Assembly (NCBI GenBank): GCA_963700145.1
Contig: OY969474.1
Location: 4,640,001-4,704,000, forward strand
Length of the DNA: 64,000 bases
Source of the DNA: an uncultured Acidobacteriota bacterium
GTDB taxonomy: Bacteria > Acidobacteriota > Thermoanaerobaculia > Multivoradales > UBA5704
Direction: 5' to 3'
In this document: positions 1-64,000 of the stretch, in pieces
Layout: every line of letters begins with the position of its first letter
Position numbering within the stretch: the stretch's first letter is position 1
The notes under the pieces: model-generated
What the model saw: the letters and a program-made list of their open reading frames with translations, nothing else
The model's database searches: none
Told to the model about the DNA's origin: nothing
Made by a program: the position numbers and the translations under genes

Positions 1-736
1 AGTAGAAGACCTCCGGCCCGCCGGCGGCGATGGCCTCGAAGGTGCGCGCCAGGTCCTCCTGCACCAGCGGCTCGCCGGCGGCGAGCGGCTGCCCGCCGCG
101 CCCGAAGACGGCGCGTGCCGGCTCCGACATCTCGGCGAAGGCGCCGGCGAGCGCCTCGGCGGTGCGCGCGCCGAGCGGGAAGCCGCCGCGCGCGGCACGG
201 ACGGCGGGCGCGAAGAGGCGCGCCCAGGGGAGGGCGCCCCAGCGCTCCGACATCGCCTTCCAGGCGTGGAGGTTGCCGGGGGTGGAGACCGACTTGGCGC
301 CGATCCGGTTCTCGAGGTAGCCAGGCGTCGGTGGGCGATAGTCGTCCGGGCGGACCCCGCGCGGGATGCGCCCGCTGGGGTTCAGGAACCAGGAGCGCCC
401 CTCGCCGGCGTCGTAGACCAGGATCGTGCCGTACCCGCCGAGCCCGGACATCTCGGGCTCGACGACGTTGAGCGTGGCGGCGATGGCGACCGCGGCGTCG
501 AAGGCGTTGCCGCCGGCCGCCAGCACCTCCAGCCCGGCCCGGGTGGCCAGCGGATGCGCCGAGCTGACCATGCCGCGGGATCCCACCGCCGGCGCCGCCG
601 AGCCGGCCGGCGCCGCGGTGGCCGCGGGCCGGGTCGGAGGCGTTGCCGGTTCCGCCGGTGCCCCCTGCCGGCTCACCGGCGCACAGCGGATGGCCAAGGC
701 CGTGCCGAGCAGGAGGGCGCTAGCGCGGAGGAACAC
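1..736 (-). CDS. ggt: Gamma-glutamyltransferase family protein, N-terminal part (runs off the window start)
   Basis: Manual translation of the minus strand gives GMVSSAHPLATRAGLEVLAAGGNAFDAAVAIAATLNVVEPEMSGLGGYG after a signal-peptide-like N-terminus; GTG at 736. Confidence 0.88.
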   Translation of the reverse strand, partial: MFLRASALLLGTALAIRCAPVSRQGAPAEPATPPTRPAATAAPAGSAAPAVGSRGMVSSAHPLATRAGLEVLAAGGNAFDAAVAIAATLNVVEPEMSGLGGYGTILVYDAGEGRSWFLNPSGRIPRGVRPDDYRPPTPGYLENRIGAKSVSTPGNLHAWKAMSERWGALPWARLFAPAVRAARGGFPLGARTAEALAGAFAEMSEPARAVFGRGGQPLAAGEPLVQEDLARTFEAIAAGGPEVFY

Positions 737-822
737 GCAAAAAATCTAGCATGCCGGTCGCGGACACCAATCACGGAACCTGCGCCCCTCCAACCTGGGC
801 TTTGTTGAGGCCCCGGCGGAGA

Positions 823-851
823 TTGTCTTCGACATTGGGATGTAGTTTAAT
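823..851 (+). promoter_or_regulatory. Putative sigma70 promoter (probably leaderless) for the ATPase-Schlafen pair
   Basis: TTGTCT-17 nt-TTTAAT, ending 6 nt before the GTG at 858. Confidence 0.45.
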
Positions 852-857
852 GGTCTC

Positions 858-2198
858 GTGGCTGCCATCCCGTTGCTGGACATTCTTCAAGACCAGAACC
901 CCTGGTGGAGCCAACCAGGAGCCCGTCGGGCTTTGCGCTATCCCGTACGGCGGGACTTCCAGCTTCACCTCCGCGAGCGGCTGGGACGAGAAGATCGCCG
1001 TGCCGCGCTCGTTATGGGTCCTCGGCAGGTTGGCAAAACGATCGGGCTCCTACAGCTCGCCGACGATCTTCTCGATGCCGGACTGCCTCCCGCCAACCTC
1101 ACCTACTTTGACTTCTCCGACGACCGATTGACCGTGCCCGTGTCTGCTCGCGAAGTTGAGGGCATACGTCCTGTTGGTTTCCAGGTCGAGGCCCCTCGAG
1201 TCTTGTTGCTGGATGAAATCCGCTTTGCCCCCAACTGGGATCGCTGGCTGAAGCAGGCTGTGGACGCATCAGTCGGACGCATCGTCGCGACCGATTCTGC
1301 AGCGAGCATCCTTCGCGCGGGGACTCGCGAATCCGGCCAGGGACGCTGGGACGAGCTACGGATCGAGGGCCTCTCCTTCGCCGAGTTCGCGCGCCTGCAT
1401 GCCATCGCCGAGGAAGATGTCGAACAAGTCCTTCTGCGCCGGCCCACCCTCCATGAGCATTACTTGCGTGTGGGCGGGTTTCCGGAACACGCGTTTAGCG
1501 ATGCCTACGCCGAAGTCCGGCAGCGTCTTCGGGCCGATATTGCTGAGCGCGCGATCTTCCGGGATCTCTTGCCACTGGGCGTTGACCTGCAGCGCGTCAA
1601 GGACCTCTTTGTCTACCTGGTTCAGGATTCTGGGTCCGTGTTCGAGGCGGCCGTCCGCGCGCGCGACCTAACGCCTGTGGCGGACGTGCGTTCCGTACAG
1701 GCATGGGTCGACCTTCTGGAGACGACTCTCATGCTTGCGCCCTTGGATCGATTCGGCCTTCGTCCCGCTGCGAGGTTGCGCTCCGGCCGGCGGTTGTATG
1801 CAGCGGACCACGGCTTGATCCAGGCCTTCGCGGTCGCTCCGCGGCGTGACGTGCGAGTGCTGGCCCAAGTCACCGAAGCAGTCGTGTTCCGCCATCTCCG
1901 GGATCTGGCGCGGGACTCTGGAAGCGAGCTGTCGTACTACCGCAAGGACGATGAGCACGAGATCGACTTCGTGCTCTCCTCGGCGACTGATGTCATAGCA
2001 ATCGAGGTGACGAGCAGCCGTCGTCTCCGCTCCGAGAAGCTGAAGGAGCTGCGCAGAGCCCAAACGGCTTTGAGGCCGAAGGCGACCCTCCTGATCTTCG
2101 GTGGTGTTGTGGAGAGCTCGGAAGACGATATCCGGGTTCTTCCCTTGGCTAGTTTCCTCCGCGACCCGCGGAAAATCCTCGAAGGAGTTCGGACATGA
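858..2198 (+). CDS. AAA_14 / DUF4143-type ATP-binding protein
   Basis: QNPWW N-terminus, Walker A GPRQVGKT, Walker B LLLDE, GGFPE motif, C-terminal EIDFV...AIEV nuclease-like motif. Confidence 0.88.
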   Translation: MAAIPLLDILQDQNPWWSQPGARRALRYPVRRDFQLHLRERLGREDRRAALVMGPRQVGKTIGLLQLADDLLDAGLPPANLTYFDFSDDRLTVPVSAREVEGIRPVGFQVEAPRVLLLDEIRFAPNWDRWLKQAVDASVGRIVATDSAASILRAGTRESGQGRWDELRIEGLSFAEFARLHAIAEEDVEQVLLRRPTLHEHYLRVGGFPEHAFSDAYAEVRQRLRADIAERAIFRDLLPLGVDLQRVKDLFVYLVQDSGSVFEAAVRARDLTPVADVRSVQAWVDLLETTLMLAPLDRFGLRPAARLRSGRRLYAADHGLIQAFAVAPRRDVRVLAQVTEAVVFRHLRDLARDSGSELSYYRKDDEHEIDFVLSSATDVIAIEVTSSRRLRSEKLKELRRAQTALRPKATLLIFGGVVESSEDDIRVLPLASFLRDPRKILEGVRT

Positions 2199-3403
2199 CC
2201 AATCCCCTCGGTCAGCGCGAGAGTCAGACCTTGGAGTTCAAGGGCGAGGCAGCTCTTCAGGATCTCTCCACGATTGCTCGTGGGGTGGTCGCGATGCTCA
2301 ATTCAACAGGCGGCAAGGTGTGGGTGGGGGTCCGCGAGCAAGATCAAGTTGCCGTGCAGCTCGAGCCCATAACTGACGTTGAAGACAAAATCAGGCGCCT
2401 GCATGACCACCTGATCGACACGATCGAGCCCTCGCCGGCCGAAGACGAGGTTGCTGTGCAGCGAGCCGAGGGCGATGTCATTAGAATTGACGTTCGTCCT
2501 CACAGGACTCAAAAACCATATGCATATTCCCGCAGCTCGGGAAGACTCTTCGTGACACGAGTTGGAAATCGACTTCGCCCGCTAGCACGGGAGGAGGTGG
2601 CCGATTTATTCAGAGGTAGTGGAGATGCAGGGACGTCGGGCAAAAAAACTAGATCCATTATCGAGAAGGTCAATGCGGACCTTCAGCAGGCAGTTGAGAA
2701 GGTTCCCAATGCGCATCACGACCTGTTTTGGCTGCGCCTTCAACCGATCGATGATCTCGAGTTGGACTTCGCTCGCCTGCGCCGCAGCGAGCTGCTGACC
2801 GATCCCGCTCGAGCCCAGGTCGAGGGTTTCACCGGGAATTTCACGAATGCCTATGTGTTAGGTGGACGAGCTCCTCAGCTGGTGGGCGGCAATTTGACCG
2901 TTGGCAAGGAAGGTGTGTATTGGCTTGCTGTCCAGCGTGACGGCGGATTACTCTTTACCGCCCCGCTCGCAAGCTTTGGAGCTAACCCAATCCAACCCGG
3001 AGAGCCGCTCCTGCATCCACTTTATCTCCTAGAGTACTCTGTTTCGATGCTGAGACTAGTTGCCGCCATGAATGCCGCGCATGAAATCTGGAAATTACCT
3101 GAGCGTCTTCCTTCGGCCTATGTAGCGCACATGGCGCTTTTCGGGCTTGGTGGCTGGAGCCTACTACCCGGAACACCCGGGACCGTTTCGTACAGCGGGC
3201 GTAGCGTTGGCGGTCAATTTGCCGGAGACGACCTCATCCTGGATAAGCCGCTCGTATTTAGCGCCGAAGAGATTCATGACGCTGCCGACCGCTGCGCGTT
3301 TCGACTTGTGGCACGTGTCTACGCCTCGTTCGGGTTCCTGGAGGACGCTATCCCTCGTCAGTTTGATCGTAAGGCCGGCCAGTACATCCCCGACCGGAAC
3401 TAG
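2195..3403 (+). CDS. Schlafen/AlbA_2 domain protein with an uncharacterised C-terminal domain
   Basis: ESQTLEFK...VAMLNSTGGKVWVGV AlbA_2 signature; ATGA overlap with the upstream ATPase; visibly lower GC. Confidence 0.82.
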   Translation: MTNPLGQRESQTLEFKGEAALQDLSTIARGVVAMLNSTGGKVWVGVREQDQVAVQLEPITDVEDKIRRLHDHLIDTIEPSPAEDEVAVQRAEGDVIRIDVRPHRTQKPYAYSRSSGRLFVTRVGNRLRPLAREEVADLFRGSGDAGTSGKKTRSIIEKVNADLQQAVEKVPNAHHDLFWLRLQPIDDLELDFARLRRSELLTDPARAQVEGFTGNFTNAYVLGGRAPQLVGGNLTVGKEGVYWLAVQRDGGLLFTAPLASFGANPIQPGEPLLHPLYLLEYSVSMLRLVAAMNAAHEIWKLPERLPSAYVAHMALFGLGGWSLLPGTPGTVSYSGRSVGGQFAGDDLILDKPLVFSAEEIHDAADRCAFRLVARVYASFGFLEDAIPRQFDRKAGQYIPDRN

Positions 3404-3623
3404 GCACTCGTGGCCGGCTCAAGCGTCAGGCGTCGCCTACCGGGTCCACGAGATCCTCTTCGCGGAGTGCTTCCGAGCAGGAGCCGACCTCAGCAAACGA
3501 CACGGCATCGACAGGATTGCCGCGCTTGATCGCGGTCATGATCTCATGACTAATAGCCCGCCTTAAGGAACTTGGCCCAATGCCTCCTCGTACATAGTGC
3601 CGCCTGCTCTATGATCCCGCCCC

Positions 3624-5072
3624 ATGCTGCGGCTGGAGACGGAGGCGCGGCAGGCGCTCTGGGGCCGCCTCGTCGCGGCCATCGAGGGGTATGCCGAGGG
3701 GGTGGACGACCTGCCGGTGGCGCCGCCGGCCGACTTGGGCGAGCTGCGGCGCCTCCTCGCGCCGTTCGACTTCGCGCGGCCGCTCGACCCCGAGGCGGCG
3801 CTCGACTTCGCGGTCGCCGGGCTCACCCGCCACCAGGTCCACACCCCGCACCCGCGCTACTTCGGGCTCTTCAACCCGGCGCCGACGACGATGGGCATCG
3901 CCGCCGACGCCCTGGTCGCGGCCTGGAACCCGCAGCTCGCCGCCTGGAGCCACAACCCCTTCGCCGCCGAGGTCGAGCAGCACCTGCTGCGCGCCCTGGC
4001 CGGCCGCTTCGGCTACGACCCGGCGCGCGCCGAGGGGACCTTCTGCTCGGGCGGCGCCGAGGCCAACCACACCGCCCTCCTCGTCGCCCTCCAGCGCGCC
4101 TTCCCCGAGGCCGGGCGGCGCGGCCTCCTCGCCCTCCGCAGCCAGCCGCTCGTCTACGTCTCGGCCGAGGCCCACCACTCCTTCGCTAAGGCGGCGCGGC
4201 TCTCGGGCCTGGGGACCGAGGCGGTGCGCGAGGTCGCGCTCGACGAGCGGCAGCGGCTGAGCGTCGGCGACCTCCGGCGGCGGCTCGCCGCGGACCGCGG
4301 GGCCGGGCACACGCCGTTCCTGGTCGTCGCCACCGCCGGCACCACCAGCGCCGGCATCATCGACCCGATCGCCGAGCTGGCCGAGGTGGCGGACGAGGAG
4401 GGGCTCTGGCTGCACGTCGACGCCGCCTGGGGGGGCGCGGCGGCGCTGGTGCCCGAGCTGCGGCCGGCGCTCGCCGGCATCGAGCGCGCCGACTCGATCA
4501 CGATCGACGCCCACAAGTGGCTGTCGGTGCCAATGGCGGCGGGCATCTACCTCCACCGCCACCCCGGCTTCCTCGAGCGCACCTTCCGCGTCGCCGCCGC
4601 CGGCTACATGCCGCGCGCCGCCGCCGGCGTGGCGGTGGCCGACCCCTACGCCCACAGCATGCAGTGGTCGCGGCGCTTCATCGGCCTGAAGCTCTTCCTG
4701 TCGCTGGCGGTCGCCGGCTGGGAGGGGTACGAGACCGCGATCCGCGAGCAGACGCGGCTCGGGCAGCGGCTGCGCGCCCTCCTCGCCGCCGACGGCTGGG
4801 AGGTCGTCAACGACACGCCGCTGCCACTGGTCTGTTTCGTCGACGGCCGCGGCCCCGAGGGGCGGACGGCCGAGGCCCTCGAGGAGGTGGCGGCGGCGGT
4901 CGTCGGCTCCGGCGCGGCCTGGATCAACGTCGTGCGCCTGGGCGAGATCGGCCCGGCGCTCCGCGCCTGCATCACCAACTACCGCACCCGGGAGAGCGAC
5001 CTCGAGGCCCTCGTCCGGGCGCTTGCCCGGGCCCGGGAGCTGTCCCACAATGTCGGCGCACGGCACTCTTGA
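3624..5072 (+). CDS. Group II PLP-dependent decarboxylase
   Basis: [34 protein letters not shown] (PLP lysine). Confidence 0.9.
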
Positions 5073-5095
5073 AGTGGAAACTAAGGAGATCCGTC

Positions 5096-5344
5096 ATGGC
5101 CTGGGACGACGAGAGGGAGGACACCACGATCTACAAGGTCGTGATGAACCACGAGGAGCAGTACTCGATCTGGCCCGCCCACCGCGAGAACCCGCTGGGC
5201 TGGAACGACGTCGGGAAGTCCGGCACCAAGCAGGAGTGCCTCGACTACATCAAGGAAGTCTGGACCGACATGCGGCCGCTGTCGCTGCGCAAGAAGATGG
5301 AGGAGATGGAGCGGCAGCGCCAGACGGAGCAGCCGAGCAACTGA
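5096..5344 (+). CDS. mbtH: MbtH-like NRPS accessory protein (82 aa)
   Basis: [13 protein letters not shown]...PLGW...[18 protein letters not shown]; AAGGAG RBS before ATG 5096. Confidence 0.95.
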
Positions 5345-6111
5345 GCCGCGCCACCCCCTGGCTCGCCTACCGGGAGATCGACCCGCGGGCGCGCCTCCGC
5401 CTCTTCTGCTTCCCCTATGCCGGCGGCGGGGCCTCGGCCTACCGCGCCTGGGGCGCGGCGCTCCCCGCCGGCATCGAGGTCTGCCCCGTCCAGCTCCCCG
5501 GCCGCGAGGGCCGGCTGCGAGAGGCGCCGTTCACGCGGATGGAGCCGCTGGTCGAGGCGCTCGCCGGCGCGCTGCCGCTCGCCGACCTCCCCTTCGCCTT
5601 CTTCGGCCACAGCCTCGGGGCGCTCATCGCCTACGAGCTGGCGCGCGCCCTCCGCCGCCGCGGCGGCCCCGAGCCGCTCGCCCTCCTCCTCTCCGGTCGC
5701 CGCGGCCCGCGCGTGCCGCCGCGCGAGGAGCCGATCCACGCGCTGCCGGAGGCGGAGTTCATGGCCCGCCTGCGCGAGCTCAACGGCACGCCGGAGGAGG
5801 TGCTCGAGCACGGCGAGCTGATGGCGCTGCTCCTGCCTCTCCTGCGCGCCGACTTCGCCCTGCACGAGACCTGGGAGCTCCGGCCGGAGGAGCCGCTCGG
5901 GATCGGCATCTCCGCCTTCGGCGGCCTCGCCGACCCCGAGGTCACCCGCGAGGACCTGGAGGACTGGCGCGGCGAGACGCGCGGCCGCTTCCGCCTCCGC
6001 ATGCTGCCCGGCGACCACTTCTTCCTCCACTCGGAGCGGGCGCTGCTCATCGAGGCGGTGGCGCGCGACCTCTTCGAGCTGGCGCCGCTGCCCGCCGCGG
6101 CGCCCCCTTGA
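5341..6111 (+). CDS. Type II thioesterase (start uncertain, probably CTG at 5341)
   Basis: [20 protein letters not shown] nucleophile, LRADF, GDHFF. Confidence 0.9.
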
Positions 6112-6857
6112 CCGCCTTCGCGCCGCGCGCCGCCGGCGCGCCGCTCGAGCTGCCGCCGGGCGAGGTCCACGTCTGGGCGGCGCGCCTCGACCCGCCGCCC
6201 GAGCGGGTGGCGGCGCTGCGCTCGACCCTCGCCGCCGACGAGCGGGCGCGCGCCGACCGCTTCCGCTTCGAGGTCCACCGCCGCCGCTTCGCCGTCGGCC
6301 GCGGCCTGCTGCGCGAGCTGCTCGGCGCCTACCTGGGCGCCTCCCCCGAGCGGCTCGCCTTCGTCTACGGCGAGCGCGGCAAGCCCGACCTCGCCCCCGC
6401 CACCGCGCGCCCCGGCGCGCCGCTCCACTTCAACCTCTCCCACTCGCACGAGCTGGCGGTCCTGGCGGTGACCCGCGAGCGCGAGATCGGTGCCGACGTC
6501 GAGCAGCTCAAGCCGATGGACGACCTCGAGCGGATCGCCGAGCGCTTCTTCTCGGCGCCGGAGAACGCGGCGCTGCGCGGGCTGCCGGCGGCGGAGCGGC
6601 AGCGCGCCTTCTTCCGCTGCTGGACGCGGAAGGAGGCGTATCTCAAGGCCGTGGGGGTCGGGCTGGCGGCGCCGCTCGACTCGTTCGTGGTGACGCTGGG
6701 GCCGGAGGAGCCGCCGCGGATGCTGTCGCTCGAAGAGGACGCGGCGCGCGGCGAGCGCTGGAACCTCTGGCACCTCGAGCCGGAGGAGGGCTACTTCGGG
6801 GCGGTGGCGGTCGAGGCGGCGGGGCTCGTGCTCCGCGCCTGGAAGATGGTGACCTGA
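6108..6857 (+). CDS. Sfp-type 4'-phosphopantetheinyl transferase
   Basis: GKP, FNLSHS, IGADVE, WTRKEAYLKAVG motifs. Confidence 0.93.
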   Translation: MTAFAPRAAGAPLELPPGEVHVWAARLDPPPERVAALRSTLAADERARADRFRFEVHRRRFAVGRGLLRELLGAYLGASPERLAFVYGERGKPDLAPATARPGAPLHFNLSHSHELAVLAVTREREIGADVEQLKPMDDLERIAERFFSAPENAALRGLPAAERQRAFFRCWTRKEAYLKAVGVGLAAPLDSFVVTLGPEEPPRMLSLEEDAARGERWNLWHLEPEEGYFGAVAVEAAGLVLRAWKMVT

Positions 6858-8686
6858 GGCCGGCCCAGCCAGGCGTCGAGGCGCGCGGTCTGCTCGAGCG
6901 TGGCGTTGGGGTCGACCTCCAGCCGCCAGCGCTCGGGCGGCTTCTCGCCGAGCACCACGGCGAGCGGGATCAGCCGCTCGCGGCGGGCGACCAGGAGCTC
7001 GGTCTTGTCCCCCGGCCGGAACGCCTTGAGCCGCTCCTCGAGCTTCTCCGGCGGCACGCGGTAGCCGCCCAGGGCGAGGATCTCGTCCTCGACGTTGACG
7101 CCGGCGGCGTGCCCCGGGGTGCCGCGCTTGACCTCGGTGACCAGGAGGCGCCCGTCCCGCACCTCGACCTCCACCCCCAGCCACCCCGCCGGCTCCTCGG
7201 GCTCGGCCTCCTCCTTCTTCCACTTCGAGTCCTTGAACCGCAGGCCGTACCAGGCGAGGGCCTCGCGGTAGTCGAGCTCGGCGGGGCTGGACACCGCCTG
7301 TCCCAGCCACGCCTCCTGCGGCCCGCCCGCCACCTCTGAGATCAGCGCCAGGAACTCCTCGTGGCGGTAGCCGTGGGGCGCCCCCGCCCAGCGGGCCCAG
7401 GCGCGCCGCATGACGTCGTCGAGGCTGGCCTTCCCGGCCGAGACCATGCGGATGCGGGCGTCGAGCAGGAACCCGACGAGCGACCCCTTGAGGTAGTAGC
7501 TGACCGTGGCGTTAGGGGAGTTCTCGTCGCGGCGGTAGTGCTTGATCCAGGCGTCGAACGAGGCCTCGTCGAGCGGCTGCACCAGCCGGCCCGGCTGCGT
7601 CTGCAGCCGCTCGATGTCGCGCGACAGGCGCTTGAGGTACTCGTCGCGCGTCGAGAGCCCGGCGCGGTGCACCAGGAGGTCGTCGTAGTAGGCGGTCAGC
7701 CCCTCGGCGATCCACAGGCTCGGGGTGTAGACCTCGGTCTCGTAGTCGAACGGCGGCTCCAGCTCGCGCGGCCGCAGCCGCTTGACGTTCCAGGCATGGA
7801 AGAGCTCGTGGCTGGCGAGGGCCAGCCAGTCGAGCCACCCCTCGCGGGTGCGCGCCTTCCAGCGGCTGGTCATGACGGTGAACGACTCGGCGTGCTCGAG
7901 CCCGCCCGTGCCCTCGACGATCAGGTTGAGGAAGACGAAGCGGTCGTACGGGAGGTTGCCCCAGAAGGCCATCTGCTCGCGCACCAGCCGCTCCAGCTCG
8001 GAGGCCGAGCGGGGGCCGTCCCAGACCCCGCCCTCCCCCTCGTTGGCCAGCAGGTGGCTGCGCCCGCCGACCTCGAAGCGGTGGAGGGCGGGGTTGCCGA
8101 GGAGGATGGGGGCGTCGACGAGGGCGTCGTAGTCGTCCGCGCGGTAGCGGTTGGGGCCGCCGACCGGCTCGAGAGCGGTCACCACCGACGCCCACTGCGG
8201 CGCCGGCTCGATCTCGACGAAGTGGGTGCGCTGGCGGTCGGCGGCGACGGTCAAGAAGGTCGCGGCGCCGTTCAAGAAGGCGAAGTCGCGCTCGATGAAG
8301 TTGCCGCGCACCGTCAGCTCCCGCCCGTAGAGACGGTAGCGGACGGCGATCAGCGGCCGCCCGCCGGCGATCACCCGCCAGCGGCTCTTGGACGTCTTCT
8401 CGATCTCCAGCGGGAACCCTTCGGGCGTCGCGGCGGCGATCTGCTCGACGTTGCGCTCGTACTCGCGGACCAGGTAGGAGCCCGGGGTCCACACCGGCAT
8501 CATCAGCTCGAGGTGATTGACGCGGCCGGTGGGGATCAGCGCCTCGACCTCGACGGTGTGCGACTCCGGGCTCGGGAAGCGGAGGGTGTAGGTGATCGGC
8601 TCGGGCAGGGCGAGCGCGTGCCCGGCGGCCGTCGAGGCGCCGGCGAGCAGGAGGAAGGCGGCGAGGGGGAGGAGGCTGCGGCGCAT
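6791..8686 (-). CDS. M61 family glycyl aminopeptidase with PDZ domain, secreted
   Basis: Signal peptide MRRSLLPL, PVWTPGSY, GGLEH, HELFHAWNVKRLRP, SYYLKG, C-terminal PDZ. Confidence 0.9.
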   Translation of the reverse strand: MRRSLLPLAAFLLLAGASTAAGHALALPEPITYTLRFPSPESHTVEVEALIPTGRVNHLELMMPVWTPGSYLVREYERNVEQIAAATPEGFPLEIEKTSKSRWRVIAGGRPLIAVRYRLYGRELTVRGNFIERDFAFLNGAATFLTVAADRQRTHFVEIEPAPQWASVVTALEPVGGPNRYRADDYDALVDAPILLGNPALHRFEVGGRSHLLANEGEGGVWDGPRSASELERLVREQMAFWGNLPYDRFVFLNLIVEGTGGLEHAESFTVMTSRWKARTREGWLDWLALASHELFHAWNVKRLRPRELEPPFDYETEVYTPSLWIAEGLTAYYDDLLVHRAGLSTRDEYLKRLSRDIERLQTQPGRLVQPLDEASFDAWIKHYRRDENSPNATVSYYLKGSLVGFLLDARIRMVSAGKASLDDVMRRAWARWAGAPHGYRHEEFLALISEVAGGPQEAWLGQAVSSPAELDYREALAWYGLRFKDSKWKKEEAEPEEPAGWLGVEVEVRDGRLLVTEVKRGTPGHAAGVNVEDEILALGGYRVPPEKLEERLKAFRPGDKTELLVARRERLIPLAVVLGEKPPERWRLEVDPNATLEQTARLDAWLGRPQVTIFQARSTSPAASTATAPK

Positions 8687-8766
8687 CCATCCGGGAGCGC
8701 GTGCCACCGCACGCGCGAGAGCGACGGAGTCAGCGGCAGACCATAGCAGATCGCCCGCAGACGCCC

Positions 8767-8808
8767 GGCACGTAGGCCGGGCGCTACGTAGCGGCGGGCC
8801 TACGTGCC
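8767..8808. repeat. GTAG-type REP-like palindrome
   Basis: GGCACGTAGGCC ... GGCCTACGTGCC inverted repeat in a divergent intergenic region. Confidence 0.5.
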
Positions 8809-8870
8809 CGCCGTGTTCGCGGCGGGCGCCTGCTGGCGCTCCGCCGCGGCTTTGGGGGAGACTCCGCGCC

Positions 8871-10040
8871 GTGATCGCCCTTGGCAGCGAGCGGGAGCTG
8901 GAGCGCGAGGCGCCCTCGCTGTGGGCGGCGCTCTCGCCGCTCGGGCGGCGGCTGGCGGGCGGTGAGGCCGAGGCGGGGGCGGAGGGCGGAGCGTCCACGG
9001 GCGCGCCGGCGCTCGGCCTGCCGGAGCTGCGCCGGCGCTGGCGCGGCTGGCAGCGGCGGGAGGGGCCGGCGGCGTCGTCCACGCTGCCAGCCACGACGGT
9101 CGGGCTCTCGCACGCCCTGTCGCTGGTCGCGGACCTCTTCGCCGGGCCGGGGCGCGCGGTGGCGGTGCCGCAGCCCTTCTGGGGCAACTACCGGCAGTGC
9201 TTCGAGATGCGCAACGGCGCGCGCCTTCTGACCGCGCCGGCCTACCGCGGCGGCCGCTTCAACCCGCACGCCTGGAGCGAGGCCCTCGCCGAGGTGCCGG
9301 CGGGGGAGCCGGCGGTGGCGATCGTCAACCTCCCCTCGAACCCCGGCGGCTACTCGCCGGCGCCGGCGGAGCGCCAGGTCATGCTCGACGCGCTGGTCGC
9401 GGAGGCCGGCCGGCGGCCGCTCCTCGTGCTCTGCGACGACGCCTACGCCGGCCTGGTCTTCGAGCCGGGCATCCCGGCGGCGTCCCCGTTCTGGGACTTG
9501 GCGGGCGCCCATCCCAACCTCGTGGCGGTCAAGGTGGACGGCGCGACCAAGGAGTTCTCCTTCTTCGGCGGCCGGGTGGGGTTCCTCACCTTCGCGCTGG
9601 AGCCGGACGGGGAGGCGGCGCGGGCGCTGGAGGCGATGGGCGGGCGGCTGGCCGCAGCGACGATGGGCGCGCCGGCCGCGGCGCCGCAGGAGGTCCTGCT
9701 CGCCGCCCTGCGCCAAGAGGGGATCGAGCGCGAGATCGAGACGGTCCGCGCCCTCCTCGCCGGCCGCTACCGCGCCCTCCGCGACGCCCTCGCCGCCGCC
9801 GACCCGGCCCTGCTCCATGCCCTGCCCTTCAACTCCGGCTGCTTCGCCCTCGTCGAGCTACCCGGGGGTCTGAAGACCGACGTCCACGCCGTCCGCCGCC
9901 ACCTCCTCGACCACTGGGACACCGGCGTCATCTCCCTGGAACCCCGCTACCTCCGGATCGCCCACTGCTCGGTGGACGAAGCGGCACTGCCGGAGCTGGT
10001 ACGGCGGCTGGAAGGGGGAGTAGGGGAGCTCGTCGGGTAA
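8871..10040 (+). CDS. Class I/II PLP-dependent aminotransferase (N-terminal region appears shortened)
   Basis: PFWGNY, NLPSNPGGY, CDDAY, DGATKE...GGRVGF; GGGGAG RBS before GTG 8871. Confidence 0.8.
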   Translation: MIALGSERELEREAPSLWAALSPLGRRLAGGEAEAGAEGGASTGAPALGLPELRRRWRGWQRREGPAASSTLPATTVGLSHALSLVADLFAGPGRAVAVPQPFWGNYRQCFEMRNGARLLTAPAYRGGRFNPHAWSEALAEVPAGEPAVAIVNLPSNPGGYSPAPAERQVMLDALVAEAGRRPLLVLCDDAYAGLVFEPGIPAASPFWDLAGAHPNLVAVKVDGATKEFSFFGGRVGFLTFALEPDGEAARALEAMGGRLAAATMGAPAAAPQEVLLAALRQEGIEREIETVRALLAGRYRALRDALAAADPALLHALPFNSGCFALVELPGGLKTDVHAVRRHLLDHWDTGVISLEPRYLRIAHCSVDEAALPELVRRLEGGVGELVG

Positions 10041-10489
10041 AGGCGGAGCCGGCCGGGGAGCCTTCCCCCGCGGCGCGGGCGACTTCCCGGAGCGTCCGGG
10101 AGCTTCCCCCGAGGCCGCGGAACAATGCCCGGACGCTCCGCGCAGAGTTCCCAACGGCTCGGAACAGTGCCCGGACGGCCCGGGAACTGTTCCCCACGAC
10201 TTGGAACAACGCCCGGACGGCCCGGGCAGAGTTCCCAACGCCTCGGAACAATGCCCGGACGGTTCGGGAGCTGTTCCGGACGCTTCGGGAACAGTCCCCA
10301 AGGGCTTGGAACAATGCCCGGACGCTCCGGGCATTGTTTCCAACGGTTTGGAACTCTTCCCGGTCCGTCCGGGCATTGTTCCCGGGGGCGGGGAACTCTT
10401 CCCGAACCGTCCGGGCATTGTTCCCGAGAGCTGGGAACTCTTCCCGGTCCGTCCGGGCATTGTTCCCGAGGGCTGGGAACTCCTCCCGG

Positions 10490-11854
10490 GGATGTGTCCC
10501 GATTCTTGTGGAGATTCGGCGTAACCCCCTGACTGTCGGGTTGACGTTAGCTCCTCACGCGGCCTGCGTCCAAATCGTGGCGAGGAAACGTTGCAGGTCT
10601 TGGTGGCCATTGACGCTGCGTAGGCGGATCTGGCCGCAGGCCACCAGTGCCCAGAGCAGGGTCAAGGCCGCCTCTTCGGTGGCGAAGCTGGCCTGGGTCT
10701 TGGTGCGGCGTCGAAACTCGCGATGGAGGTTTTCCAGCGCGTTGGTCGAGCGTAGGGTCCTCCACAGCGAGCGGGGAAACTCGTAGAAGGTCAACAGCTC
10801 CTCTCCGGCCTCCTCGAGCGAGCGGGCGACAGCCGGACACAGGCGAGACCACTTGGCGAGGAAGGCCGCGTAGGCCTGATGGGCCGCCCCACCGTCGCGG
10901 GCCTCGACGATCGGGCGCCAGTCGCGCCGGAGCTCGCCGCGAGCATGGCGCGGGCAGTGCTCCAGCAGGTTTCGGAGCTTGTGCTGGGTGCAACGCTGCA
11001 CGCGCACCCCCGGCCACGCCGCCAGCGCCTTGCGCAAGCCAGCGTGGCCGTCGACGATGAGCAACTCGGGCGCCGCCAAGCCCCGCCGCTGCAGATCCTC
11101 GAGCAGCTCGCCCCACAGCCGCGCCGCCTCGCTCGTGGCCAACCGTAACGCCACCAGGACCTTGCCGCCATCGGGGCGCACGCCCAGAGCGGCCAGCACC
11201 GGCACCGCCACCACCCGCCGGGCCAGCCGCACCTTGACGTGGAACCCGTCGAGAAACAGCAGCGCGTAACGCTCGCCCGCACAATCGCGCTCCCGCCAGG
11301 CCGCAAACCGCTCTTTGAGCCGCCCCACCACGCGCGAGGCCGCGCTCTTGGACAGGTGCTCTTCTCCCAGCAGCGGCGCCAGCGCCTTGCCGATCCGTCG
11401 GCTATTGGCCCCCGCCAGATAGCACGACAGGATCGCCGCGTCGATCTCCCGCACCCGCCGCGCGTAGCGCGGCACCAACGCGCTGGCGAACTCTTCCGTC
11501 GTGCCCTCCACTGTGGCCACCCGACCGCGCGGCACCCGCAGCGGCCGGGTCCCCGCCACCGTCGTCACCCGCCGTAGCGTGGCTCCGTTGCGGTAGCCGC
11601 GGCGCACCGCCGTCCGCTCGTAGGGCTGCGCACCCAGCGCCTCCTGAAGCTCCTGCTCTAGCACCAGCTCCACGGCCTCCAGAAGCCTCTGCTCGAGCAG
11701 CCGCCGGATGTCCTGGCGCAGCGGCACCACCTCCTGCTCTGACGTGCTAGCCTCCCACATGGCGTAACCCTCCTCCGCCGCCCACGCGACGGGATGTGCT
11801 TGACAGCTAGGAGGTTACGCCACTTTCTTTTTCCACAAGAATCGGGACGGATCC
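10490..11854 (-). mobile_element. IS256-family insertion sequence (1365 bp) with 8-bp target duplication
   Basis: TIRs GGATGTGTCCCGATTCTTGTGG and CCACAAGAATCGGGACGGATCC; DR CCTCCCGG at 10482-10489 and 11855-11862. Confidence 0.93.
10555..11760 (-). CDS. IS256-family DDE transposase
   Basis: GYRNG, VPRGR, LFLDG, VDGHAGL, QRCTQHKLRN, STNALENLHREFRRR. Confidence 0.95.
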   Translation of the reverse strand: MWEASTSEQEVVPLRQDIRRLLEQRLLEAVELVLEQELQEALGAQPYERTAVRRGYRNGATLRRVTTVAGTRPLRVPRGRVATVEGTTEEFASALVPRYARRVREIDAAILSCYLAGANSRRIGKALAPLLGEEHLSKSAASRVVGRLKERFAAWRERDCAGERYALLFLDGFHVKVRLARRVVAVPVLAALGVRPDGGKVLVALRLATSEAARLWGELLEDLQRRGLAAPELLIVDGHAGLRKALAAWPGVRVQRCTQHKLRNLLEHCPRHARGELRRDWRPIVEARDGGAAHQAYAAFLAKWSRLCPAVARSLEEAGEELLTFYEFPRSLWRTLRSTNALENLHREFRRRTKTQASFATEEAALTLLWALVACGQIRLRSVNGHQDLQRFLATIWTQAA

Positions 11855-12062
11855 CCTCCCGGTCCGTCCGGGCACTGTTGCTGAGGGCTGAGAACTCTGT
11901 CCGAACCGTCCGGGCAGAGTTTCCGGGCGCTTGGAGCTCCGACCCGACGCCGCGGGAGGAGTTTCTTGCGCCTCCCGACCCGACCCGGACGCTCCGGGAA
12001 GAACTCCCGGCGCCCCGAGCTGCCTCACTGGCTGCTCGAATGTGCCCGTTAGCCTTTGGCGC

Positions 12063-12305
12063 ATGGCACGGCCAGCGATTCCCCCGCCCGGATTCGACGA
12101 GCTCACGGCCGACGAGAAGCTCGACTACATCCAGGCGCTCTGGGACAGTGTCGCCGCTCACCCGGACGAAGTCCCGCTGCCGGAGTGGCACCGGGAGGTG
12201 ATCAGGGAGCGGTTGGCAGCCCATCGCCGCGGAGAAGGGGCGTCGCGGCCCTGGATCGAGGTTCGCGAGGAGCTGCTGTCGCGCCTTCGCTCCGCCGCGC
12301 GGTGA
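12063..12305 (+). CDS. Putative addiction-module antitoxin (TIGR02574-like); cognate toxin absent
   Basis: LTADEKLDYIQALWDSV...PEWHREVIRERL...PWIEVR pattern. Confidence 0.8.
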   Translation: MARPAIPPPGFDELTADEKLDYIQALWDSVAAHPDEVPLPEWHREVIRERLAAHRRGEGASRPWIEVREELLSRLRSAAR

Positions 12306-12339
12306 AGCGCCTAAACCTCTCTGGCGACGATCGGCGACT

Positions 12340-12534
12340 TCAATCCTCGAGGCCCTTGTAGAGCTCCGATTCGTCTCCCAGCTTGTTGTTTGTCGACTCG
12401 AAGAGCCGCGTGGTCGGCGGGCGGCGATCGCCGTAGAACCGCGAAGCCACCAGGCGAAGGCCCTGGCGAATCAGCTCGGAAGCGGAGTGGTAGGCCGCTC
12501 GGGCACGCTTCAAGGCCTTCACGTTCCTCTTCAC
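12340..12534 (-). CDS. Small ribbon-helix-helix-like antitoxin, possibly with an internal deletion
   Basis: 64 aa, SASELIRQGL helix motif; GTGA-coupled to the EVE gene. Confidence 0.4.
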   Translation of the reverse strand: MKRNVKALKRARAAYHSASELIRQGLRLVASRFYGDRRPPTTRLFESTNNKLGDESELYKGLED

Positions 12535-13634
12535 TCCGCCTCTTCGGTGTACTCGTCAAGGACGGTGTCAGATAAGTGCGCGAGGTGCTTCTGCCCAGCA
12601 AGCTCGCGGAGGCTGTCGTAAGAGAGATACGTGCAGCTCTCGGCGAGCGGCCCTTTCTCCAGCAAGGAGAACACGGGGCGGCGAATCTCTTGGAAGACCT
12701 TTTCGCGCTTAACCGCGGGAGCGACGAGATGTAACTTGATGTCCATGTTTGGCTGAAGGGCCAGGAGGTCAGCCATGCGCAGGATGCCCGAATACACCGA
12801 GGTTGTGTGCTCCACTTCAAAAGCCCGGACGATCGACCTCCCCCGCAGCCAGAGCACGTCAATCTGCTCGATCGTTCGGAGAGTGGTATCGTCATAGTTG
12901 AGCGGAAGGCGCTGAAGGAGGTCCTGACCATCGGTCTTCCACTCTTTGAGCACAGCCGCTCGGTCGGCGCGAGGAATCCAGATCGACAACCCCATGCTTG
13001 CACCGATCTGAGCAATGAGCGCTTGGACTTTGGTCGACTCCCTCGTCTCGATTTCTGGTGCCTGTTGCGCGGCATCAATAACCCCGGAATCTTCGGGCAC
13101 CGAGACTGTAACTACCTTGTCAGGGCGGTTAACGGTATGGGTGGCTAGTTTCTTGATGTCCTGTTCATCGATTGGATAGGGCTTGAGCTCGGTGGATTGG
13201 AGCGTCAGCGTTTCGGCGAGGAACTTACCATCGCGGTCGTCGAGGCGCACCAAGCTGCTGCGGACCTTGCCGGTCCAGCCCGTAGAACCCTTCTCTAGAT
13301 TTCGGGTGAAGGAGAGGCCGTTCCAAATTGCATCATCGTGGATTGGGATGGATTTGTCGATCTCCAGCCACACTCGTTCTCGAACGCGGAAGCGCAGGAC
13401 GAACGGATCATCCTCGGGCAGGAAGAGCGATTTGTTATCAACGAAGGGCCCCTCAACAACCGCCAAGAGTCCAACCCACCGTGACAAGCGCGTGAGGTAG
13501 CACACGAACATATCACCGGGTTTGACGCGCTCGGCCATTCCCTTATGGCGCAGGCGAAAGCCCGAAATGTCACGTGCTGAGCGCGTGAATGCGTCGTACG
13601 TCTCAGGAGAGCAAATGTCGATGAAGTACGCCAT
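12531..13634 (-). CDS. EVE-domain protein with C-terminal PD-(D/E)XK-like nuclease fold
   Basis: N-terminal VKPGDMFVCYLTRLSRWVG (EVE/PUA-like); C-terminal IDVLW...AFEVEHTTSVYSGILRMADL; low GC. Confidence 0.75.
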   Translation of the reverse strand: MAYFIDICSPETYDAFTRSARDISGFRLRHKGMAERVKPGDMFVCYLTRLSRWVGLLAVVEGPFVDNKSLFLPEDDPFVLRFRVRERVWLEIDKSIPIHDDAIWNGLSFTRNLEKGSTGWTGKVRSSLVRLDDRDGKFLAETLTLQSTELKPYPIDEQDIKKLATHTVNRPDKVVTVSVPEDSGVIDAAQQAPEIETRESTKVQALIAQIGASMGLSIWIPRADRAAVLKEWKTDGQDLLQRLPLNYDDTTLRTIEQIDVLWLRGRSIVRAFEVEHTTSVYSGILRMADLLALQPNMDIKLHLVAPAVKREKVFQEIRRPVFSLLEKGPLAESCTYLSYDSLRELAGQKHLAHLSDTVLDEYTEEAE

Positions 13635-13702
13635 GTACGTTTACGCTCCCGCCTAGGTCAACCGCTCCTTGCGAGCATCTTATCCCCTGCCGGACTTCTG
13701 GC

Positions 13703-14869
13703 CTACGCTGGCTTGAGAAACCGAGCCCCCAAGCCACCGAAAACCACTCCGAAGCCGAGGAGCACCGCGGCCGGCAGGACAACCGCTTCGATCCCCCGCC
13801 CGAAGCTGATCAGGGCGTGGAAGGCGTCCATGGCCCAGGCGGTGGGGAAGACGTGGGCGGCGCGCCAGAGCCAGCGGGGCATGAGCTCGCTCGGCCACCA
13901 GCAGCCGCCGAGGGCGGCCATCACCATGCTGGCGATCCAGCCGACGGCGGAGGCCTGCTCCGGGGTGCGGAAGACGGCGCCGCAGAAGGTGGCGAGGCCG
14001 GCGACGCAGAAGGCGTAGGCGGCGAGGAGGAGGGCGAGGCCGCCGGGCGACCGCCCGAAGTCCAGGCCGAAGAGGAAGCGGCCGGCGGCGAGGAGCACGG
14101 CGACCTGGAGCGCCGCCAGGATCAGCCTCCCGGCGAGCTTCCCGAGGACGAGCGCCGGGCGCGAGAGCGGCAGGCTCACCTGCCGCCGCAGCATCCCCTC
14201 GCGCCGCTCGATCGTCAGGAAGACGCCGCCGTAGATGACGGTCATCATGAGGACCATCATCGTCAGGATGCCGGGGACGCTCTGCGCCATGCCGGCGGGG
14301 ACCGGCCGGCCGTGCCCCGCCGTCGAGACGGCGACCGAGACCAACCGCGGCCGCGCCGCCAGGCGGGCCAGCTCCGCCTTGGCGGCGGCGGGGGTCGCCT
14401 GCGGCGGGAGCTTGCCCGCCGCGTTCATCTCGACCAGCAGGCCCAAGGTGCGGGTAACGGCGCGCATCAGGTTGACGTCGGCGGCACGCGAGAAGTCGCG
14501 ATCGGCCTTCTCGTCGCGCTCGATGCGCAGCGTCTGCGGCTCGCCGGCGAGGACCTTGGCGGTGAAACCCGCGGGGATCGTGAGGGTGCGGACCTTCTCC
14601 TCGGCCGCCGCCGGCGCGGCGGGGGCGACCTCGCGCAGCGCGACGCTCTCGTCGGCGAGCTGCGCAACGAGAGCGCGGGCCAGGAAGCCGCCGTCGCGGT
14701 CCACGACGGTCAGGGTGACCTTCGGCGGCCCTGCATCGCCGCCGCCGCCGCCGACCTGGCCGAAGAACCACATCAGCGCCACCGGAAAGACGAGCATCCA
14801 GAGGAACGACGCCCGCTCCCGCATCGTCAGCCGGAGGTCGTTGAGCGCTAGGCGGAGAACGTTCCTCAC
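13703..14869 (-). CDS. ABC-2 type exporter permease
   Basis: Multi-TM, ERREGMLRR, LGGCWWP, PTAWAMDAF. Confidence 0.88.
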   Translation of the reverse strand: MRNVLRLALNDLRLTMRERASFLWMLVFPVALMWFFGQVGGGGGDAGPPKVTLTVVDRDGGFLARALVAQLADESVALREVAPAAPAAAEEKVRTLTIPAGFTAKVLAGEPQTLRIERDEKADRDFSRAADVNLMRAVTRTLGLLVEMNAAGKLPPQATPAAAKAELARLAARPRLVSVAVSTAGHGRPVPAGMAQSVPGILTMMVLMMTVIYGGVFLTIERREGMLRRQVSLPLSRPALVLGKLAGRLILAALQVAVLLAAGRFLFGLDFGRSPGGLALLLAAYAFCVAGLATFCGAVFRTPEQASAVGWIASMVMAALGGCWWPSELMPRWLWRAAHVFPTAWAMDAFHALISFGRGIEAVVLPAAVLLGFGVVFGGLGARFLKPA

Positions 14870-16128
14870 GCCAACGCCCCGCGCCGCGCCGCGCGGTGGA
14901 GCAGGAAGCCGCCGAGCGCCAGGAGGGCGGCGCCGAGGCCGGCGAGGACCGCGATGTTGGGGAGGACGTCGCGCAGGGTGCCCGCCGACTCGATGAGCGT
15001 CCGGTACCCGGTCGTCCCCCAGTAGAAGGGCGACACCGGCGACACGGCGCGCACCGCCCGCGGCAGCCCCTCGAGGTTGACGAAGCTGCCGCCCGCCATC
15101 GCCAGGACGAGGTAGAGGATCGAGCCGATGGTGGCGCCGCGGCGCTCGTTGAGCGCCAGCCCGTAGATCGTCGCCGAGGTGCCGGTCACCGCCAGGACGA
15201 GCGCCAGGGAGAGCAGGAGGAAGCCCGCCGGGTCCACCCCCCGCCGCAGCACCACCGCCCCGACGGCCGCGAGCACGCCGAGCGCGATGAGCGCGAGGAC
15301 CGCCGTGTAGAGCGCCTTGCCGAGCACCAGCGTGCCGCCGCCGATCGGCCCCGCGAGCTGCCGCCGCAGCGTGCCCGCCGTCGACTCGGCGATGATGTCG
15401 CGCATCGCCAGGTCGCCGACCAGGAAGAGCGCGTAGACCGAGATCCCGGGCAGGATGACGAGGAAGATCAGCGAGACCTCGGAGCCGGAGTCCTCGCCCG
15501 CCGGCTGCGGCTGGAGCGACGCGGTGTCGAAGGCGATGACCGGCGGCGAGAGGACGGCCGCGGCGCCCTCGAAGGCGCGGCGCACGGCGAGCGCGACGGC
15601 GACCGTCGTCTCCTCCGTGGGCGGCTCCGCGCCGGGCCGCGCCGAGGAGGCGATCCGCTCGAGCGGCCCGCGCAGGACGCGCGAGCCGGCGTCGAGGACG
15701 TCGGCCAGCACGCGCGCGAGCTGCTCGGCGATCTCCGGTAGGATCCCCTGTGCCGGGTTGCGGACCACGGCGAGTTGCACCGGTTTGCCGTCGAGGAGGT
15801 TTTGGGTGAAACCCTTCGGGATGCGGAGGAGGGCCGAGGCCTCGCCCTTCTCCATCCGCGCGGCGCCCTCGGTCCCCACGACCTCGACCTCGACCAGCTC
15901 GGCCAGCCGCTCCGACTGCAGGGCGGAGAGCAGGGCGTCCGCCGCGATGCCGCCGTCGCGGTCCTCGACCAGCAGATGGGCTTGCGGCGTGCGGTCGCCC
16001 CGCGCGCCGAAGGAGAGGGCGATCAGGAACGCGAAGACCACCGGGAAGCTGAGCACGATGAGCAGCCCGAGCGGCGACCGGGCCTTGCGCCGCAGGTCCT
16101 TCCCGACCAGCAGCAGGAGGGTGCGCAT
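14866..16128 (-). CDS. ABC-2 type exporter permease
   Basis: MRTLLLLVGKDLRR start coupled to the ATPase stop; GTLRRQL, SPFYW; the real gene is only the 3' part of the 1418-aa ORF. Confidence 0.85.
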   Translation of the reverse strand: MRTLLLLVGKDLRRKARSPLGLLIVLSFPVVFAFLIALSFGARGDRTPQAHLLVEDRDGGIAADALLSALQSERLAELVEVEVVGTEGAARMEKGEASALLRIPKGFTQNLLDGKPVQLAVVRNPAQGILPEIAEQLARVLADVLDAGSRVLRGPLERIASSARPGAEPPTEETTVAVALAVRRAFEGAAAVLSPPVIAFDTASLQPQPAGEDSGSEVSLIFLVILPGISVYALFLVGDLAMRDIIAESTAGTLRRQLAGPIGGGTLVLGKALYTAVLALIALGVLAAVGAVVLRRGVDPAGFLLLSLALVLAVTGTSATIYGLALNERRGATIGSILYLVLAMAGGSFVNLEGLPRAVRAVSPVSPFYWGTTGYRTLIESAGTLRDVLPNIAVLAGLGAALLALGGFLLHRAARRGALA

Positions 16129-17066
16129 CAGTCGCGCAGCTCCCTCCCGGTGAGGTCGAGGAAGACGCTGTTGAGGCTCGGCGGCTGGATCTCGACGCCG
16201 TCGAGGTCGAGCCCCGAGGCGAGCACGCCGGCGAGGGCGTCGAGGGCGGCCTTGCCGGCGCCGGCGACGGAGAGGACGATCTTGCCCGGCGTCGCGGCGA
16301 CGACCTGGACGCCGGGCAGCGCCGCCAGCTTGGCGCGCGCCTCCTCGACCTCGAAGCCGCCGGAGACGGTCAAGATCTCCTTCTCGCCGACGCGGCGCTT
16401 CAGCTCGTCCACCGTCCCCTCGGCCAGGATGCGGCCGTGGTCGATGATCGCCACGCGGTCGCACAGCGTCTCGGCCTCCTCGAGGTAGTGGGTGGTGTAG
16501 ACGACGGTCGTGCCGGCAGCCGCGACGGCGCGCACGGCCTCGAGGATGTTGGCTCGGGCCTGCGGGTCGATCCCCACGGTCGGCTCGTCCATGAGCACGG
16601 CGCGCGGCCCGTGGACGAGGCCGAGCGCCAAGTTGAGCCGGCGCTTCATGCCGCCGGAGTAGGTGCGGACCTGGTCCTTGGCGCGGCCGGTGAGGCCGAC
16701 CTGCTCGAGGACGCGCTCGACGGCGCGGTCGCGGTCGGCGCCGGCGAGGCCGTAGAGCCCGGCCCAGAAGCTGAGGTTCTCGCGCGCCGAGAGGGTGTCG
16801 TAGAGCGCCGTCTCCTGGGGGACGACGCCGAGCTGCGCCTTGACGCGGATCGGGTCGGAGGCGAGCTCGACGCCGTCGAAGAAGACGCGCCCCTCGTCCG
16901 GCTCGAGCAGGCCCGAGAGGATCGACATGGTCGTCGTCTTGCCAGCGCCGTTGGGCCCCAGGAGCCCGTACAGCTCCCCCTTGCGCACCTCGAAGGAGAC
17001 CCCGTCCACCGCCCGCAGGTCGCCGTAGCGCTTGACCAGCCCTTCGACCCTGAACACGCGGGCCAT
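16128..17066 (-). CDS. ABC exporter ATP-binding protein
   Basis: GPNGAGKTT, YSGGMKRRL, MDEPTVGIDP; start at ATG 17066 or GTG 17057. Confidence 0.93.
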   Translation of the reverse strand: MARVFRVEGLVKRYGDLRAVDGVSFEVRKGELYGLLGPNGAGKTTTMSILSGLLEPDEGRVFFDGVELASDPIRVKAQLGVVPQETALYDTLSARENLSFWAGLYGLAGADRDRAVERVLEQVGLTGRAKDQVRTYSGGMKRRLNLALGLVHGPRAVLMDEPTVGIDPQARANILEAVRAVAAAGTTVVYTTHYLEEAETLCDRVAIIDHGRILAEGTVDELKRRVGEKEILTVSGGFEVEEARAKLAALPGVQVVAATPGKIVLSVAGAGKAALDALAGVLASGLDLDGVEIQPPSLNSVFLDLTGRELRD

Positions 17067-17109
17067 TATGGCGCGACTCCCTGCTCGCTCGTTCGCGCAC
17101 TCTTCTTTT

Positions 17110-19434
17110 ATGATGCGATCCCTCCCTCTCGCCCTCATGACCATGCTGCCGCTCGCGGCAGTCCCCGTTCCCGCCGCCGCCCAGCCGCAGCCCGAGGTCG
17201 GCATCCAGGTGCGCTTCGACGTCTCGCCGCCGCTCGCCGAGATCCCGCCCGTCGTCCCCAAGCCGGGGCCGAACCGGGAGGTCCCGAACCTGCGCTACGA
17301 CCGCCCCTCCCGCCCGGCGGCCCCGGGAGGCGATCCGCTGCTCGCCTCGTCCCAGGCCTTCGGTCCCTCCACGCCGAGCACGCCCGCGCCCATCCACAAC
17401 CTCGAAGGCATGTCCGCCGACGACAACTTCGCGCTCCTCGCCATGCGCTTCGCGCCCGCGGACCCGGTGGGGGACGTCGGGCCGACGCACTACGTCCAGG
17501 CGGTGAACCTGCTGCTCTCGGTGCACCTGAAGAGCACCGGCGCGCGGATCTTCGGGCCGGTGGCGCTCAAGACCCTGTGGTCCGGCTTCGGCGGCCTCTG
17601 CGAGAGCCAGAACGACGGCGACCCGATCGTGCTCTACGACGACGCCGCCGACCGCTGGGTGATCAGCCAGTTCGCGATCGATTCGAGCTTCTCCGGCCAC
17701 CAGTGCATCGCCGTCTCGACCACCGGCAACCCCACCGGCTCCTACCACCGCTACGACTTCGCGATGACCCCCGGCTTCCTCAACGACTACCCCAAGATCG
17801 CCGTCTGGCCGGACGGCTACTACATGAGCGTCAACGAGTTCGACGACCTGGGCTACTTCTACGGCGTGACGGTGGTCGCGTTCGAGCGCGCGCCGATGTT
17901 GGCCGGCGCCTCGGCCCAGATGGTCCTGTTCCATCCCTACCCCTGCGGCATGTTCAACCCCCCCGTGCCCGAGTGCCCGTTCAGCCTGCAGCCGGCGCAC
18001 TGGGAGGGCGGGACGCCGCCCCCCGGCGGGACGCCCAACCCCTTCCTCATGGCCTGGGACGACGAGGTCAACGGCACCGGCGCCAACCCGGACGGCTACC
18101 GCCTCTACGACTTCGCGGTCAACTGGGCGACTCCGGCAAGCTCCACCTTCACCGCCCGGCCGCACGTCACGTCCCCGGAGCTCGACCGCCAGATCGTCGA
18201 CGTGCCGCAGCCCGGGTCCGGCGAGGACCTCGACGCGCTGGCCGACTACACGATGTACCGCCTGCAGTACCGCAGCTTCGGCGGCTACGAGGCCCTGGTG
18301 ACCAACCACACGGTCGACGTCAACGGCGCGGACCTCGCCGGCATCCGCTGGGCGGAGCTGCGCCGCAGCGGCGGCGGCGGCTGGACCCTGCACCAGACCG
18401 GCACCCACGCGCCGGCCGACGGCCTCCACCGCTGGAACGGCAGCATCGCGATGGACGGCTTCGGGCACATCGCCCTCGGCTACAACGTGGTCTCGTCGTC
18501 GAAGCACGCCTCGATCCGCTACGTCAGCCGGGCGGCGGCCGATCCGCTCGGCACCCTGCCCGGCGGCGAGATCGAGCTGGTCGCCGGCTCGGGCGTGCAG
18601 CGGGACTCGGGCAACCGCTGGGGGGACTACGCGGCGCTGAGCGTCGACCCGGCCGACGACTGCACCTTCTGGCTCACCCAGGAGTACCTGACCGACACCG
18701 GCCAGTACGACTGGAAGACCCGCATCGGCGCCTTCGACCTGTGCGGCGCCGGCTGCACGCCGACGGAGAGCCCGGAGGTGAGCTGCGCCGACGGCCTCGA
18801 CAACGACTGCGACGGCCTGACCGACGCGGCCGACCCCGACTGCGGCGGCCCGCCGCCGCCCACCACCACCACCTTCACCTCGGTGGCGGCCGACGACGGC
18901 TACGTCCTCGAGTCGGGCGAGAACACCAACGTCGGCGGCTCGAACAAGAGCAACGACAGCGGCACCAGCGCCCTCCGCGCCGGCGACAACCAGCAGGACC
19001 GGCAGTACCGCAGCGTCCTCTCGTTCGACACCGCGCCGATCCCGGACGGCGCCACGGTCCAGACCGTGACCCTGCGCGTGCGGCGCGGGTCGCTGACCGG
19101 CACCAGTCCCTTCACCACCCACGGCAGCCTGACCGCGGACGTCCGCACCGGCGGCTTCAACGGCAACGCCGCCCTGGAGAACGCCGACTTCCAGGCCGCG
19201 GCGACCGCGACGGCCGTCTGCACGCTGTCCAACGCCCCGGCCAACGGCGACTGGTCGGAGTGCACACTCGACGCCGCCGGCCTCGCGGCCGTCAACAAGA
19301 CCGGCAAGACCCAGGTCCGCATCCGCTTCACGACTGACGACAACGACGACACCGGCAACGACTACCTGGGCTATTACTCGGGCGACAACGGGACCGCGGC
19401 GAACCGGCCGCAGCTGGTGGTGACGTACCAGTAG
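17110..19434 (+). CDS. Large secreted protein with a Cys/Asp metal-binding-like motif and a C-terminal DNRLRE/CBM-like domain
   Basis: Signal peptide; DPVGDVGPTHYVQAVN, NDYPK, RWGDY; CADGLDNDCDGLTDAADPDC; ends RPQLVVTY. Confidence 0.7.
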   Translation: MMRSLPLALMTMLPLAAVPVPAAAQPQPEVGIQVRFDVSPPLAEIPPVVPKPGPNREVPNLRYDRPSRPAAPGGDPLLASSQAFGPSTPSTPAPIHNLEGMSADDNFALLAMRFAPADPVGDVGPTHYVQAVNLLLSVHLKSTGARIFGPVALKTLWSGFGGLCESQNDGDPIVLYDDAADRWVISQFAIDSSFSGHQCIAVSTTGNPTGSYHRYDFAMTPGFLNDYPKIAVWPDGYYMSVNEFDDLGYFYGVTVVAFERAPMLAGASAQMVLFHPYPCGMFNPPVPECPFSLQPAHWEGGTPPPGGTPNPFLMAWDDEVNGTGANPDGYRLYDFAVNWATPASSTFTARPHVTSPELDRQIVDVPQPGSGEDLDALADYTMYRLQYRSFGGYEALVTNHTVDVNGADLAGIRWAELRRSGGGGWTLHQTGTHAPADGLHRWNGSIAMDGFGHIALGYNVVSSSKHASIRYVSRAAADPLGTLPGGEIELVAGSGVQRDSGNRWGDYAALSVDPADDCTFWLTQEYLTDTGQYDWKTRIGAFDLCGAGCTPTESPEVSCADGLDNDCDGLTDAADPDCGGPPPPTTTTFTSVAADDGYVLESGENTNVGGSNKSNDSGTSALRAGDNQQDRQYRSVLSFDTAPIPDGATVQTVTLRVRRGSLTGTSPFTTHGSLTADVRTGGFNGNAALENADFQAAATATAVCTLSNAPANGDWSECTLDAAGLAAVNKTGKTQVRIRFTTDDNDDTGNDYLGYYSGDNGTAANRPQLVVTYQ

Positions 19435-19505
19435 CCGCCGGGCCGGGGCGCGGTTTGACCGCTCCGCCCGCGGCGGAGTAGTTTCTGCGGCCGACTCTCC
19501 CGGTC

Positions 19506-21536
19506 ATGCCGAGCAGCGCCTCTCTCGCGGTCAGCCTCGCCCTGCTCGCGGCCCCGCTGGCCGCGGCGCCGCGCCCGGTCACCGTCGCCGACCTGATGGC
19601 GCTGCGCTCCATCCTCGAGGTGCGGATCTCGCCCGACGGCCGGCAGGTGGCCTACGTCGTCTCTACGCCCTCCTTCGAGAAGGCCGAGCACGAGGCGGCG
19701 CTCTGGCTGGTGCCGGCGGCCGGCGGCGCGCCGGTGCGGCTGACCTGGGGCACCCGCATCTTCAACAAGCCGCGCCCCGTGCCGCGCCTGCGCTGGTCGC
19801 CGGACGGCACCCGCCTCTCCTTCCTCGCCTTCGCCGGCGAGCAGCCGCAGGTCTTCGCCCTCGACGTGCGCGGCGGCGAGGCCCGGGCCTTGACCGCCAG
19901 CCCGCAGGGGGTCGGCGACTACGCCTGGTCGCCCGACGGCGCGCACCTCGCCTACCTGGCCCAGGACCCGCCCTCGGCCGAGGAGGAGAAGCGGCGCAAG
20001 GAGAGGTCGTTCGTCGTCGAGGTGGACCGCCAGGACCGCCCGCCGCGGCTCTGGGTGCAGGACCTCGCCGGCGGCGCCGCGCGGGCGCTGAGCCCGCAGG
20101 AGCACTTCGTGGCCGGCCTCGACTGGTCGCCCGACGGCGCCAGCGTCGCCTACGCCGCTTCGCTGCAGCCCGGCTTCGTGGGGCAGTTCCACACCCGGAT
20201 CTACGCCGTCCCCGCCGCCGGCGGCGCGCCGCGCGTCGTCGTCGACCGCGACGGCATGAACACCTCGCCGCAGTGGTCGCCCGACGGCCGCTGGCTCGCC
20301 TTCGTCTCCACCGACGGCCGGCCGGAGATGGTCTCGGCCTGGGGGCTGCACCTGGCGCCGGCCGCGGGCGGCGACCCGCGGCGCATCCGCAACCTGACGC
20401 CCGACGGCTGGGTGGCCGAATTCGCCTGGGCGCCGGACAGCGGCTCGCTCCTCGCCGTGACCGCCATGAGCCCGTCGCAGCGCGGGGCGCGCATGTTCGA
20501 GCAGCCGCTCCTGCGCCTCTGGCTCGACGGGCGCCGCGAGGAGCTGGACCCCGGGCCCTACGTCCACTTCGCGCCGTCGCTCAGCCGCGACGGGCGGCGG
20601 CTCGCCTTCCGGTCGGTCGAGGCGCTCACCATGGGCGACGTCTTCGTCCTCGACCTCGACGCCCGGGGCGGCGGCGGCCGGCCGCGGCGCCTGACCGAGG
20701 TCAACCCGGAGCTCGCGGAGCTGGCGCTGGGGAAGCTCGAGCCGATCCGCTGGACCTCATCCGCCGGCGGCATGGAGATCTGGGGGCTGCTGCTCATGCC
20801 GCCCGGCGCGGCGCCCGGGCGCCGCCTGCCGCTGGTGGTCTACGTCCACGGCGGGCCGATGGGCGGCTTCACCTACGGCGTCTTCCCGCAGTTCATCCAC
20901 GCGGTGGGACAGGTCGAGCCCTACGCGGTGCAGGCGATGGCCAGCGCCGGCATGGCGGTCCTGATGCCGATGCCGCGCGGCGGCGCGGGGTACGGCGAGG
21001 CCGGCTTCCACATGATCAAGAACGCCTGGGGCGAGGACGACTACCGGGACATCCTGAGCGGCGTCGATCACCTGGTGAAGCAGGGGATCGCCGATCCCGA
21101 CCGCCTGGGCGTCATGGGCGCCTCCTACGGCGGCTACATGACCAACTGGATCGTCACCCAGACCGACCGCTTCAAGGCGGCCTCGGCGATGTGCGGCATC
21201 AGCGACATCACCGACCTCTACTACCTCTCGGACGCCGGCGAGGTCACGCGCGAGTACTTCGGCCTGCCCTGGGAGGCGCCGGCGGCCTACGCCGAGCACT
21301 CGGCCCTGACCTACGTCTCCCGGGTGACGACGCCGCTCCTCATCCAGCACGGCGAGAACGACCGCCGCGTGCCGATCGCCGGCAGCACCAAGCTTTACCG
21401 GGCGCTCCGCGACCAGGGGAAGGTCGTCGAGATGGAGATCTACCCGCGCGGCGGGCACGTCATCTACGAGCCCGCGCTCGAGCAGGAGATCATGCGCCGC
21501 AACCTCGAATGGTTTCGGAGGTGGCTGAAGCCCTGA
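19506..21536 (+). CDS. S9 family prolyl oligopeptidase / acylaminoacyl peptidase
   Basis: WSPDG (PD40) repeats, HGGP, GASYGG, HGENDRRV, GGH. Confidence 0.92.
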   Translation: MPSSASLAVSLALLAAPLAAAPRPVTVADLMALRSILEVRISPDGRQVAYVVSTPSFEKAEHEAALWLVPAAGGAPVRLTWGTRIFNKPRPVPRLRWSPDGTRLSFLAFAGEQPQVFALDVRGGEARALTASPQGVGDYAWSPDGAHLAYLAQDPPSAEEEKRRKERSFVVEVDRQDRPPRLWVQDLAGGAARALSPQEHFVAGLDWSPDGASVAYAASLQPGFVGQFHTRIYAVPAAGGAPRVVVDRDGMNTSPQWSPDGRWLAFVSTDGRPEMVSAWGLHLAPAAGGDPRRIRNLTPDGWVAEFAWAPDSGSLLAVTAMSPSQRGARMFEQPLLRLWLDGRREELDPGPYVHFAPSLSRDGRRLAFRSVEALTMGDVFVLDLDARGGGGRPRRLTEVNPELAELALGKLEPIRWTSSAGGMEIWGLLLMPPGAAPGRRLPLVVYVHGGPMGGFTYGVFPQFIHAVGQVEPYAVQAMASAGMAVLMPMPRGGAGYGEAGFHMIKNAWGEDDYRDILSGVDHLVKQGIADPDRLGVMGASYGGYMTNWIVTQTDRFKAASAMCGISDITDLYYLSDAGEVTREYFGLPWEAPAAYAEHSALTYVSRVTTPLLIQHGENDRRVPIAGSTKLYRALRDQGKVVEMEIYPRGGHVIYEPALEQEIMRRNLEWFRRWLKP

Positions 21537-21539
21537 GGC

Positions 21540-22325
21540 TCAGGGCAGGCCGCGGACGTAGCCGCCGTCGACCGGGATCGCCTGGCCGGTGACGAAGGAA
21601 GCCGCCGGGGAGCAGAGGAAGGCGACCACTTCGCCGATCTCCTCCGGCTCGCCGAGGCGGCCGATCGGGGCGCTGGCCGCCCAGGCGGCGATGAGCTCCT
21701 CGGCGGGGCGGCCGGTGCGTTGCGAGGTGGCCGCCGCCAGCTCCTGCTGGCGCTCGGTGCGGGTGTGGCCGGGGAGGACGGCGTTGACCGTCACCCCCTC
21801 CGCCGCCACTTCCTGCGACAACGTCTTGAGGTAGCCGAGGACCGCCGGGCGGAGGGCGTTCGAGAGGGCGAGGTTGGGGATCGGCTGGCGCGCCGAGACC
21901 GAGTTGATCGCCACGATGCGGCCCCAGCGCCGGGCGCGCATGCCGGGCAAGACGAGGTTGCAGAGGCGCGGCACGAAAAGGAGGGTGAGCGGGATGGCCG
22001 CCTGCCAGTCCTCGTCGGTCAGCTCGAGCGCCGGCTTCGCCGTCGGCCCGCCGCCGTTGGCGACCAGGACGTCCACCCCGCCGGCGGCGCGCTCGGCCTC
22101 GGCGACGAGGCGCGCCAGCGCCTCGGGGTCGCGAACGTCGGCGGGGACGGCGAAGACCTCGCCACCCTCGCCGGCCAGCTCCTCCCGCGCCCGCTCCAGG
22201 TGCTCCCCGCCGCGGCTGGCGACCACCAGCCGCGCCCCCCGCCGCGCCAGCGCCCGCGCGCAAGCGAACCCCAGCCCGCGCGAGGCCCCGGTCACCAGCG
22301 CCGTCTTGCCGGTGAGGTCGGTCAG
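21540..22325 (-). CDS. SDR family oxidoreductase (start uncertain: CTG 22325 or GTG 22295)
   Basis: [39 protein letters not shown]. Confidence 0.88.
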
Positions 22326-22444
22326 GGCAGGAGCTTCCGCCGCAGGTCCTCCCTTTTGGCGCGCCGGTCATGCCATGTGACGAAGACCGTGAACAGGAGG
22401 GCAGACAGCGCGACCCCGCCGAGCATGAAGTAAAGGGGTTCCAT
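22322..22444 (-). CDS. 40-aa single-TM small protein (not in the ORF track)
   Basis: [40 protein letters not shown]; TGATG coupling to the upstream small gene. Confidence 0.6.
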
Positions 22445-22680
22445 CAGCTTGCTCCTTCCGCAGAGTACAGCAACCAGGCTGCCATACCGAAAAGGGCCAA
22501 CCAGATTGCGAAGCCCACTAGGGCGAGCCGCCAGTCGAAGCCGCCGGCGCCGAAGAACTGCGCCACCACCAGGCCGCCCAGGACCAGGTTGCCCGTGTCC
22601 ATGAGCTTCTCGGCCAGCGGCGGGCGCAGCGTGTTGAACGAGCCGCGGCGGCCCCCATTTTCACCCGATCCTCTCTCCAT
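22444..22680 (-). CDS. Small two-TM membrane protein (start uncertain)
   Basis: LAEKLMDTGNLVLGGLVVAQFF...FDWRLALVGFAIWLALFGMAAWLL. Confidence 0.6.
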   Translation of the reverse strand: MERGSGENGGRRGSFNTLRPPLAEKLMDTGNLVLGGLVVAQFFGAGGFDWRLALVGFAIWLALFGMAAWLLYSAEGAS

Positions 22681-23539
22681 GCTCGTTATAGACGTAAACG
22701 CCGCGTCCAACTTTGCGCCCCAGCCGCCCGGCGCGGACGTGCTGGACGAGGAGGTTGCTCGGGCGGTAGGCCTCGCCGAGGGTCTTGTGCAGGAACTCCA
22801 GGATCGAAAGGCGCACGTCGAGGCCGACGAGGTCCACCATCTCGAACGGGCCCATCGGGTGGTTCAAGCCGAGCTTGAGCGCCTTGTCGATGTCCTCGGC
22901 GCTCGCCACCCCCTCCTGCAGCATGCGGAAGGCTTCGTTGCCGATCAGGGCGTTGATGCGCGAGGTCACGAACCCCGGCGCCTCGTTGACCAGCACGACC
23001 TCCTTGCCCATCCGCTCGCCGACGGCGCGCATGGCCGCGAGCGTCTCCTCCGAGGTCTGGAGCCCGCGCACCAGCTCGATCAGCCGCATCAAGTGCACCG
23101 GGTTGAAGAAGTGCATGCCGGCGAAGCGCTCGGGGCGGCCGGAGGCGGCGGCCATCTCCGTCACCGACAGGGCTGAGGTGTTGGTGGCGAAGAGCGCCTC
23201 CGCCGGCGCGTGCCGCGCCACCTCGCGGAAGGTCTCGACCTTGAGCGCGATGTCCTCGGGCACGGCCTCGATGACCAGGTCCGCGCCGGTCACCGCCTCG
23301 CCGAGGTCGGTGTGGGTCGAGATCGCCCCCCTCGCCCGCTCGGCGACGTCGGCGTCGAGCTTCTTCAGCTCCACCCCCTTCGCCAGGTTCTTCTCGATCG
23401 ACGCCCGCGCCTTCTCCAGCACGGCCTCGGCGACGTCGAAGAGCCGCGTCCCGTACCCCGCCACCGCCGCCACGTGCGCGATCCCGCGCCCCATGGTGCC
23501 CGCCCCCAGCGCCGCGACGGTGCGGATCTCCGGGTTCAT
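22661..23539 (-). CDS. 3-hydroxyacyl-CoA (3-hydroxybutyryl-CoA) dehydrogenase
   Basis: GAGTMGRGIA, IEAVPE, NTSALS, GMHFFNP, HPMGP. Confidence 0.93.
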   Translation of the reverse strand: MNPEIRTVAALGAGTMGRGIAHVAAVAGYGTRLFDVAEAVLEKARASIEKNLAKGVELKKLDADVAERARGAISTHTDLGEAVTGADLVIEAVPEDIALKVETFREVARHAPAEALFATNTSALSVTEMAAASGRPERFAGMHFFNPVHLMRLIELVRGLQTSEETLAAMRAVGERMGKEVVLVNEAPGFVTSRINALIGNEAFRMLQEGVASAEDIDKALKLGLNHPMGPFEMVDLVGLDVRLSILEFLHKTLGEAYRPSNLLVQHVRAGRLGRKVGRGVYVYNEHGERIG

Positions 23540-23547
23540 TTCTTCCT

Positions 23548-24207
23548 CTAGGAAACGGGCAGGTTGTGCAGGCCGGTGGCCTTGGCCGAGAGGTTGCGCA
23601 GCTCGTCGGCGATCGCCAGGGTGTTGCGCACCGCCGCGGCCGCCAGCTCCTGCAGCTCGGGGGTGGTGGCGTACTTCTCGACGATCTCGCGGCCGAGCAG
23701 GTGGTGGTGGTACTCCTCGGGCTGGATCACCTCGTCGTAGAGGCGCGCCGTCTCGCGGTCGCCGACCGACTCGCAGAAGCGGACGAACTGCTGGTTGCGG
23801 ACGTGGGCGATCGCCTCGCTGGCGAAGGGCCCGGCGGCGATCCGCTCGACGGTGGTCCGCAGGCCGCGCTGGTACTGGTAGAGCGGGCTGTGGCCGTCGG
23901 CCAGCGGGTCGAAGCCGGCGAGGTGCTCGCCCAGCTCGGCCAGGCGCTGGCTGATCAGGCCGTAGTGGCGCATCTCGTCGCCGCACTGCTGCGCCAAGAC
24001 CACCTTGGCGTCCAGCTCGGCGGTCGAGGGGAGCCAGAAGGCGGCCAGCTCGCTCGCCTCGAGCTCGCTCTTGAGCGCCAGCTTGAGGAGCGTCACGACG
24101 TCGATCGGGCCGCCCGACTCCGACTCCAGCGCCTCGGTCTCGCCGAGACGGGCGAAGAGCGTCTGCATCTCCTCGACCAGGCTGGTGACGAACTCCTTGC
24201 CGTCCAC
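23548..24207 (-). CDS. Ferritin-like di-iron domain protein
   Basis: ELEASE, DEMRHY, EAIA, EEYHH carboxylate/His pattern. Confidence 0.75.
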   Translation of the reverse strand: MDGKEFVTSLVEEMQTLFARLGETEALESESGGPIDVVTLLKLALKSELEASELAAFWLPSTAELDAKVVLAQQCGDEMRHYGLISQRLAELGEHLAGFDPLADGHSPLYQYQRGLRTTVERIAAGPFASEAIAHVRNQQFVRFCESVGDRETARLYDEVIQPEEYHHHLLGREIVEKYATTPELQELAAAAVRNTLAIADELRNLSAKATGLHNLPVS

Positions 24208-24216
24208 GGGGCGAGC

Positions 24217-24837
24217 CTACTCCAAACTCCGCAGCACCGCCCGCACCGGCGAGGCGTCCATGCCGGCGAGCTTGAGCGGCAGGGCGATCAGCTCGTAGAC
24301 CCCCTCGGGCACGCCGTCGAGCACCAGCCCCTCGAGGATGGCGACGCCGCCGCGCACCAGGGCGTGGTGCGCCGGCAGCTCCGTGCTGCCGAAGGGATCG
24401 ACCGACGGCGTGTCGAGGCCGACCAGGAGCACGCCGTGCGCAGCGAGGAGCGCCGCCAGCTCGGGCGACAGCGCGGTGAAGCGCTCGGGGAAGGCGCGGC
24501 GGTCGCGCACGCTCTCTGTGCGTAAAAGCAGGCGGCCGGGGACGGCGAGGTCGATCCCGGCGAGGTGCCGCGGCTCGACCAGCGGCGGCGCCGGCACCTT
24601 GACCACCCGGCAGGCGCCGAGGAAGGGCTCGAGCGGCAGCGCGTCGATCGCGGCGCCGCCCGCTGCGACGTGGCAGGGCGCGTCGACGTGCGCGCCGAGG
24701 TGCAGCGTTGTCGTCACCGTCGCCACGCTCGCCGGATCGCCGGCCGCGAGCGAGGCGGCCGGCCGCGCCGAAAAGTGCTCGTCGCCCGGCCACACCGGCG
24801 TCTCCGGGCGGACGGTGGGGGAGATGTCGTAGAGCAC
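24217..24837 (-). CDS. Cyclase family protein / kynurenine formamidase-like
   Basis: HLGAHVDAPCH, GLDTPSVD, ILEGL, DASPVRAVL. Confidence 0.88.
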   Translation of the reverse strand: MLYDISPTVRPETPVWPGDEHFSARPAASLAAGDPASVATVTTTLHLGAHVDAPCHVAAGGAAIDALPLEPFLGACRVVKVPAPPLVEPRHLAGIDLAVPGRLLLRTESVRDRRAFPERFTALSPELAALLAAHGVLLVGLDTPSVDPFGSTELPAHHALVRGGVAILEGLVLDGVPEGVYELIALPLKLAGMDASPVRAVLRSLE

Positions 24838-24874
24838 GAGGGGGGCCTCCTGGCGTGGATCATAGGCGCGGGGG

Positions 24875-26749
24875 TTGCACTTGCCCGCCGCCGTGGCCTC
24901 CTACCCGCCGATCGGCGACTACGCCCTGCTGGGCGACTGCCGGAGCGCCGCGCTGGTCTCGCGCGGCGGGTCGCTCGACTGGCTCTGCCTGCCGCGCTTC
25001 GACGGGCCGTCGGTCTTCGGCGCCCTCCTCGACGCCGAGCGCGGCGGGCGCTTCGCGGTCGGCCCGGCGGTGCCGGCGCAAGCCCGCCGCCGCTACCTCC
25101 CGAACAGCAACGTCCTCGAGACCACCTTCGAGGGGGCCGGCGGCGTCCTCCGCCTGACCGACGCGATGACCGTCGCCGCCGAGGCGGACAAGCGGCGCGA
25201 GCTGCTGCCCGAGCACGAGGTGCTGCGCGCCGTCGAGTGCCTGGAGGGGGAGGTGGAGGTCGCGGTGGTCTTCGACCCGCGCCCCGACTACGGCCGACGC
25301 GTGCCGGAGATCCGCGCCGGCCGGCCGGGCGAGTTCTACGTCGGCGACGCGCGCGACGTCCTCGTGCTGCGCAGCGAGATCGACCTCGCCGCCGCCCCCG
25401 GGCGCCCCGGCTTGTCCGGCCGCGCGCGCCTCCGCGCCGGCGAGCGGCGGCTCCTCTCGCTCGCCGCCGACCGCGGCGACCCGGCGGTGCTGCCGCCGCT
25501 CGGCGACGCCGCCCTGGCCCGCCTCGACCGCACTCGCCGCTGGTGGGAGGCGTGGGCCGGGCGCTGCCGCTACGAGGGGCCGCAGGCGGCGGCGGTGGTG
25601 CGCAGCGCCCTCGCCCTGCGGCTGCTGCTCTACGCCCCCTCGGGGGCCTTCGTCGCCGCGCCGACCACCTCGCTCCCCGAGTCGCCGGGCGGCATCCGCA
25701 ACTGGGACTACCGCTACTGCTGGCTGCGCGACGCCTCCTGGACGCTCGAAGCGCTCCTCGACCTCGGGTACGAGGAGGAGGCCACGGCCTTCTTCTCCTG
25801 GCTCCTCCACGCCACCCACTGCCACCGCCGCGGGCTGCGCGTCGTCTACGACCTGCACGGCGAGGAGGCGCCGGACGAGCGCGAGCTGGCGCACCTCGCG
25901 GGCTACGGCGGGGCGCGGCCGGTGCGGGTAGGCAACGGCGCCAAGCAGCAGCTGCAGCTCGATATCTTCGGCGAGGTGGTGGACACGGCCTACCAGTTCG
26001 TCGCCCGCGGCGGCACGCTCGACGGCGCCCAGGGGCGGCTCCTCGCCGCGATGGGGGAGGCGGTCTGCCGCCTCTGGCGCGAGCCCGACCAGGGCCTCTG
26101 GGAGCAGCGCGCCGGCGCCCGCCACCACACCTTCTCGAAAGCGATGTGCTGGGTGGCGCTCGACCGGCTGGTCAAGCTCGCCGAGCGCGGGCTGGTGCGC
26201 CTGCCGGCCGCAGGCTTCCGGCGCCAGCGCGACGCGATCCGCGCCGTGGTCGAGAGCCGCGGCTGGAGCGAGCGGCTCGGCAGCTACGTCGACGAGCTGG
26301 ACGGCGAGGAGCTGGACGCGACGCTGCTCCTCCTTGGCGTCTACGGCTTCGAGGCGGCCGGCTCGCCGCGCATGCGCGCGACGCTGGCGCGGGTGCAGGA
26401 GCGGCTCGGGGCAGGTGACAGCGGGCTCCTCTACCGCTACCCGATGGGGCGCGACGGCCTGCCGCCGCACGAGGGGGCCTTCGGCGTCTGCGGCTTCTGG
26501 GCGGTCGAGCTGCTGGCGCGGGCCGGCGACACGGCGGCGGCGGCGGAGCGGCTCGCGCGGCTGGTCGGCTACGCCAACGACGTCGGGCTCTTCGCCGAGG
26601 AGATCGACCCCGCGACCGGCGCCGCGCTCGGCAACTTCCCGCAGGCCTTCACCCACCTGGGGCTGATCAACGCCGCGCTGGTCCTGGCCGAGTGCCTGGG
26701 GCAGGCGGCGGCGCCGGCGCGGCCGCGCAAGGCGGCGGCGCGGCTGTGA
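24875..26749 (+). CDS. Glycoside hydrolase family 15 (trehalase/glucoamylase-like)
   Basis: IGDYALLGDCRSAAL, AAPTTSLPE, RNWDYRYCWLRDA, GNFPQAFTH. Confidence 0.93.
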   Translation: MHLPAAVASYPPIGDYALLGDCRSAALVSRGGSLDWLCLPRFDGPSVFGALLDAERGGRFAVGPAVPAQARRRYLPNSNVLETTFEGAGGVLRLTDAMTVAAEADKRRELLPEHEVLRAVECLEGEVEVAVVFDPRPDYGRRVPEIRAGRPGEFYVGDARDVLVLRSEIDLAAAPGRPGLSGRARLRAGERRLLSLAADRGDPAVLPPLGDAALARLDRTRRWWEAWAGRCRYEGPQAAAVVRSALALRLLLYAPSGAFVAAPTTSLPESPGGIRNWDYRYCWLRDASWTLEALLDLGYEEEATAFFSWLLHATHCHRRGLRVVYDLHGEEAPDERELAHLAGYGGARPVRVGNGAKQQLQLDIFGEVVDTAYQFVARGGTLDGAQGRLLAAMGEAVCRLWREPDQGLWEQRAGARHHTFSKAMCWVALDRLVKLAERGLVRLPAAGFRRQRDAIRAVVESRGWSERLGSYVDELDGEELDATLLLLGVYGFEAAGSPRMRATLARVQERLGAGDSGLLYRYPMGRDGLPPHEGAFGVCGFWAVELLARAGDTAAAAERLARLVGYANDVGLFAEEIDPATGAALGNFPQAFTHLGLINAALVLAECLGQAAAPARPRKAAARL

Positions 26750-27243
26750 GCGGCGGCTGGGCGATCGACTGGCCGAGCATCCTCCTCTGGGGGTTTTTCT
26801 CGACCGTCGTGCTGACGACGACGATGGCGGCGAGCCAGGGGCTGGGGCTGTCGCGGATGGGGATCCCGTTCCTGCTCGGCACGATGCTGACGCCCGACCG
26901 CAAGCGGGCCAACCTCGTCGGCTTTGCCCTCCACTTCGCCAACGGCTGGCTCTTCGCGGTCCTCTACGCCCTCGCCTTCGAGGCCTGGGGGCGGGCGACC
27001 TGGTGGCTGGGGGCGGCGCTGGGCCTGGTGCACGGCTTCGCGGTCCTGGCGGCGCTGATGCCGTTGCTGCCGAGCCTCCACCCGCGGATGGCCTCGGAGG
27101 ACCACGGCCCCGCCCCCACGCCCCAGCTCGAGCCCCCGGGCTTCCTCGCCCTCCACTACGGCCGCGGCACGCCGGCGACGACGCTTCTGGCCCACCTCCT
27201 CTACGGGGCGATCCTGGGCGGCTTCTACACGCTCTCGCGGTAA
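26746..27243 (+). CDS. Membrane protein coupled to the GH15 gene
   Basis: GTGA overlap; about four hydrophobic helices; HPRM, AHLLYG. Confidence 0.75.
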   Translation: MSGGWAIDWPSILLWGFFSTVVLTTTMAASQGLGLSRMGIPFLLGTMLTPDRKRANLVGFALHFANGWLFAVLYALAFEAWGRATWWLGAALGLVHGFAVLAALMPLLPSLHPRMASEDHGPAPTPQLEPPGFLALHYGRGTPATTLLAHLLYGAILGGFYTLSR

Positions 27244-27264
27244 GATCGCCGGCCGAGGCCAACC

Positions 27265-27894
27265 ATGCCCAGCAACCACGAGCTCCTCCTCCACGACCCT
27301 CCAGTCGACCTCGCCGACCTCGGCGAGCGGGACCAGGAGAAGATCGCCCGCATCGGCCACCACGTGCGGGGGATCCTGACGGCGCTCGGCCTCGACCTCG
27401 CCGACCCGAACCTGGCCGAGACCGACCGGCGGGTCGCCAAGATGTACCTCGAGATGTTCCACGGCCTCGAGGAGGGGGCCGAGCCCAAGGTCACCTGCTT
27501 CCCCAACGACGAGTCCTACAGCCACATGGTGATGGAGAAGCAGATCCCCTTCTACTCCATGTGCGCCCACCACCTGGTGCCCTTCTACGGCCACGCCCAC
27601 ATCGCCTACATCCCGCGCGACCGCATCCTCGGCCTCTCGAAGTTCGCGCGCATCCTCGAGTTCTACGCCAAGCGGCCGCAGCTCCAGGAGCGGCTCACCG
27701 AGCAGGTGGTGACCTACTTCGAGGAGAAGCTGCAGCCGCAGGGGGCGATGGTGGTCATCGAGGCGCGCCACCTCTGCGTCGAGATGCGCGGCGTCAAGAA
27801 GCCCGGCGCGCTGACCGTCACCTCCGCCATCCGCGGCATCTTCCACGAGAGGTCGGCGCGTGAAGAGTTCCTCGATCTGCTGCGCCGGCCGTAG
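27265..27894 (+). CDS. folE: GTP cyclohydrolase I
   Basis: SMCAHHLVPFYG, GLSK, RPQLQERLT, HLCVEMRGV. Confidence 0.96.
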   Translation: MPSNHELLLHDPPVDLADLGERDQEKIARIGHHVRGILTALGLDLADPNLAETDRRVAKMYLEMFHGLEEGAEPKVTCFPNDESYSHMVMEKQIPFYSMCAHHLVPFYGHAHIAYIPRDRILGLSKFARILEFYAKRPQLQERLTEQVVTYFEEKLQPQGAMVVIEARHLCVEMRGVKKPGALTVTSAIRGIFHERSAREEFLDLLRRP

Positions 27895-28486
27895 CCTCGC
27901 CCGCGCCGCGCTGCTGGCCGCCCTCGTCGCCGCGGGCGCCTGCGCCGGCGGCACGACGCCGCGCACGATCGAAGACCTCACCAACCCCTACCTCGGGCCC
28001 GAGCACTCGCAGTGGCTGATCGGCGCCGTGTCGCGCCTCGCCAGCCCCGAGGAGGTCCAGGGGTACCTGGCGCTGCGCGACGGCGCCGCGGCGGAGGCCT
28101 TCATCCGCGACTTCTGGACGCGGCGCGACGCGACCCCCGCCGCCCCGGGCAACCCGCTGCGCGAGACCTTCGAGGCCCGCTCCGCCGACGCCGACCGCCT
28201 CTACAGCGAGGCCGGCGTGGTCGGGCGGCGGACGGCGCGCGGCACCGTCCACATCCTCTACGGGCGGCCGTCCAACATCGACTTCGAGGTGTCGCCGAGC
28301 CCCGGCGAGGGGCCGATCGAGCTCTGGCTCTACGCCGAGGGGAGCCCGGCCGGGCTCGACGCGCGCACCCCGGCGCGCTTCTACCGCTTCATCCGCCGCG
28401 GCGACCTGACCGTCCCCTACACGCCGCGCGAGCGGGACCCGCGCTTCCCGCGTGACGCGACGCGGCCGCCGTCGCCGCCGCGCTGA
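27860..28486 (+). CDS. GWxTD-domain-like lipoprotein
   Basis: AAGAC lipobox-like, FIRDFWTRRD.TP...N, RGTVHILYGRP, ELWLY. Confidence 0.7.
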   Translation: MKSSSICCAGRSLARAALLAALVAAGACAGGTTPRTIEDLTNPYLGPEHSQWLIGAVSRLASPEEVQGYLALRDGAAAEAFIRDFWTRRDATPAAPGNPLRETFEARSADADRLYSEAGVVGRRTARGTVHILYGRPSNIDFEVSPSPGEGPIELWLYAEGSPAGLDARTPARFYRFIRRGDLTVPYTPRERDPRFPRDATRPPSPPR

Positions 28487-28514
28487 GCCCGGCGCGAGGA
28501 GCCACCGGCCGATC

Positions 28515-29585
28515 ATGAGCGAGCTGCGCGCGCTGCTGGCCGGGACCGGCGTCGCCGTGCCGCCGCGGCAGGTGGACAACCACATGCTGGCGCGGATCCT
28601 CGACACCAACGACGCGTGGATCCGCGAGCGCAGCGGCGTCGTCACCCGCCACTACGTCGAGCCCGGCATCGCCTCCTCGGACCTGGGGACGGAGGCGGCG
28701 CGCGCCGCCCTCGCCGACGCCGGGGTCGCGCCGGAGGAGCTCGACTACATCGTCTGCGCCACCGCGACCCCCGACCACTACCTGCCGGGGATCGGCACGA
28801 TGGTGCAGCAGAAGCTCGGGATCGGCGCCGTGCCGTCGCTCGACATCCGCCAGCAGTGCGCCGGTTTCGCCTACGGCCTGCAGGTGGTGGACGCCCTGGT
28901 GCGCAGCGGCATCGCGAAGACCGTGCTCCTCGTCGGGGTGGACATCCACACCTCGCTCATGCCCTTCTCCAAGCGCACCTGGGAGGTGCTCTACGACCCC
29001 GCCGCCGGGCCGCTCGAGGAGGCGGAGCGCGAGTGGAACACCCGCTACCGCTACATCGTGGTGCTCTTCGGCGACGCCGCCGGCGCGATGGTCTTCCGCG
29101 CCGGGCGCGAGGACGGGCGCGGCATCCTGCGCTCCGCCCTCTGGGGCGACGGCAACCACAAGGAGATCCTCTACACCCCCGGCGGCGGCTCGGTCTTCCG
29201 CCCCTGGGTGGACCACGAGCAGATCGCGCGCGGCGACCTGGTGCCGGTGATGGACGGCCGGCAGGTCTTCCGCCTGGCGGTGACGCGCATGCCCGAGGCG
29301 GTGCGCCAGCTCCTGGCGCAGGAGGGGGCGGCGGTCGAGGACCTCGACCTGGTGGTGATGCACCAGGCCAACCTGCGGATCAACGAAGCGGCGCAGAAGG
29401 CGCTCGGTCTGCCCGACGAGAAGGTCTGGAACAACATCCAGCGCTACGGCAACACCACCTCCGCCACCATCCCCCTCGCCTTCCACGAGGCGCGCCAGGC
29501 CGGCAAGGCCCCGGAAGGCGCCCTCGTCGCCTTCGCCGCCCTGGGCGCCGGCCTCCACTGGGGGGCGGTGCTGATGCGGGCGTAG
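28515..29585 (+). CDS. Ketoacyl-ACP synthase III (FabH-like)
   Basis: QQCAGF, LFGDAAGA, HQANLRI, YGNT, GAGLHWG. Confidence 0.92.
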   Translation: MSELRALLAGTGVAVPPRQVDNHMLARILDTNDAWIRERSGVVTRHYVEPGIASSDLGTEAARAALADAGVAPEELDYIVCATATPDHYLPGIGTMVQQKLGIGAVPSLDIRQQCAGFAYGLQVVDALVRSGIAKTVLLVGVDIHTSLMPFSKRTWEVLYDPAAGPLEEAEREWNTRYRYIVVLFGDAAGAMVFRAGREDGRGILRSALWGDGNHKEILYTPGGGSVFRPWVDHEQIARGDLVPVMDGRQVFRLAVTRMPEAVRQLLAQEGAAVEDLDLVVMHQANLRINEAAQKALGLPDEKVWNNIQRYGNTTSATIPLAFHEARQAGKAPEGALVAFAALGAGLHWGAVLMRA

Positions 29586-29674
29586 CTCAGCGCCCGGCTA
29601 CTCGACGATGCCGGCCCGCAGGGTGCCGCCGTCCAGGTGGCCGGCTCGACGTCCTCGGCGGAGTACGAAAAGCC

Positions 29675-29905
29675 GGTATCAGAGCTTGATACCTCGGTAT
29701 CGAGCCCTGATACCTCCGTATCAGCCGCCGCTACCCAGGTATCAGGCGCCGCTACCTAGGTATCAGGCGCTGCGACCTAGGTATCGGGCGCCGATACCTC
29801 CGTATCAGGCGCCGCTCCCCCTGTGTCGAGCGCTGATACTCAGGTATCACGGGCCGATACCCCCGTATGGAGCGCTCATACCTCCGTATCGACGCTCCCG
29901 ACCTC
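29675..29905. repeat. 21-bp palindromic tandem array, 11 units
   Basis: Consensus GGTATC-N7-GATACC-NN, exact 21-bp period from 29675. Confidence 0.88.
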
Positions 29906-29914
29906 TTCCTCCAC

Positions 29915-30152
29915 CTACGTCCCCCGACTCGCGGAACACCAGCCGCTGGGGTTGCCGGGGCTGCCACCATCCCCCTCGCCTTCCACGAGGCGCGCCAGGC
30001 CGGCAAGGCGCCGGAAGGCGCCCTCGTCGCCTTCGCCGCCTTGGGCGCCAGGCGGATCTTCTTGAGCGACTCGGTGCTGTGCCCGGCGAAGAACGGCCCG
30101 AGCTGCGGGTCGGCCGCCATCCGCCCGATGAAGTCGTCGGTCACGGCGGCGA
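29915..30152. pseudogene. Mosaic of duplicated fragments of the CRTAC1, fabH-like and globin genes
   Basis: 29915-29949 matches 34137-34170; 29963-30049 matches 29463-29549; 30053-30152 matches 31033-31132. Confidence 0.9.
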
Positions 30153-30190
30153 ACGCGTACAATCGGGAAACGGGATCGTGAGGTGACGCC

Positions 30191-30391
30191 GTGATGAAGG
30201 GGATCGAAGAAGCAGTCGCCGCGCTCAGGCGCGACCCCGATCAGCCGGTGACGGCCGAGATCGACGGCCTGGTCATCGAGCTGCGGCACAAAGCCGACTC
30301 GACGCGGAGAGCTCGGCGGACGGCCGATGATGTCTTCAGGGAAGTGGGGAGCTGGGAAGGGGAGACACCAACACGGTCATCGCCCGCCTGA
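30191..30391 (+). CDS. Putative antitoxin, C-terminus probably lost
   Basis: 66 aa directly upstream of, and overlapping, a PIN remnant. Confidence 0.45.
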   Translation: MMKGIEEAVAALRRDPDQPVTAEIDGLVIELRHKADSTRRARRTADDVFREVGSWEGETPTRSSPA

Positions 30392-30759
30392 ACGGCAATC
30401 TCGCCGTCTCGGAGCGGCTTGCAGCGCTCAAACCGGAGGAAGTCGTCCTCTGCGCGCCGGTACTGGCCGAGCTCCACTTCGGCGCGAGCCTCTCGGCGCG
30501 CAGAGAGCAGAACCTCGGACGGCTGGAGCGATTGGCGGAGAGCATGCGCTTCCAGTCGTTCGATGCCGGGGCGGCTCGCCGCTTTGGAGACTTGAAAGCC
30601 TCGCTCCGTCGCCGCGGGGTCACCAAATCCGACTTCGATCTGGCCATCGCCGCCATCGCGCTCGAACTCGGCGCGATCCTCGTTTCTGAAGACGGCGCGT
30701 TCCACGGCGGCTCAATAGCGGGGCTCCAGGCGGAGAACTGGCTGCTGAACGCCAGATAA
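30364..30759 (+). pseudogene. PIN-domain (VapC-like) toxin lacking its start
   Basis: DTNTVIARLNG...VLAELHFG...DFDLAIAAIAL...LVSED; in-frame TGA at 30328 with no ATG/GTG/TTG before DTN. Confidence 0.75.
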
Positions 30760-30806
30760 GACGCTCCGCCGTCTAAGGGACCGGCGCTTCAGCGGCGTGC
30801 CCGCGC

Positions 30807-31250
30807 CTACTGCTCGACGATGTCGGCGCGCAGGGTGCCGACGGCGGCGAAGAGCTCCTCGCGCTCCTTCTGCCCGACCTTGAACTTGTCGAGCGTCGCC
30901 GTCAGGTGCTTGACCGCGGTGTCCCAGTGGGCCGCCGAGATCTTCATCCCCGCGTGCGACGCCTTCATGCTCCGCCCCGTGTAGTAGCAGGGGCCGCCGC
31001 TCATCTCGCAGAGCTGCTCGACGACGAGCTGCCGGATCTTCTTGAGCGACTCGGTGCTGTGCCCAGCGAAGAACGGCCCGAGCTGCGGGTCCGCCGCCAT
31101 CCGTCCGATGAAGTCGTCGGTCACGGCGGCGATGGCGTCGTAGCCGCCCAGGCGCTTGTAGAGCGACGCGTCGTCAGCCGCGGCGAGCGGCGCCGCGAGG
31201 GCGGCCGAGAGCAGCAATGCGGCGGCGATGAGAGCCTTGGTTCGGATCAT
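30807..31250 (-). CDS. Group 1 truncated hemoglobin with signal peptide
   Basis: SLYKRLGG, FF, GGPCYYTGRSMKASHAGM. Confidence 0.92.
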   Translation of the reverse strand: MIRTKALIAAALLLSAALAAPLAAADDASLYKRLGGYDAIAAVTDDFIGRMAADPQLGPFFAGHSTESLKKIRQLVVEQLCEMSGGPCYYTGRSMKASHAGMKISAAHWDTAVKHLTATLDKFKVGQKEREELFAAVGTLRADIVEQ

Positions 31251-31346
31251 GGTTCCCTCCCGAGAGAGCTCGACTGCAGTCCATTGGCTTCTACGCGCGG
31301 GCCGAGCGCCCGGATGAGTCCGAGTAGCGGCCGAACCGACTCCGAA

Positions 31347-31619
31347 TCAGTCGACGTTGAACACCGGACGTTCGCAGGTTGGACCGGCCTGTAGCTCGCT
31401 CTGCGTGTATCGGCTGTCTTGGTACAGCCGAATGGGATAGCAGCCTGTACCGAGACCGAACTCGACGACGTAGTCGCCTGGAAGCAGGCTGGTCCGAAGA
31501 ACGCCGCGTTCCTTCTGGACGAGGCTCCCTCCATCGTCACCAAGCCAGATGTCCACCGATTTGGAGTTGCCGGTGATCTCGAGCTCGAGGTACGTGCGGC
31601 TCTCGTAGACGTGGCTCAT
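31347..31619 (-). CDS. Hypothetical protein (90 aa)
   Basis: Lower-GC ORF co-oriented with the cassettes; no attC seen after it. Confidence 0.5.
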   Translation of the reverse strand: MSHVYESRTYLELEITGNSKSVDIWLGDDGGSLVQKERGVLRTSLLPGDYVVEFGLGTGCYPIRLYQDSRYTQSELQAGPTCERPVFNVD

Positions 31620-31730
31620 TGTGCCGACCGTAGGAGAGAGTGAACTATCTAAGCGTGGGCATGGTAGCACCGTGACCGCGACCCTCTGCCTCCGACGCGA
31701 TGCTGGCCTGTCACTGCCGGCTCCGTGCCG

Positions 31731-31796
31731 CCCTAACGTTCACGCTTCACCGGCGGATGGCAACGCCAGCCGTCCGGCGGAAGCTGGGGGTTAAAC
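31731..31796 (-). mobile_element. attC site (66 bp)
   Basis: Minus strand GTTTAAC...imperfect hairpin...GTTAGGG; R'' overlaps the TIR gene stop codon. Confidence 0.8.
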
Positions 31797-32693
31797 GGCA
31801 CCGCTTCTGGCCTCGAGTTCACGTCTCACCTCGCTACGGAACACCGGCAACCATTCAGTAATGAGCTGTTGGAAAGCCTCGTCTAGCTGGGGCTCTCGCT
31901 CAGGAACTATCGAGTTCATCCGAATCGCCAGTGCCAAACCTGCTATGTTGGCTGCCGCCTTGGCGACTGGTTCTGATGCGAAGAGGTGAATCTCCTGGTT
32001 GAGCTCACTCACGCGCCGACCCTGCAGCTGGAGATCTTCTTCTACGCGAGGGAGCATGAGCTGAGCAGCCGGTCCACCCTGCTTCATAACGATGACGCGA
32101 TTCTTCGCTGCTTGGTGGGCTCTTAGAGCGGCATTGACAAAGTCGGCATAGACCTTCTGGTGGGTCACTCCGGCCATATCGATCGAAGGACTGACTGGAG
32201 CTAACGGCGTAGTGCCTAAAGGCGGTGCTTGAGCGAGAACTCCGCGAAGTGCGCTAAGAAGTTGCCGATAGTTCTCCTCCGAGTATGGATCACCGCGCAG
32301 GTCAAAGTAGACCTTTCCTCGAAGAAATGAGGGAGCCGCCTCTCTCCAGTCACCTGACCGAAGTAGAGGAACGAACTTCCTGTCGTTGCGGTCAGTCATC
32401 ACTTCGGCCGTAATGATATGCCCTTCGTAACCGACGCCACCGATGCGTCGATCTGACTTCTCTTGGTACTTAGGGGTGCAGATCATGAGGACGAAGTCGC
32501 TGTCTCGGATGGCAGTTTCAATAAACTGAGGCAGTTGATCACCGGGAGCAACCTTCCACTCGTCCAAGATCAGGTCGATGCCGTCACTGCGGAGACGGGC
32601 ACCAAGTCTCTTGACCCAATCCTTGTGCTCCTCGCTATCCCACGAGTACGAGATGAACGCCGTGGGTATCTGTTTAAGAAGTTCGCTTGTCAC
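31791..32693 (-). CDS. TIR/SEFIR domain protein (integron cassette)
   Basis: AFISYSWDSEEHKDWV, LDEW, DFVLMICTPKY, GGVGYE. Confidence 0.88.
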   Translation of the reverse strand: MTSELLKQIPTAFISYSWDSEEHKDWVKRLGARLRSDGIDLILDEWKVAPGDQLPQFIETAIRDSDFVLMICTPKYQEKSDRRIGGVGYEGHIITAEVMTDRNDRKFVPLLRSGDWREAAPSFLRGKVYFDLRGDPYSEENYRQLLSALRGVLAQAPPLGTTPLAPVSPSIDMAGVTHQKVYADFVNAALRAHQAAKNRVIVMKQGGPAAQLMLPRVEEDLQLQGRRVSELNQEIHLFASEPVAKAAANIAGLALAIRMNSIVPEREPQLDEAFQQLITEWLPVFRSEVRRELEARSGAV

Positions 32694-32709
32694 GGTCGAT
32701 TCTTGTGCC

Positions 32710-32748
32710 GTTTAACGGCGTATGAGTTCCGCTGCAACGAGGTTAGGT
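32710..32748 (-). mobile_element. Truncated attC site (39 bp)
   Basis: ACCTAAC...GTTAAAC with the central hairpin missing. Confidence 0.65.
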
Positions 32749-32776
32749 GACCCGCCGCGACTGTCGAGCAAAGGGT

Positions 32777-33262
32777 TCAGGTCGTTCGCTGGTAGTCGTC
32801 CAGCAGCTGAGTGATGTCTCGCTGTGTGACGGTGAGATGATGAAGCAGGGAGTCGACTGGCGAAGGGCTGACGTGACTGCTTGAGCCAGTGGCGATGTGT
32901 GTGTGCAGGTAGTCGAGTTTAGCGTTGATGTGGTCAAGCTGGTAGCGCTGCCAGTCGAACCTGTCGAACAGACCCTCGTCGGCGAACAGTTCGCGACCGC
33001 TAAGCAGGACTTGTGCTGGGGTTGTCGTATCTAGGCGGAAGTTTGGAATCACAACCGGGGAACGCTGCAGGTAGTCGAGGCATTGCGCAATGCGATCGAG
33101 ATTGAAGCGAAACGCCTTGAGGAGATTGGCGCGGAGCTGATGAGCTCGCGCTACGCGCTCCCGTTTCCATTGCTGCCGTGCCCAGAGCACGCCGAACACT
33201 GTTCCAGCGAAGGCGCTTAGGAAGGCGAAGAGGAGATTCCAGAGCAGCTGTTCCGTTGTCAT
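32777..33262 (-). CDS. Hypothetical cassette protein with N-terminal TM helix
   Basis: MTTEQLLWNLLFAFLSAFAGTVFGVLW; bounded by attC sites. Confidence 0.75.
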   Translation of the reverse strand: MTTEQLLWNLLFAFLSAFAGTVFGVLWARQQWKRERVARAHQLRANLLKAFRFNLDRIAQCLDYLQRSPVVIPNFRLDTTTPAQVLLSGRELFADEGLFDRFDWQRYQLDHINAKLDYLHTHIATGSSSHVSPSPVDSLLHHLTVTQRDITQLLDDYQRTT

Positions 33263-33276
33263 GAATGCTATCCGGG

Positions 33277-33336
33277 TCCTAACGCTACTGGGCTTCAGCG
33301 ACGGCGGAGCCGCTCGCTGCAAGCCCTTGGTTAGGC
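33277..33336 (-). mobile_element. attC site (60 bp)
   Basis: GCCTAAC-caagg-GCTTGCAGCGA...TCGCTGAAGC-ccagtagc-GTTAGGA. Confidence 0.85.
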
Positions 33337-33346
33337 TGCTGATTGA

Positions 33347-33850
33347 TCACCGAGCCTTTCCAAGCGTGCTTAACGCAACGATGGCTTCCCTAATGTTGGC
33401 GGCGACAATATTAGATTGATCGAGGCGCCACCTGTTGTAGTGTGCACGAAGGACATCGACGAGCCTGGCTGCCTGCTGAATATCGCGCTGTGCTGGACCG
33501 AGATCGACCTCGTCAGGGATGCCTAGGCTCCTCATGAAGCCGATGACTCGCTCAAGATGAGCGACCAGTTGGCGGTGAGGACGTGTGAGTCGACCTTCTC
33601 GGAATTGCTTTGCCTTGTCCGTGTCCTCGAACCATGTTGGGTCCCACATCAAGGAGTCATTCGCAATCTTGGTCACATGAGCCACCACGGGCTCACCAAT
33701 GAGCGAGTCGAATTCACGATCATTGCGCTCCATGACCTCGCGATATGTCCGGACAATCTCCTGAAGGCCGGAGAGCGAAGTGAGGGACTGCATGTCCTGT
33801 GTGAGTACCAACGGGGATAGGAAGGCAGGTCGCGATGCATTATCTGTCAT
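33347..33850 (-). CDS. Hypothetical cassette protein (167 aa)
   Basis: Low-GC ORF; the cassette begins GTTAGGCTGCTGA and ends TCAGCAGCCTAAC. Confidence 0.75.
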   Translation of the reverse strand: MTDNASRPAFLSPLVLTQDMQSLTSLSGLQEIVRTYREVMERNDREFDSLIGEPVVAHVTKIANDSLMWDPTWFEDTDKAKQFREGRLTRPHRQLVAHLERVIGFMRSLGIPDEVDLGPAQRDIQQAARLVDVLRAHYNRWRLDQSNIVAANIREAIVALSTLGKAR

Positions 33851-33900
33851 GGCATTTCATCCTTGTTCTAGAATACTGAATCCTGCTCGCATGGTCAGCA

Positions 33901-33919
33901 GCCTAACCTCTGCTTATAC
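33901..33919 (-). mobile_element. attI-like simple site heading the cassette array
   Basis: GTATAAG-CAGAG-GTTAGGC (L, 5-bp spacer, R) with no matching attC hairpin upstream. Confidence 0.45.
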
Positions 33920-34067
33920 GGATTGGCCGGCTGTGGGTGGCGAGACGGGAGCCTCAGCCGCATCTCACGCCTGGTTATGAGTTAGGAGAGTGTAGCAGAG
34001 ACTGCGTGCGAACAGGTGCGACGGACGTGTCGTCTATGCGGCGCTGGACGGGGTCAGAGTTTCGAGA

Positions 34068-34102
34068 CCCCCGCCCAGATCCTTCGCTACGCTCAGGATG
34101 AC
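34068..34102. repeat. Half copy of the GTCAT...ATGAC palindromic element
   Basis: CCCGCCCAGATCCTTCGCTACGCTCAGGATGAC. Confidence 0.75.
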
Positions 34103-34136
34103 GGCGCTGCGAGCTTCGGTCGGCTGGGCGCTACGT

Positions 34137-35804
34137 CTACGTCCCCGACTCGCGGAACACCAACCGCTGGTTCCCGGCGACGTTGGCGCGTTGCTGGACC
34201 TTCCCTGACGGCCAGCGCACGACCACCCGATCGGCCTTCGCGGCCCGCCCCAACCCGAAGACAGGCTCGACCTGCGACTGCGAGAGGTAGCTGCTGCCGG
34301 TGCGCACCAGCCAGCGCTGGGTGGCGCCGCCGGTGGTGACCTCGACGACCGTCCCCAGGCCGTCGCGGTTGCTCTTCGAGCCCTCGAGCCCGATCTTGAG
34401 CCAGCGGCCCTGCCCGCCGCCGGCGTTGGCGAAGACCTGGGCCGGGCCGCCGTTGTTGGTCAGCACCAGGTCGAGGTCGCCGTCGTTGTCGAGGTCGCCG
34501 TAGGCGGCGCCGCGGGCGACGCGCGGCTTGGCGAGGTCGCCGCCGGCGGTCGCCGTCACCTCTTCGTAGCGGCCGGCGCCGGCGTTGCGGAAGAGCTGCG
34601 TCGGCTGGCGGAACTTGACCTTGGTCTGCACGTTCTCGACCTCGGGGTCGAGGTGGCCGTTGCCGAGCAGGATGTCGAGCCAGCCGTCGAGGTCGTAGTC
34701 GAAGAAGAAGGCGGCGAAGGCGAGGGTCAGGAGGGTGCGGCGGCCGATCTGCGAGGCCGGCGCCACGTCGACGAAGAGCTGATTGCCCTCGTTGCGGTAG
34801 AGCGCCACCATCTCGTTGGCGAAGTTGCCGATCACCAGGCTGTGGCGGCCGCTGCGGTCGTAGTCGGCGGCGTCGATGCCCATGCCGCCGCGCGCCACGC
34901 CGGTCTCGGAGAAGGCCATGCCGGAGGCCACGCCCACCTCCTCGAACGTGCCGTTGCCGCGGTTGCGGTAGAGGAGGTTGGGCTGGGTGTCGTTGGCGAC
35001 CGCGAGGTCGGGCCAGCCGTCCCCATCGAGGTCGAGCACCGCCACGCCGAGCGACTTGGCGGAGGGCTTGGAGATCCCCGCCTTCTTGGTCGCGTCCTCG
35101 AGCTTCAAGCCCCCCTTGTTGCGGTAGAAGCGCGGCGAGGCGCCGGGGTAGGACTCCGGCGTGCAGTAGGACTTGCTCTTGCCGTCGAGGGTGCAGAAGA
35201 GGTCGGTCTCCGGCGTCCAGGTGACGTAGCGGGTGGCGAGGACGTCGAGCCGCCCGTCCTTGTCGGCGTCGAGGAGAGCAACCGAGGCGCCGAACTCGTA
35301 GTCGCGCGACAGGCCGGCCGCCGCGGAGACGTCCGCGAACTTCCCGCCGTCGTTGCGCAGCAGGTAGTCCTGCCCGACGCAGGAGAGGTAGAGGTCGGCG
35401 TCGCCGTCGTTGTCGAGGTCGCCGGCGGCGCCGCCCAGGCAGTAGGCGGCGATGCCGAGACCGCTCTTCGCCGTCGCGTTGGCGAACTTGAGGCCCCCTT
35501 GGTTGGTGTAGAGCTCCTGCGTCGTCGCCTTCCCGGGCTTGCCCGGGAAGTTGCGGCCGTTGAGAAACAGCACGTCGAGCCGGTCGTCGCCGTTGGCGTC
35601 GAAGAGGACGACGCCCGGCCCCATCGTCTCCGGCAGCCACTTCTTGCCGAAGGCGCCGGTGTTGTGGGTGAACTTGATGCCGCTCGCGGCGGTGACGTCG
35701 GCGAATCGCGGGCCGGCGGGCCTCGCCGGCTGCCCCTGCCGAGCGAAGAGAGGCACGGCGAGCAAGAGACAGGTAACGAGGTACAACAAGGGTCGTCTGG
35801 TCAT
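34137..35804 (-). CDS. CRTAC1 family protein (FG-GAP repeats plus ASPIC/UnbV)
   Basis: ETMGPG, repeated DxDxDG motifs, GAAYGDLDNDGDLD, GSSYLSQS, VRWPSG. Confidence 0.92.
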   Translation of the reverse strand: MTRRPLLYLVTCLLLAVPLFARQGQPARPAGPRFADVTAASGIKFTHNTGAFGKKWLPETMGPGVVLFDANGDDRLDVLFLNGRNFPGKPGKATTQELYTNQGGLKFANATAKSGLGIAAYCLGGAAGDLDNDGDADLYLSCVGQDYLLRNDGGKFADVSAAAGLSRDYEFGASVALLDADKDGRLDVLATRYVTWTPETDLFCTLDGKSKSYCTPESYPGASPRFYRNKGGLKLEDATKKAGISKPSAKSLGVAVLDLDGDGWPDLAVANDTQPNLLYRNRGNGTFEEVGVASGMAFSETGVARGGMGIDAADYDRSGRHSLVIGNFANEMVALYRNEGNQLFVDVAPASQIGRRTLLTLAFAAFFFDYDLDGWLDILLGNGHLDPEVENVQTKVKFRQPTQLFRNAGAGRYEEVTATAGGDLAKPRVARGAAYGDLDNDGDLDLVLTNNGGPAQVFANAGGGQGRWLKIGLEGSKSNRDGLGTVVEVTTGGATQRWLVRTGSSYLSQSQVEPVFGLGRAAKADRVVVRWPSGKVQQRANVAGNQRLVFRESGT

Positions 35805-35824
35805 ACGTCTCCCGAGGTCCTTCT

Positions 35825-35913
35825 TGTCATCCCGAGCCTAGCGAGGGATCTGGGCGGGGGCTCCGCTGCGCAACCTTCCCGCCCCCAGATTCCTCGCTTC
35901 GCTCGGAATGACA
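35825..35913. repeat. Full TGTCATCCCGAGC...GCTCGGAATGACA palindromic (REP-like) element
   Basis: Long imperfect hairpin, same family as the copies at 34068, 54301 and 61129. Confidence 0.85.
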
Positions 35914-35923
35914 GGTCGTAGCT

Positions 35924-38800
35924 CTACCCGCCGGCGCTGACCACCGTCTCCGCCCCCGCCGGCGCGCGGCGGCGGCGCGGGTCGAGGAAGGCGCGGATCT
36001 CCTCCGGCGGCACCGTGCGGTGCTCGTGGATGGACTGCCGCTCGTTGTTGTCGTGCGGGTGCTTCTCGCGGTACTCGCCGGTCAGCTCCTGCGCCGACTC
36101 GTCCACCTTGAAGCGCTCGTAGAGCTTCTGGTGGTAAGCGGCCTTCTGCGTGTCGCCGAGGCCGCGCCGGGCGAGCATCAGCGTGTAGTGGGCCATCAGG
36201 TCCTCGGGGTCGATGGCGAGCACCTTGTCGAGCTCGCGCACGGCGCCCTTGTAGTCGCGCTTCAAGAACAGCACGCGGCCGATCTGGTTGAGCACCACGC
36301 GGTCGCGCGGGTACTTCGCCACGGCGGCGCGGAAGTGGGCGAGCGACTTGTCGTAGGCGCCGAGCGCCTTTTCGAGCACCCCCAGGAAGTGGTGCGTGCG
36401 CGCCAGCTCGGGGTCCATCTTGAGGGCGCGCCCGAGCACCCGGCGCGCCTCCTCGAGGTCGCCCTCGCCGAGCGCCACCCGCCCGAGGTTCACCCAGCCG
36501 TCCACGTACTTGGGCTCGATCTCGGTCACCTTGGCGAAGGCGACGCGGGCGCCGCGCAGGTCGCCCTGCAGGAACAGCCCGATGCCGTAGTCGTTCCAGC
36601 GCTCCCGGTCGCCCTCCTGGAGGGCCGGCCGGCCCATCGCCGGCAGCGGCGCGCCGCCGTCCACGACCTTGAGCTCCTGGGTGTCCTCGGCCACGAGCAC
36701 GATCGGCAGCCGCGGCACGCCCTTGACCTTCCCCGAGACGCGCGAGGTGTCGCCGGTGAAGACCATCGGGCGGTCGTCGAAGTGCTTGCTCACCTCGCCC
36801 GGCAGCGATTCGCCGGCAAAGGAGAAGTGGGTGTTGAACCAGGAGAACTTCCGGTAGTTGAGCTTGGCGTGCAGGCGGATCTTGTCGCCGGCGTCGGGCG
36901 GCACCTGGAGCCGGAAGTGGACGGTGTCGGCGGCGCCGGGCGGGATCAGGCGGACGTAGACCGTCGCGCGAGCGGCCCAGGCGTTCCGCTTGTTGATCGG
37001 GTTGCCGCTCTGGTCGATGAGCAGCGAGCGGTAGAAGTGAGCTCCCGGCTCGACCGGCGAGTCCTCGTCCGCCATGCCGCTCCAGTAGACGACCCTACCG
37101 CGGTCGTCCACCGCCTTGAGCTCCAGCCAGCAGTCGTAGGCGTCCACCGTGCCGCCGGGGAAGAAGTGGCCGACGCCGCGCGTCCGCACCACGACGTCGA
37201 CGCGCGTCGACTCGCCGCGCCGCACGGTCGCGGGGATGCGGTCGAGCGGCGCGTAGATCGTCTCGGCGGGGCCGGCGGCGGCGCCGCCGCTGCCGACCGC
37301 CATGTCGCTCTCCTCGCCGATCGCGAAGGAGGTGGCGAGCTGCGGGCCTTCGCTCGCGGGGCCGCGCTCGTCCTCGCCGGCCGCGGCGGCGCGCGCCTCG
37401 GTCATGGCGAAGATGTCCACGGTGAGCTGGCGCGCCTGCAGGAAGTCGACGACCGCCTTGAGCTGCTCGGGATCGCGGTTGGCGATCGGCAGCGCGGTGT
37501 TGGCGGCGGCGAAGCGGTGGGAGCGGATCATCCCCTGCTTGGCGCCGGCGTCCTCGGAGGCGACCTTCGGCATGTGGCAGTCGATGCAGTTCTTCGCCTC
37601 GGGCGGGTAGTAGAAGGAGCGCGCCCCCTCGCCCGAGACGCCGCTCGCCTGCCAGTTGTCGTACTCGTTGAAGCCGCGGATCCAGCGGTAGCTGTTGACC
37701 GGCACGTCGAGGTGCACCTTGTGGCAGGAGGAGCAGAACTCCGGCGAGTAGGTGCCGCGGAAGAAGGGCTTCAGGAAGGTGCGGCGGTGCGGCTCGGGGT
37801 CCATGCGCACGAGCAGGTCGTGGACGGCGTTGAGCGCGCGGTTGTCGCTCGTCGCCATGCCGTGGAGGGCCGGGACCTCGATCTCGTAGTCCCCCTGCCC
37901 CATCGAGCTGCGGACGTTGGAGATCATGTGGCAGGCGGTGCAGGTCAGGCCGGCCTGCGCCTCCGGGCGGTCGACGATCTCCTTGATCGGCGTGTTCATC
38001 AGGCCGGACTGCAGGATCGCCGGGTCGTGGCAGCCGCCGCACCACTTCGAGGAGGTGACGCCCGCCACCTCCTGCATGTACTCGATCGACTTGCGGTACC
38101 ACTGGTTGTTGAAGCTCGAGAAGTGGTGCGCCGAGCTGTCCCACTGCTTGACCAGGTCCGGATGGCAGCCGGAACGGCCGCAGCTCTGCGGGTCCATGTA
38201 GATGCGCGACGGCACGACGTCCTTGTTCGAGGTGTGGACCGACGACGGGAAGAAGGGGCCCTCCTTGCCGCCCATCGACTCCTGCTGCATGACGAGCGAG
38301 GCGGGCGGGTTCTCGAAGACCACCTGGTTCTTCGCGCGGTAGCTCTGGAAGCCGGTGGCGAGGGCCGGGATCAGGAGCGCGGCGGCGACGCCGGCGGCGG
38401 CGAGCCGCCAGGTGCGCGGCGCGAGCTGGCCGCGGAGCGCCCAGAGGAGGGCGAGGAGCCCGACGACCGAGAGCGCGATGTGGGTCCAGAGGAGCGGGCG
38501 CATCGGGCGGGTGTTGCCCACCCAGACGAGGGCGATGCCGGAGAGCGCGGCGGCGAAGAGGAGGAGCCCGGCCGGGAGCATGCCCGGCCGCGTGCGGCGC
38601 CGCCACCACCAGATCGCGAACGGCACCGCCACCCCCACCCCGAGGAAGAAGTGGAGGGCGACGCTGGCGAAATAGATCATGTGCGGGTCGCCCTCGGACG
38701 CCAGGTAGGCGCTGTTGGCGACCAGGAGCGCACCCAGGATGGCTAACCAGCGGGTGCCGCGGCGGGTCTCTTCAGGCATGTTCGACGGCCTCGTGCTCAT
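35924..38800 (-). CDS. Membrane-anchored multiheme cytochrome c domain plus TPR protein
   Basis: N-terminal TM helices; CGGCH, CTACH, CSSCH, CIDCH plus CGRSGCH; C-terminal TPRs. Confidence 0.85.
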   Translation of the reverse strand: MSTRPSNMPEETRRGTRWLAILGALLVANSAYLASEGDPHMIYFASVALHFFLGVGVAVPFAIWWWRRRTRPGMLPAGLLLFAAALSGIALVWVGNTRPMRPLLWTHIALSVVGLLALLWALRGQLAPRTWRLAAAGVAAALLIPALATGFQSYRAKNQVVFENPPASLVMQQESMGGKEGPFFPSSVHTSNKDVVPSRIYMDPQSCGRSGCHPDLVKQWDSSAHHFSSFNNQWYRKSIEYMQEVAGVTSSKWCGGCHDPAILQSGLMNTPIKEIVDRPEAQAGLTCTACHMISNVRSSMGQGDYEIEVPALHGMATSDNRALNAVHDLLVRMDPEPHRRTFLKPFFRGTYSPEFCSSCHKVHLDVPVNSYRWIRGFNEYDNWQASGVSGEGARSFYYPPEAKNCIDCHMPKVASEDAGAKQGMIRSHRFAAANTALPIANRDPEQLKAVVDFLQARQLTVDIFAMTEARAAAAGEDERGPASEGPQLATSFAIGEESDMAVGSGGAAAGPAETIYAPLDRIPATVRRGESTRVDVVVRTRGVGHFFPGGTVDAYDCWLELKAVDDRGRVVYWSGMADEDSPVEPGAHFYRSLLIDQSGNPINKRNAWAARATVYVRLIPPGAADTVHFRLQVPPDAGDKIRLHAKLNYRKFSWFNTHFSFAGESLPGEVSKHFDDRPMVFTGDTSRVSGKVKGVPRLPIVLVAEDTQELKVVDGGAPLPAMGRPALQEGDRERWNDYGIGLFLQGDLRGARVAFAKVTEIEPKYVDGWVNLGRVALGEGDLEEARRVLGRALKMDPELARTHHFLGVLEKALGAYDKSLAHFRAAVAKYPRDRVVLNQIGRVLFLKRDYKGAVRELDKVLAIDPEDLMAHYTLMLARRGLGDTQKAAYHQKLYERFKVDESAQELTGEYREKHPHDNNERQSIHEHRTVPPEEIRAFLDPRRRRAPAGAETVVSAGG

Positions 38801-38943
38801 AGTAAGTCAGTCGTCCTCATAGAGCTTACGCTGAGCGGCCGGCCGGCCGCTGGTGCCTGCCCAGGAGGACTCGCGAACCCTACCAGGGTCGCACAAACCG
38901 GGTGCCAGCGGCGTGCCAGAAGGGGACGCGTAGAATCCGCCGC

Positions 38944-40017
38944 ATGCCCCCCGCCACGCCCGGACCGGTGGAGATCGCCGGCGCGCTCTCGCGGCGCGTC
39001 ATCGGCCAGGAGACCGCCGTGCGCGAGCTGGCGGTGGCGCTGGCCAAGAAGCTCGCCGGGCTGCGCGTCGGCAACATCCTGCTCATCGGCTCGTCCGGCA
39101 CCGGCAAGACGACGCTGATGCGCGCCGTCGAGGCCTACCTCGCCGCCGACCCGGCGCTCGCCGGGCGCTCGACGGTAGTGCGCATCCACGCCAACGTGCT
39201 GGGCGAGGAGGCGGGGCGCGGCCGGCCCGGCCAGGCGGTCCTGGCGCGTCTCCTCGAGCGGGCGCGCGAGCAGCTCGGCGCGGGCGCCGCGCCGGAGGCG
39301 ATCCTCACTCGCGCCGCCTCGGGGATCGTCTTCGTCGACGAGGTGGACAAGATCCGCTCCCACGTCGGCGGCCAGGCCAACGTGCCCGGCATCCGCGCCC
39401 AGGAGGCGCTGCTGACGCTGATCGAGAACGAAGCGGTGCAGCTCGACCTGCCGGCCTGGGCGGGGGGCGGCACCACGACGGTCGACTCGAGCGGCCTGGT
39501 CTTCGTCTGCGGCGGCGCCTTCGAGGGGCTCTACGACGCGGTCTACGACCGGGTGACCATCGGCCGCGACCGCGGCGCGCTGCAGCCGGTGACGGTGGTC
39601 GACGACGGCCGGGTGCGCGAGGAGACGACCTTCGACCTCCGCCACTGGCTGCGCAACGAGGACCTCTTCGAGTACGGCATGAGCCCGCAGTTCCTGTCGC
39701 GCTTCGACGCCGTGGTGCTGCTCGAGAACCTCACCCGCGACGAGCTGGTGCGGATCTTCCTCGAGGCCCCCGACTCCGCCTTCCACCAGACCCGCGCCTA
39801 CTTCGAGAGCCGCGGCGTGCACCTGGCGCTCTCGCCCGCCGCCGTGCGCCGCATCGCCGCCGAGGCCGCCCGCCAGCCACGCCTCGGCGCCCGCGCCCTC
39901 AAGGAGGTCTTCCGCCGCGTGATCCGCGACTACGAGTACGACCCCGCCGGGACCGCCAACGGCGGCGTCCTGCCGATCGACCTGGCCGAGGTCGAGGCGG
40001 CGCTCGGCGCGGCCTAG
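38944..40017 (+). CDS. ClpX/HslU-like AAA+ ATPase, atypical
   Basis: VIGQE, GSSGTGKT, VFVDEVDKI, FVCGGAFEGL, YGMSPQFLSRF, GARAL. Confidence 0.85.
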   Translation: MPPATPGPVEIAGALSRRVIGQETAVRELAVALAKKLAGLRVGNILLIGSSGTGKTTLMRAVEAYLAADPALAGRSTVVRIHANVLGEEAGRGRPGQAVLARLLERAREQLGAGAAPEAILTRAASGIVFVDEVDKIRSHVGGQANVPGIRAQEALLTLIENEAVQLDLPAWAGGGTTTVDSSGLVFVCGGAFEGLYDAVYDRVTIGRDRGALQPVTVVDDGRVREETTFDLRHWLRNEDLFEYGMSPQFLSRFDAVVLLENLTRDELVRIFLEAPDSAFHQTRAYFESRGVHLALSPAAVRRIAAEAARQPRLGARALKEVFRRVIRDYEYDPAGTANGGVLPIDLAEVEAALGAA

Positions 40018-41048
40018 TTGCCGGCGGCCTCGCGCCGCCGCCGCCAGGCGGCGGGGGAGGCGCCCACCAGCTTCTTGAAGGCGCGGCTGAACGCCGCCTC
40101 GGACTCGTAGCCGACCTCGTGGGCCACGGCCGCGACCTTGGCGGCGCGGTCGGCGAGCCGCCGCGCGCCGAGCTGCAGGCGCCAGTGCGAGAGGTACTGC
40201 ATCGGCGGCTGGCCGACCAGCGCGGCGAAGCGCTCGGCCAGCGCTGTGCGCGAGACTCCTGCGTCCTTCGCCAGCCCGCCCAGGGTCCAAGGCTCCGCCG
40301 GGCGCGCGTGGAGCAGCGCCAGGGCCCGGCCGACGACCGGATCGCGCAGGCCGGCGAGCCAGCCGCGGCCGCCGGCCGGCAGATCGGCGAGGTACTGCCG
40401 CACGACCTCGACGAACATCAGCTCGCCCAGGCGCTGGATCACGCACTCGCCGCCGGCGCGCGGCTCGCGCGACTCGCCGATCACCAGCTCGATCAGGGCG
40501 CTCAGCCGGTCGGCGGCGCCCGCACCGCGCCGCACGTGGAGCAGCCGCGGCAGCGCCGCGAGGACCGGGTTGAACGGGCGCGCGTCGCAGCCCAGGAAGC
40601 CGCAGACGACGCCGATCCGCCCGTCGCCACCGCCCCCTTCCTCGACGACCAGGGGCAGCTCGCCGCAGAGCATGCAGCGGAAGAAGCTCAGGACCGCCTC
40701 GGGGCCGCTCTCGTCGCGCAGCTCCGGCGCGCTCGCCAGCTGGTAGGGGTCGCCGTGCGGGAAGACGACGACGTCGCCCGGCTCCAGCCGGACGGGCGGC
40801 TCGCCCGCCACCTCGCCCCAACAGCCCCCCTCGGTGACGATGTGGTACGAGATCAGGTGGTCGGCGCCCGGGAGCAGGACGGGCAGGACCGCCGCGCCGG
40901 CCGGCACCGCCGCCGTCCACGGCGTCGAGGCGTCGACGATGAAGAACAGCGCGCCGGTCAGGCGGACCGTGCGCAGCACCTCCGAGAGCACGTCCGCGCC
41001 GGACGCGGCGGCAAGCGAACCGGACGCTCGGTCATGGCCAGTCGCCAC
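40014..41048 (-). CDS. AraC family regulator with N-terminal cupin
   Basis: DVLSEVLRTVRLTG; GYESEAAFSRAFKK HTH. Confidence 0.93.
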   Translation of the reverse strand: MATGHDRASGSLAAASGADVLSEVLRTVRLTGALFFIVDASTPWTAAVPAGAAVLPVLLPGADHLISYHIVTEGGCWGEVAGEPPVRLEPGDVVVFPHGDPYQLASAPELRDESGPEAVLSFFRCMLCGELPLVVEEGGGGDGRIGVVCGFLGCDARPFNPVLAALPRLLHVRRGAGAADRLSALIELVIGESREPRAGGECVIQRLGELMFVEVVRQYLADLPAGGRGWLAGLRDPVVGRALALLHARPAEPWTLGGLAKDAGVSRTALAERFAALVGQPPMQYLSHWRLQLGARRLADRAAKVAAVAHEVGYESEAAFSRAFKKLVGASPAAWRRRREAAGN

Positions 41049-41072
41049 GGCACGATCCTACAGTCCGGCTCC

Positions 41073-42323
41073 ATGAAGACCTTCATTGCGCTCCCGCTCA
41101 CGCTGCTCGCCGTGCACGCGCCGGCGGCCGCCGCAGGCCCGCCTGTCGGCCGCGACGCCGCGGTCGTCACGGCCTGGAACGACCTGGCGAACGAGCTCGC
41201 CTTCGCCGAGGAGAGGGCACCGGTGTTCAAGCCGGTGCGCGCCCCCGCGCTGATGCACCTGGCGATGCACGACGCCCTCAACGCCGTGGAGCCGCGCTTT
41301 GCGCAGTACGCGCCGCTCGCCACCGACGCGGCGGCGGACCCGATCGCCGCGGCCGCGCAGGCGGCGCACGACGTCCTCGCCGCGCACTACCCGGCGGCGC
41401 GGCAGGACCTGGCGGCCGCGCTCGCCTCGTGGCTGGCGCGGGTCCCCGACGGCGAGGCCGAAGCGCGCGGCGTCGCGCTCGGAGGGCGCAGCGCCGCCGC
41501 CCTCCTCGGCCTGCGCCGCGACGACGGCTGGGACGTCGAGGGGACGTACGTCTTCGCCCGCGGGGCGGGTGCCTACCAGACGACGCCGTCCTGGAACGGC
41601 TTCATGCTCCAGCCCGGCTTCCGCTTCGCCAAGCCCCTGGCGCTCGCGCGGCCGGACGAGCTGCGGCCGCCGGCGCCGCCGCCGCTCGCGAGCGCCGAGT
41701 ACGCGGCGGCCTACGCCGAGGTCAAGGAGCACGGGGCGCGCGCGAGCGCCGCGCGCACCGCCGACCAGTCCGGCTACGCGCGCTGGTGGATGGAGTTCTC
41801 CGAGACGGCGGTCAACCGGCTGGTGCGGGAGCTCGCCGGGCGCCGCGGGTTGGACGCGTGGCAGGCCGCGCGCCTCTTCGCCCTGCTCAACACGGCGCTG
41901 CATGACGCCTACGTCGCCGTCTGGGACGCGAAGTACGAGTACAACCTCTGGCGGCCGTACACCGCGATCCGCGAAGCGGAGGCCGACGGCAACCCCGCCA
42001 CGGCGCCCGACCCGGAGTGGGAGCCGCTGCTCGCCACGCCGCCCCACCCGGAGTACCCGTCGGCCCACGGCGCGGGCTGCGCCGCCACCTTCGCGGTGCT
42101 CGAGCACGTCCTCGGCGACGGCGTCGCCTTCACCATGGCGACGCGCACCGCGCCGCCCGAGATGCCAACCCGCTCCTTCCCCCGCTTCCGCGCCGCCGCC
42201 GCCGAGTGCGCCGACTCGCGGGTGCGGCTCGGCTGGCACTTCCGCTTCGCCACCGACGCGGGCCTCACCCTCGGCCGCGCCGTCGCCGAGCGGGTCGTCC
42301 GCGGCGCCCTCGCGCCGCGCTAG
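41073..42323 (+). CDS. Vanadium-dependent haloperoxidase / PAP2 family, secreted
   Basis: KYEYNLWRP, PEYPSAH, SRVRLGWHF; signal peptide. Confidence 0.88.
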   Translation: MKTFIALPLTLLAVHAPAAAAGPPVGRDAAVVTAWNDLANELAFAEERAPVFKPVRAPALMHLAMHDALNAVEPRFAQYAPLATDAAADPIAAAAQAAHDVLAAHYPAARQDLAAALASWLARVPDGEAEARGVALGGRSAAALLGLRRDDGWDVEGTYVFARGAGAYQTTPSWNGFMLQPGFRFAKPLALARPDELRPPAPPPLASAEYAAAYAEVKEHGARASAARTADQSGYARWWMEFSETAVNRLVRELAGRRGLDAWQAARLFALLNTALHDAYVAVWDAKYEYNLWRPYTAIREAEADGNPATAPDPEWEPLLATPPHPEYPSAHGAGCAATFAVLEHVLGDGVAFTMATRTAPPEMPTRSFPRFRAAAAECADSRVRLGWHFRFATDAGLTLGRAVAERVVRGALAPR

Positions 42324-42394
42324 CGCGGGCGGGCGCTACTTCCGCGCCTGCGGCCGTCGATGCGAGTAGCGGGTCGGCTGTCGCTAGCAGAGCA

Positions 42395-42508
42395 TCATGC
42401 GAACGGGTCGCGCGGCTCTTGCTGCTTGAGCCGCGGGATCTCGCCGGACCACGCCCCCAGGCAGGCGCGGAACTCGGCGGGCCACTCGTCCAGAGGCTCG
42501 TGAATGAT
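42395..42508 (-). pseudogene. C-terminal remnant of a VapB-like antitoxin
   Basis: Manual translation IIHEPLDEWPAEFRACLGAWSGEIPRLKQQEPRDPFA*, no start codon. Confidence 0.4.
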
Positions 42509-42521
42509 CGGGCGCCTCCTT

Positions 42522-42881
42522 TCACGCCAGCAGCATCGGCAGCGGCTTCAGCTCACGGCGGAAGGGGTCGAGGATCAGGCCGAAGCCTTCCAGGGTCGTC
42601 GCTCCCAGCAGCGGGCTGTCGCCCTCCTCGCCGAAGATCACCAGCGAGTCGCCGCGCTGGCCTTGGTACTCGAAGATGGCGCTGCCGATCTCCCGCTCGA
42701 TCCTCTCGCCGTTGGCGAGGATGAAACTGCGGCGGGAGTGGGGCTCGATGCCGATCTTCTCGAGCTCGCTCCGCGGCACCAGGGAATAGACGGCTCCGGA
42801 ATCGACCAGGAAGGTCTCTTCGATCGCGCGCGAAGGATCGGCGGGGTTGGCCACTCTCAGCTTGACGAACGTCAGGCCCAT
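42522..42881 (-). CDS. Clan AA aspartyl protease
   Basis: FLVDSGA, LLGATTLE. Confidence 0.85.
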   Translation of the reverse strand: MGLTFVKLRVANPADPSRAIEETFLVDSGAVYSLVPRSELEKIGIEPHSRRSFILANGERIEREIGSAIFEYQGQRGDSLVIFGEEGDSPLLGATTLEGFGLILDPFRRELKPLPMLLA

Positions 42882-42926
42882 CGGTCCCTCGCCTCCTGGG
42901 GATTCAGCACTCCGACCGGAAGCGTA

Positions 42927-44012
42927 TCAGTGCCCGCGCTTCCGCGCCTTGCGGCCGCCCACGCGGGTGGCGGTCGCGGGGTCGTTGCGGTCGTCGCGCC
43001 AGGTGGGGTGGTTGAAGTGGATCACGAAGTCGCCGTTATACGAGGCGACGGCGCGGTCGAAGGTCAGCTTCCCGAGGCGGCGCCAGTTCTCGAAGGTGCG
43101 GCGCTGGAAGAGCGGCGTGCCGCGGACCGCGCCGTCGTCCGTCACTTCGATGTCGAAGGCGAGGGTGCGGCGCGGCGTCGGGTCGCCGCGGTCGTAGATC
43201 TGGGCCAGCACCTCGTCGCGAAAGTCCAGGCCGTCGCCGGCGATCCGCGGCTGGTCGGGGGCGACGAGGAGGCGCATGAAGGTGGGCGCCCGCGTCGGCT
43301 CGCCGGCGGGCTTGCCGAGCTCGGCGACGGCGTAGAGCTGGCGGTGCGCGGGCTCCCGGTCGGCCTTCATCAGGACCGCCCCCGTCACGAGGAAGACCGG
43401 CACCCCGGCGCCGCGCCGCCAGGCGCGAGTGTCAGGGGCGTTGCGCAGCTCCGCGTCGTTGATGAAGTCGGTGCGCTCGCCGCCGAAGTCCTCCTGGGTG
43501 ATGAAGTTGGCGGTGCGCAGCGGCTCGGCGTGCTGCGGGTCGGTGGTGGGGAAGAGCTTGCCGACCAGCGCCAGCGACCGCGTGTGGCCGCGCCGGGTCT
43601 CGGTGCAGCAGGTGGAGTAGCGCCCCACCGCCAGCGCGCGGCTGCCCTGGCGGAAGTAGCCCGAGTAGCCGCTCTCCTCGGTGATCTCCCAGAGCCCGGT
43701 GAGGCAGACGCCGTTCGGGTGCAGCAGCCGGCGAAACCCCTTGCCGTCCGGCCCCGGGCGCAGGTCGGCGTTCGAATCGACGGTGCGCTCGCTGGCCCGC
43801 AGGAACGGATAGGGGCGCCCGGACGGCAGCACGCCGCGCAGGACGCGCGACAGGGTGACGTCGTAGACCGGCAGCGGCGGCTCGCCGGCGCCGCCCCACA
43901 CTTTCTGATAGGGATTGGCGAAGAGGGCCTCGCGCACGTCCGCGAAGCGCGATCCGGCGTAGGCGCGGTCCTCGTCACCGAGCCCTTGCGCCCCGAGGTC
44001 GTCCGGTTTCAT
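42927..44012 (-). CDS. Hypothetical protein, catalase-like N-terminal motif
   Basis: RRLLHPNGVCLTG, RYS, ANFIT. Confidence 0.6.
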   Translation of the reverse strand: MKPDDLGAQGLGDEDRAYAGSRFADVREALFANPYQKVWGGAGEPPLPVYDVTLSRVLRGVLPSGRPYPFLRASERTVDSNADLRPGPDGKGFRRLLHPNGVCLTGLWEITEESGYSGYFRQGSRALAVGRYSTCCTETRRGHTRSLALVGKLFPTTDPQHAEPLRTANFITQEDFGGERTDFINDAELRNAPDTRAWRRGAGVPVFLVTGAVLMKADREPAHRQLYAVAELGKPAGEPTRAPTFMRLLVAPDQPRIAGDGLDFRDEVLAQIYDRGDPTPRRTLAFDIEVTDDGAVRGTPLFQRRTFENWRRLGKLTFDRAVASYNGDFVIHFNHPTWRDDRNDPATATRVGGRKARKRGH

Positions 44013-44042
44013 CGGTCCACCCCCCGGCTCGAGTCTACGCCG

Positions 44043-44786
44043 TCAGACCCGTTGTCGGTCGCCGCGCCGCTGCCTGATCTCCCGGTAGCGCTTCCGCCGC
44101 TTGAAGGCGTTCCAGGCGTGGGGGGCCATGGAGAGGGCGATGAGGAGGACGGAGGCGGCGACGAGCTGGATCATGACCGCGGAGCGCTCGGGGCCGGCGG
44201 CGGCGGCGAGGGTGGCGGAGAAGTAGGTGAAGAAGAGGGTGGCGGGGAGGAGCCCCAGCGCGCTCGTCGCCAGGTAGAGACCGAACGGCACCCCGGCGAG
44301 CGCGGCGCCGTAGTTGACCACCGCGAACGGCAGCGGCATGAAGCGCACCCCGACGAGGCTCCAGAAGCCGCGGCGGGCGATCGCCCGCTCGACGCGCTTG
44401 AGGCGCCGCCCGAAGAGGTGCGCCACGAACTCCCGCCCCAGCACGCGCCCGAGCAGGTAGGTGACGGCGGCGGCCAGGACCGTCCCTAGGAAGCTCCACG
44501 CCCACCCCCAGAGGGTGCCGAAGACGACACCCCCGGCGATCATCATCGGCGCCGCCGGCACGCCGAGCGGGCAGAGCAGGACGTAGCTCGCCACCAGCGC
44601 CGCCGGCGCCCACCAGCTCTCTCGCAGCCGCTCGAAGGTGCGAAGGATCGCCTCGGCGGAGAGCTGGTCGGCGAGCGGCGTCCAGCGCAGGGCCGCGAAG
44701 CCGCCGCCGACGATGGCGATGAGGAACAGGAAACGGACCAGGAGGCGGCGCGGGAGGCGCGGCCGCTCGCTCGGCTCCGGCTTCAC
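44043..44786 (-). CDS. TVP38/TMEM64 (VTT/DedA) membrane protein
   Basis: GGVVFG, RFMPLPFAVVNYGA. Confidence 0.88.
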   Translation of the reverse strand: MKPEPSERPRLPRRLLVRFLFLIAIVGGGFAALRWTPLADQLSAEAILRTFERLRESWWAPAALVASYVLLCPLGVPAAPMMIAGGVVFGTLWGWAWSFLGTVLAAAVTYLLGRVLGREFVAHLFGRRLKRVERAIARRGFWSLVGVRFMPLPFAVVNYGAALAGVPFGLYLATSALGLLPATLFFTYFSATLAAAAGPERSAVMIQLVAASVLLIALSMAPHAWNAFKRRKRYREIRQRRGDRQRV

Positions 44787-44796
44787 GGGCTCGGGG

Positions 44797-45073
44797 TCAG
44801 GGAGTGACGGGGAGCCCCGGCGCGCCGCCGGCCGGCCCGTCGAGGAGGAAGAACTGCCGCAGCTGCTGGTCGAGGATGGTCTGCGAGTTGGGGTCCATGA
44901 AGTTGAGGCGCAGCTCGTTGATGACCATCACCTCGACCTTCTGCCACTCCCCCCAGCAGTCGGCGCAGATCCGCTCCAGGAGCTCCCGTCCCAGCGGTCC
45001 CGGCAGCGGCGCCCGTCCGAGCGCCGGCGCGTCCGGCCGACCGCAACGCGCGCACTGCACGGTCGCCGGCGGG

Positions 45074-45084
<11 letters not shown>
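44797..45084 (-). CDS. Fe(II)-trafficking / oxidative damage protection protein (YggX-like)
   Basis: [18 protein letters not shown]. Confidence 0.88.
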
Positions 45085-46056
<972 letters not shown>

Positions 46057-46060
<4 letters not shown>

Positions 46061-47409
46061 GAGCGCGCCTCGGCGACGCTCTGCACCCCGGCCGGCTTCG
46101 GGCGGCCTTCGGCGCGCCCGATCGAGACGTAGCGGAACCCCTCCTCGGCCATGCGCTCCGGCTCGTAGAGGTTGCGCAGGTCGACGATCAGCGGCTGCCG
46201 CATCGCCGTGTGCAGCCGCTCCGGCACCAGCTTCCGGAACTGGTTCCACTCGGTGAGGATCACCAGCGCGTCCGCCCCCTCGGCCGCCTCGTAGGGGCCG
46301 TCGCAGAAGACGACCGCGGGGAACAGCAGGCGGCAGGCGTCCATCGCCTCGGGGTCGAAGGCGCGCACCGCGGCGCCGGCGTCGAGCAGCCCCTGCACGA
46401 TCGGCAGCGCCGGCGACTCGCGGATGTCGTCGGTGTTGGGCTTGAAGGAGAGGCCGAGGACCCCGATCGTCTTGCCGGCGAGCTCGCCGACCGCGCCGCG
46501 GATCTTTCCGAGCATCCGCTCCTGCGTCGCCTCGTTGACCTCCAGCACCGCCTCGATGATGCGGAAGCGCAGCCCCTGGTCGCGGGCGATCTGCGCCGCG
46601 GCGCGGGTGTCCTTGGGGAAGCAGGAGCCGCCGAAGCCCGGGCCCGGGGCGAGGAACCTGGGGCCGATCCGGCTGTCGAGCCCCATCCCCCGGGCGACGA
46701 CGTCGACGTCCGCCCCCAGCGCCTCGCACAGCTCGGCGACCTCGTTGATGAAGGAGATCTTGGTGGCGAGGAAGCCGTTCGAGGCGTACTTGATCAGCTC
46801 GGCGCTCTCGACGTCGGTGATGACGAAGGGCACGTGCGCGGCGGCGAGCGGCGAGTAGACGTCGAGCATGAGCTGCACCGCCCGCGGGTCACGCGTCCCG
46901 ATGACCACCCGGTCGGGCTGCAGGAAGTCCTCGATCGCCGAGCCCTCGCGCAGGAACTCGGGGTTGCTGACGACGGCGAAGCGGTGGCGGTCGCGCGTCC
47001 CCTCCCTGACGATCTCCTCGATCATCTTGCCGGTGCCGATGGGGACCGTGCTCTTGGTGACGATGACCTTGTAGCCGTTGAGGTGCTCGGCGATCGAGGT
47101 CGCGACCTCGCGGATGAAGGTCAGGTCGGCGGCGCCGCTCGGCAGGGGCGGCGTGCCGACGGCGATGAACACCGCCTGCGCCTCCTCGATCGCCGGGGCG
47201 AGCTCGGTCGAGAAGCGCAGGCGCCCTTCGTCCATGTTCTTGCGCACCAGCGTGCGCAGACCCGGCTCGTAGATCGGCACCTCGCCGCGTTGGAGGTCCG
47301 CGACCTTGGCGGCGTCCTTGTCGACGCCCACGACCTGCATGCCGAAGTCGGCGAGACAGGCGCCGGTGACCAGGCCGACGTAGCCGCTGCCGACGACGCA
47401 GATGTTCAT
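46057..47409 (-). CDS. ugd: UDP-glucose 6-dehydrogenase
   Basis: [30 protein letters not shown]. Confidence 0.95.
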
Positions 47410-48359
47410 GGTTGCTGTTCCTTGTACCAGGAAACGAACCGCCGCAGCCCCTCGCGGATCGGCACCTTGGGAGCGTATCCCAAGAGCCGGCCGGCCTTGC
47501 TCACGTCGGCGTAGGTGATCGGCACGTCGCCGGGCTGCTCGGGGAGGCGCTCGATCCGCGGCTCGACCTCGAGCTCCTCGGCGAGCCAGCGCACCAGGTC
47601 GCCGAGCGCGGTGGTCTCGGCGCCGCCGAGGTTGACGATCTCGAAGCCGGGGGCGAGGTCGAGCGCCGCCACCACGCCGTCGACGATGTCGTCGACGTAG
47701 GTGTAGTCGCGGCGGCTGCCGCCGTCGCCGTACATCGGCACCGGTTGCCCGCGCGCCAGCAGGTCGGTGAACTTGTGGATCGCCATCTCCGGCCGCTGCG
47801 CCGGCCCGTAGACGGTGAAGAAGCGCAGGCAGGCGGTGCGCAGGCCGTAGAGGTGGTGGTAGTTGAAGCAGAGCAGCTCGCCGGCGCGCTTGGTGGTGGC
47901 GTAGGGGCTGATCGGTTTGTCGACCGGGTCGTCCTCGGCGAACGGCACCTTCTCGTTGATGCCGTAGACCGAGGAGGAGGAGCCGAAGAGGAAGATCGCC
48001 GGGCCGTGCCGCCGCGCCGCTTCGAGGAGACGCAGGGTGCCGATGCAGTTGACGTCCTCGTAGAGGATCGGCTCGGCGAGGCTCGGCCGCACGCCGGCGC
48101 GCGCCGCCAGGTGGACGACGGCGTCGAAGTGGCCGGAGGCGAAGAGACCGTCGACCAGCGCGGCGTCGCGGATGTCCCCCTCGACGATGCGCAGGTCGGG
48201 GCGGCCGCGGAAGGGCTCGACGTTGCGCCGCTTGCGCGCCGGGTCGTAGAAGTCGTTGAAGTCGTCGAGGACGGTGAGGCGGTCGCCGCGCCCGAGCAGG
48301 CGCCGGACCAGGTGGGAGCCGATGAAGCCCGCTCCGCCGGTGACCAGGACGTGGCTCAT
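47406..48359 (-). CDS. NAD-dependent nucleotide-sugar epimerase (UDP-glucuronate 4-epimerase-like)
   Basis: GGAGFIGSH, HLAARAGVR, SSSSVYG, YATTK, RFFTVYGP. Confidence 0.92.
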   Translation of the reverse strand: MSHVLVTGGAGFIGSHLVRRLLGRGDRLTVLDDFNDFYDPARKRRNVEPFRGRPDLRIVEGDIRDAALVDGLFASGHFDAVVHLAARAGVRPSLAEPILYEDVNCIGTLRLLEAARRHGPAIFLFGSSSSVYGINEKVPFAEDDPVDKPISPYATTKRAGELLCFNYHHLYGLRTACLRFFTVYGPAQRPEMAIHKFTDLLARGQPVPMYGDGGSRRDYTYVDDIVDGVVAALDLAPGFEIVNLGGAETTALGDLVRWLAEELEVEPRIERLPEQPGDVPITYADVSKAGRLLGYAPKVPIREGLRRFVSWYKEQQP

Positions 48360-49561
48360 CGGCCGGGCGGCGGCTCGGTGGTCGCGGCGGGCGGCGGCTC
48401 CGTCGCGCCCGGCGGCTCGGGGGCGGGCTCCCGTCCCTGCCCCTGCGCGTCCTCGTAGCGCTTCTCGATCCCCTTCTTCTGCCGGCTGCGGATCAGCCAG
48501 CGCAGCAGCGGCGACTCGTCGACGCCGACCAGGATGTCGTTGACGGCGTCGTAGATCTGCGGGTCGTTGATCAGCTTGGCGGCCGCGCCCTCGCCGCGGT
48601 TCACCTTGTCGGCCACCTCGTTCAGGCTGCGCACGAAGCCGCGCAGCTCGTCGGTCATCTCGCGGCCGTAGGCCTCGTCGTTGACCAGGCGCGGCAGGAG
48701 ACCCTCCTGGGACTGCAGGTTGGTCGAGAACTCCTGGAGGTCCTGCACCACCTGGCGAGCGCTCGCCAGCGTCTGGTCGAACTCGGCCTTCATCTGGGGG
48801 TCGTTGATCAGGCCGGGGAGGAGCCCGGGGCCGCTCTGCGCCTGCGCGATCAGGGCCTCCAGCCGGTCCACCGCGCCGGCGAACTGGTCGGAGAGCGCCG
48901 GGTCGTTGAGCAGCCGCGGCATGAGCCCCTTGCCGGTCTCCAGTTTCTCGGCGATCCGCTCGACGGTCTCGAAGGTGCCGACCATCGACTCGCGGAGCTG
49001 GCGCCCGGCCGGGGAGTCCGAGGTGAGCTCGCCCAGGAGCCCCTCGCCGCGTTCCATCCGCCCGAGGATCGTCGACAGCGACGCGGAGATCTCCACCACG
49101 TTCGCCATCACGTCCTCGCCCGAGGCGAGGAGGGCGTCGACGTTGGTCGCCGCGGCGGGCTCGATCCGCCCGCCCTCGGGCACCGGCGGCAGCCCCTGCG
49201 AGCCGGAGGTGAGCTCGATGTACTTGTCGCCGAGGAGGCCGAGCGTCTTGATGCGCGCCCGCGTGTCGGCCCGCACGCGGTCGGCGTAGCGGCTCTCGAC
49301 GGTGATCCAGACGCGGATGAAGCGCTTGGCCGGGTCCTCGGGGAGCACCACGTCCTCGACCGTGCCGGCGTCGACGCCGTTGAGCTGCACCGGGTTGCCG
49401 GTGCGCACCCCGGAGGCGTTCTGGAAGTCGATGTAGTAGCGGTTCTTGCGCGCGAAGAGGTTGTTGCGGTCGCCGATCAGGAAGACGCTCAGGGCGAGCA
49501 CGGCGACCGCCGCCAGCACCAGCAACCCCACCTTCAGCTCGCGGCCGACCTTACGCCGCAT
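48356..49561 (-). CDS. MlaD/MCE family protein
   Basis: N-terminal TM, GNPVQLNGV, LGLLGDKYIEL, long helical tail. Confidence 0.9.
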   Translation of the reverse strand: MRRKVGRELKVGLLVLAAVAVLALSVFLIGDRNNLFARKNRYYIDFQNASGVRTGNPVQLNGVDAGTVEDVVLPEDPAKRFIRVWITVESRYADRVRADTRARIKTLGLLGDKYIELTSGSQGLPPVPEGGRIEPAAATNVDALLASGEDVMANVVEISASLSTILGRMERGEGLLGELTSDSPAGRQLRESMVGTFETVERIAEKLETGKGLMPRLLNDPALSDQFAGAVDRLEALIAQAQSGPGLLPGLINDPQMKAEFDQTLASARQVVQDLQEFSTNLQSQEGLLPRLVNDEAYGREMTDELRGFVRSLNEVADKVNRGEGAAAKLINDPQIYDAVNDILVGVDESPLLRWLIRSRQKKGIEKRYEDAQGQGREPAPEPPGATEPPPAATTEPPPGR

Positions 49562-50306
49562 CCTCGTCCTCCTCGCGCCCGGCCAGGAAGGCCGCGAACT
49601 CGGGATGGCGGGTGCCGTCCGCCTCCTCCCAGCCGCCCAGGAAGGCGAAGCGGCCGCGGGTGAGGAAGCCGACGCGGTCCCCGACCTCGCGGGCGAGGTG
49701 CAGGTCGTGGGTCACCACCACCGCCGTCACCCCCAGCTCCTGCTGGATGCCGCGGATCAGCTTGCCGATGGTGGCGGAGGTCATCGGATCGAGCCCGGTC
49801 GTCGGCTCGTCGAAGAGCATCACCTCCGGCTCGAGGGCCAGCGCGCGGGCGAGGGCCACCCGCTTCTTCATCCCCCCCGAGAGGTCGGCGGGCATCTTCC
49901 GCTCCGCCCCCTTGAGCTTCACCACTTCGAGCTTCTGCTTCACCTTCTCGGCGATCTCCTTCTCCTCGAGCCCGCTGTGCTCGCGCAGCGGGAAGGCGAC
50001 GTTGTCGAAGACGGTCATCGAGTCGAACAGGGCGCCGCTCTGGAAGAGCATGCCGATCCGCCGCCGCACCGCGAAGAGCTCCCGTTCCTCCAGCGCGGAG
50101 ATCGTCTGCCCGTCGAAGTCGATGGTGCCGGCGTCCGGTTTCTCGAGGCCGTTGAGCTGCCGCAGCGTCACGCTCTTGCCGCTCCCCGACCGCCCCAGGA
50201 TGACCAGCGACTCGCCGCGCGCGACGTCGAAGTCGACGCGGTCGAGGACCGTCCGCCGGCCGTACCGCTTGACCAAACCGCGGACTTGGTAGAGCGCTTC
50301 CTGCAA
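49551..50306 (-). CDS. MlaF-like ABC ATP-binding protein
   Basis: GRSGSGKS, FQSGALFDSMTV, LSGGMKKRV. Confidence 0.92.
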   Translation of the reverse strand: MQEALYQVRGLVKRYGRRTVLDRVDFDVARGESLVILGRSGSGKSVTLRQLNGLEKPDAGTIDFDGQTISALEERELFAVRRRIGMLFQSGALFDSMTVFDNVAFPLREHSGLEEKEIAEKVKQKLEVVKLKGAERKMPADLSGGMKKRVALARALALEPEVMLFDEPTTGLDPMTSATIGKLIRGIQQELGVTAVVVTHDLHLAREVGDRVGFLTRGRFAFLGGWEEADGTRHPEFAAFLAGREEDEDAA

Positions 50307-50327
50307 GGACCGGACCTCCGCGGCGAT

Positions 50328-51079
50328 TCAGGCGACGAGATAGAAGAGCTTGGTGAGGAAGAAGTCGGCGACGAGGACCAGGATCGCCGCCAGCACCACG
50401 GTGTTCGTCGTGGCGCGGCCGACCCCGTCGGCCCCCCCCTGCGTGGTGAGGCCATTGTAGCAGCCGACGATGGCGATGAAGTAGGCGAAGAAGAGCGCCT
50501 TGCCGAGGCCGGAGAAGATGTCGCCGAAGGTGAGCGAGTCGAGGACGTCGTTGAGGTACAGCCCGGCGGGCAGGCCGAGCTGCACCCGCGCCACGACGAG
50601 CCCGCCGAGGATGCCCAGGAAGTCGCCGATCATGGTCAGCGCCGGCACCATGACCAGGGTGGCGACGAGCTTCGGGACGACCAGCTTCTTGATCGGGTTG
50701 GCGGCCATCGAGCGCAGGGCGTCGATCTGCTCGGTCACCTTCATGGTGCCGATCTCGGCGGTCATGCCGGCGCCGATCCGCCCGCCGACGATGAGCGCGG
50801 TCAAGACCGGCCCCAGCTCGCGCACCAGCGACTTCGACACCACCGAGCCGATGTAGTACTTGATACCGAGCGACGGCAGGCTGTAGGCGGTCTGCAGGGC
50901 CAGCACCATGCCGGTGAAGATCGTGGTGATGCTGGCCACCCCGAGCGAGCGGACGCCGATCTGCTCCATCTGCCGGAACCACTCCCGCCAGTCGTAGGGG
51001 GGCGGACCATGGCGGCGAAGGCGCGCCCGGTCAGGATCGCCAGCTCGCCGGTGCGCTCCGCGAAGAGGCGCGCCGTCAC
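50328..51079 (-). CDS. MlaE-like permease with a 1-nt frameshift at the G6 run 50997-51002
   Basis: VRELGPV, EIGTMKVTEQIDAL; adding one base joins VTARLFAERTGELAIL...MVRPP to YDWREWFRQMEQ. Confidence 0.85.
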
Positions 51080-51483
51080 GAGCGGATCGGCCACCAGAAG
51101 AGGGCGTGGCCGAGGGCGAAGGCGCCGTCCACCGCCGACAGCGGCAGCAGCCCGGCGAGGTCCGGGCGGGGCAGGGCCACCGCCAGGAACATGAGGCTGG
51201 CGAGCAGGCGGCCGCCGATCGCCACCGCGATCACCGCGCTGTAGCGGCGCGGGTCGCGCGCCGCCTCCAGGTAGAGCGCGGCGAGCATGGCGAGGAGGAC
51301 GGCCAGCGTCCAGAGGTAGAAGCGCTCCCCGGGCAGGGGGAGGTCGAGCCAGGAGGCCGGGAGGTCCGGCCGCACCGCCAGGAGCAGCGCGAACCCGGCG
51401 TCGTAGAGCGCCCCGGCGACCAGCGAGAGCCGGAGCAGTCGGAGGAAGCGGAAGCGGCGCGCGAAGCGCGCGGGAAGGCCCAT
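51076..51483 (-). CDS. Small membrane protein
   Basis: About four TM helices; stop overlaps the mlaE GTG. Confidence 0.7.
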   Translation of the reverse strand: MGLPARFARRFRFLRLLRLSLVAGALYDAGFALLLAVRPDLPASWLDLPLPGERFYLWTLAVLLAMLAALYLEAARDPRRYSAVIAVAIGGRLLASLMFLAVALPRPDLAGLLPLSAVDGAFALGHALFWWPIRS

Positions 51484-51583
51484 TGGGCAAGGAGCTTAGC
51501 AACCCACGAGCCAATCGACCGCCCGCTCCGGCGGGGCAACCCGCAAGCCAATCGACCTCCCGGCGGTGAGAGAATGCGCGCCC

Positions 51584-52345
51584 GTGCCTCCCGACAGCCC
51601 GCGCCGGACGCTCGCCGCGCGCCTCGCCACGGCGGTGGCGACGGTCTCGGGCAACGCCTTCCTGGTGGTCGGCACGGCGGTGCTGTCGACGATCGCCATC
51701 GTGGTCGCGTTCATCCCGCCGCGCGGCACCTGGTCCTTCCTCGTCGCGCGCCTCTGGTCGCGCGGTCTGCTGGCCGCGGCGGCGGTGCGAGTGCGGGCGG
51801 AGGTGGACCCGGCGATCGACCCCGCGGGCCGCTACGTCTTCCTCGCCAACCACCAGAGCCTCTTCGACATCCCCCTCATCCTCGGAACCTCGCCGGGGCA
51901 GCTCCGCATGGTCGCCAAGCGCAGCCTCTTCAAGGTCCCGATCTTCGGCTGGGCGATCGCCGCCGCCGGCTACATCCCGGTCGACCGCGCGGACCGCTCG
52001 AGCGCCCGCCAGACCTTCAGCGGCGCGGCGGCGCACCTACGCGCCGGCACCTCGATCCTCCTCTTCCCGGAGGGTACCCGCTCGTTCACCGATGAGCTGC
52101 TGCCCTTCGAGCGCGGCGGGTTCCTGCTGGCGCTCAAGAGCGGCCTGCCGATCGTGCCGGTCGGGGTGAGCGGCACGCGGGCGATCCAGCCGCGCCGCAG
52201 CGTCGTCATCCGCCCCGGCGCCGCCGTCGTGCGCTACGGCGCGCCCATCGAGCCGGCCGAGTTCGGCGTGCGGCGGAAGGGGGAGCTGATGGAGGAGGTG
52301 CGGAGGCGGGTGGCCGAGCTGGCGGGTCTGCGCTACCCTTCGTGA
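51584..52345 (+). CDS. plsC: 1-acyl-sn-glycerol-3-phosphate acyltransferase
   Basis: NHQSLFD, FPEGTRS; start at GTG 51584 or 51566. Confidence 0.9.
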   Translation: MPPDSPRRTLAARLATAVATVSGNAFLVVGTAVLSTIAIVVAFIPPRGTWSFLVARLWSRGLLAAAAVRVRAEVDPAIDPAGRYVFLANHQSLFDIPLILGTSPGQLRMVAKRSLFKVPIFGWAIAAAGYIPVDRADRSSARQTFSGAAAHLRAGTSILLFPEGTRSFTDELLPFERGGFLLALKSGLPIVPVGVSGTRAIQPRRSVVIRPGAAVVRYGAPIEPAEFGVRRKGELMEEVRRRVAELAGLRYPS

Positions 52346-52346
52346 C

Positions 52347-53438
52347 ATGGCGAACGAGCTCGAAGACCGCGTCTGGCAGGCGCTCAAGGGAGTGAAGTAC
52401 CCGGGCATGACGCGGGACATCGTCTCCTTCGGCTTCGTGCAGCGGGTGGAGGCGCGGGGCGGCGAGGTCGAGGTGGACCTCCAGCTCGCGACGCAGAAGC
52501 CCGAGGCCGCCGAGCAGGTGCGCGGCGAGGTGGAGCGGGCGGTGCGCGCGCTCCCCGGCGTCAGCGGCGCGCGCGTGGGCTTGAACGTCACGCGCCACCC
52601 GCCGCGCGAGGAGGCGGCGCAGCGGGCGATCGCGCAGGACCCGCAGCTCATCCCTGAGGTGCGCTACGTGGTGGCGGTGGCGAGCGGCAAGGGCGGGGTG
52701 GGGAAATCGACCGTCGCCGCCAACCTGGCGGTGGCGCTCTCCAAGCTCGGCCACCGCGTCGGCCTCCTCGACGCCGACATCCACGGCCCCTCGATGCCGA
52801 TGATGTTCGGCATCAACGAGCGGCCGTTCGTCGAGGGCAACCGCATCCGCCCGTTCGACAAGCACGGCGTGACGGTCATGTCGCTCGGCTTCATCCTCGA
52901 CGTGGACACGCCGGTCATCTGGCGCGGCCCGATGGTCATGCGCGCCATCGAGCAGATGCTCGGCGACGTGATGTGGGGCGAGCTCGACTACCTGGTGATC
53001 GACCTGCCCCCGGGCACCGGCGACGCGCAGCTTACGGTCACCCAGAAGATCCCGCTCTCCGGCGCGGTGATCGTCACCACACCGCAGGACGTGGCGCTGA
53101 TCGACGCCCGCAAGGGGCTGGCGATGTTCAAGAAGGTCAACGTGCCGGTGGTGGGGATCGTCGAGAACATGGCGACCTTCGTCTGCCCGCACTGCGGCCA
53201 GTCGACCGACATCTTCAAGTCCGGCGGCGGCCGGCGCACCGCCGAGCTCCTCGGCACCGCTTTCCTCGGCAGCATCCCGCTCGACCCCAAGATCGTGGCG
53301 GGCGGCGACGCCGGCGTGCCGATCGTCGTCGCCGAGCCTGACGGCCCGCACGCCGCCGCCTTCCGCGACGTCGCGAGCGCGGTCGTCGCCGAGGTGGCGC
53401 GCCAGGAGGAGCTGCGGCCGAAGCTGTCCATCGTGTGA
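52347..53438 (+). CDS. mrp: Mrp/ApbC Fe-S cluster carrier ATPase
   Basis: SGKGGVGKS, WRGPM, DLPPGTGD, ENM..F.CPHC. Confidence 0.95.
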   Translation: MANELEDRVWQALKGVKYPGMTRDIVSFGFVQRVEARGGEVEVDLQLATQKPEAAEQVRGEVERAVRALPGVSGARVGLNVTRHPPREEAAQRAIAQDPQLIPEVRYVVAVASGKGGVGKSTVAANLAVALSKLGHRVGLLDADIHGPSMPMMFGINERPFVEGNRIRPFDKHGVTVMSLGFILDVDTPVIWRGPMVMRAIEQMLGDVMWGELDYLVIDLPPGTGDAQLTVTQKIPLSGAVIVTTPQDVALIDARKGLAMFKKVNVPVVGIVENMATFVCPHCGQSTDIFKSGGGRRTAELLGTAFLGSIPLDPKIVAGGDAGVPIVVAEPDGPHAAAFRDVASAVVAEVARQEELRPKLSIV

Positions 53439-53441
53439 CCC

Positions 53442-53606
53442 GGAAGCCGTTCATGGACGCGGCTACGGGAAACGGCGCGCGAAAGCCGGACGGCCGGAGG
53501 AGGTCGCGCGCCTCCGCTTCGCTTCGCGCCGATTCGGCAACCGCCTGCCGTGGGATTGCCAGCGCTCGCTCAGAGGTTCCCTCCGCCGCGTCCATGAACG
53601 GCTTCC
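53442..53606. mobile_element. MITE-like element with perfect 22-bp terminal inverted repeats
   Basis: GGAAGCCGTTCATGGACGCGGC at 53442-53463 and its reverse complement at 53585-53606. Confidence 0.65.
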
Positions 53607-53622
53607 TCCGGCGGGAGTAAAG

Positions 53623-54297
53623 GTGCCCACCGCCCTCATCGCCGACGCCCACCTCGGAGGGCCGGGCGGCCCGCCCGGGCCGCTGGTCGAGCAGCTCGAT
53701 TCCCTCCAGCCGGAGCGCTGCGACCGCTTGGTCCTTCTCGGCGACCTCTTCCAGGCCTGGGTCGGCTCGCGCAAGTTCGAGACCGCCGGCATCGCCGAGG
53801 TCGTCGCCGCCCTCCGCCGCGTCCGCGCCCGCGGCATCCCGGTCCACTACATCGAAGGCAACCGCGACTTCTTCCTCGCGAGCAGCCCGTACGCCGACGC
53901 CTTCGACACCATCGGCTCCGAGGTCGCCTTCGAGAGCGCCGGCCGCCGCTACCTAGCCGTCCACGGCGACGGCCTCAACGACCGCGACCTCCAGTACCTA
54001 GCCTGGCGCGCCCTCTCCAAGAGCCGCCTCTCCCGCCTCCTCGTCCTCCGCACCCCCCGCCGCTTCGCCCAACGCGTCGTCGAGAAGACCGAGCGGAAGC
54101 TCTCGAAGACCAACTTCAAGCACAAGGCCGCTCTCCCCGAAGCCGCCATCCGCACCTACGCCGAGCGCCGCCTCTCCGAAGGCCACGACACTCTGCTCCT
54201 GGGGCACTTCCACGAGCCGCAGACTTGGCAGGTGAAAGGTGGTGAGGTTCGCCTTCTGGATGCGTGGTTTCACTCGCACCAAATCGAGTGGGTGTAG
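53623..54297 (+). CDS. lpxH: UDP-2,3-diacylglucosamine hydrolase-like metallophosphoesterase
   Basis: DAH, GDLF, GNRDF, HGD, GHFH. Confidence 0.8.
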   Translation: MPTALIADAHLGGPGGPPGPLVEQLDSLQPERCDRLVLLGDLFQAWVGSRKFETAGIAEVVAALRRVRARGIPVHYIEGNRDFFLASSPYADAFDTIGSEVAFESAGRRYLAVHGDGLNDRDLQYLAWRALSKSRLSRLLVLRTPRRFAQRVVEKTERKLSKTNFKHKAALPEAAIRTYAERRLSEGHDTLLLGHFHEPQTWQVKGGEVRLLDAWFHSHQIEWV

Positions 54298-54300
54298 GTT

Positions 54301-54336
54301 CCCCCGCCCAGATCCTTCGCTTCGCTCAGGATGACA
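54301..54336. repeat. Half copy of the GTCAT...ATGAC element
   Basis: CCCGCCCAGATCCTTCGCTTCGCTCAGGATGACA. Confidence 0.75.
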
Positions 54337-54371
54337 GGGCACCAGCAGCGCCGTAGGCCACGGACGGTGCA

Positions 54372-54541
54372 GGCGGCCGGCGGCGGGGGACCCTGGCGGG
54401 GAGCTCTCCGCAAGCGCTGGCAACTCCCTTCGCAGTCGCCAAGCGATCCGACGCGCAGCGGAGCGCAGGCGCGCGCCTCAGATCAAGAAGTCCACTAACG
54501 CGCGCGCCGGTCCCCGCCAGGGTCCCCCGCCGCCGGCCGCC
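54372..54541. mobile_element. MITE-like element with perfect 31-bp terminal inverted repeats
   Basis: 54372-54402 is the reverse complement of 54511-54541. Confidence 0.65.
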
Positions 54542-54569
54542 CGGCAACACCCTTCGCTACAATCAGCCG

Positions 54570-55331
54570 ATGCGGGTCACGATGCTGGGAAGCGGCACTT
54601 CGACCGGCGTCCCCGTCATCGGCTGCACCTGCTCCGTCTGCACCTCCGACAACCCCCGCAACAAACGCTGGCGCGCCGGCCTCCGCCTAGAGCTCGAGCA
54701 CGGCGTCGCCCTCGTCGACACGCCCACAGACTTCCGCGAGCAGGCCCTCCGCTACGGCGTCAACCGCGTCGACGCCGTCCTCTTCACCCACGCCCACGCC
54801 GACCACGTCTTCGGCCTCGACGACCTCCGAATCTTCAACTTCCGCCAGCGCACCGCCATCCGCTGCTACGCCTCCGCCCCCACCCTCGCCATGCTCCGCC
54901 GCTACTTCGCCTACGCCTTCGAGGACGGCCAGGAGGGGGGCGGCAAGCCCGTCCTCGACCTCGTCGAAGTGCGCGAGCCCTTCGACCTCCTCGGGCGGCG
55001 CATCGTGCCCGTCCCCGTCTGGCACGGCGAGCTCGAGGTCTACGGCTACCGGCTCGGCGACTTCGCCTACGTCACCGACTGCAGCCGCATCCCGGAAGAG
55101 AGCTTCCGGCTTCTCGAAGGCGTGCGCACCCTCGTCCTCGGCGCCCTGCGCTACCGCCCGCACCCCACCCACTTCACCGTCGACGAGGCGGCCGCGGCGG
55201 CGGCGCGCATCGGCGCCGAGCGCACCTTCCTGACCCACCTGGCCCACGACATCGACCACGACGCGCCCGCCGTGCCGCTGCCGGCCGGCGTGCACTTCGG
55301 TTATGACGGCCTCACCCTCGAGGTCGACTGA
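54570..55331 (+). CDS. MBL-fold metallohydrolase (PhnP/YycJ-like)
   Basis: GSGTSTGVP.IGC.C..C, THAHADH, YVTD. Confidence 0.92.
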   Translation: MRVTMLGSGTSTGVPVIGCTCSVCTSDNPRNKRWRAGLRLELEHGVALVDTPTDFREQALRYGVNRVDAVLFTHAHADHVFGLDDLRIFNFRQRTAIRCYASAPTLAMLRRYFAYAFEDGQEGGGKPVLDLVEVREPFDLLGRRIVPVPVWHGELEVYGYRLGDFAYVTDCSRIPEESFRLLEGVRTLVLGALRYRPHPTHFTVDEAAAAAARIGAERTFLTHLAHDIDHDAPAVPLPAGVHFGYDGLTLEVD

Positions 55332-56631
55332 GCCTTTCGCAGTCCCCGCCGGCCGGGTCGCCCGCGGCCGGCTGGCCGTCCCGCCGTCCAAGAGCCTCAC
55401 CAACCGCTACCTGAACCTGGCGCTCCTCGCCGGCGCGTCGGCGACGATCGAGCGGCCGTTGGAGGCCGAGGACACGGCCGCCTTCCTCGCGGCGCTGGCG
55501 GTTTGCGGATTCCGGGTAGAGAAAGAGAAGGACGAGTGGCGGCTCACCCCGGGACCGCTGCCTGCCGCCGCGGCGATCGACTGCGGCGCCTCCGGGACGA
55601 TGCTCCGGTTCCTCACCGCGGCGCTGGCCGCACTGCCCGGCAACTGGCGCCTCGACGGCGTGCCGCGCCTGCGCGAGCGGCCGGTCGGGCCGCTGGTCGA
55701 TTCCCTCCAGCGGCTGGGTGCCCGCATCCGCTACCTGGGACAGGAAGGGTATGCGCCACTCGGGATCGAGGGAGGGACGCTGGGTGGAGGAGAGACGATC
55801 CTCGACGCGAGCGCCTCCAGCCAGTTCCTCTCCGCGCTGCTCATGGCGGCGCTCCGGGCGCCAGGGCTCGTGAGCGTGGAGGTCGCGGCCCTCACCTCCG
55901 AGCCCTACCTGCATCTGACGCTGGCCGCAATCGCGCAGTTCGGCGGCCGCGTGGAGCGGCCCTCCAGCCACGCTTTGGTCGTCCACCCGTCGACGCTGCG
56001 CGCCGGCCGCCTGCGCGTCGAAGGGGACTTCTCCGCCGCCTGCTACCCGGCGGCGGCGGCGGCGCTCACCGGCGGCGAGGTCGTCCTCGCCGGCCTGCCG
56101 CGCGGCTCGGCCCAGGGGGACCGCGGCTTCTTCGACCTCCTGTCGCGGATGGGCGCGGCGGTCGAGTGGCGCGGCGAGGAGGAGGTGAGCGTGCGCGGCA
56201 CTCCCGGCGGCGCCCTCGTCGCCGCCGACGCCGACCTCGCCGCGATGCCCGACCAGGTGCCGACGGTCGCTGCGCTCGCCCCCTTCGCCCGCGGCACGAC
56301 GCGCATCCGCAACGTGCCGCACTTGCGCCTCAAGGAGAGCGACCGCCTGCGCGCCATGGCCGGCCAGCTCGCGGCGGCGGGCGTGCCGGTCGAGGAGCGC
56401 GCGGACGGCCTGACGATCGCGGGGGTCTGGGCCGACCGCTTGCCGGTCGACCTCCCCTCGGCGCCGGTGACGATCGACCCGCACGGCGACCACCGGATCG
56501 CCATGAGCATGGCGCTCGTCGGGTTCCGCCGGCCGGGGATCGCGATCGCCGATCCGCACGTCGTCGCCAAGTCCTATCCCGGCTTCTGGCGCGACCTCAC
56601 CGCGCTGCTCGTTGCCGCTCAAGGCAACTGA
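55303..56631 (+). CDS. aroA: EPSP synthase
   Basis: PSKSLTNR, SGTMLRF, SSQFLS, KESDR, DHRIAM, KSYP. Confidence 0.95.
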   Translation: MTASPSRSTEPFAVPAGRVARGRLAVPPSKSLTNRYLNLALLAGASATIERPLEAEDTAAFLAALAVCGFRVEKEKDEWRLTPGPLPAAAAIDCGASGTMLRFLTAALAALPGNWRLDGVPRLRERPVGPLVDSLQRLGARIRYLGQEGYAPLGIEGGTLGGGETILDASASSQFLSALLMAALRAPGLVSVEVAALTSEPYLHLTLAAIAQFGGRVERPSSHALVVHPSTLRAGRLRVEGDFSAACYPAAAAALTGGEVVLAGLPRGSAQGDRGFFDLLSRMGAAVEWRGEEEVSVRGTPGGALVAADADLAAMPDQVPTVAALAPFARGTTRIRNVPHLRLKESDRLRAMAGQLAAAGVPVEERADGLTIAGVWADRLPVDLPSAPVTIDPHGDHRIAMSMALVGFRRPGIAIADPHVVAKSYPGFWRDLTALLVAAQGN

Positions 56632-56739
56632 ATGCCCGAACCCGCTCGCCGCGCGGCGCAACCCGCTGATTCCGGGCGGCGCCCGCGCTTGACGGCGTTT
56701 GCGCACTGGCGTAGAGAAGCGCGCGCAAACCACCGTCCG

Positions 56740-59700
56740 ATGAGCGTCCACGCGCCCGCCGTCGAGCTGCGGCACCCGTCGCTGGTGCCGGCGCCGGGCG
56801 CACTGTCGCTCGCCGACGCCCGCCTCACCGACCGCGAGCGGCTGGCGCTCCTCCTCCAGGGGGCGGCCCTCCTCGCGCACCTCCGGCACGCCGGCTGGGC
56901 GTTGCACGATGGTTGGCGCAGCGCCGCGGTCGCTCCGGCCGGCCGGCTCGTCGTCGCCGGCGCCGGTCCCGGCAAGTCGCGGCGCCTGCCGCAGGAGCTG
57001 CTGCGCGAGCTGCTGGCGTCGCTCTTTGGAGCGGGCGAGTCGATCGCCGGCCGCGGCGAGGCGCGGCGTGCCGCCCGCGTCCTGCTCGAGCCCTGGCGGC
57101 AGGGGCTCGTGCCGCTCGCGCCCGACGCGGCGGTGGGGCAGGTGCTGGAGGCGGCGCCCTTCCTCTGGGGTGCGCCGTTCGGCGAGGCCCGGCTGGCGCT
57201 CGCCGCCGAGCACGCGCTGAACGGCACGGTTCAGCTTTGGCTCGCCGGGCCGGCGCGCTTCCGCCGCGCCCTCCTCGCCGGCGGGCCCGACCGCGCGGCG
57301 CTGGCGGCGCTCCTCGGGTCGCCGGACGCGCGCGCCGCCTGGGAGGCGGCGGATGGGCGCGAGCCCGCCGCCCTCGCTCGCGCCGGCCGCTCGCGCGCCG
57401 CCCTCGCCGCTTGGCGGGGACGCCCGCCCCGGTCGGCAGAGGAGCGCGGCCTCCGCCTCCGCTGCCAGGCGCGGCTCGGCCGGCTGGGCGCGGCGCGGGC
57501 CGCGCTCCGCCGCCTGGAGGACGCCCCGCTCGGGCCGGACGAGCTCGTGGACCTCGCCGAGATCGCGTCGCGCGTCCTCGCCAACAGCGCCGAGCCGGAG
57601 CGCGCGGCGCGCTGGGTGGAGCGGGCGCTCGCCGCCGGACGGGAGGCCGGGCCGCCGCTCGCGCAGCGCGCCGAGCTGGTGGCCGCCGAGGCGGCCTGGG
57701 ACCGGCGGGACGCCGCGGCGATGGACCGCCACCTGGAGGCGGCACGCGCGGCGCTCGACGAGCCGGCCCTCGCCTGGCGCTGGCACCACGTCGCGGCGCT
57801 GCGGGCATTCCGGCAGCCGGCGGGCGGGCCCGCCGCCGTCGCGCACCTGACGCGCGCCTTCGCCGCGCGGCGGCGGCTCTCGCCCCACGAGGCGGCCGGC
57901 CTCTGGAACGACCTCGGGCTGGCGCGCGCGCAGGCCGGCGACCTCGCCGGCACCGAGCGGGCCTTCCGCCACGCAGCGCGCCTCCTGGCCGGCGGCGACG
58001 GCCCGCGGCAGACGACGCTGGCGCTCTACAACCTGGCGGAGGTCCGGGTGCGGCGCGGGCGGCTCGCCGGTGTGCGCGAGGTGCTGGAGCGCTCGACGGC
58101 GGCGAACCGCCTCGCCGGCAACCTGCGCGGCCTCACCCACGACATTGAGCTCTGGGTGCGCCTCGAGCTGGCGCAGGGGCGGCCGGCTGCGGCGCTCGCC
58201 CTGTGCCGCGGGCAGCTCGCCGAGCTGGACCGCCAGGGCTCGGACTGGCGGCGCGCCGAGCTGCGGGTGCTGGCGGCGCGCGCCCTCGGCTGGCTCGGCC
58301 GGGCCGACGAGGCCGCGGCCGAGTTGGCGGAGACCACCGCCGAGGCCCGCGCCGAGCTCGAGCCGGAGGAGCGGCCGGCGCTCTGGGCGCACGCCGGCCG
58401 GCGCGAGGAGGCGCTGCGCGAGGCGGCGGGGAGCCCGCTCGCGCCGCTCTGGCAGGCGCTGCTCGAAGGGCGGGCCGTGCCGGCGCCGGAATGGGACGCG
58501 CTCGGCGCCCTCGAGCCCTTCCGCGCCGCGCGGCTGGTCTTCGACGCCGAGCTGCTCCTCCCCGGCTGCGCGCCGCCGCACTGGGTGCGGCGCGCCGTGG
58601 CGGCGCTGCGCGAGGTGGGCGCCGGCCTGCCGGCCGAGCGGCTGGAGCGGCGGCACCCCGAGCCCTGGCGCGCGCTCGCCACGTACTTGGAAGCGCGCGA
58701 CGGCGAGCGTGCCGAGATCGGCGCGTCCTGGCCGCGCCTCCTCGCCGAGGCCGGGCATCCGGAGGCCGAGCTGTGCTGGACGCGCGACGGCGATGACGAC
58801 AGCGACGGCGAGAAGAGCGTGCTGGCGGCCGGCGCCGGTGGAGCGGAGGCGCTCTCGGCCGAGGCCGGCGGCGGCCGGCTCACCTTGCGCGCGCCGGCGG
58901 TCGACGAGGTGCTGGCGGCGCTCTTCGCCCTCGCCCGCCGCGAGCTGGACGGCGACGGCCGCCGCCATGCCGCGGGCCGCACTCCGCCCGCGGCTTCCCA
59001 CCTCGCCGCCGGCCGCGGCGGCATCGCCGGCCGCAGCCCCGCGCTGCTCGCCGCGGTGGCGCGCCTGGAGAAGCTGGCCGCCACGCCGCTCGCGGTCCTG
59101 GTGCAGGGGGAGAGCGGCACCGGCAAGGAGCTGGCGGCGCGGCTCGTCCACCGCCTCTCGCCGCGCGCCCGCGCGCCCTTCGTCGCGGTCAACTGCGCCG
59201 CCCTCTCCGAGGCCCTCCTCCTCTCCGACCTCTTCGGCCACGTGCGCGGCTCCTTCACCGGCGCCGACCGCGACCGCGCCGGCGTCTTCGAGACGGCGCA
59301 GGGCGGCACCGTCTTCCTCGACGAGATCGGCGACCTGCCGCCGGCGGCACAGGGGATGCTGTTGCGCGTGCTCCAGGAGGGGGAGGTGCGGCGCGTCGGC
59401 GAGAGCTTGGCGCGCAAGGTGGACGTCCGGGTGGTGGCGGCCACCCATCGCGACCTCGCGGCGCGGGTGCGCGACGGCAGCTTCCGCGAGGACCTCTTCT
59501 ACCGCCTGAAGGTGGCGAGCGTCGAGCTGCCGCCGCTGCGCGCGCGCGGCGACGACGTGCTGCTCCTCGCCGAGCACTTCCTCGCCAAGCAGGCGGCGCC
59601 GGACCCGGCGCCGGCCCTCTCGCCGGCGGCGCGGAGCGCGCTCCGGGCGCACCGCTGGCCGGGCAACGTGCGCGAGCTGGGCAACGTCCTGGCGGTGGCC

Positions 59701-59952
59701 GCGGCGCTGGCCGGCGGCGGGCCGATCCTCCCCGAGCACCTGGAGCTGCCGGCGGCGGCGGGGGCGAGCGACGGGAGCGGCGCGACGGCGGATGGACCGT
59801 CCGACTACCACCGCCGGGTGGACGCCTTCCGCCGCAAGCTGGTGGAGGACGCGCTGGCGGAGGAGGGCGGCAACCGCGCCGCGGCGGCGCGGCGGCTGGG
59901 GCTCTCGCGGCAGGCGCTGTCGTATCTGGCCCGGCAGCTCGGGCTTGTCTAG
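56740..59952 (+). CDS. Sigma-54-dependent Fis-family activator with large helical/TPR-like N-terminus
   Basis: [38 protein letters not shown]-terminal HTH; start uncertain (56632 or 56740). Confidence 0.88.
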
Positions 59953-59961
59953 GAGGGGGCC

Positions 59962-60885
59962 ATGAGCCGCTACCTCCTCCGCCGCCTGGCGCAGATGCTG
60001 CCGATCGCGCTGCTGGTCGCGACGCTGGTCTTCTCGCTGCTCCACCTGATCCCTGGCGACCCGGTGGAGGTGATGCTCGGCGAGGGCGCGCAAGCCGCCG
60101 ACGTCGCGGCGCTGCGCGCCGAGCTGGGGCTCGACCGGCCGCTGGGCGAGCAGTACCTGGCCTTCCTCGGCGGGCTCGGCCGCTTCGACCTCGGCACCTC
60201 GCTCCACTCCGGCGAGCCGGTGACGGCGGTGCTCCTGGCGCACCTGCCGGCGACGCTTGAGCTGGCCTGCGCGGCGATGCTGGTGGCGCTGGCGCTGTCG
60301 CTGCCGCTCGGCACGCTCGCTGCCTTCCACCACGGGCGGGCGGCGGACCACGTGTCGCGCGCGGTAGCGGTGCTCGGGGTGGCGCTGCCGAACTTCTGGC
60401 TCGGGCCGATGTTGATCCTGCTCTTCTCGGTGCAGCTCGGATGGCTGCCGGTGTCGGGGCGGGAGGGGGTCGCGAGCCTGGTGCTGCCGGCGGTAACGCT
60501 GGGGGCGGGGCTGTCGGCGCTGTTGACGCGGCTGGTGCGGGCGTCGGTGGCGGAGGAGCTGGGGCGGCCGTATCTGGCGACGGCGTTGGCGAAGGGGGTG
60601 TCGCGGGCGCGCGCGGTGGTGGTGCACGCGCTGCGCAACGCGCTGGTGCCGGCGCTGACGGTGGCGGCGCTGCAGTTCGGGGCGCTGCTAACCGGGGCGA
60701 TCGTGACGGAGACGGTGTTTTCCTGGCCGGGATTGGGGAGATTGCTGATCGAGGGGATCAGGCTGCGCGATTACCCGCTCGTCCAAGGTGGTGTGCTGCT
60801 GATCGCTTGGACCTACTTGCTGGTGAACTTGGCCACCGACCTCGCCTACGCCTGGCTCGACCCGCGGATGCGGGAGAGCAACTAA
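59962..60885 (+). CDS. Peptide/nickel ABC permease (DppB-like)
   Basis: PGDP, DLGTS, PNFWLG, HALRNA, ETVFSWPGLG, RDYP. Confidence 0.93.
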   Translation: MSRYLLRRLAQMLPIALLVATLVFSLLHLIPGDPVEVMLGEGAQAADVAALRAELGLDRPLGEQYLAFLGGLGRFDLGTSLHSGEPVTAVLLAHLPATLELACAAMLVALALSLPLGTLAAFHHGRAADHVSRAVAVLGVALPNFWLGPMLILLFSVQLGWLPVSGREGVASLVLPAVTLGAGLSALLTRLVRASVAEELGRPYLATALAKGVSRARAVVVHALRNALVPALTVAALQFGALLTGAIVTETVFSWPGLGRLLIEGIRLRDYPLVQGGVLLIAWTYLLVNLATDLAYAWLDPRMRESN

Positions 60886-60926
60886 TCACTAATTTCCCCC
60901 CGCCCGCCCTTCTTGCTGCGGCCGTT

Positions 60927-61110
60927 CCGGTGTGGGGTCCCGCAGGTCTCCTCCGCGCCGGGCGCTCCTTTGTGTCCGCGCTTCGCGTGCTGGTACAGGG
61001 GCGGGTTGCCAGCAAACACCGCGGTGGCTCCGGCGCCTCGCACGGTGGACTGCCAGGGGGAGCGGACGGAGCGCCCGGCGCTCCAGAGATCCTGCGGGCC
61101 CTAGAACCGG
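60927..61110. repeat. Imperfect long inverted-repeat element
   Basis: CCCGCAGG...GCGCCGGGCGCTCC pairs with GGAGCGCCCGGCGC...CCTGCGGG. Confidence 0.45.
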
Positions 61111-61128
61111 TGGTGGAGCCCCTGCCTA

Positions 61129-61213
61129 TGTCATCCCGAGCGTGAGCGAGGGATCTGGGGGCAGGGTGGCGCGAAGGCCCCCGCCCAGATCCTTCGCTTC
61201 ACTCAGGATGACA
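61129..61213. repeat. Full TGTCATCCCGAGC...CAGGATGACA palindromic element
   Basis: Same family as the copy at 35825. Confidence 0.85.
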
Positions 61214-61347
61214 AGGAGGCGTCGTTGCGTGTGGGCGGGGGCGACGTCACTTCAGAGATTCGAGTCATGGCGCCGCGTGATGTGCCGGGCCGGGTGGCCC
61301 GGCATCTCACGCGGCACTATCCGCCCCGCGCGGTGCCCTCTTTCTTC

Positions 61348-61833
61348 TTATATGTGTGAGCGAAGGACTTCCGTAATCTGAAGCAACCCGTCGCGATCGA
61401 TCTCATCGAACGCCGCAATCTCGTGCGAATCGATATCCAGGACTGCGACGAGCGCGCCGGTGCGATCGAGAATGGGGACGACGATTTCCGAGCGCGCGGA
61501 TTCGTCGCAGGCGATGTGGCCGGGGAAGGCGTGGACGTCGGGAACGAGCTGGACAGTGCGGGTGCGCGCCGCGGCGCCGCAGACGCCGCGGTCGAAAGGG
61601 ATCTCGAGGCAACCGAGCGGCCCTTGATACGGCCCGACGCGCAGCAGCCCCGGCGCCACGACGCGATAGAAACCGGTCCAGCTCGCGGCCGGCAGCGCGC
61701 GATGGATCAGACAGGCCGCCGTCGCCATCGAGGTGATCGGATCATCCACGCCTTCGAGCACCGACGCGAGCTCCACCGCCAGCCGCCGGTAGGCCTCGAC
61801 CCTCTCCATGACGTCAGGGATCACGATCTCCAC
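61348..61833 (-). CDS. GAF-domain free methionine-R-sulfoxide reductase-like (MsrC/YebR)
   Basis: WTGFY, GPYQG..GC, GVCG, HAFPGHIACD, SEIVVP. Confidence 0.9.
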   Translation of the reverse strand: MEIVIPDVMERVEAYRRLAVELASVLEGVDDPITSMATAACLIHRALPAASWTGFYRVVAPGLLRVGPYQGPLGCLEIPFDRGVCGAAARTRTVQLVPDVHAFPGHIACDESARSEIVVPILDRTGALVAVLDIDSHEIAAFDEIDRDGLLQITEVLRSHI

Positions 61834-61858
61834 GGCGCGGCATCGTAGCATCGGCCTC

Positions 61859-62683
61859 ATGAGCCGCTGGCGGAACTTGCCGCGCGGCGCCGTCGTCGGC
61901 GGCGCCGTGCTTCTCGTGTTGTGCGCCGCCGCGCTCTTCGCGCCGTGGCTCTCGCCGTACGACCCGCTCGCGCAACAGCTCGAGCTCCGCCTCCAGCCGC
62001 CGTCGCTCGCTCATCCGCTCGGGCTCGACGAGCTCGGGCGCGACGTCCTGTCGCGGCTCCTCTTCGGCGCCCGCACCTCGCTCGCCGTCGGGCTCGCGGT
62101 GGTCCTCGTCGCCGGCTCGATCGGCACCGCCATCGGCGCCGTCGCCGGCTTCGCCGGCGGCCGCGTCGACGCTCTGCTCATGCGCGCCACCGACGTCTTC
62201 CTCGCCTTTCCGGGGATCCTTCTCGCCATCGCTTTCGTCGCCGTGCTCGGACCGGCGCTGTCGCACGTCGTCCTGGCGTTGGTGCTGATCGGTTGGGTGG
62301 GTTACGCACGCCTGGTGCGCGCCCAGGTGCGGCAGTGGACGGCGCGCGACTTCGTGCTGGCGGCGCGCGCCGCCGGGCTGCCGCGGCGGCGGATCGTGCT
62401 GCGCCACCTGCTGCCCAACGTCCTGCCCGAGCTGACCGTGCAGGCCACGCTCGGGCTGGCCGGCGCCATCCTCGCCGAGGCCGGTCTCTCCTTCCTTGGC
62501 CTCGGCATCGAGCCGCCGGCGCCGTCGTGGGGGAGCATGATCAACGCCGGCCGCAGCCACCTCCTCGACGCGCCGCACCTTTCGCTTTTCCCGGGGCTGG
62601 CCATCGTCGTCGCCGTCGTCGGCCTGCACCTACTGGGCGACGGCGTCCTCGACCTCCTGGACCCCCGCCGCCCGCGCTCCTGA
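61859..62683 (+). CDS. Peptide/nickel ABC permease (DppC-like)
   Basis: HPLGLDELGRDV, RHLLPN, EAGLSFLGLG, PSWG. Confidence 0.93.
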   Translation: MSRWRNLPRGAVVGGAVLLVLCAAALFAPWLSPYDPLAQQLELRLQPPSLAHPLGLDELGRDVLSRLLFGARTSLAVGLAVVLVAGSIGTAIGAVAGFAGGRVDALLMRATDVFLAFPGILLAIAFVAVLGPALSHVVLALVLIGWVGYARLVRAQVRQWTARDFVLAARAAGLPRRRIVLRHLLPNVLPELTVQATLGLAGAILAEAGLSFLGLGIEPPAPSWGSMINAGRSHLLDAPHLSLFPGLAIVVAVVGLHLLGDGVLDLLDPRRPRS

Positions 62684-62736
62684 CGTCTGCGATCATCGAA
62701 AGGCAAGCGATTCGCAACTTGTCTCGCAGGCGCAAC

Positions 62737-62765
62737 TTGACATTGTTCATACAGACTTTGATAAT
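62737..62765 (+). promoter_or_regulatory. Near-consensus sigma70 promoter
   Basis: TTGACA-17 nt-GATAAT in an AT-rich patch; GGAGG RBS near 62819. Confidence 0.7.
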
Positions 62766-62833
62766 GACCCGACCTTGAGCGGCCGGACCGCTCATTTCCG
62801 TTCCTTTCCAACGCGCATGGAGGACCTCTGCTA

Positions 62834-63643
62834 ATGGCAGAACCCGACACGTCGGCGTCGCAGGGCGGGGAGGGCCGCCGCACCTACACCCTCTCGGACG
62901 TCGCCAAGAAGACGGGCATCTCGATGCCCACGTTGCAGCGCTACAAGAAGCTTTATCAAAGCCGTCTCCCCTCCGTAGGACAAGGCCGCAAGCAGCGTTA
63001 TCCCGAGGAAGCCCTCGCCGTCTTCGAAGAGATCAAGGTAGAGAGCGCGGGCCGCCGCGGGCGGCCGCGCAAGGATCCGTCGGCGCCGAGACCGGCGCGC
63101 ACCGCCACGCCGAAGCGCCGCGCCAGGGCCGCGCGACGCGGTCGTCCTCCCGGTCGTCCGCCGGGACGTCCACGGCGCGGTCGTCCTCCCGGGCGTCCGC
63201 CGGGACGTCCCGCACGGCGCGGTCGTCCGCCCGGTCGTCCGCCGGGACAGGCGCGGCGCGGTCGTCCCCCCGGTCGTCGCACCGGGACCGGCGGCCTGCT
63301 CACGCTGACCTCGGTCAGCGAGCGGACCGGGATCTCCTACCCGACGTTGGTGCGTTACGTGAAGCTCTACTCCAGCCGCCTGCCGCACGTCGGCAGCGGT
63401 CGCGCGCGGCGCTTCAAGCCCGAGGCGGTCGAGGTCTTCCGCGAGCTGCGGCAGCAGAGCGGCCGCGGCGGCCGCCGCCGCGGTCCCGGCCGCCCGGCCG
63501 GTGAGGGCGGGCGTCGTCGCGGGCGTCCGCCGGGGAGCGCGAGCGGCGTCGCGGGTCGCCTGCGGGCGCTCGAGAAGTCGCAGGCGGCGCTCGAGAAGCG
63601 GATGAAGCGCTTCGTGAGCAGCGTGACGAAGCTGTTCAAGTAG
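62834..63643 (+). CDS. Tandem MerR-like HTH protein with RGRP (AT-hook-like) repeats and C-terminal coiled coil
   Basis: TLSDVAKKTGISMPTLQRY and TLTSVSERTGISYPTLVRY; six RGRP motifs. Confidence 0.8.
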   Translation: MAEPDTSASQGGEGRRTYTLSDVAKKTGISMPTLQRYKKLYQSRLPSVGQGRKQRYPEEALAVFEEIKVESAGRRGRPRKDPSAPRPARTATPKRRARAARRGRPPGRPPGRPRRGRPPGRPPGRPARRGRPPGRPPGQARRGRPPGRRTGTGGLLTLTSVSERTGISYPTLVRYVKLYSSRLPHVGSGRARRFKPEAVEVFRELRQQSGRGGRRRGPGRPAGEGGRRRGRPPGSASGVAGRLRALEKSQAALEKRMKRFVSSVTKLFK

Positions 63644-64000
63644 CCGCGGCGGTCAAGTGGTCCCAGCCGGCGGGGGGCAGCGTCCGCTGCCTCCCGCCGG
63701 TCGCCAGCCGCACACCGCGCCCCGCGGTGATCGTTCCGATCCTCCGACAGCCAAATGCCGGCGGCGGCCCCGCGCGAGCGGGCAGCGTGAAGAGCAGCAC
63801 GTAGTCCTCGCCGCCGCCGAGCGCCAGCTCCAGCGGCTCGCGCCCGAGCCGCGCGCAGAGCGCGGCGAAGCCGCGCGGCAGCGGCAGCCGTTCCGCCTCG
63901 ACGACCGCTCCCACGCCGCTCGCCGCGCAGAGGCGGTGGAGGTCGCGCGCCAGGCCGTCCGAGACGTCGATCGCCGCCCCCGCCGCGCCGCGCCGCTCGC
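63636..64000 (-). CDS. thiL: Thiamine-monophosphate kinase, C-terminal part (starts beyond the window)
   Basis: AAIDVSDGLARDL, GGGEDYVLLFT, GWDH. Confidence 0.9.
   Translation of the reverse strand, partial: ERRGAAGAAIDVSDGLARDLHRLCAASGVGAVVEAERLPLPRGFAALCARLGREPLELALGGGEDYVLLFTLPARAGPPPAFGCRRIGTITAGRGVRLATGGRQRTLPPAGWDHLTAAAT

What the first reader, a model, noticed from the sequence alone, without database searches (positions are those of the whole stretch)
10063..29905. Two 21-bp palindromic arrays with different sequences but identical 6-7-6-2 geometry, each opening an accessory island
Seen: array A (10063-12023, about 28 units) alternates GTTCCC-N7-GGGAAC-NN with TGCCCG-N7-CGGGCA-NN. 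Array B (29675-29905, 11 units) is GGTATC-N7-GATACC-NN. Both have a 6-bp stem, variable 7-nt loop, 6-bp stem and 2-nt linker, and keep an exact 21-bp period (about two helical turns) despite heavy substitution. There is at least one compensatory change (GTATG...CATAC at 29864). Each starts shortly after the stop of a + strand core gene and precedes TA remnants and defence-like genes. No cas, Tas or RAYT gene is present. Inference: one class of structural element conserved in geometry rather than sequence, such as a phased protein-binding lattice, a hairpin-array RNA or a recombination platform marking insertion hotspots. This is my best candidate for an undescribed system.
Basis: partly seen in the sequence, partly recalled or inferred. 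Interest (0 to 1): 0.78.

Follow-up and report, generated by a model that had tools for sequence, protein, structure and literature searches.

The report
Palindromic 21-bp minisatellites beside variable regions
Two non-coding tandem arrays of small hairpin-forming 21-bp units sit just after core genes in a Thermoanaerobaculia genome; they look like drifting, breakage-prone repeat DNA of the REP/BIME kind, not a new genetic system.

Summary
Both arrays are real and keep an exact 21-bp register with 6-7-6-2 geometry. No other place in the window does. Array A is one array of 28 units.

The arrays are non-coding. GC3 is at most 0.77, against 0.95-0.98 in real genes, and substitutions show no codon phase.

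A related MAG (L002) carries array A at the same site, unit for unit:
- It differs by 17%, within the 8-32% seen at four-fold sites.
- Both indels are exactly 21 bp.
- 0 of 33 changed stem pairs are compensatory.

A closer relative (L001) lacks both arrays. One of its deletion ends lies in array A's last unit.

No RAYT, cas, par or integrase gene is in the window. Neither unit occurs outside its array.

Best reading: palindromic minisatellites, closest to tandem REP/BIME clusters. They evolve by whole-unit gain and loss and act as fragile sites beside toxin-antitoxin and defence islets.

Unexplained: two unrelated unit sequences share one geometry, and no small indels occur. A genome-wide scan could not be run.

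The parts
10063..10489 (.). Array A, left part: 20 whole 21-bp units plus the first 7 nt of the unit split by the IS. Degenerate at the left edge, best kept at 10315-10482.
   Evidence: Stem pairing per unit is listed.
10490..11854 (-). IS256-family insertion sequence inside array A. Transposase at 10555-11760. 8-bp target duplication at 10482-10489 and 11855-11862.
   Evidence: Pfam Transposase_mut 1e-86. NCBIfam transpos_IS256 8.6e-87. Inverted repeats and duplication checked. Absent from the orthologous array in L002.
11863..12023 (.). Array A, right part: the rest of the split unit plus 7 increasingly degenerate units, still in register.
   Evidence: These units align one-to-one with L002:1275-1442.
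29675..29905 (.). Array B: 11 units of GGTATC-N7-GATACC-NN.
8970..10040 (+). Class I/II aminotransferase, the core gene whose stop precedes array A. The ORF as listed starts at 8592.
   Evidence: Pfam Aminotran_1_2 2.8e-26. Conserved in L001 (truncated there) and L002.
28452..29585 (+). FabH-type beta-ketoacyl-ACP synthase III, the core gene whose stop precedes array B.
   Evidence: Pfam. NCBIfam 2.4e-97. 96% identical in L001.
11931..12305 (+). Orphan addiction-module antitoxin directly after array A. No toxin partner is present.
   Evidence: Pfam Unstab_antitox 7e-14. TIGR02574.
29598..30158 (+). Collage around array B: short direct copies of nearby gene pieces. 29598-29631 matches 30810-30843; 29915-29949 matches 34137-34170; 29963-30049 matches 29463-29549; 30053-30158 matches 31033-31138.
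   Evidence: at 88-98% identity.
30191..30756 (+). VapBC-like toxin-antitoxin pair after array B: a 66-aa ORF at 30191-30391, then a PIN-domain ORF.
   Evidence: Pfam PIN 4.2e-12 on frame 30331-30756. The small ORF has no Pfam match.

Best explanation
Arrays A and B are non-coding palindromic minisatellites. Each is a tandem, head-to-tail amplification of a 19-nt imperfect hairpin plus a 2-nt linker, lying in the 3' intergenic spacer of a core gene. In kind they are closest to tandem REP/BIME clusters.

SHOWN
- They grow and shrink by whole units.
- Their ends are decayed and their middles better kept, and they carry higher-order periods of 42, 84, 105 and 147 bp. This is the usual pattern of arrays that evolve by slippage or unequal exchange.
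- Their sequence drifts at about the neutral rate.
- A close relative has lost them.

INFERRED
- Every unit is self-complementary, so the whole array is symmetric about each loop. It can therefore fold back or extrude as a cruciform.
- That would make it a fragile, recombination-prone spot. It would attract IS insertion, deletion ends and patchwork repair, and so it ends up beside variable toxin-antitoxin and defence islets.
- Any cellular role is likely a side effect of the REP kind: hairpins at the 3' end of the upstream mRNA, or binding of a general DNA-structure protein such as gyrase. It is not a dedicated system.
- The shared 21-bp geometry is best explained by descent from one satellite family. 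In such families the period outlives the sequence, and template switching within quasi-palindromes (a recalled mechanism) keeps units symmetric without selection.
For: NON-CODING
- GC3 in all six frames is at most 0.77 for A and 0.69 for B. The genes picked have 0.81-0.99, mostly 0.95-0.98.
- Orthologue substitutions per codon phase are 0.15, 0.18 and 0.18.
- Array translations found no protein: 0 of 2246 candidates and 0 of 616 candidates.

ORTHOLOGY AND UNIT DYNAMICS
- L002:897-1442 aligns unit for unit with array A: 26 pairs and two indels, each exactly 21 bp.
- Differences are 93 of 546 (17%): stems 14% and 12%, loop 16%, linker 44%.
- Four-fold site divergence for the same genome pair is 0.077-0.318 in five genes, and 0.318 in the adjacent aminotransferase. 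I dropped the row for 17032-19434 because its codon-position pattern showed I had the wrong frame.

NO SELECTION FOR PAIRING
- 0 compensatory, 16 lost and 17 gained among 33 changed stem pairs.
- Array B: 1 compensatory cell, reached by 96 of 500 shuffles.
- Mismatches show no strand bias typical of RNA: G.T 20 against A.C 13.
- Single-unit hairpins range from -3.5 to -12.7 kcal/mol, and some score no better than shuffles.

SATELLITE-LIKE ANATOMY
- Stem pairing per unit runs 3, 5, 2 at the left edge, 4-6 in the middle and 3, 5, 3, 3, 2, 4, 2 at the right edge.
- Tandem Repeats Finder (TRF) reports periods of 42, 84, 105 and 147 bp.

DISPENSABLE AND FRAGILE
- L001 (95% amino-acid identity) lacks window 9685 to about 12003, with the right breakpoint in the last unit. 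It has no array B after fabH.
- An IS sits inside array A.
- A collage of 34-106-bp copies of nearby genes surrounds array B.

NO PARTNER GENES
- Pfam scans of 23, 46 and 65 ORFs or frames found none.
- Rfam gave 0 hits at gathering score and only weak chance-level hits at E up to 1.

PRECEDENT IN PRINT
- BIME-2 units occur as multiple tandem copies, and their number varies between strains at a given locus (PMC3333891, passages).
- REPs are reiterated in tandem. Thauera has arrays of 5-bp-stem REPs flanking gene clusters (PMC3733652, passages).
Against: - Two arrays of unrelated sequence share exactly the 6-7-6-2, 21-bp geometry. In about 150 kb of this clade no palindromic array of any other geometry exists. 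A purely accidental origin makes that a coincidence, and my common-descent explanation is untested.
- No indel other than whole units occurs in 28 + 26 + 11 units. My roughly delimited intergenic alignments of the same genomes show 5 indels per 93 substitutions. This could mean selection on phasing.
- Units have kept one-to-one orthology over 17% divergence, so the array is long-lived for neutral DNA in a bacterium.
- The CC/GG cores (columns 4-5 and 15-16) are at least 90% conserved.
- Array A's unit classes do covary as paralogues: 52 double-change cells against 27.6 +/- 6.2 in shuffles, 0 of 500 shuffles as high.
- Defining REP features are not met: units are not dispersed, there is no GTAG/CGTC tag and no RAYT.
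- Fragility is inferred from three genomes only.
Confidence: 0.55

Rival explanations
1. Phased protein-binding lattice. Each palindrome would be a dimer site. The 21-bp period is two helical turns, so all sites lie on one face and a cooperative nucleoprotein array can form. That array would be centromere-like, an insulator, or a gyrase or nucleoid-protein site.
For: - The 21-bp register is exact, with only whole-unit indels.
- Symmetric CC/GG cores are at least 90% conserved.
- The same geometry appears with different sequence.
- The format resembles F sopC, which has 12 direct 43-bp repeats, each with a 16-bp inverted repeat bound by SopB (abstract of PMC3177203, seen in the listing).
- BIMEs bind gyrase, IHF and Pol I (PMC3333891, passage).
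Against: - No parA/parB, HTH or ribbon-helix-helix gene is tied to the arrays. The only ParA-fold gene, at 52347-53438, is the Mrp/NUBPL type and lies 22 kb away.
- The context is chromosomal core genes.
- Stems diverge about as fast as loops, and near the neutral rate.
- Many half-sites are mismatched.
- L001 lacks both arrays.
- Two different site sequences would need two proteins, or one protein that reads shape alone.
- Half-site centres are 13 bp apart, which is unusual for HTH dimers (my own knowledge).
Confidence: 0.17
2. Hairpin-array RNA. The arrays would be transcribed as the 3' UTR of the upstream gene or as their own RNA. They would then act as exonuclease barriers or terminators, or as a precursor cut into unit RNAs, as in type III toxin-antitoxin antitoxin repeats.
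For: - Both arrays start 23-90 bp after the stop of a + strand gene.
- Most units can form 5-9-bp hairpins of -7 to -13 kcal/mol.
- Toxin-antitoxin genes lie downstream of both.
- Type III antitoxins are tandem repeat RNAs (abstract of PMC3401426, seen in the listing).
Against: - No compensatory change between orthologues: 0 of 33.
- No G.U excess on the + strand.
- The minimum-energy fold is one long-range fold-back, not a chain of hairpins. The strong z-scores of -7.7 and -16.7 follow trivially from self-complementary repeats.
- No U-tract terminators or sigma-70-like promoters were found.
- The downstream modules are type II (antitoxin protein, PIN). There is no ToxN-like gene.
- No Rfam family matches.
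Confidence: 0.12
3. Relics of mobile-element ends or attachment sites. The arrays would have arrived with, or been built by, the elements that delivered the neighbouring islets, for example through repeated site-specific integration.
For: - Both arrays sit exactly at core/variable junctions.
- Around array B there are direct copies of the 3' ends of fabH, the globin and the FG-GAP gene, as integrative elements leave.
Against: - No integrase or recombinase is in the window.
- The duplicated pieces interleave (order f1, h1, k1, f2, g1, h2, g2, k2), so they are not nested att pairs.
- Array A is shared by the window and L002, whose downstream contents differ. It therefore predates the islet differences.
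Confidence: 0.1
4. Coding heptad repeats of a real protein, or an assembly artefact.
For: - 21 bp equals 7 codons.
- All six frames of array A are open in the window, and one frame of array B is open.
Against: - GC3 is far below that of real genes.
- Substitutions show no codon phase.
- Four of six frames carry stops in L002.
- No homologous proteins were found. Of the 55 hits I inspected 9, and all were unrelated heptad or low-complexity proteins.
- Against an artefact: array A occurs in two independent MAGs with 17% divergence, and array B's units differ from each other by about 23%.
Confidence: 0.03

Closest known systems
E. coli BIME-2 / tandem REP clusters, and the Thauera sp. MZ1T arrays of 5-bp-stem GTAG-1 REPs
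   Same: Short imperfect palindromes repeated in tandem with fixed short linkers in extragenic spacers next to gene 3' ends. Copy number varies between strains at a locus. They are targets for IS insertion. (PMC3333891 passages; PMC3733652 passages; PMC2817692 abstract.)
   Different: The units here are not dispersed: no single copy in 64 kb of the window, nor in the 87 kb of related loci L001-L006 scanned for arrays. They carry no GTAG/CGTC tag, and no RAYT gene is seen. Each locus has its own unit sequence. Arrays are longer (28 and 11 units) and the units are smaller (19 nt). The window does hold a separate, truly dispersed REP-like 35-bp element.
Bacterial minisatellites / VNTRs such as MIRU-type intergenic repeats (recalled)
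   Same: Head-to-tail intergenic arrays that change by whole units and sit between genes.
   Different: Each unit here is itself a palindrome, so the whole array is self-complementary. Units are much more diverged from one another (mean column identity 64% and 77%) than in typical VNTRs. Orthology of single units has survived 17% divergence.
Plasmid centromere arrays such as F sopC
   Same: Tandem direct repeats at an integral number of helical turns, each carrying an inverted repeat (PMC3177203 abstract).
   Different: No partition genes. The context is chromosomal. Sequence drifts near the neutral rate, and a close relative has lost the arrays.
CRISPR arrays
   Same: Regularly spaced short palindromic repeats.
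   Different: No unique spacers: only a 7-nt loop and a 2-nt linker. No cas genes and no leader.

Membership tests
REP/BIME (RAYT-associated extragenic palindromes) | Short (20-40 nt) imperfect palindrome able to form a stem-loop | tested here: met
   19-nt 6-7-6 units. 21 of 28 units (A) and 9 of 11 units (B) have at least 4 of 6 Watson-Crick pairs.
REP/BIME (RAYT-associated extragenic palindromes) | High copy number, dispersed through extragenic space | tested here: not met
   No copy of either unit outside its array in 64 kb. The only outside matches, at 55006 and 62424, are at chance level. The periodic-array scans found none in L001 or L003-L006. The whole genome was not available.
REP/BIME (RAYT-associated extragenic palindromes) | Conserved GTAG or CGTC tag at one end, outside the stem | tested here: not met
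   Read from alignments A1 and A2. The positions flanking the stems (the linker) are the least conserved, at 44% divergence. CTAC appears in only 2 of 11 B units, and inside the stem.
REP/BIME (RAYT-associated extragenic palindromes) | A RAYT (Y1 transposase) gene in the genome, often flanked by REPs | not testable with these tools
   None in the window. The rest of the genome is not to hand.
Minisatellite / VNTR | Head-to-tail tandem units of 10-100 bp that change by whole units between strains | tested here: met
   TRF periods of 21 and 42 bp. Two indels of exactly 21 bp between the window and L002, and no other indel.
Partition centromere (sopC / parC type) | Adjacent partition operon (ParA/ParB, ParM/ParR) on a plasmid or prophage | tested here: not met
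   No such genes beside either array. The flanks are core chromosomal genes, syntenic in L001 and L002.
CRISPR | Repeats separated by unique spacers of about 30 bp, with cas genes | tested here: not met
   Units abut with a 2-nt linker. No cas genes in the Pfam scans. A weak CRISPR-DR20 Rfam match lies inside fabH, at 19.5 bits against a 42-bit threshold.
Type III toxin-antitoxin RNA antitoxin array (ToxI type) | Tandem repeats directly upstream of a ToxN-type endoribonuclease gene | tested here: not met
   Downstream genes are a type II antitoxin and a VapBC-like pair 285 bp away. No ToxN-like match.
Protein-coding heptad repeat | Codon-position signature and codon-phased substitutions | tested here: not met
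   GC3 at most 0.77 (A) and 0.69 (B), against 0.95-0.98 in genes. Phase rates 0.15, 0.18 and 0.18.

The most novel reading that the evidence does not exclude
The arrays would be members of a class of elements defined by geometry and not by sequence: 6-bp stem, 7-nt loop, 2-nt linker, exact two-turn phasing. A host or mobile-element factor would read hairpin or cruciform shape and spacing. The class would mark or insulate the core-side border of integration hotspots where toxin-antitoxin and defence islets accumulate. The evidence does not exclude this. The shared geometry, the absence of non-unit indels and the two-for-two placement at variable junctions all remain unexplained.
Probability: 0.1. 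Interest if true: 0.75.

Novelty: new variant of a known kind. Interest (0 to 1): 0.32.

Why it matters
If the ordinary reading holds, the arrays are an example of self-complementary minisatellites acting as fragile sites in an uncultured acidobacterial lineage. They would help explain why small toxin-antitoxin and defence islets cluster right after particular core genes. They also warn annotators: all six frames of array A are open in the window.

If the geometry turns out to recur across many loci with different sequences, it would point to a shape-reading factor and a new kind of hotspot marker, which would be of wider interest.

Tried and rejected
- Sequence homology between A and B. The consensus loops and linkers looked alike by eye (GAGsGCT and TC). 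A profile comparison gave 8.45 in register, but 9.03 and 8.17 at unrelated shifts. Rejected.
- Coding repeats. Rejected.
- Finding more arrays through mistranslated ORFs in protein collections. Frame NNART: 0 hits. Array B frame: 0 hits. Frame CPDGPG against 1.84 billion representatives: 55 hits; the 9 I inspected were unrelated heptad or low-complexity proteins. This method cannot show absence.
- Similar DNA in plasmids and phages. blastn in distant mode found none for either array.
- Rfam. Nothing at gathering score; at E up to 1 only miRNA-type chance matches.
- Other palindromic arrays in relatives. None in L001 or L003-L006. L004-L006 do not contain the aminotransferase or fabH orthologues, so they say nothing about those sites.
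- Nested att-site reading of the duplicated gene fragments around array B. Rejected because the pairs interleave.
- DGR-like template/variable repeat reading of the fabH and globin duplicates. Considered from reading the fabH copies: the two mismatches there are not adenine-specific, and no reverse transcriptase appeared in the Pfam scans. Not pursued; the globin pair's mismatches were not examined.
- Amplified toxin-antitoxin operator. Considered, but the units nearest the antitoxin gene are the most decayed, and the array persists in L002 where the antitoxin is a remnant.
- Literature. Searches found no description of 21-bp palindromic arrays in Thermoanaerobaculia or Acidobacteriota. One search ('Thermoanaerobaculia' plus 'repeats') returned 4 papers, none on this judging by title and abstract.
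- Not done. A genome-wide or clade-wide DNA scan.

Full report
WHAT IS THERE

The window is high-GC DNA (about 72%). It comes from a Thermoanaerobaculia (Acidobacteriota) genome, judged by the titles of its closest syntenic relatives.

Both arrays exist as described. Array B (29675-29905) has 11 units of GGTATC-N7-GATACC-NN. Array A is in register from 10063.

Summing the 6-7-6 palindrome score over four units spaced 21 bp singles out only these two places in 64 kb. One position in one of 20 shuffles reached the threshold. A scan of 288 stem/loop/linker geometries over the window and L001-L006 flagged only array A, its orthologue in L002 and array B, always at period 21.

A 1365-bp IS256-family element lies at 10490-11854, with a transposase at 10555-11760 on the minus strand. 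Its terminal inverted repeats match at 21 of 23 positions. It is flanked by the 8-bp duplication CCTCCCGG. With the IS removed, array A is one array of 28 units. Its ends are decayed and its middle is best kept.

The two 'alternating' unit types are one word pair, TTCCC/GGGAA, spaced N9 and N7 in turn. All four half-site combinations (TTCCCG or TGCCCG with CGGGAA or CGGGCA) occur. The left-half units of one type read as the reverse complement of the right-half units. That is my reading.

NOT CODING

No frame through either array has the GC3 of real genes: at most 0.77 and 0.69, against mostly 0.95-0.98. All six frames of array A are open in the window, but four of six carry stops in L002. Orthologue substitutions show no codon phase. 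Translations of the arrays found no protein family. The 55 hits of a third frame were heptad or low-complexity proteins in the 9 I inspected.

COMPARATIVE EVIDENCE

One genome scan was available. I used it on the S9 peptidase gene midway between the arrays, so that 10-kb flanks would reach both.

L002 (93% amino-acid identity in that gene) has array A at the same place after the aminotransferase stop, without the IS.
- A unit-level alignment pairs 26 units one-to-one. There are two indels, each exactly 21 bp.
- The units differ at 93 of 546 positions (17%): stems 14% and 12%, loop 16%, linker 44%.
- Four-fold sites of five genes in the same genome pair differ by 8-32%, and by 32% in the neighbouring aminotransferase. 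One row was dropped there because I had the wrong frame.
- The array therefore drifts at roughly the neutral rate.
- Among 33 stem pairs that changed, none changed on both sides so as to keep pairing. 16 lost pairing and 17 gained it.

Among paralogous units, array A shows more double changes than shuffles do (52 against 27.6). That signal reflects the two unit classes and so very few events. Array B's single compensatory cell is not significant. Mismatches show no excess of G.T over A.C on the + strand (20 against 13), so there is no sign of RNA-level selection.

L001 is the closer relative (95%). It lacks window 9685 to about 12003, which truncates the aminotransferase and ends in the last array unit. 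Unrelated genes follow directly after its fabH stop, with no array B.

CONTEXT

The window is chromosomal core DNA. Pfam scans found no RAYT, cas, TnpB, integrase or partition genes.

After array A:
- an orphan antitoxin at 11931-12305;
- the remnant of a minus-strand VapBC pair, whose PIN partner survives in L001;
- a restriction-enzyme-like ORF.

After array B:
- a collage of 34-106-bp direct copies of pieces of fabH, the globin gene and the FG-GAP gene;
- a VapBC-like pair;
- a globin gene, and a bSEFIR/TIR gene in a lower-GC stretch.

The claim that each array borders a variable, accessory segment holds against two relatives. It rests on two arrays only.

INTERPRETATION

The anatomy is what slippage and unequal exchange produce in a tandem array: decayed edges, higher-order periods of 42 to 147 bp and whole-unit indels. 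Near-neutral drift, no compensatory evolution, loss in a close relative and the lack of partner genes all argue against a dedicated system.

Each unit is self-complementary, so the array is symmetric about every loop. Its minimum-energy fold is one long fold-back, not a chain of hairpins. The strong z-scores follow trivially from this.

I infer that such DNA is fragile. The IS insertion, a deletion breakpoint, two unit indels and the patchwork next to array B fit that view, but three genomes cannot prove it.

The closest described things are tandem REP/BIME clusters. BIME-2 copies vary in number between strains at a locus (PMC3333891, passages). REPs are reiterated in tandem, and Thauera has arrays of 5-bp-stem REPs beside gene clusters (PMC3733652, passages).

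Membership in the REP family fails on three defining features: dispersal, the GTAG/CGTC tag and, as far as the window shows, a RAYT gene. I therefore file the arrays as a variant, palindromic minisatellites, and not as REPs.

WHAT STAYS OPEN

The two unit sequences are unrelated, yet they share the geometry exactly. No non-unit indel occurs in 65 units. My roughly delimited intergenic alignments show 5 indels per 93 substitutions.

Common descent of a satellite family whose period outlives its sequence would explain this. Symmetry could then be kept by quasi-palindrome template switching, a mechanism I recall and did not test. Selection for two-turn phasing would explain it as well.

Only a clade-wide DNA scan can decide, and I could not run it.

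VERDICT

- The interpretation as an undescribed system is not supported. The hotspot idea is partly supported.
- Novelty: a new variant of a known kind.
- Interest: modest.

Noticed in passing
window 34068-34102, 54301-54335, 61175-61212, 35826-35860 (inverted), 35878-35912: A dispersed REP-like element of about 35 bp (core ...CAGATCCTTCGCT.CGCTCAGGATGAC), at 80-97% identity between copies. All copies are intergenic and next to gene 3' ends. Two of them form an inverted pair between 35804 and 35924. This looks like the genome's true dispersed REP family and is unrelated to arrays A and B.
   Followed up: partly
window 29598-30158, with sources at 29463-29549, 30810-30843, 31033-31138 and 34137-34170: The spacer holding array B is a collage of short direct copies (34-106 bp, 88-98% identical) of pieces of fabH, the globin gene (its 3' end and an internal part) and the 3' end of the FG-GAP gene. 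The copy pairs interleave, so they are not nested insertions. Templated patch repair or repeated rearrangement is my guess.
   Followed up: partly
L001:4813-5300 against window 9685-12320: The closest relative has a deletion that removes the 3' 355 bp of the aminotransferase gene, all of array A and the orphan antitoxin. It keeps an intact minus-strand PIN/RHH (VapBC-like) pair, of which the window retains only the antitoxin homologue (12340-12534).
   Followed up: partly
window 12531-13634 (-), 31791-32693 (-), 858-2198 (+), 2195-3403 (+): Defence-like genes in lower-GC stretches: a type II restriction-enzyme-like ORF (PADLOC 1e-13); a bSEFIR/TIR protein (PADLOC 1.5e-65); an AAA_14/DUF4143 ATPase (PADLOC PDC-S01 1e-45); and next to it a Schlafen AlbA_2-domain protein.
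   Followed up: partly
window 63137-63288: A 39-bp tandem repeat (3.8 copies, 86% matches) inside the ORF 62834-63643, which carries MerR/HTH matches.
   Followed up: no
window 14866-19122 (-) and 17032-19434 (+): The 1418-aa minus-strand ORF is probably not one gene. Only its C-terminal part matches ABC-2 permeases. An ABC ATPase ORF (16128-17261) and a high-GC3 plus-strand ORF (17032-19434, no Pfam match) overlap the rest. My frame for 17032-19434 gave a wrong codon-position divergence pattern against L002.
   Followed up: no
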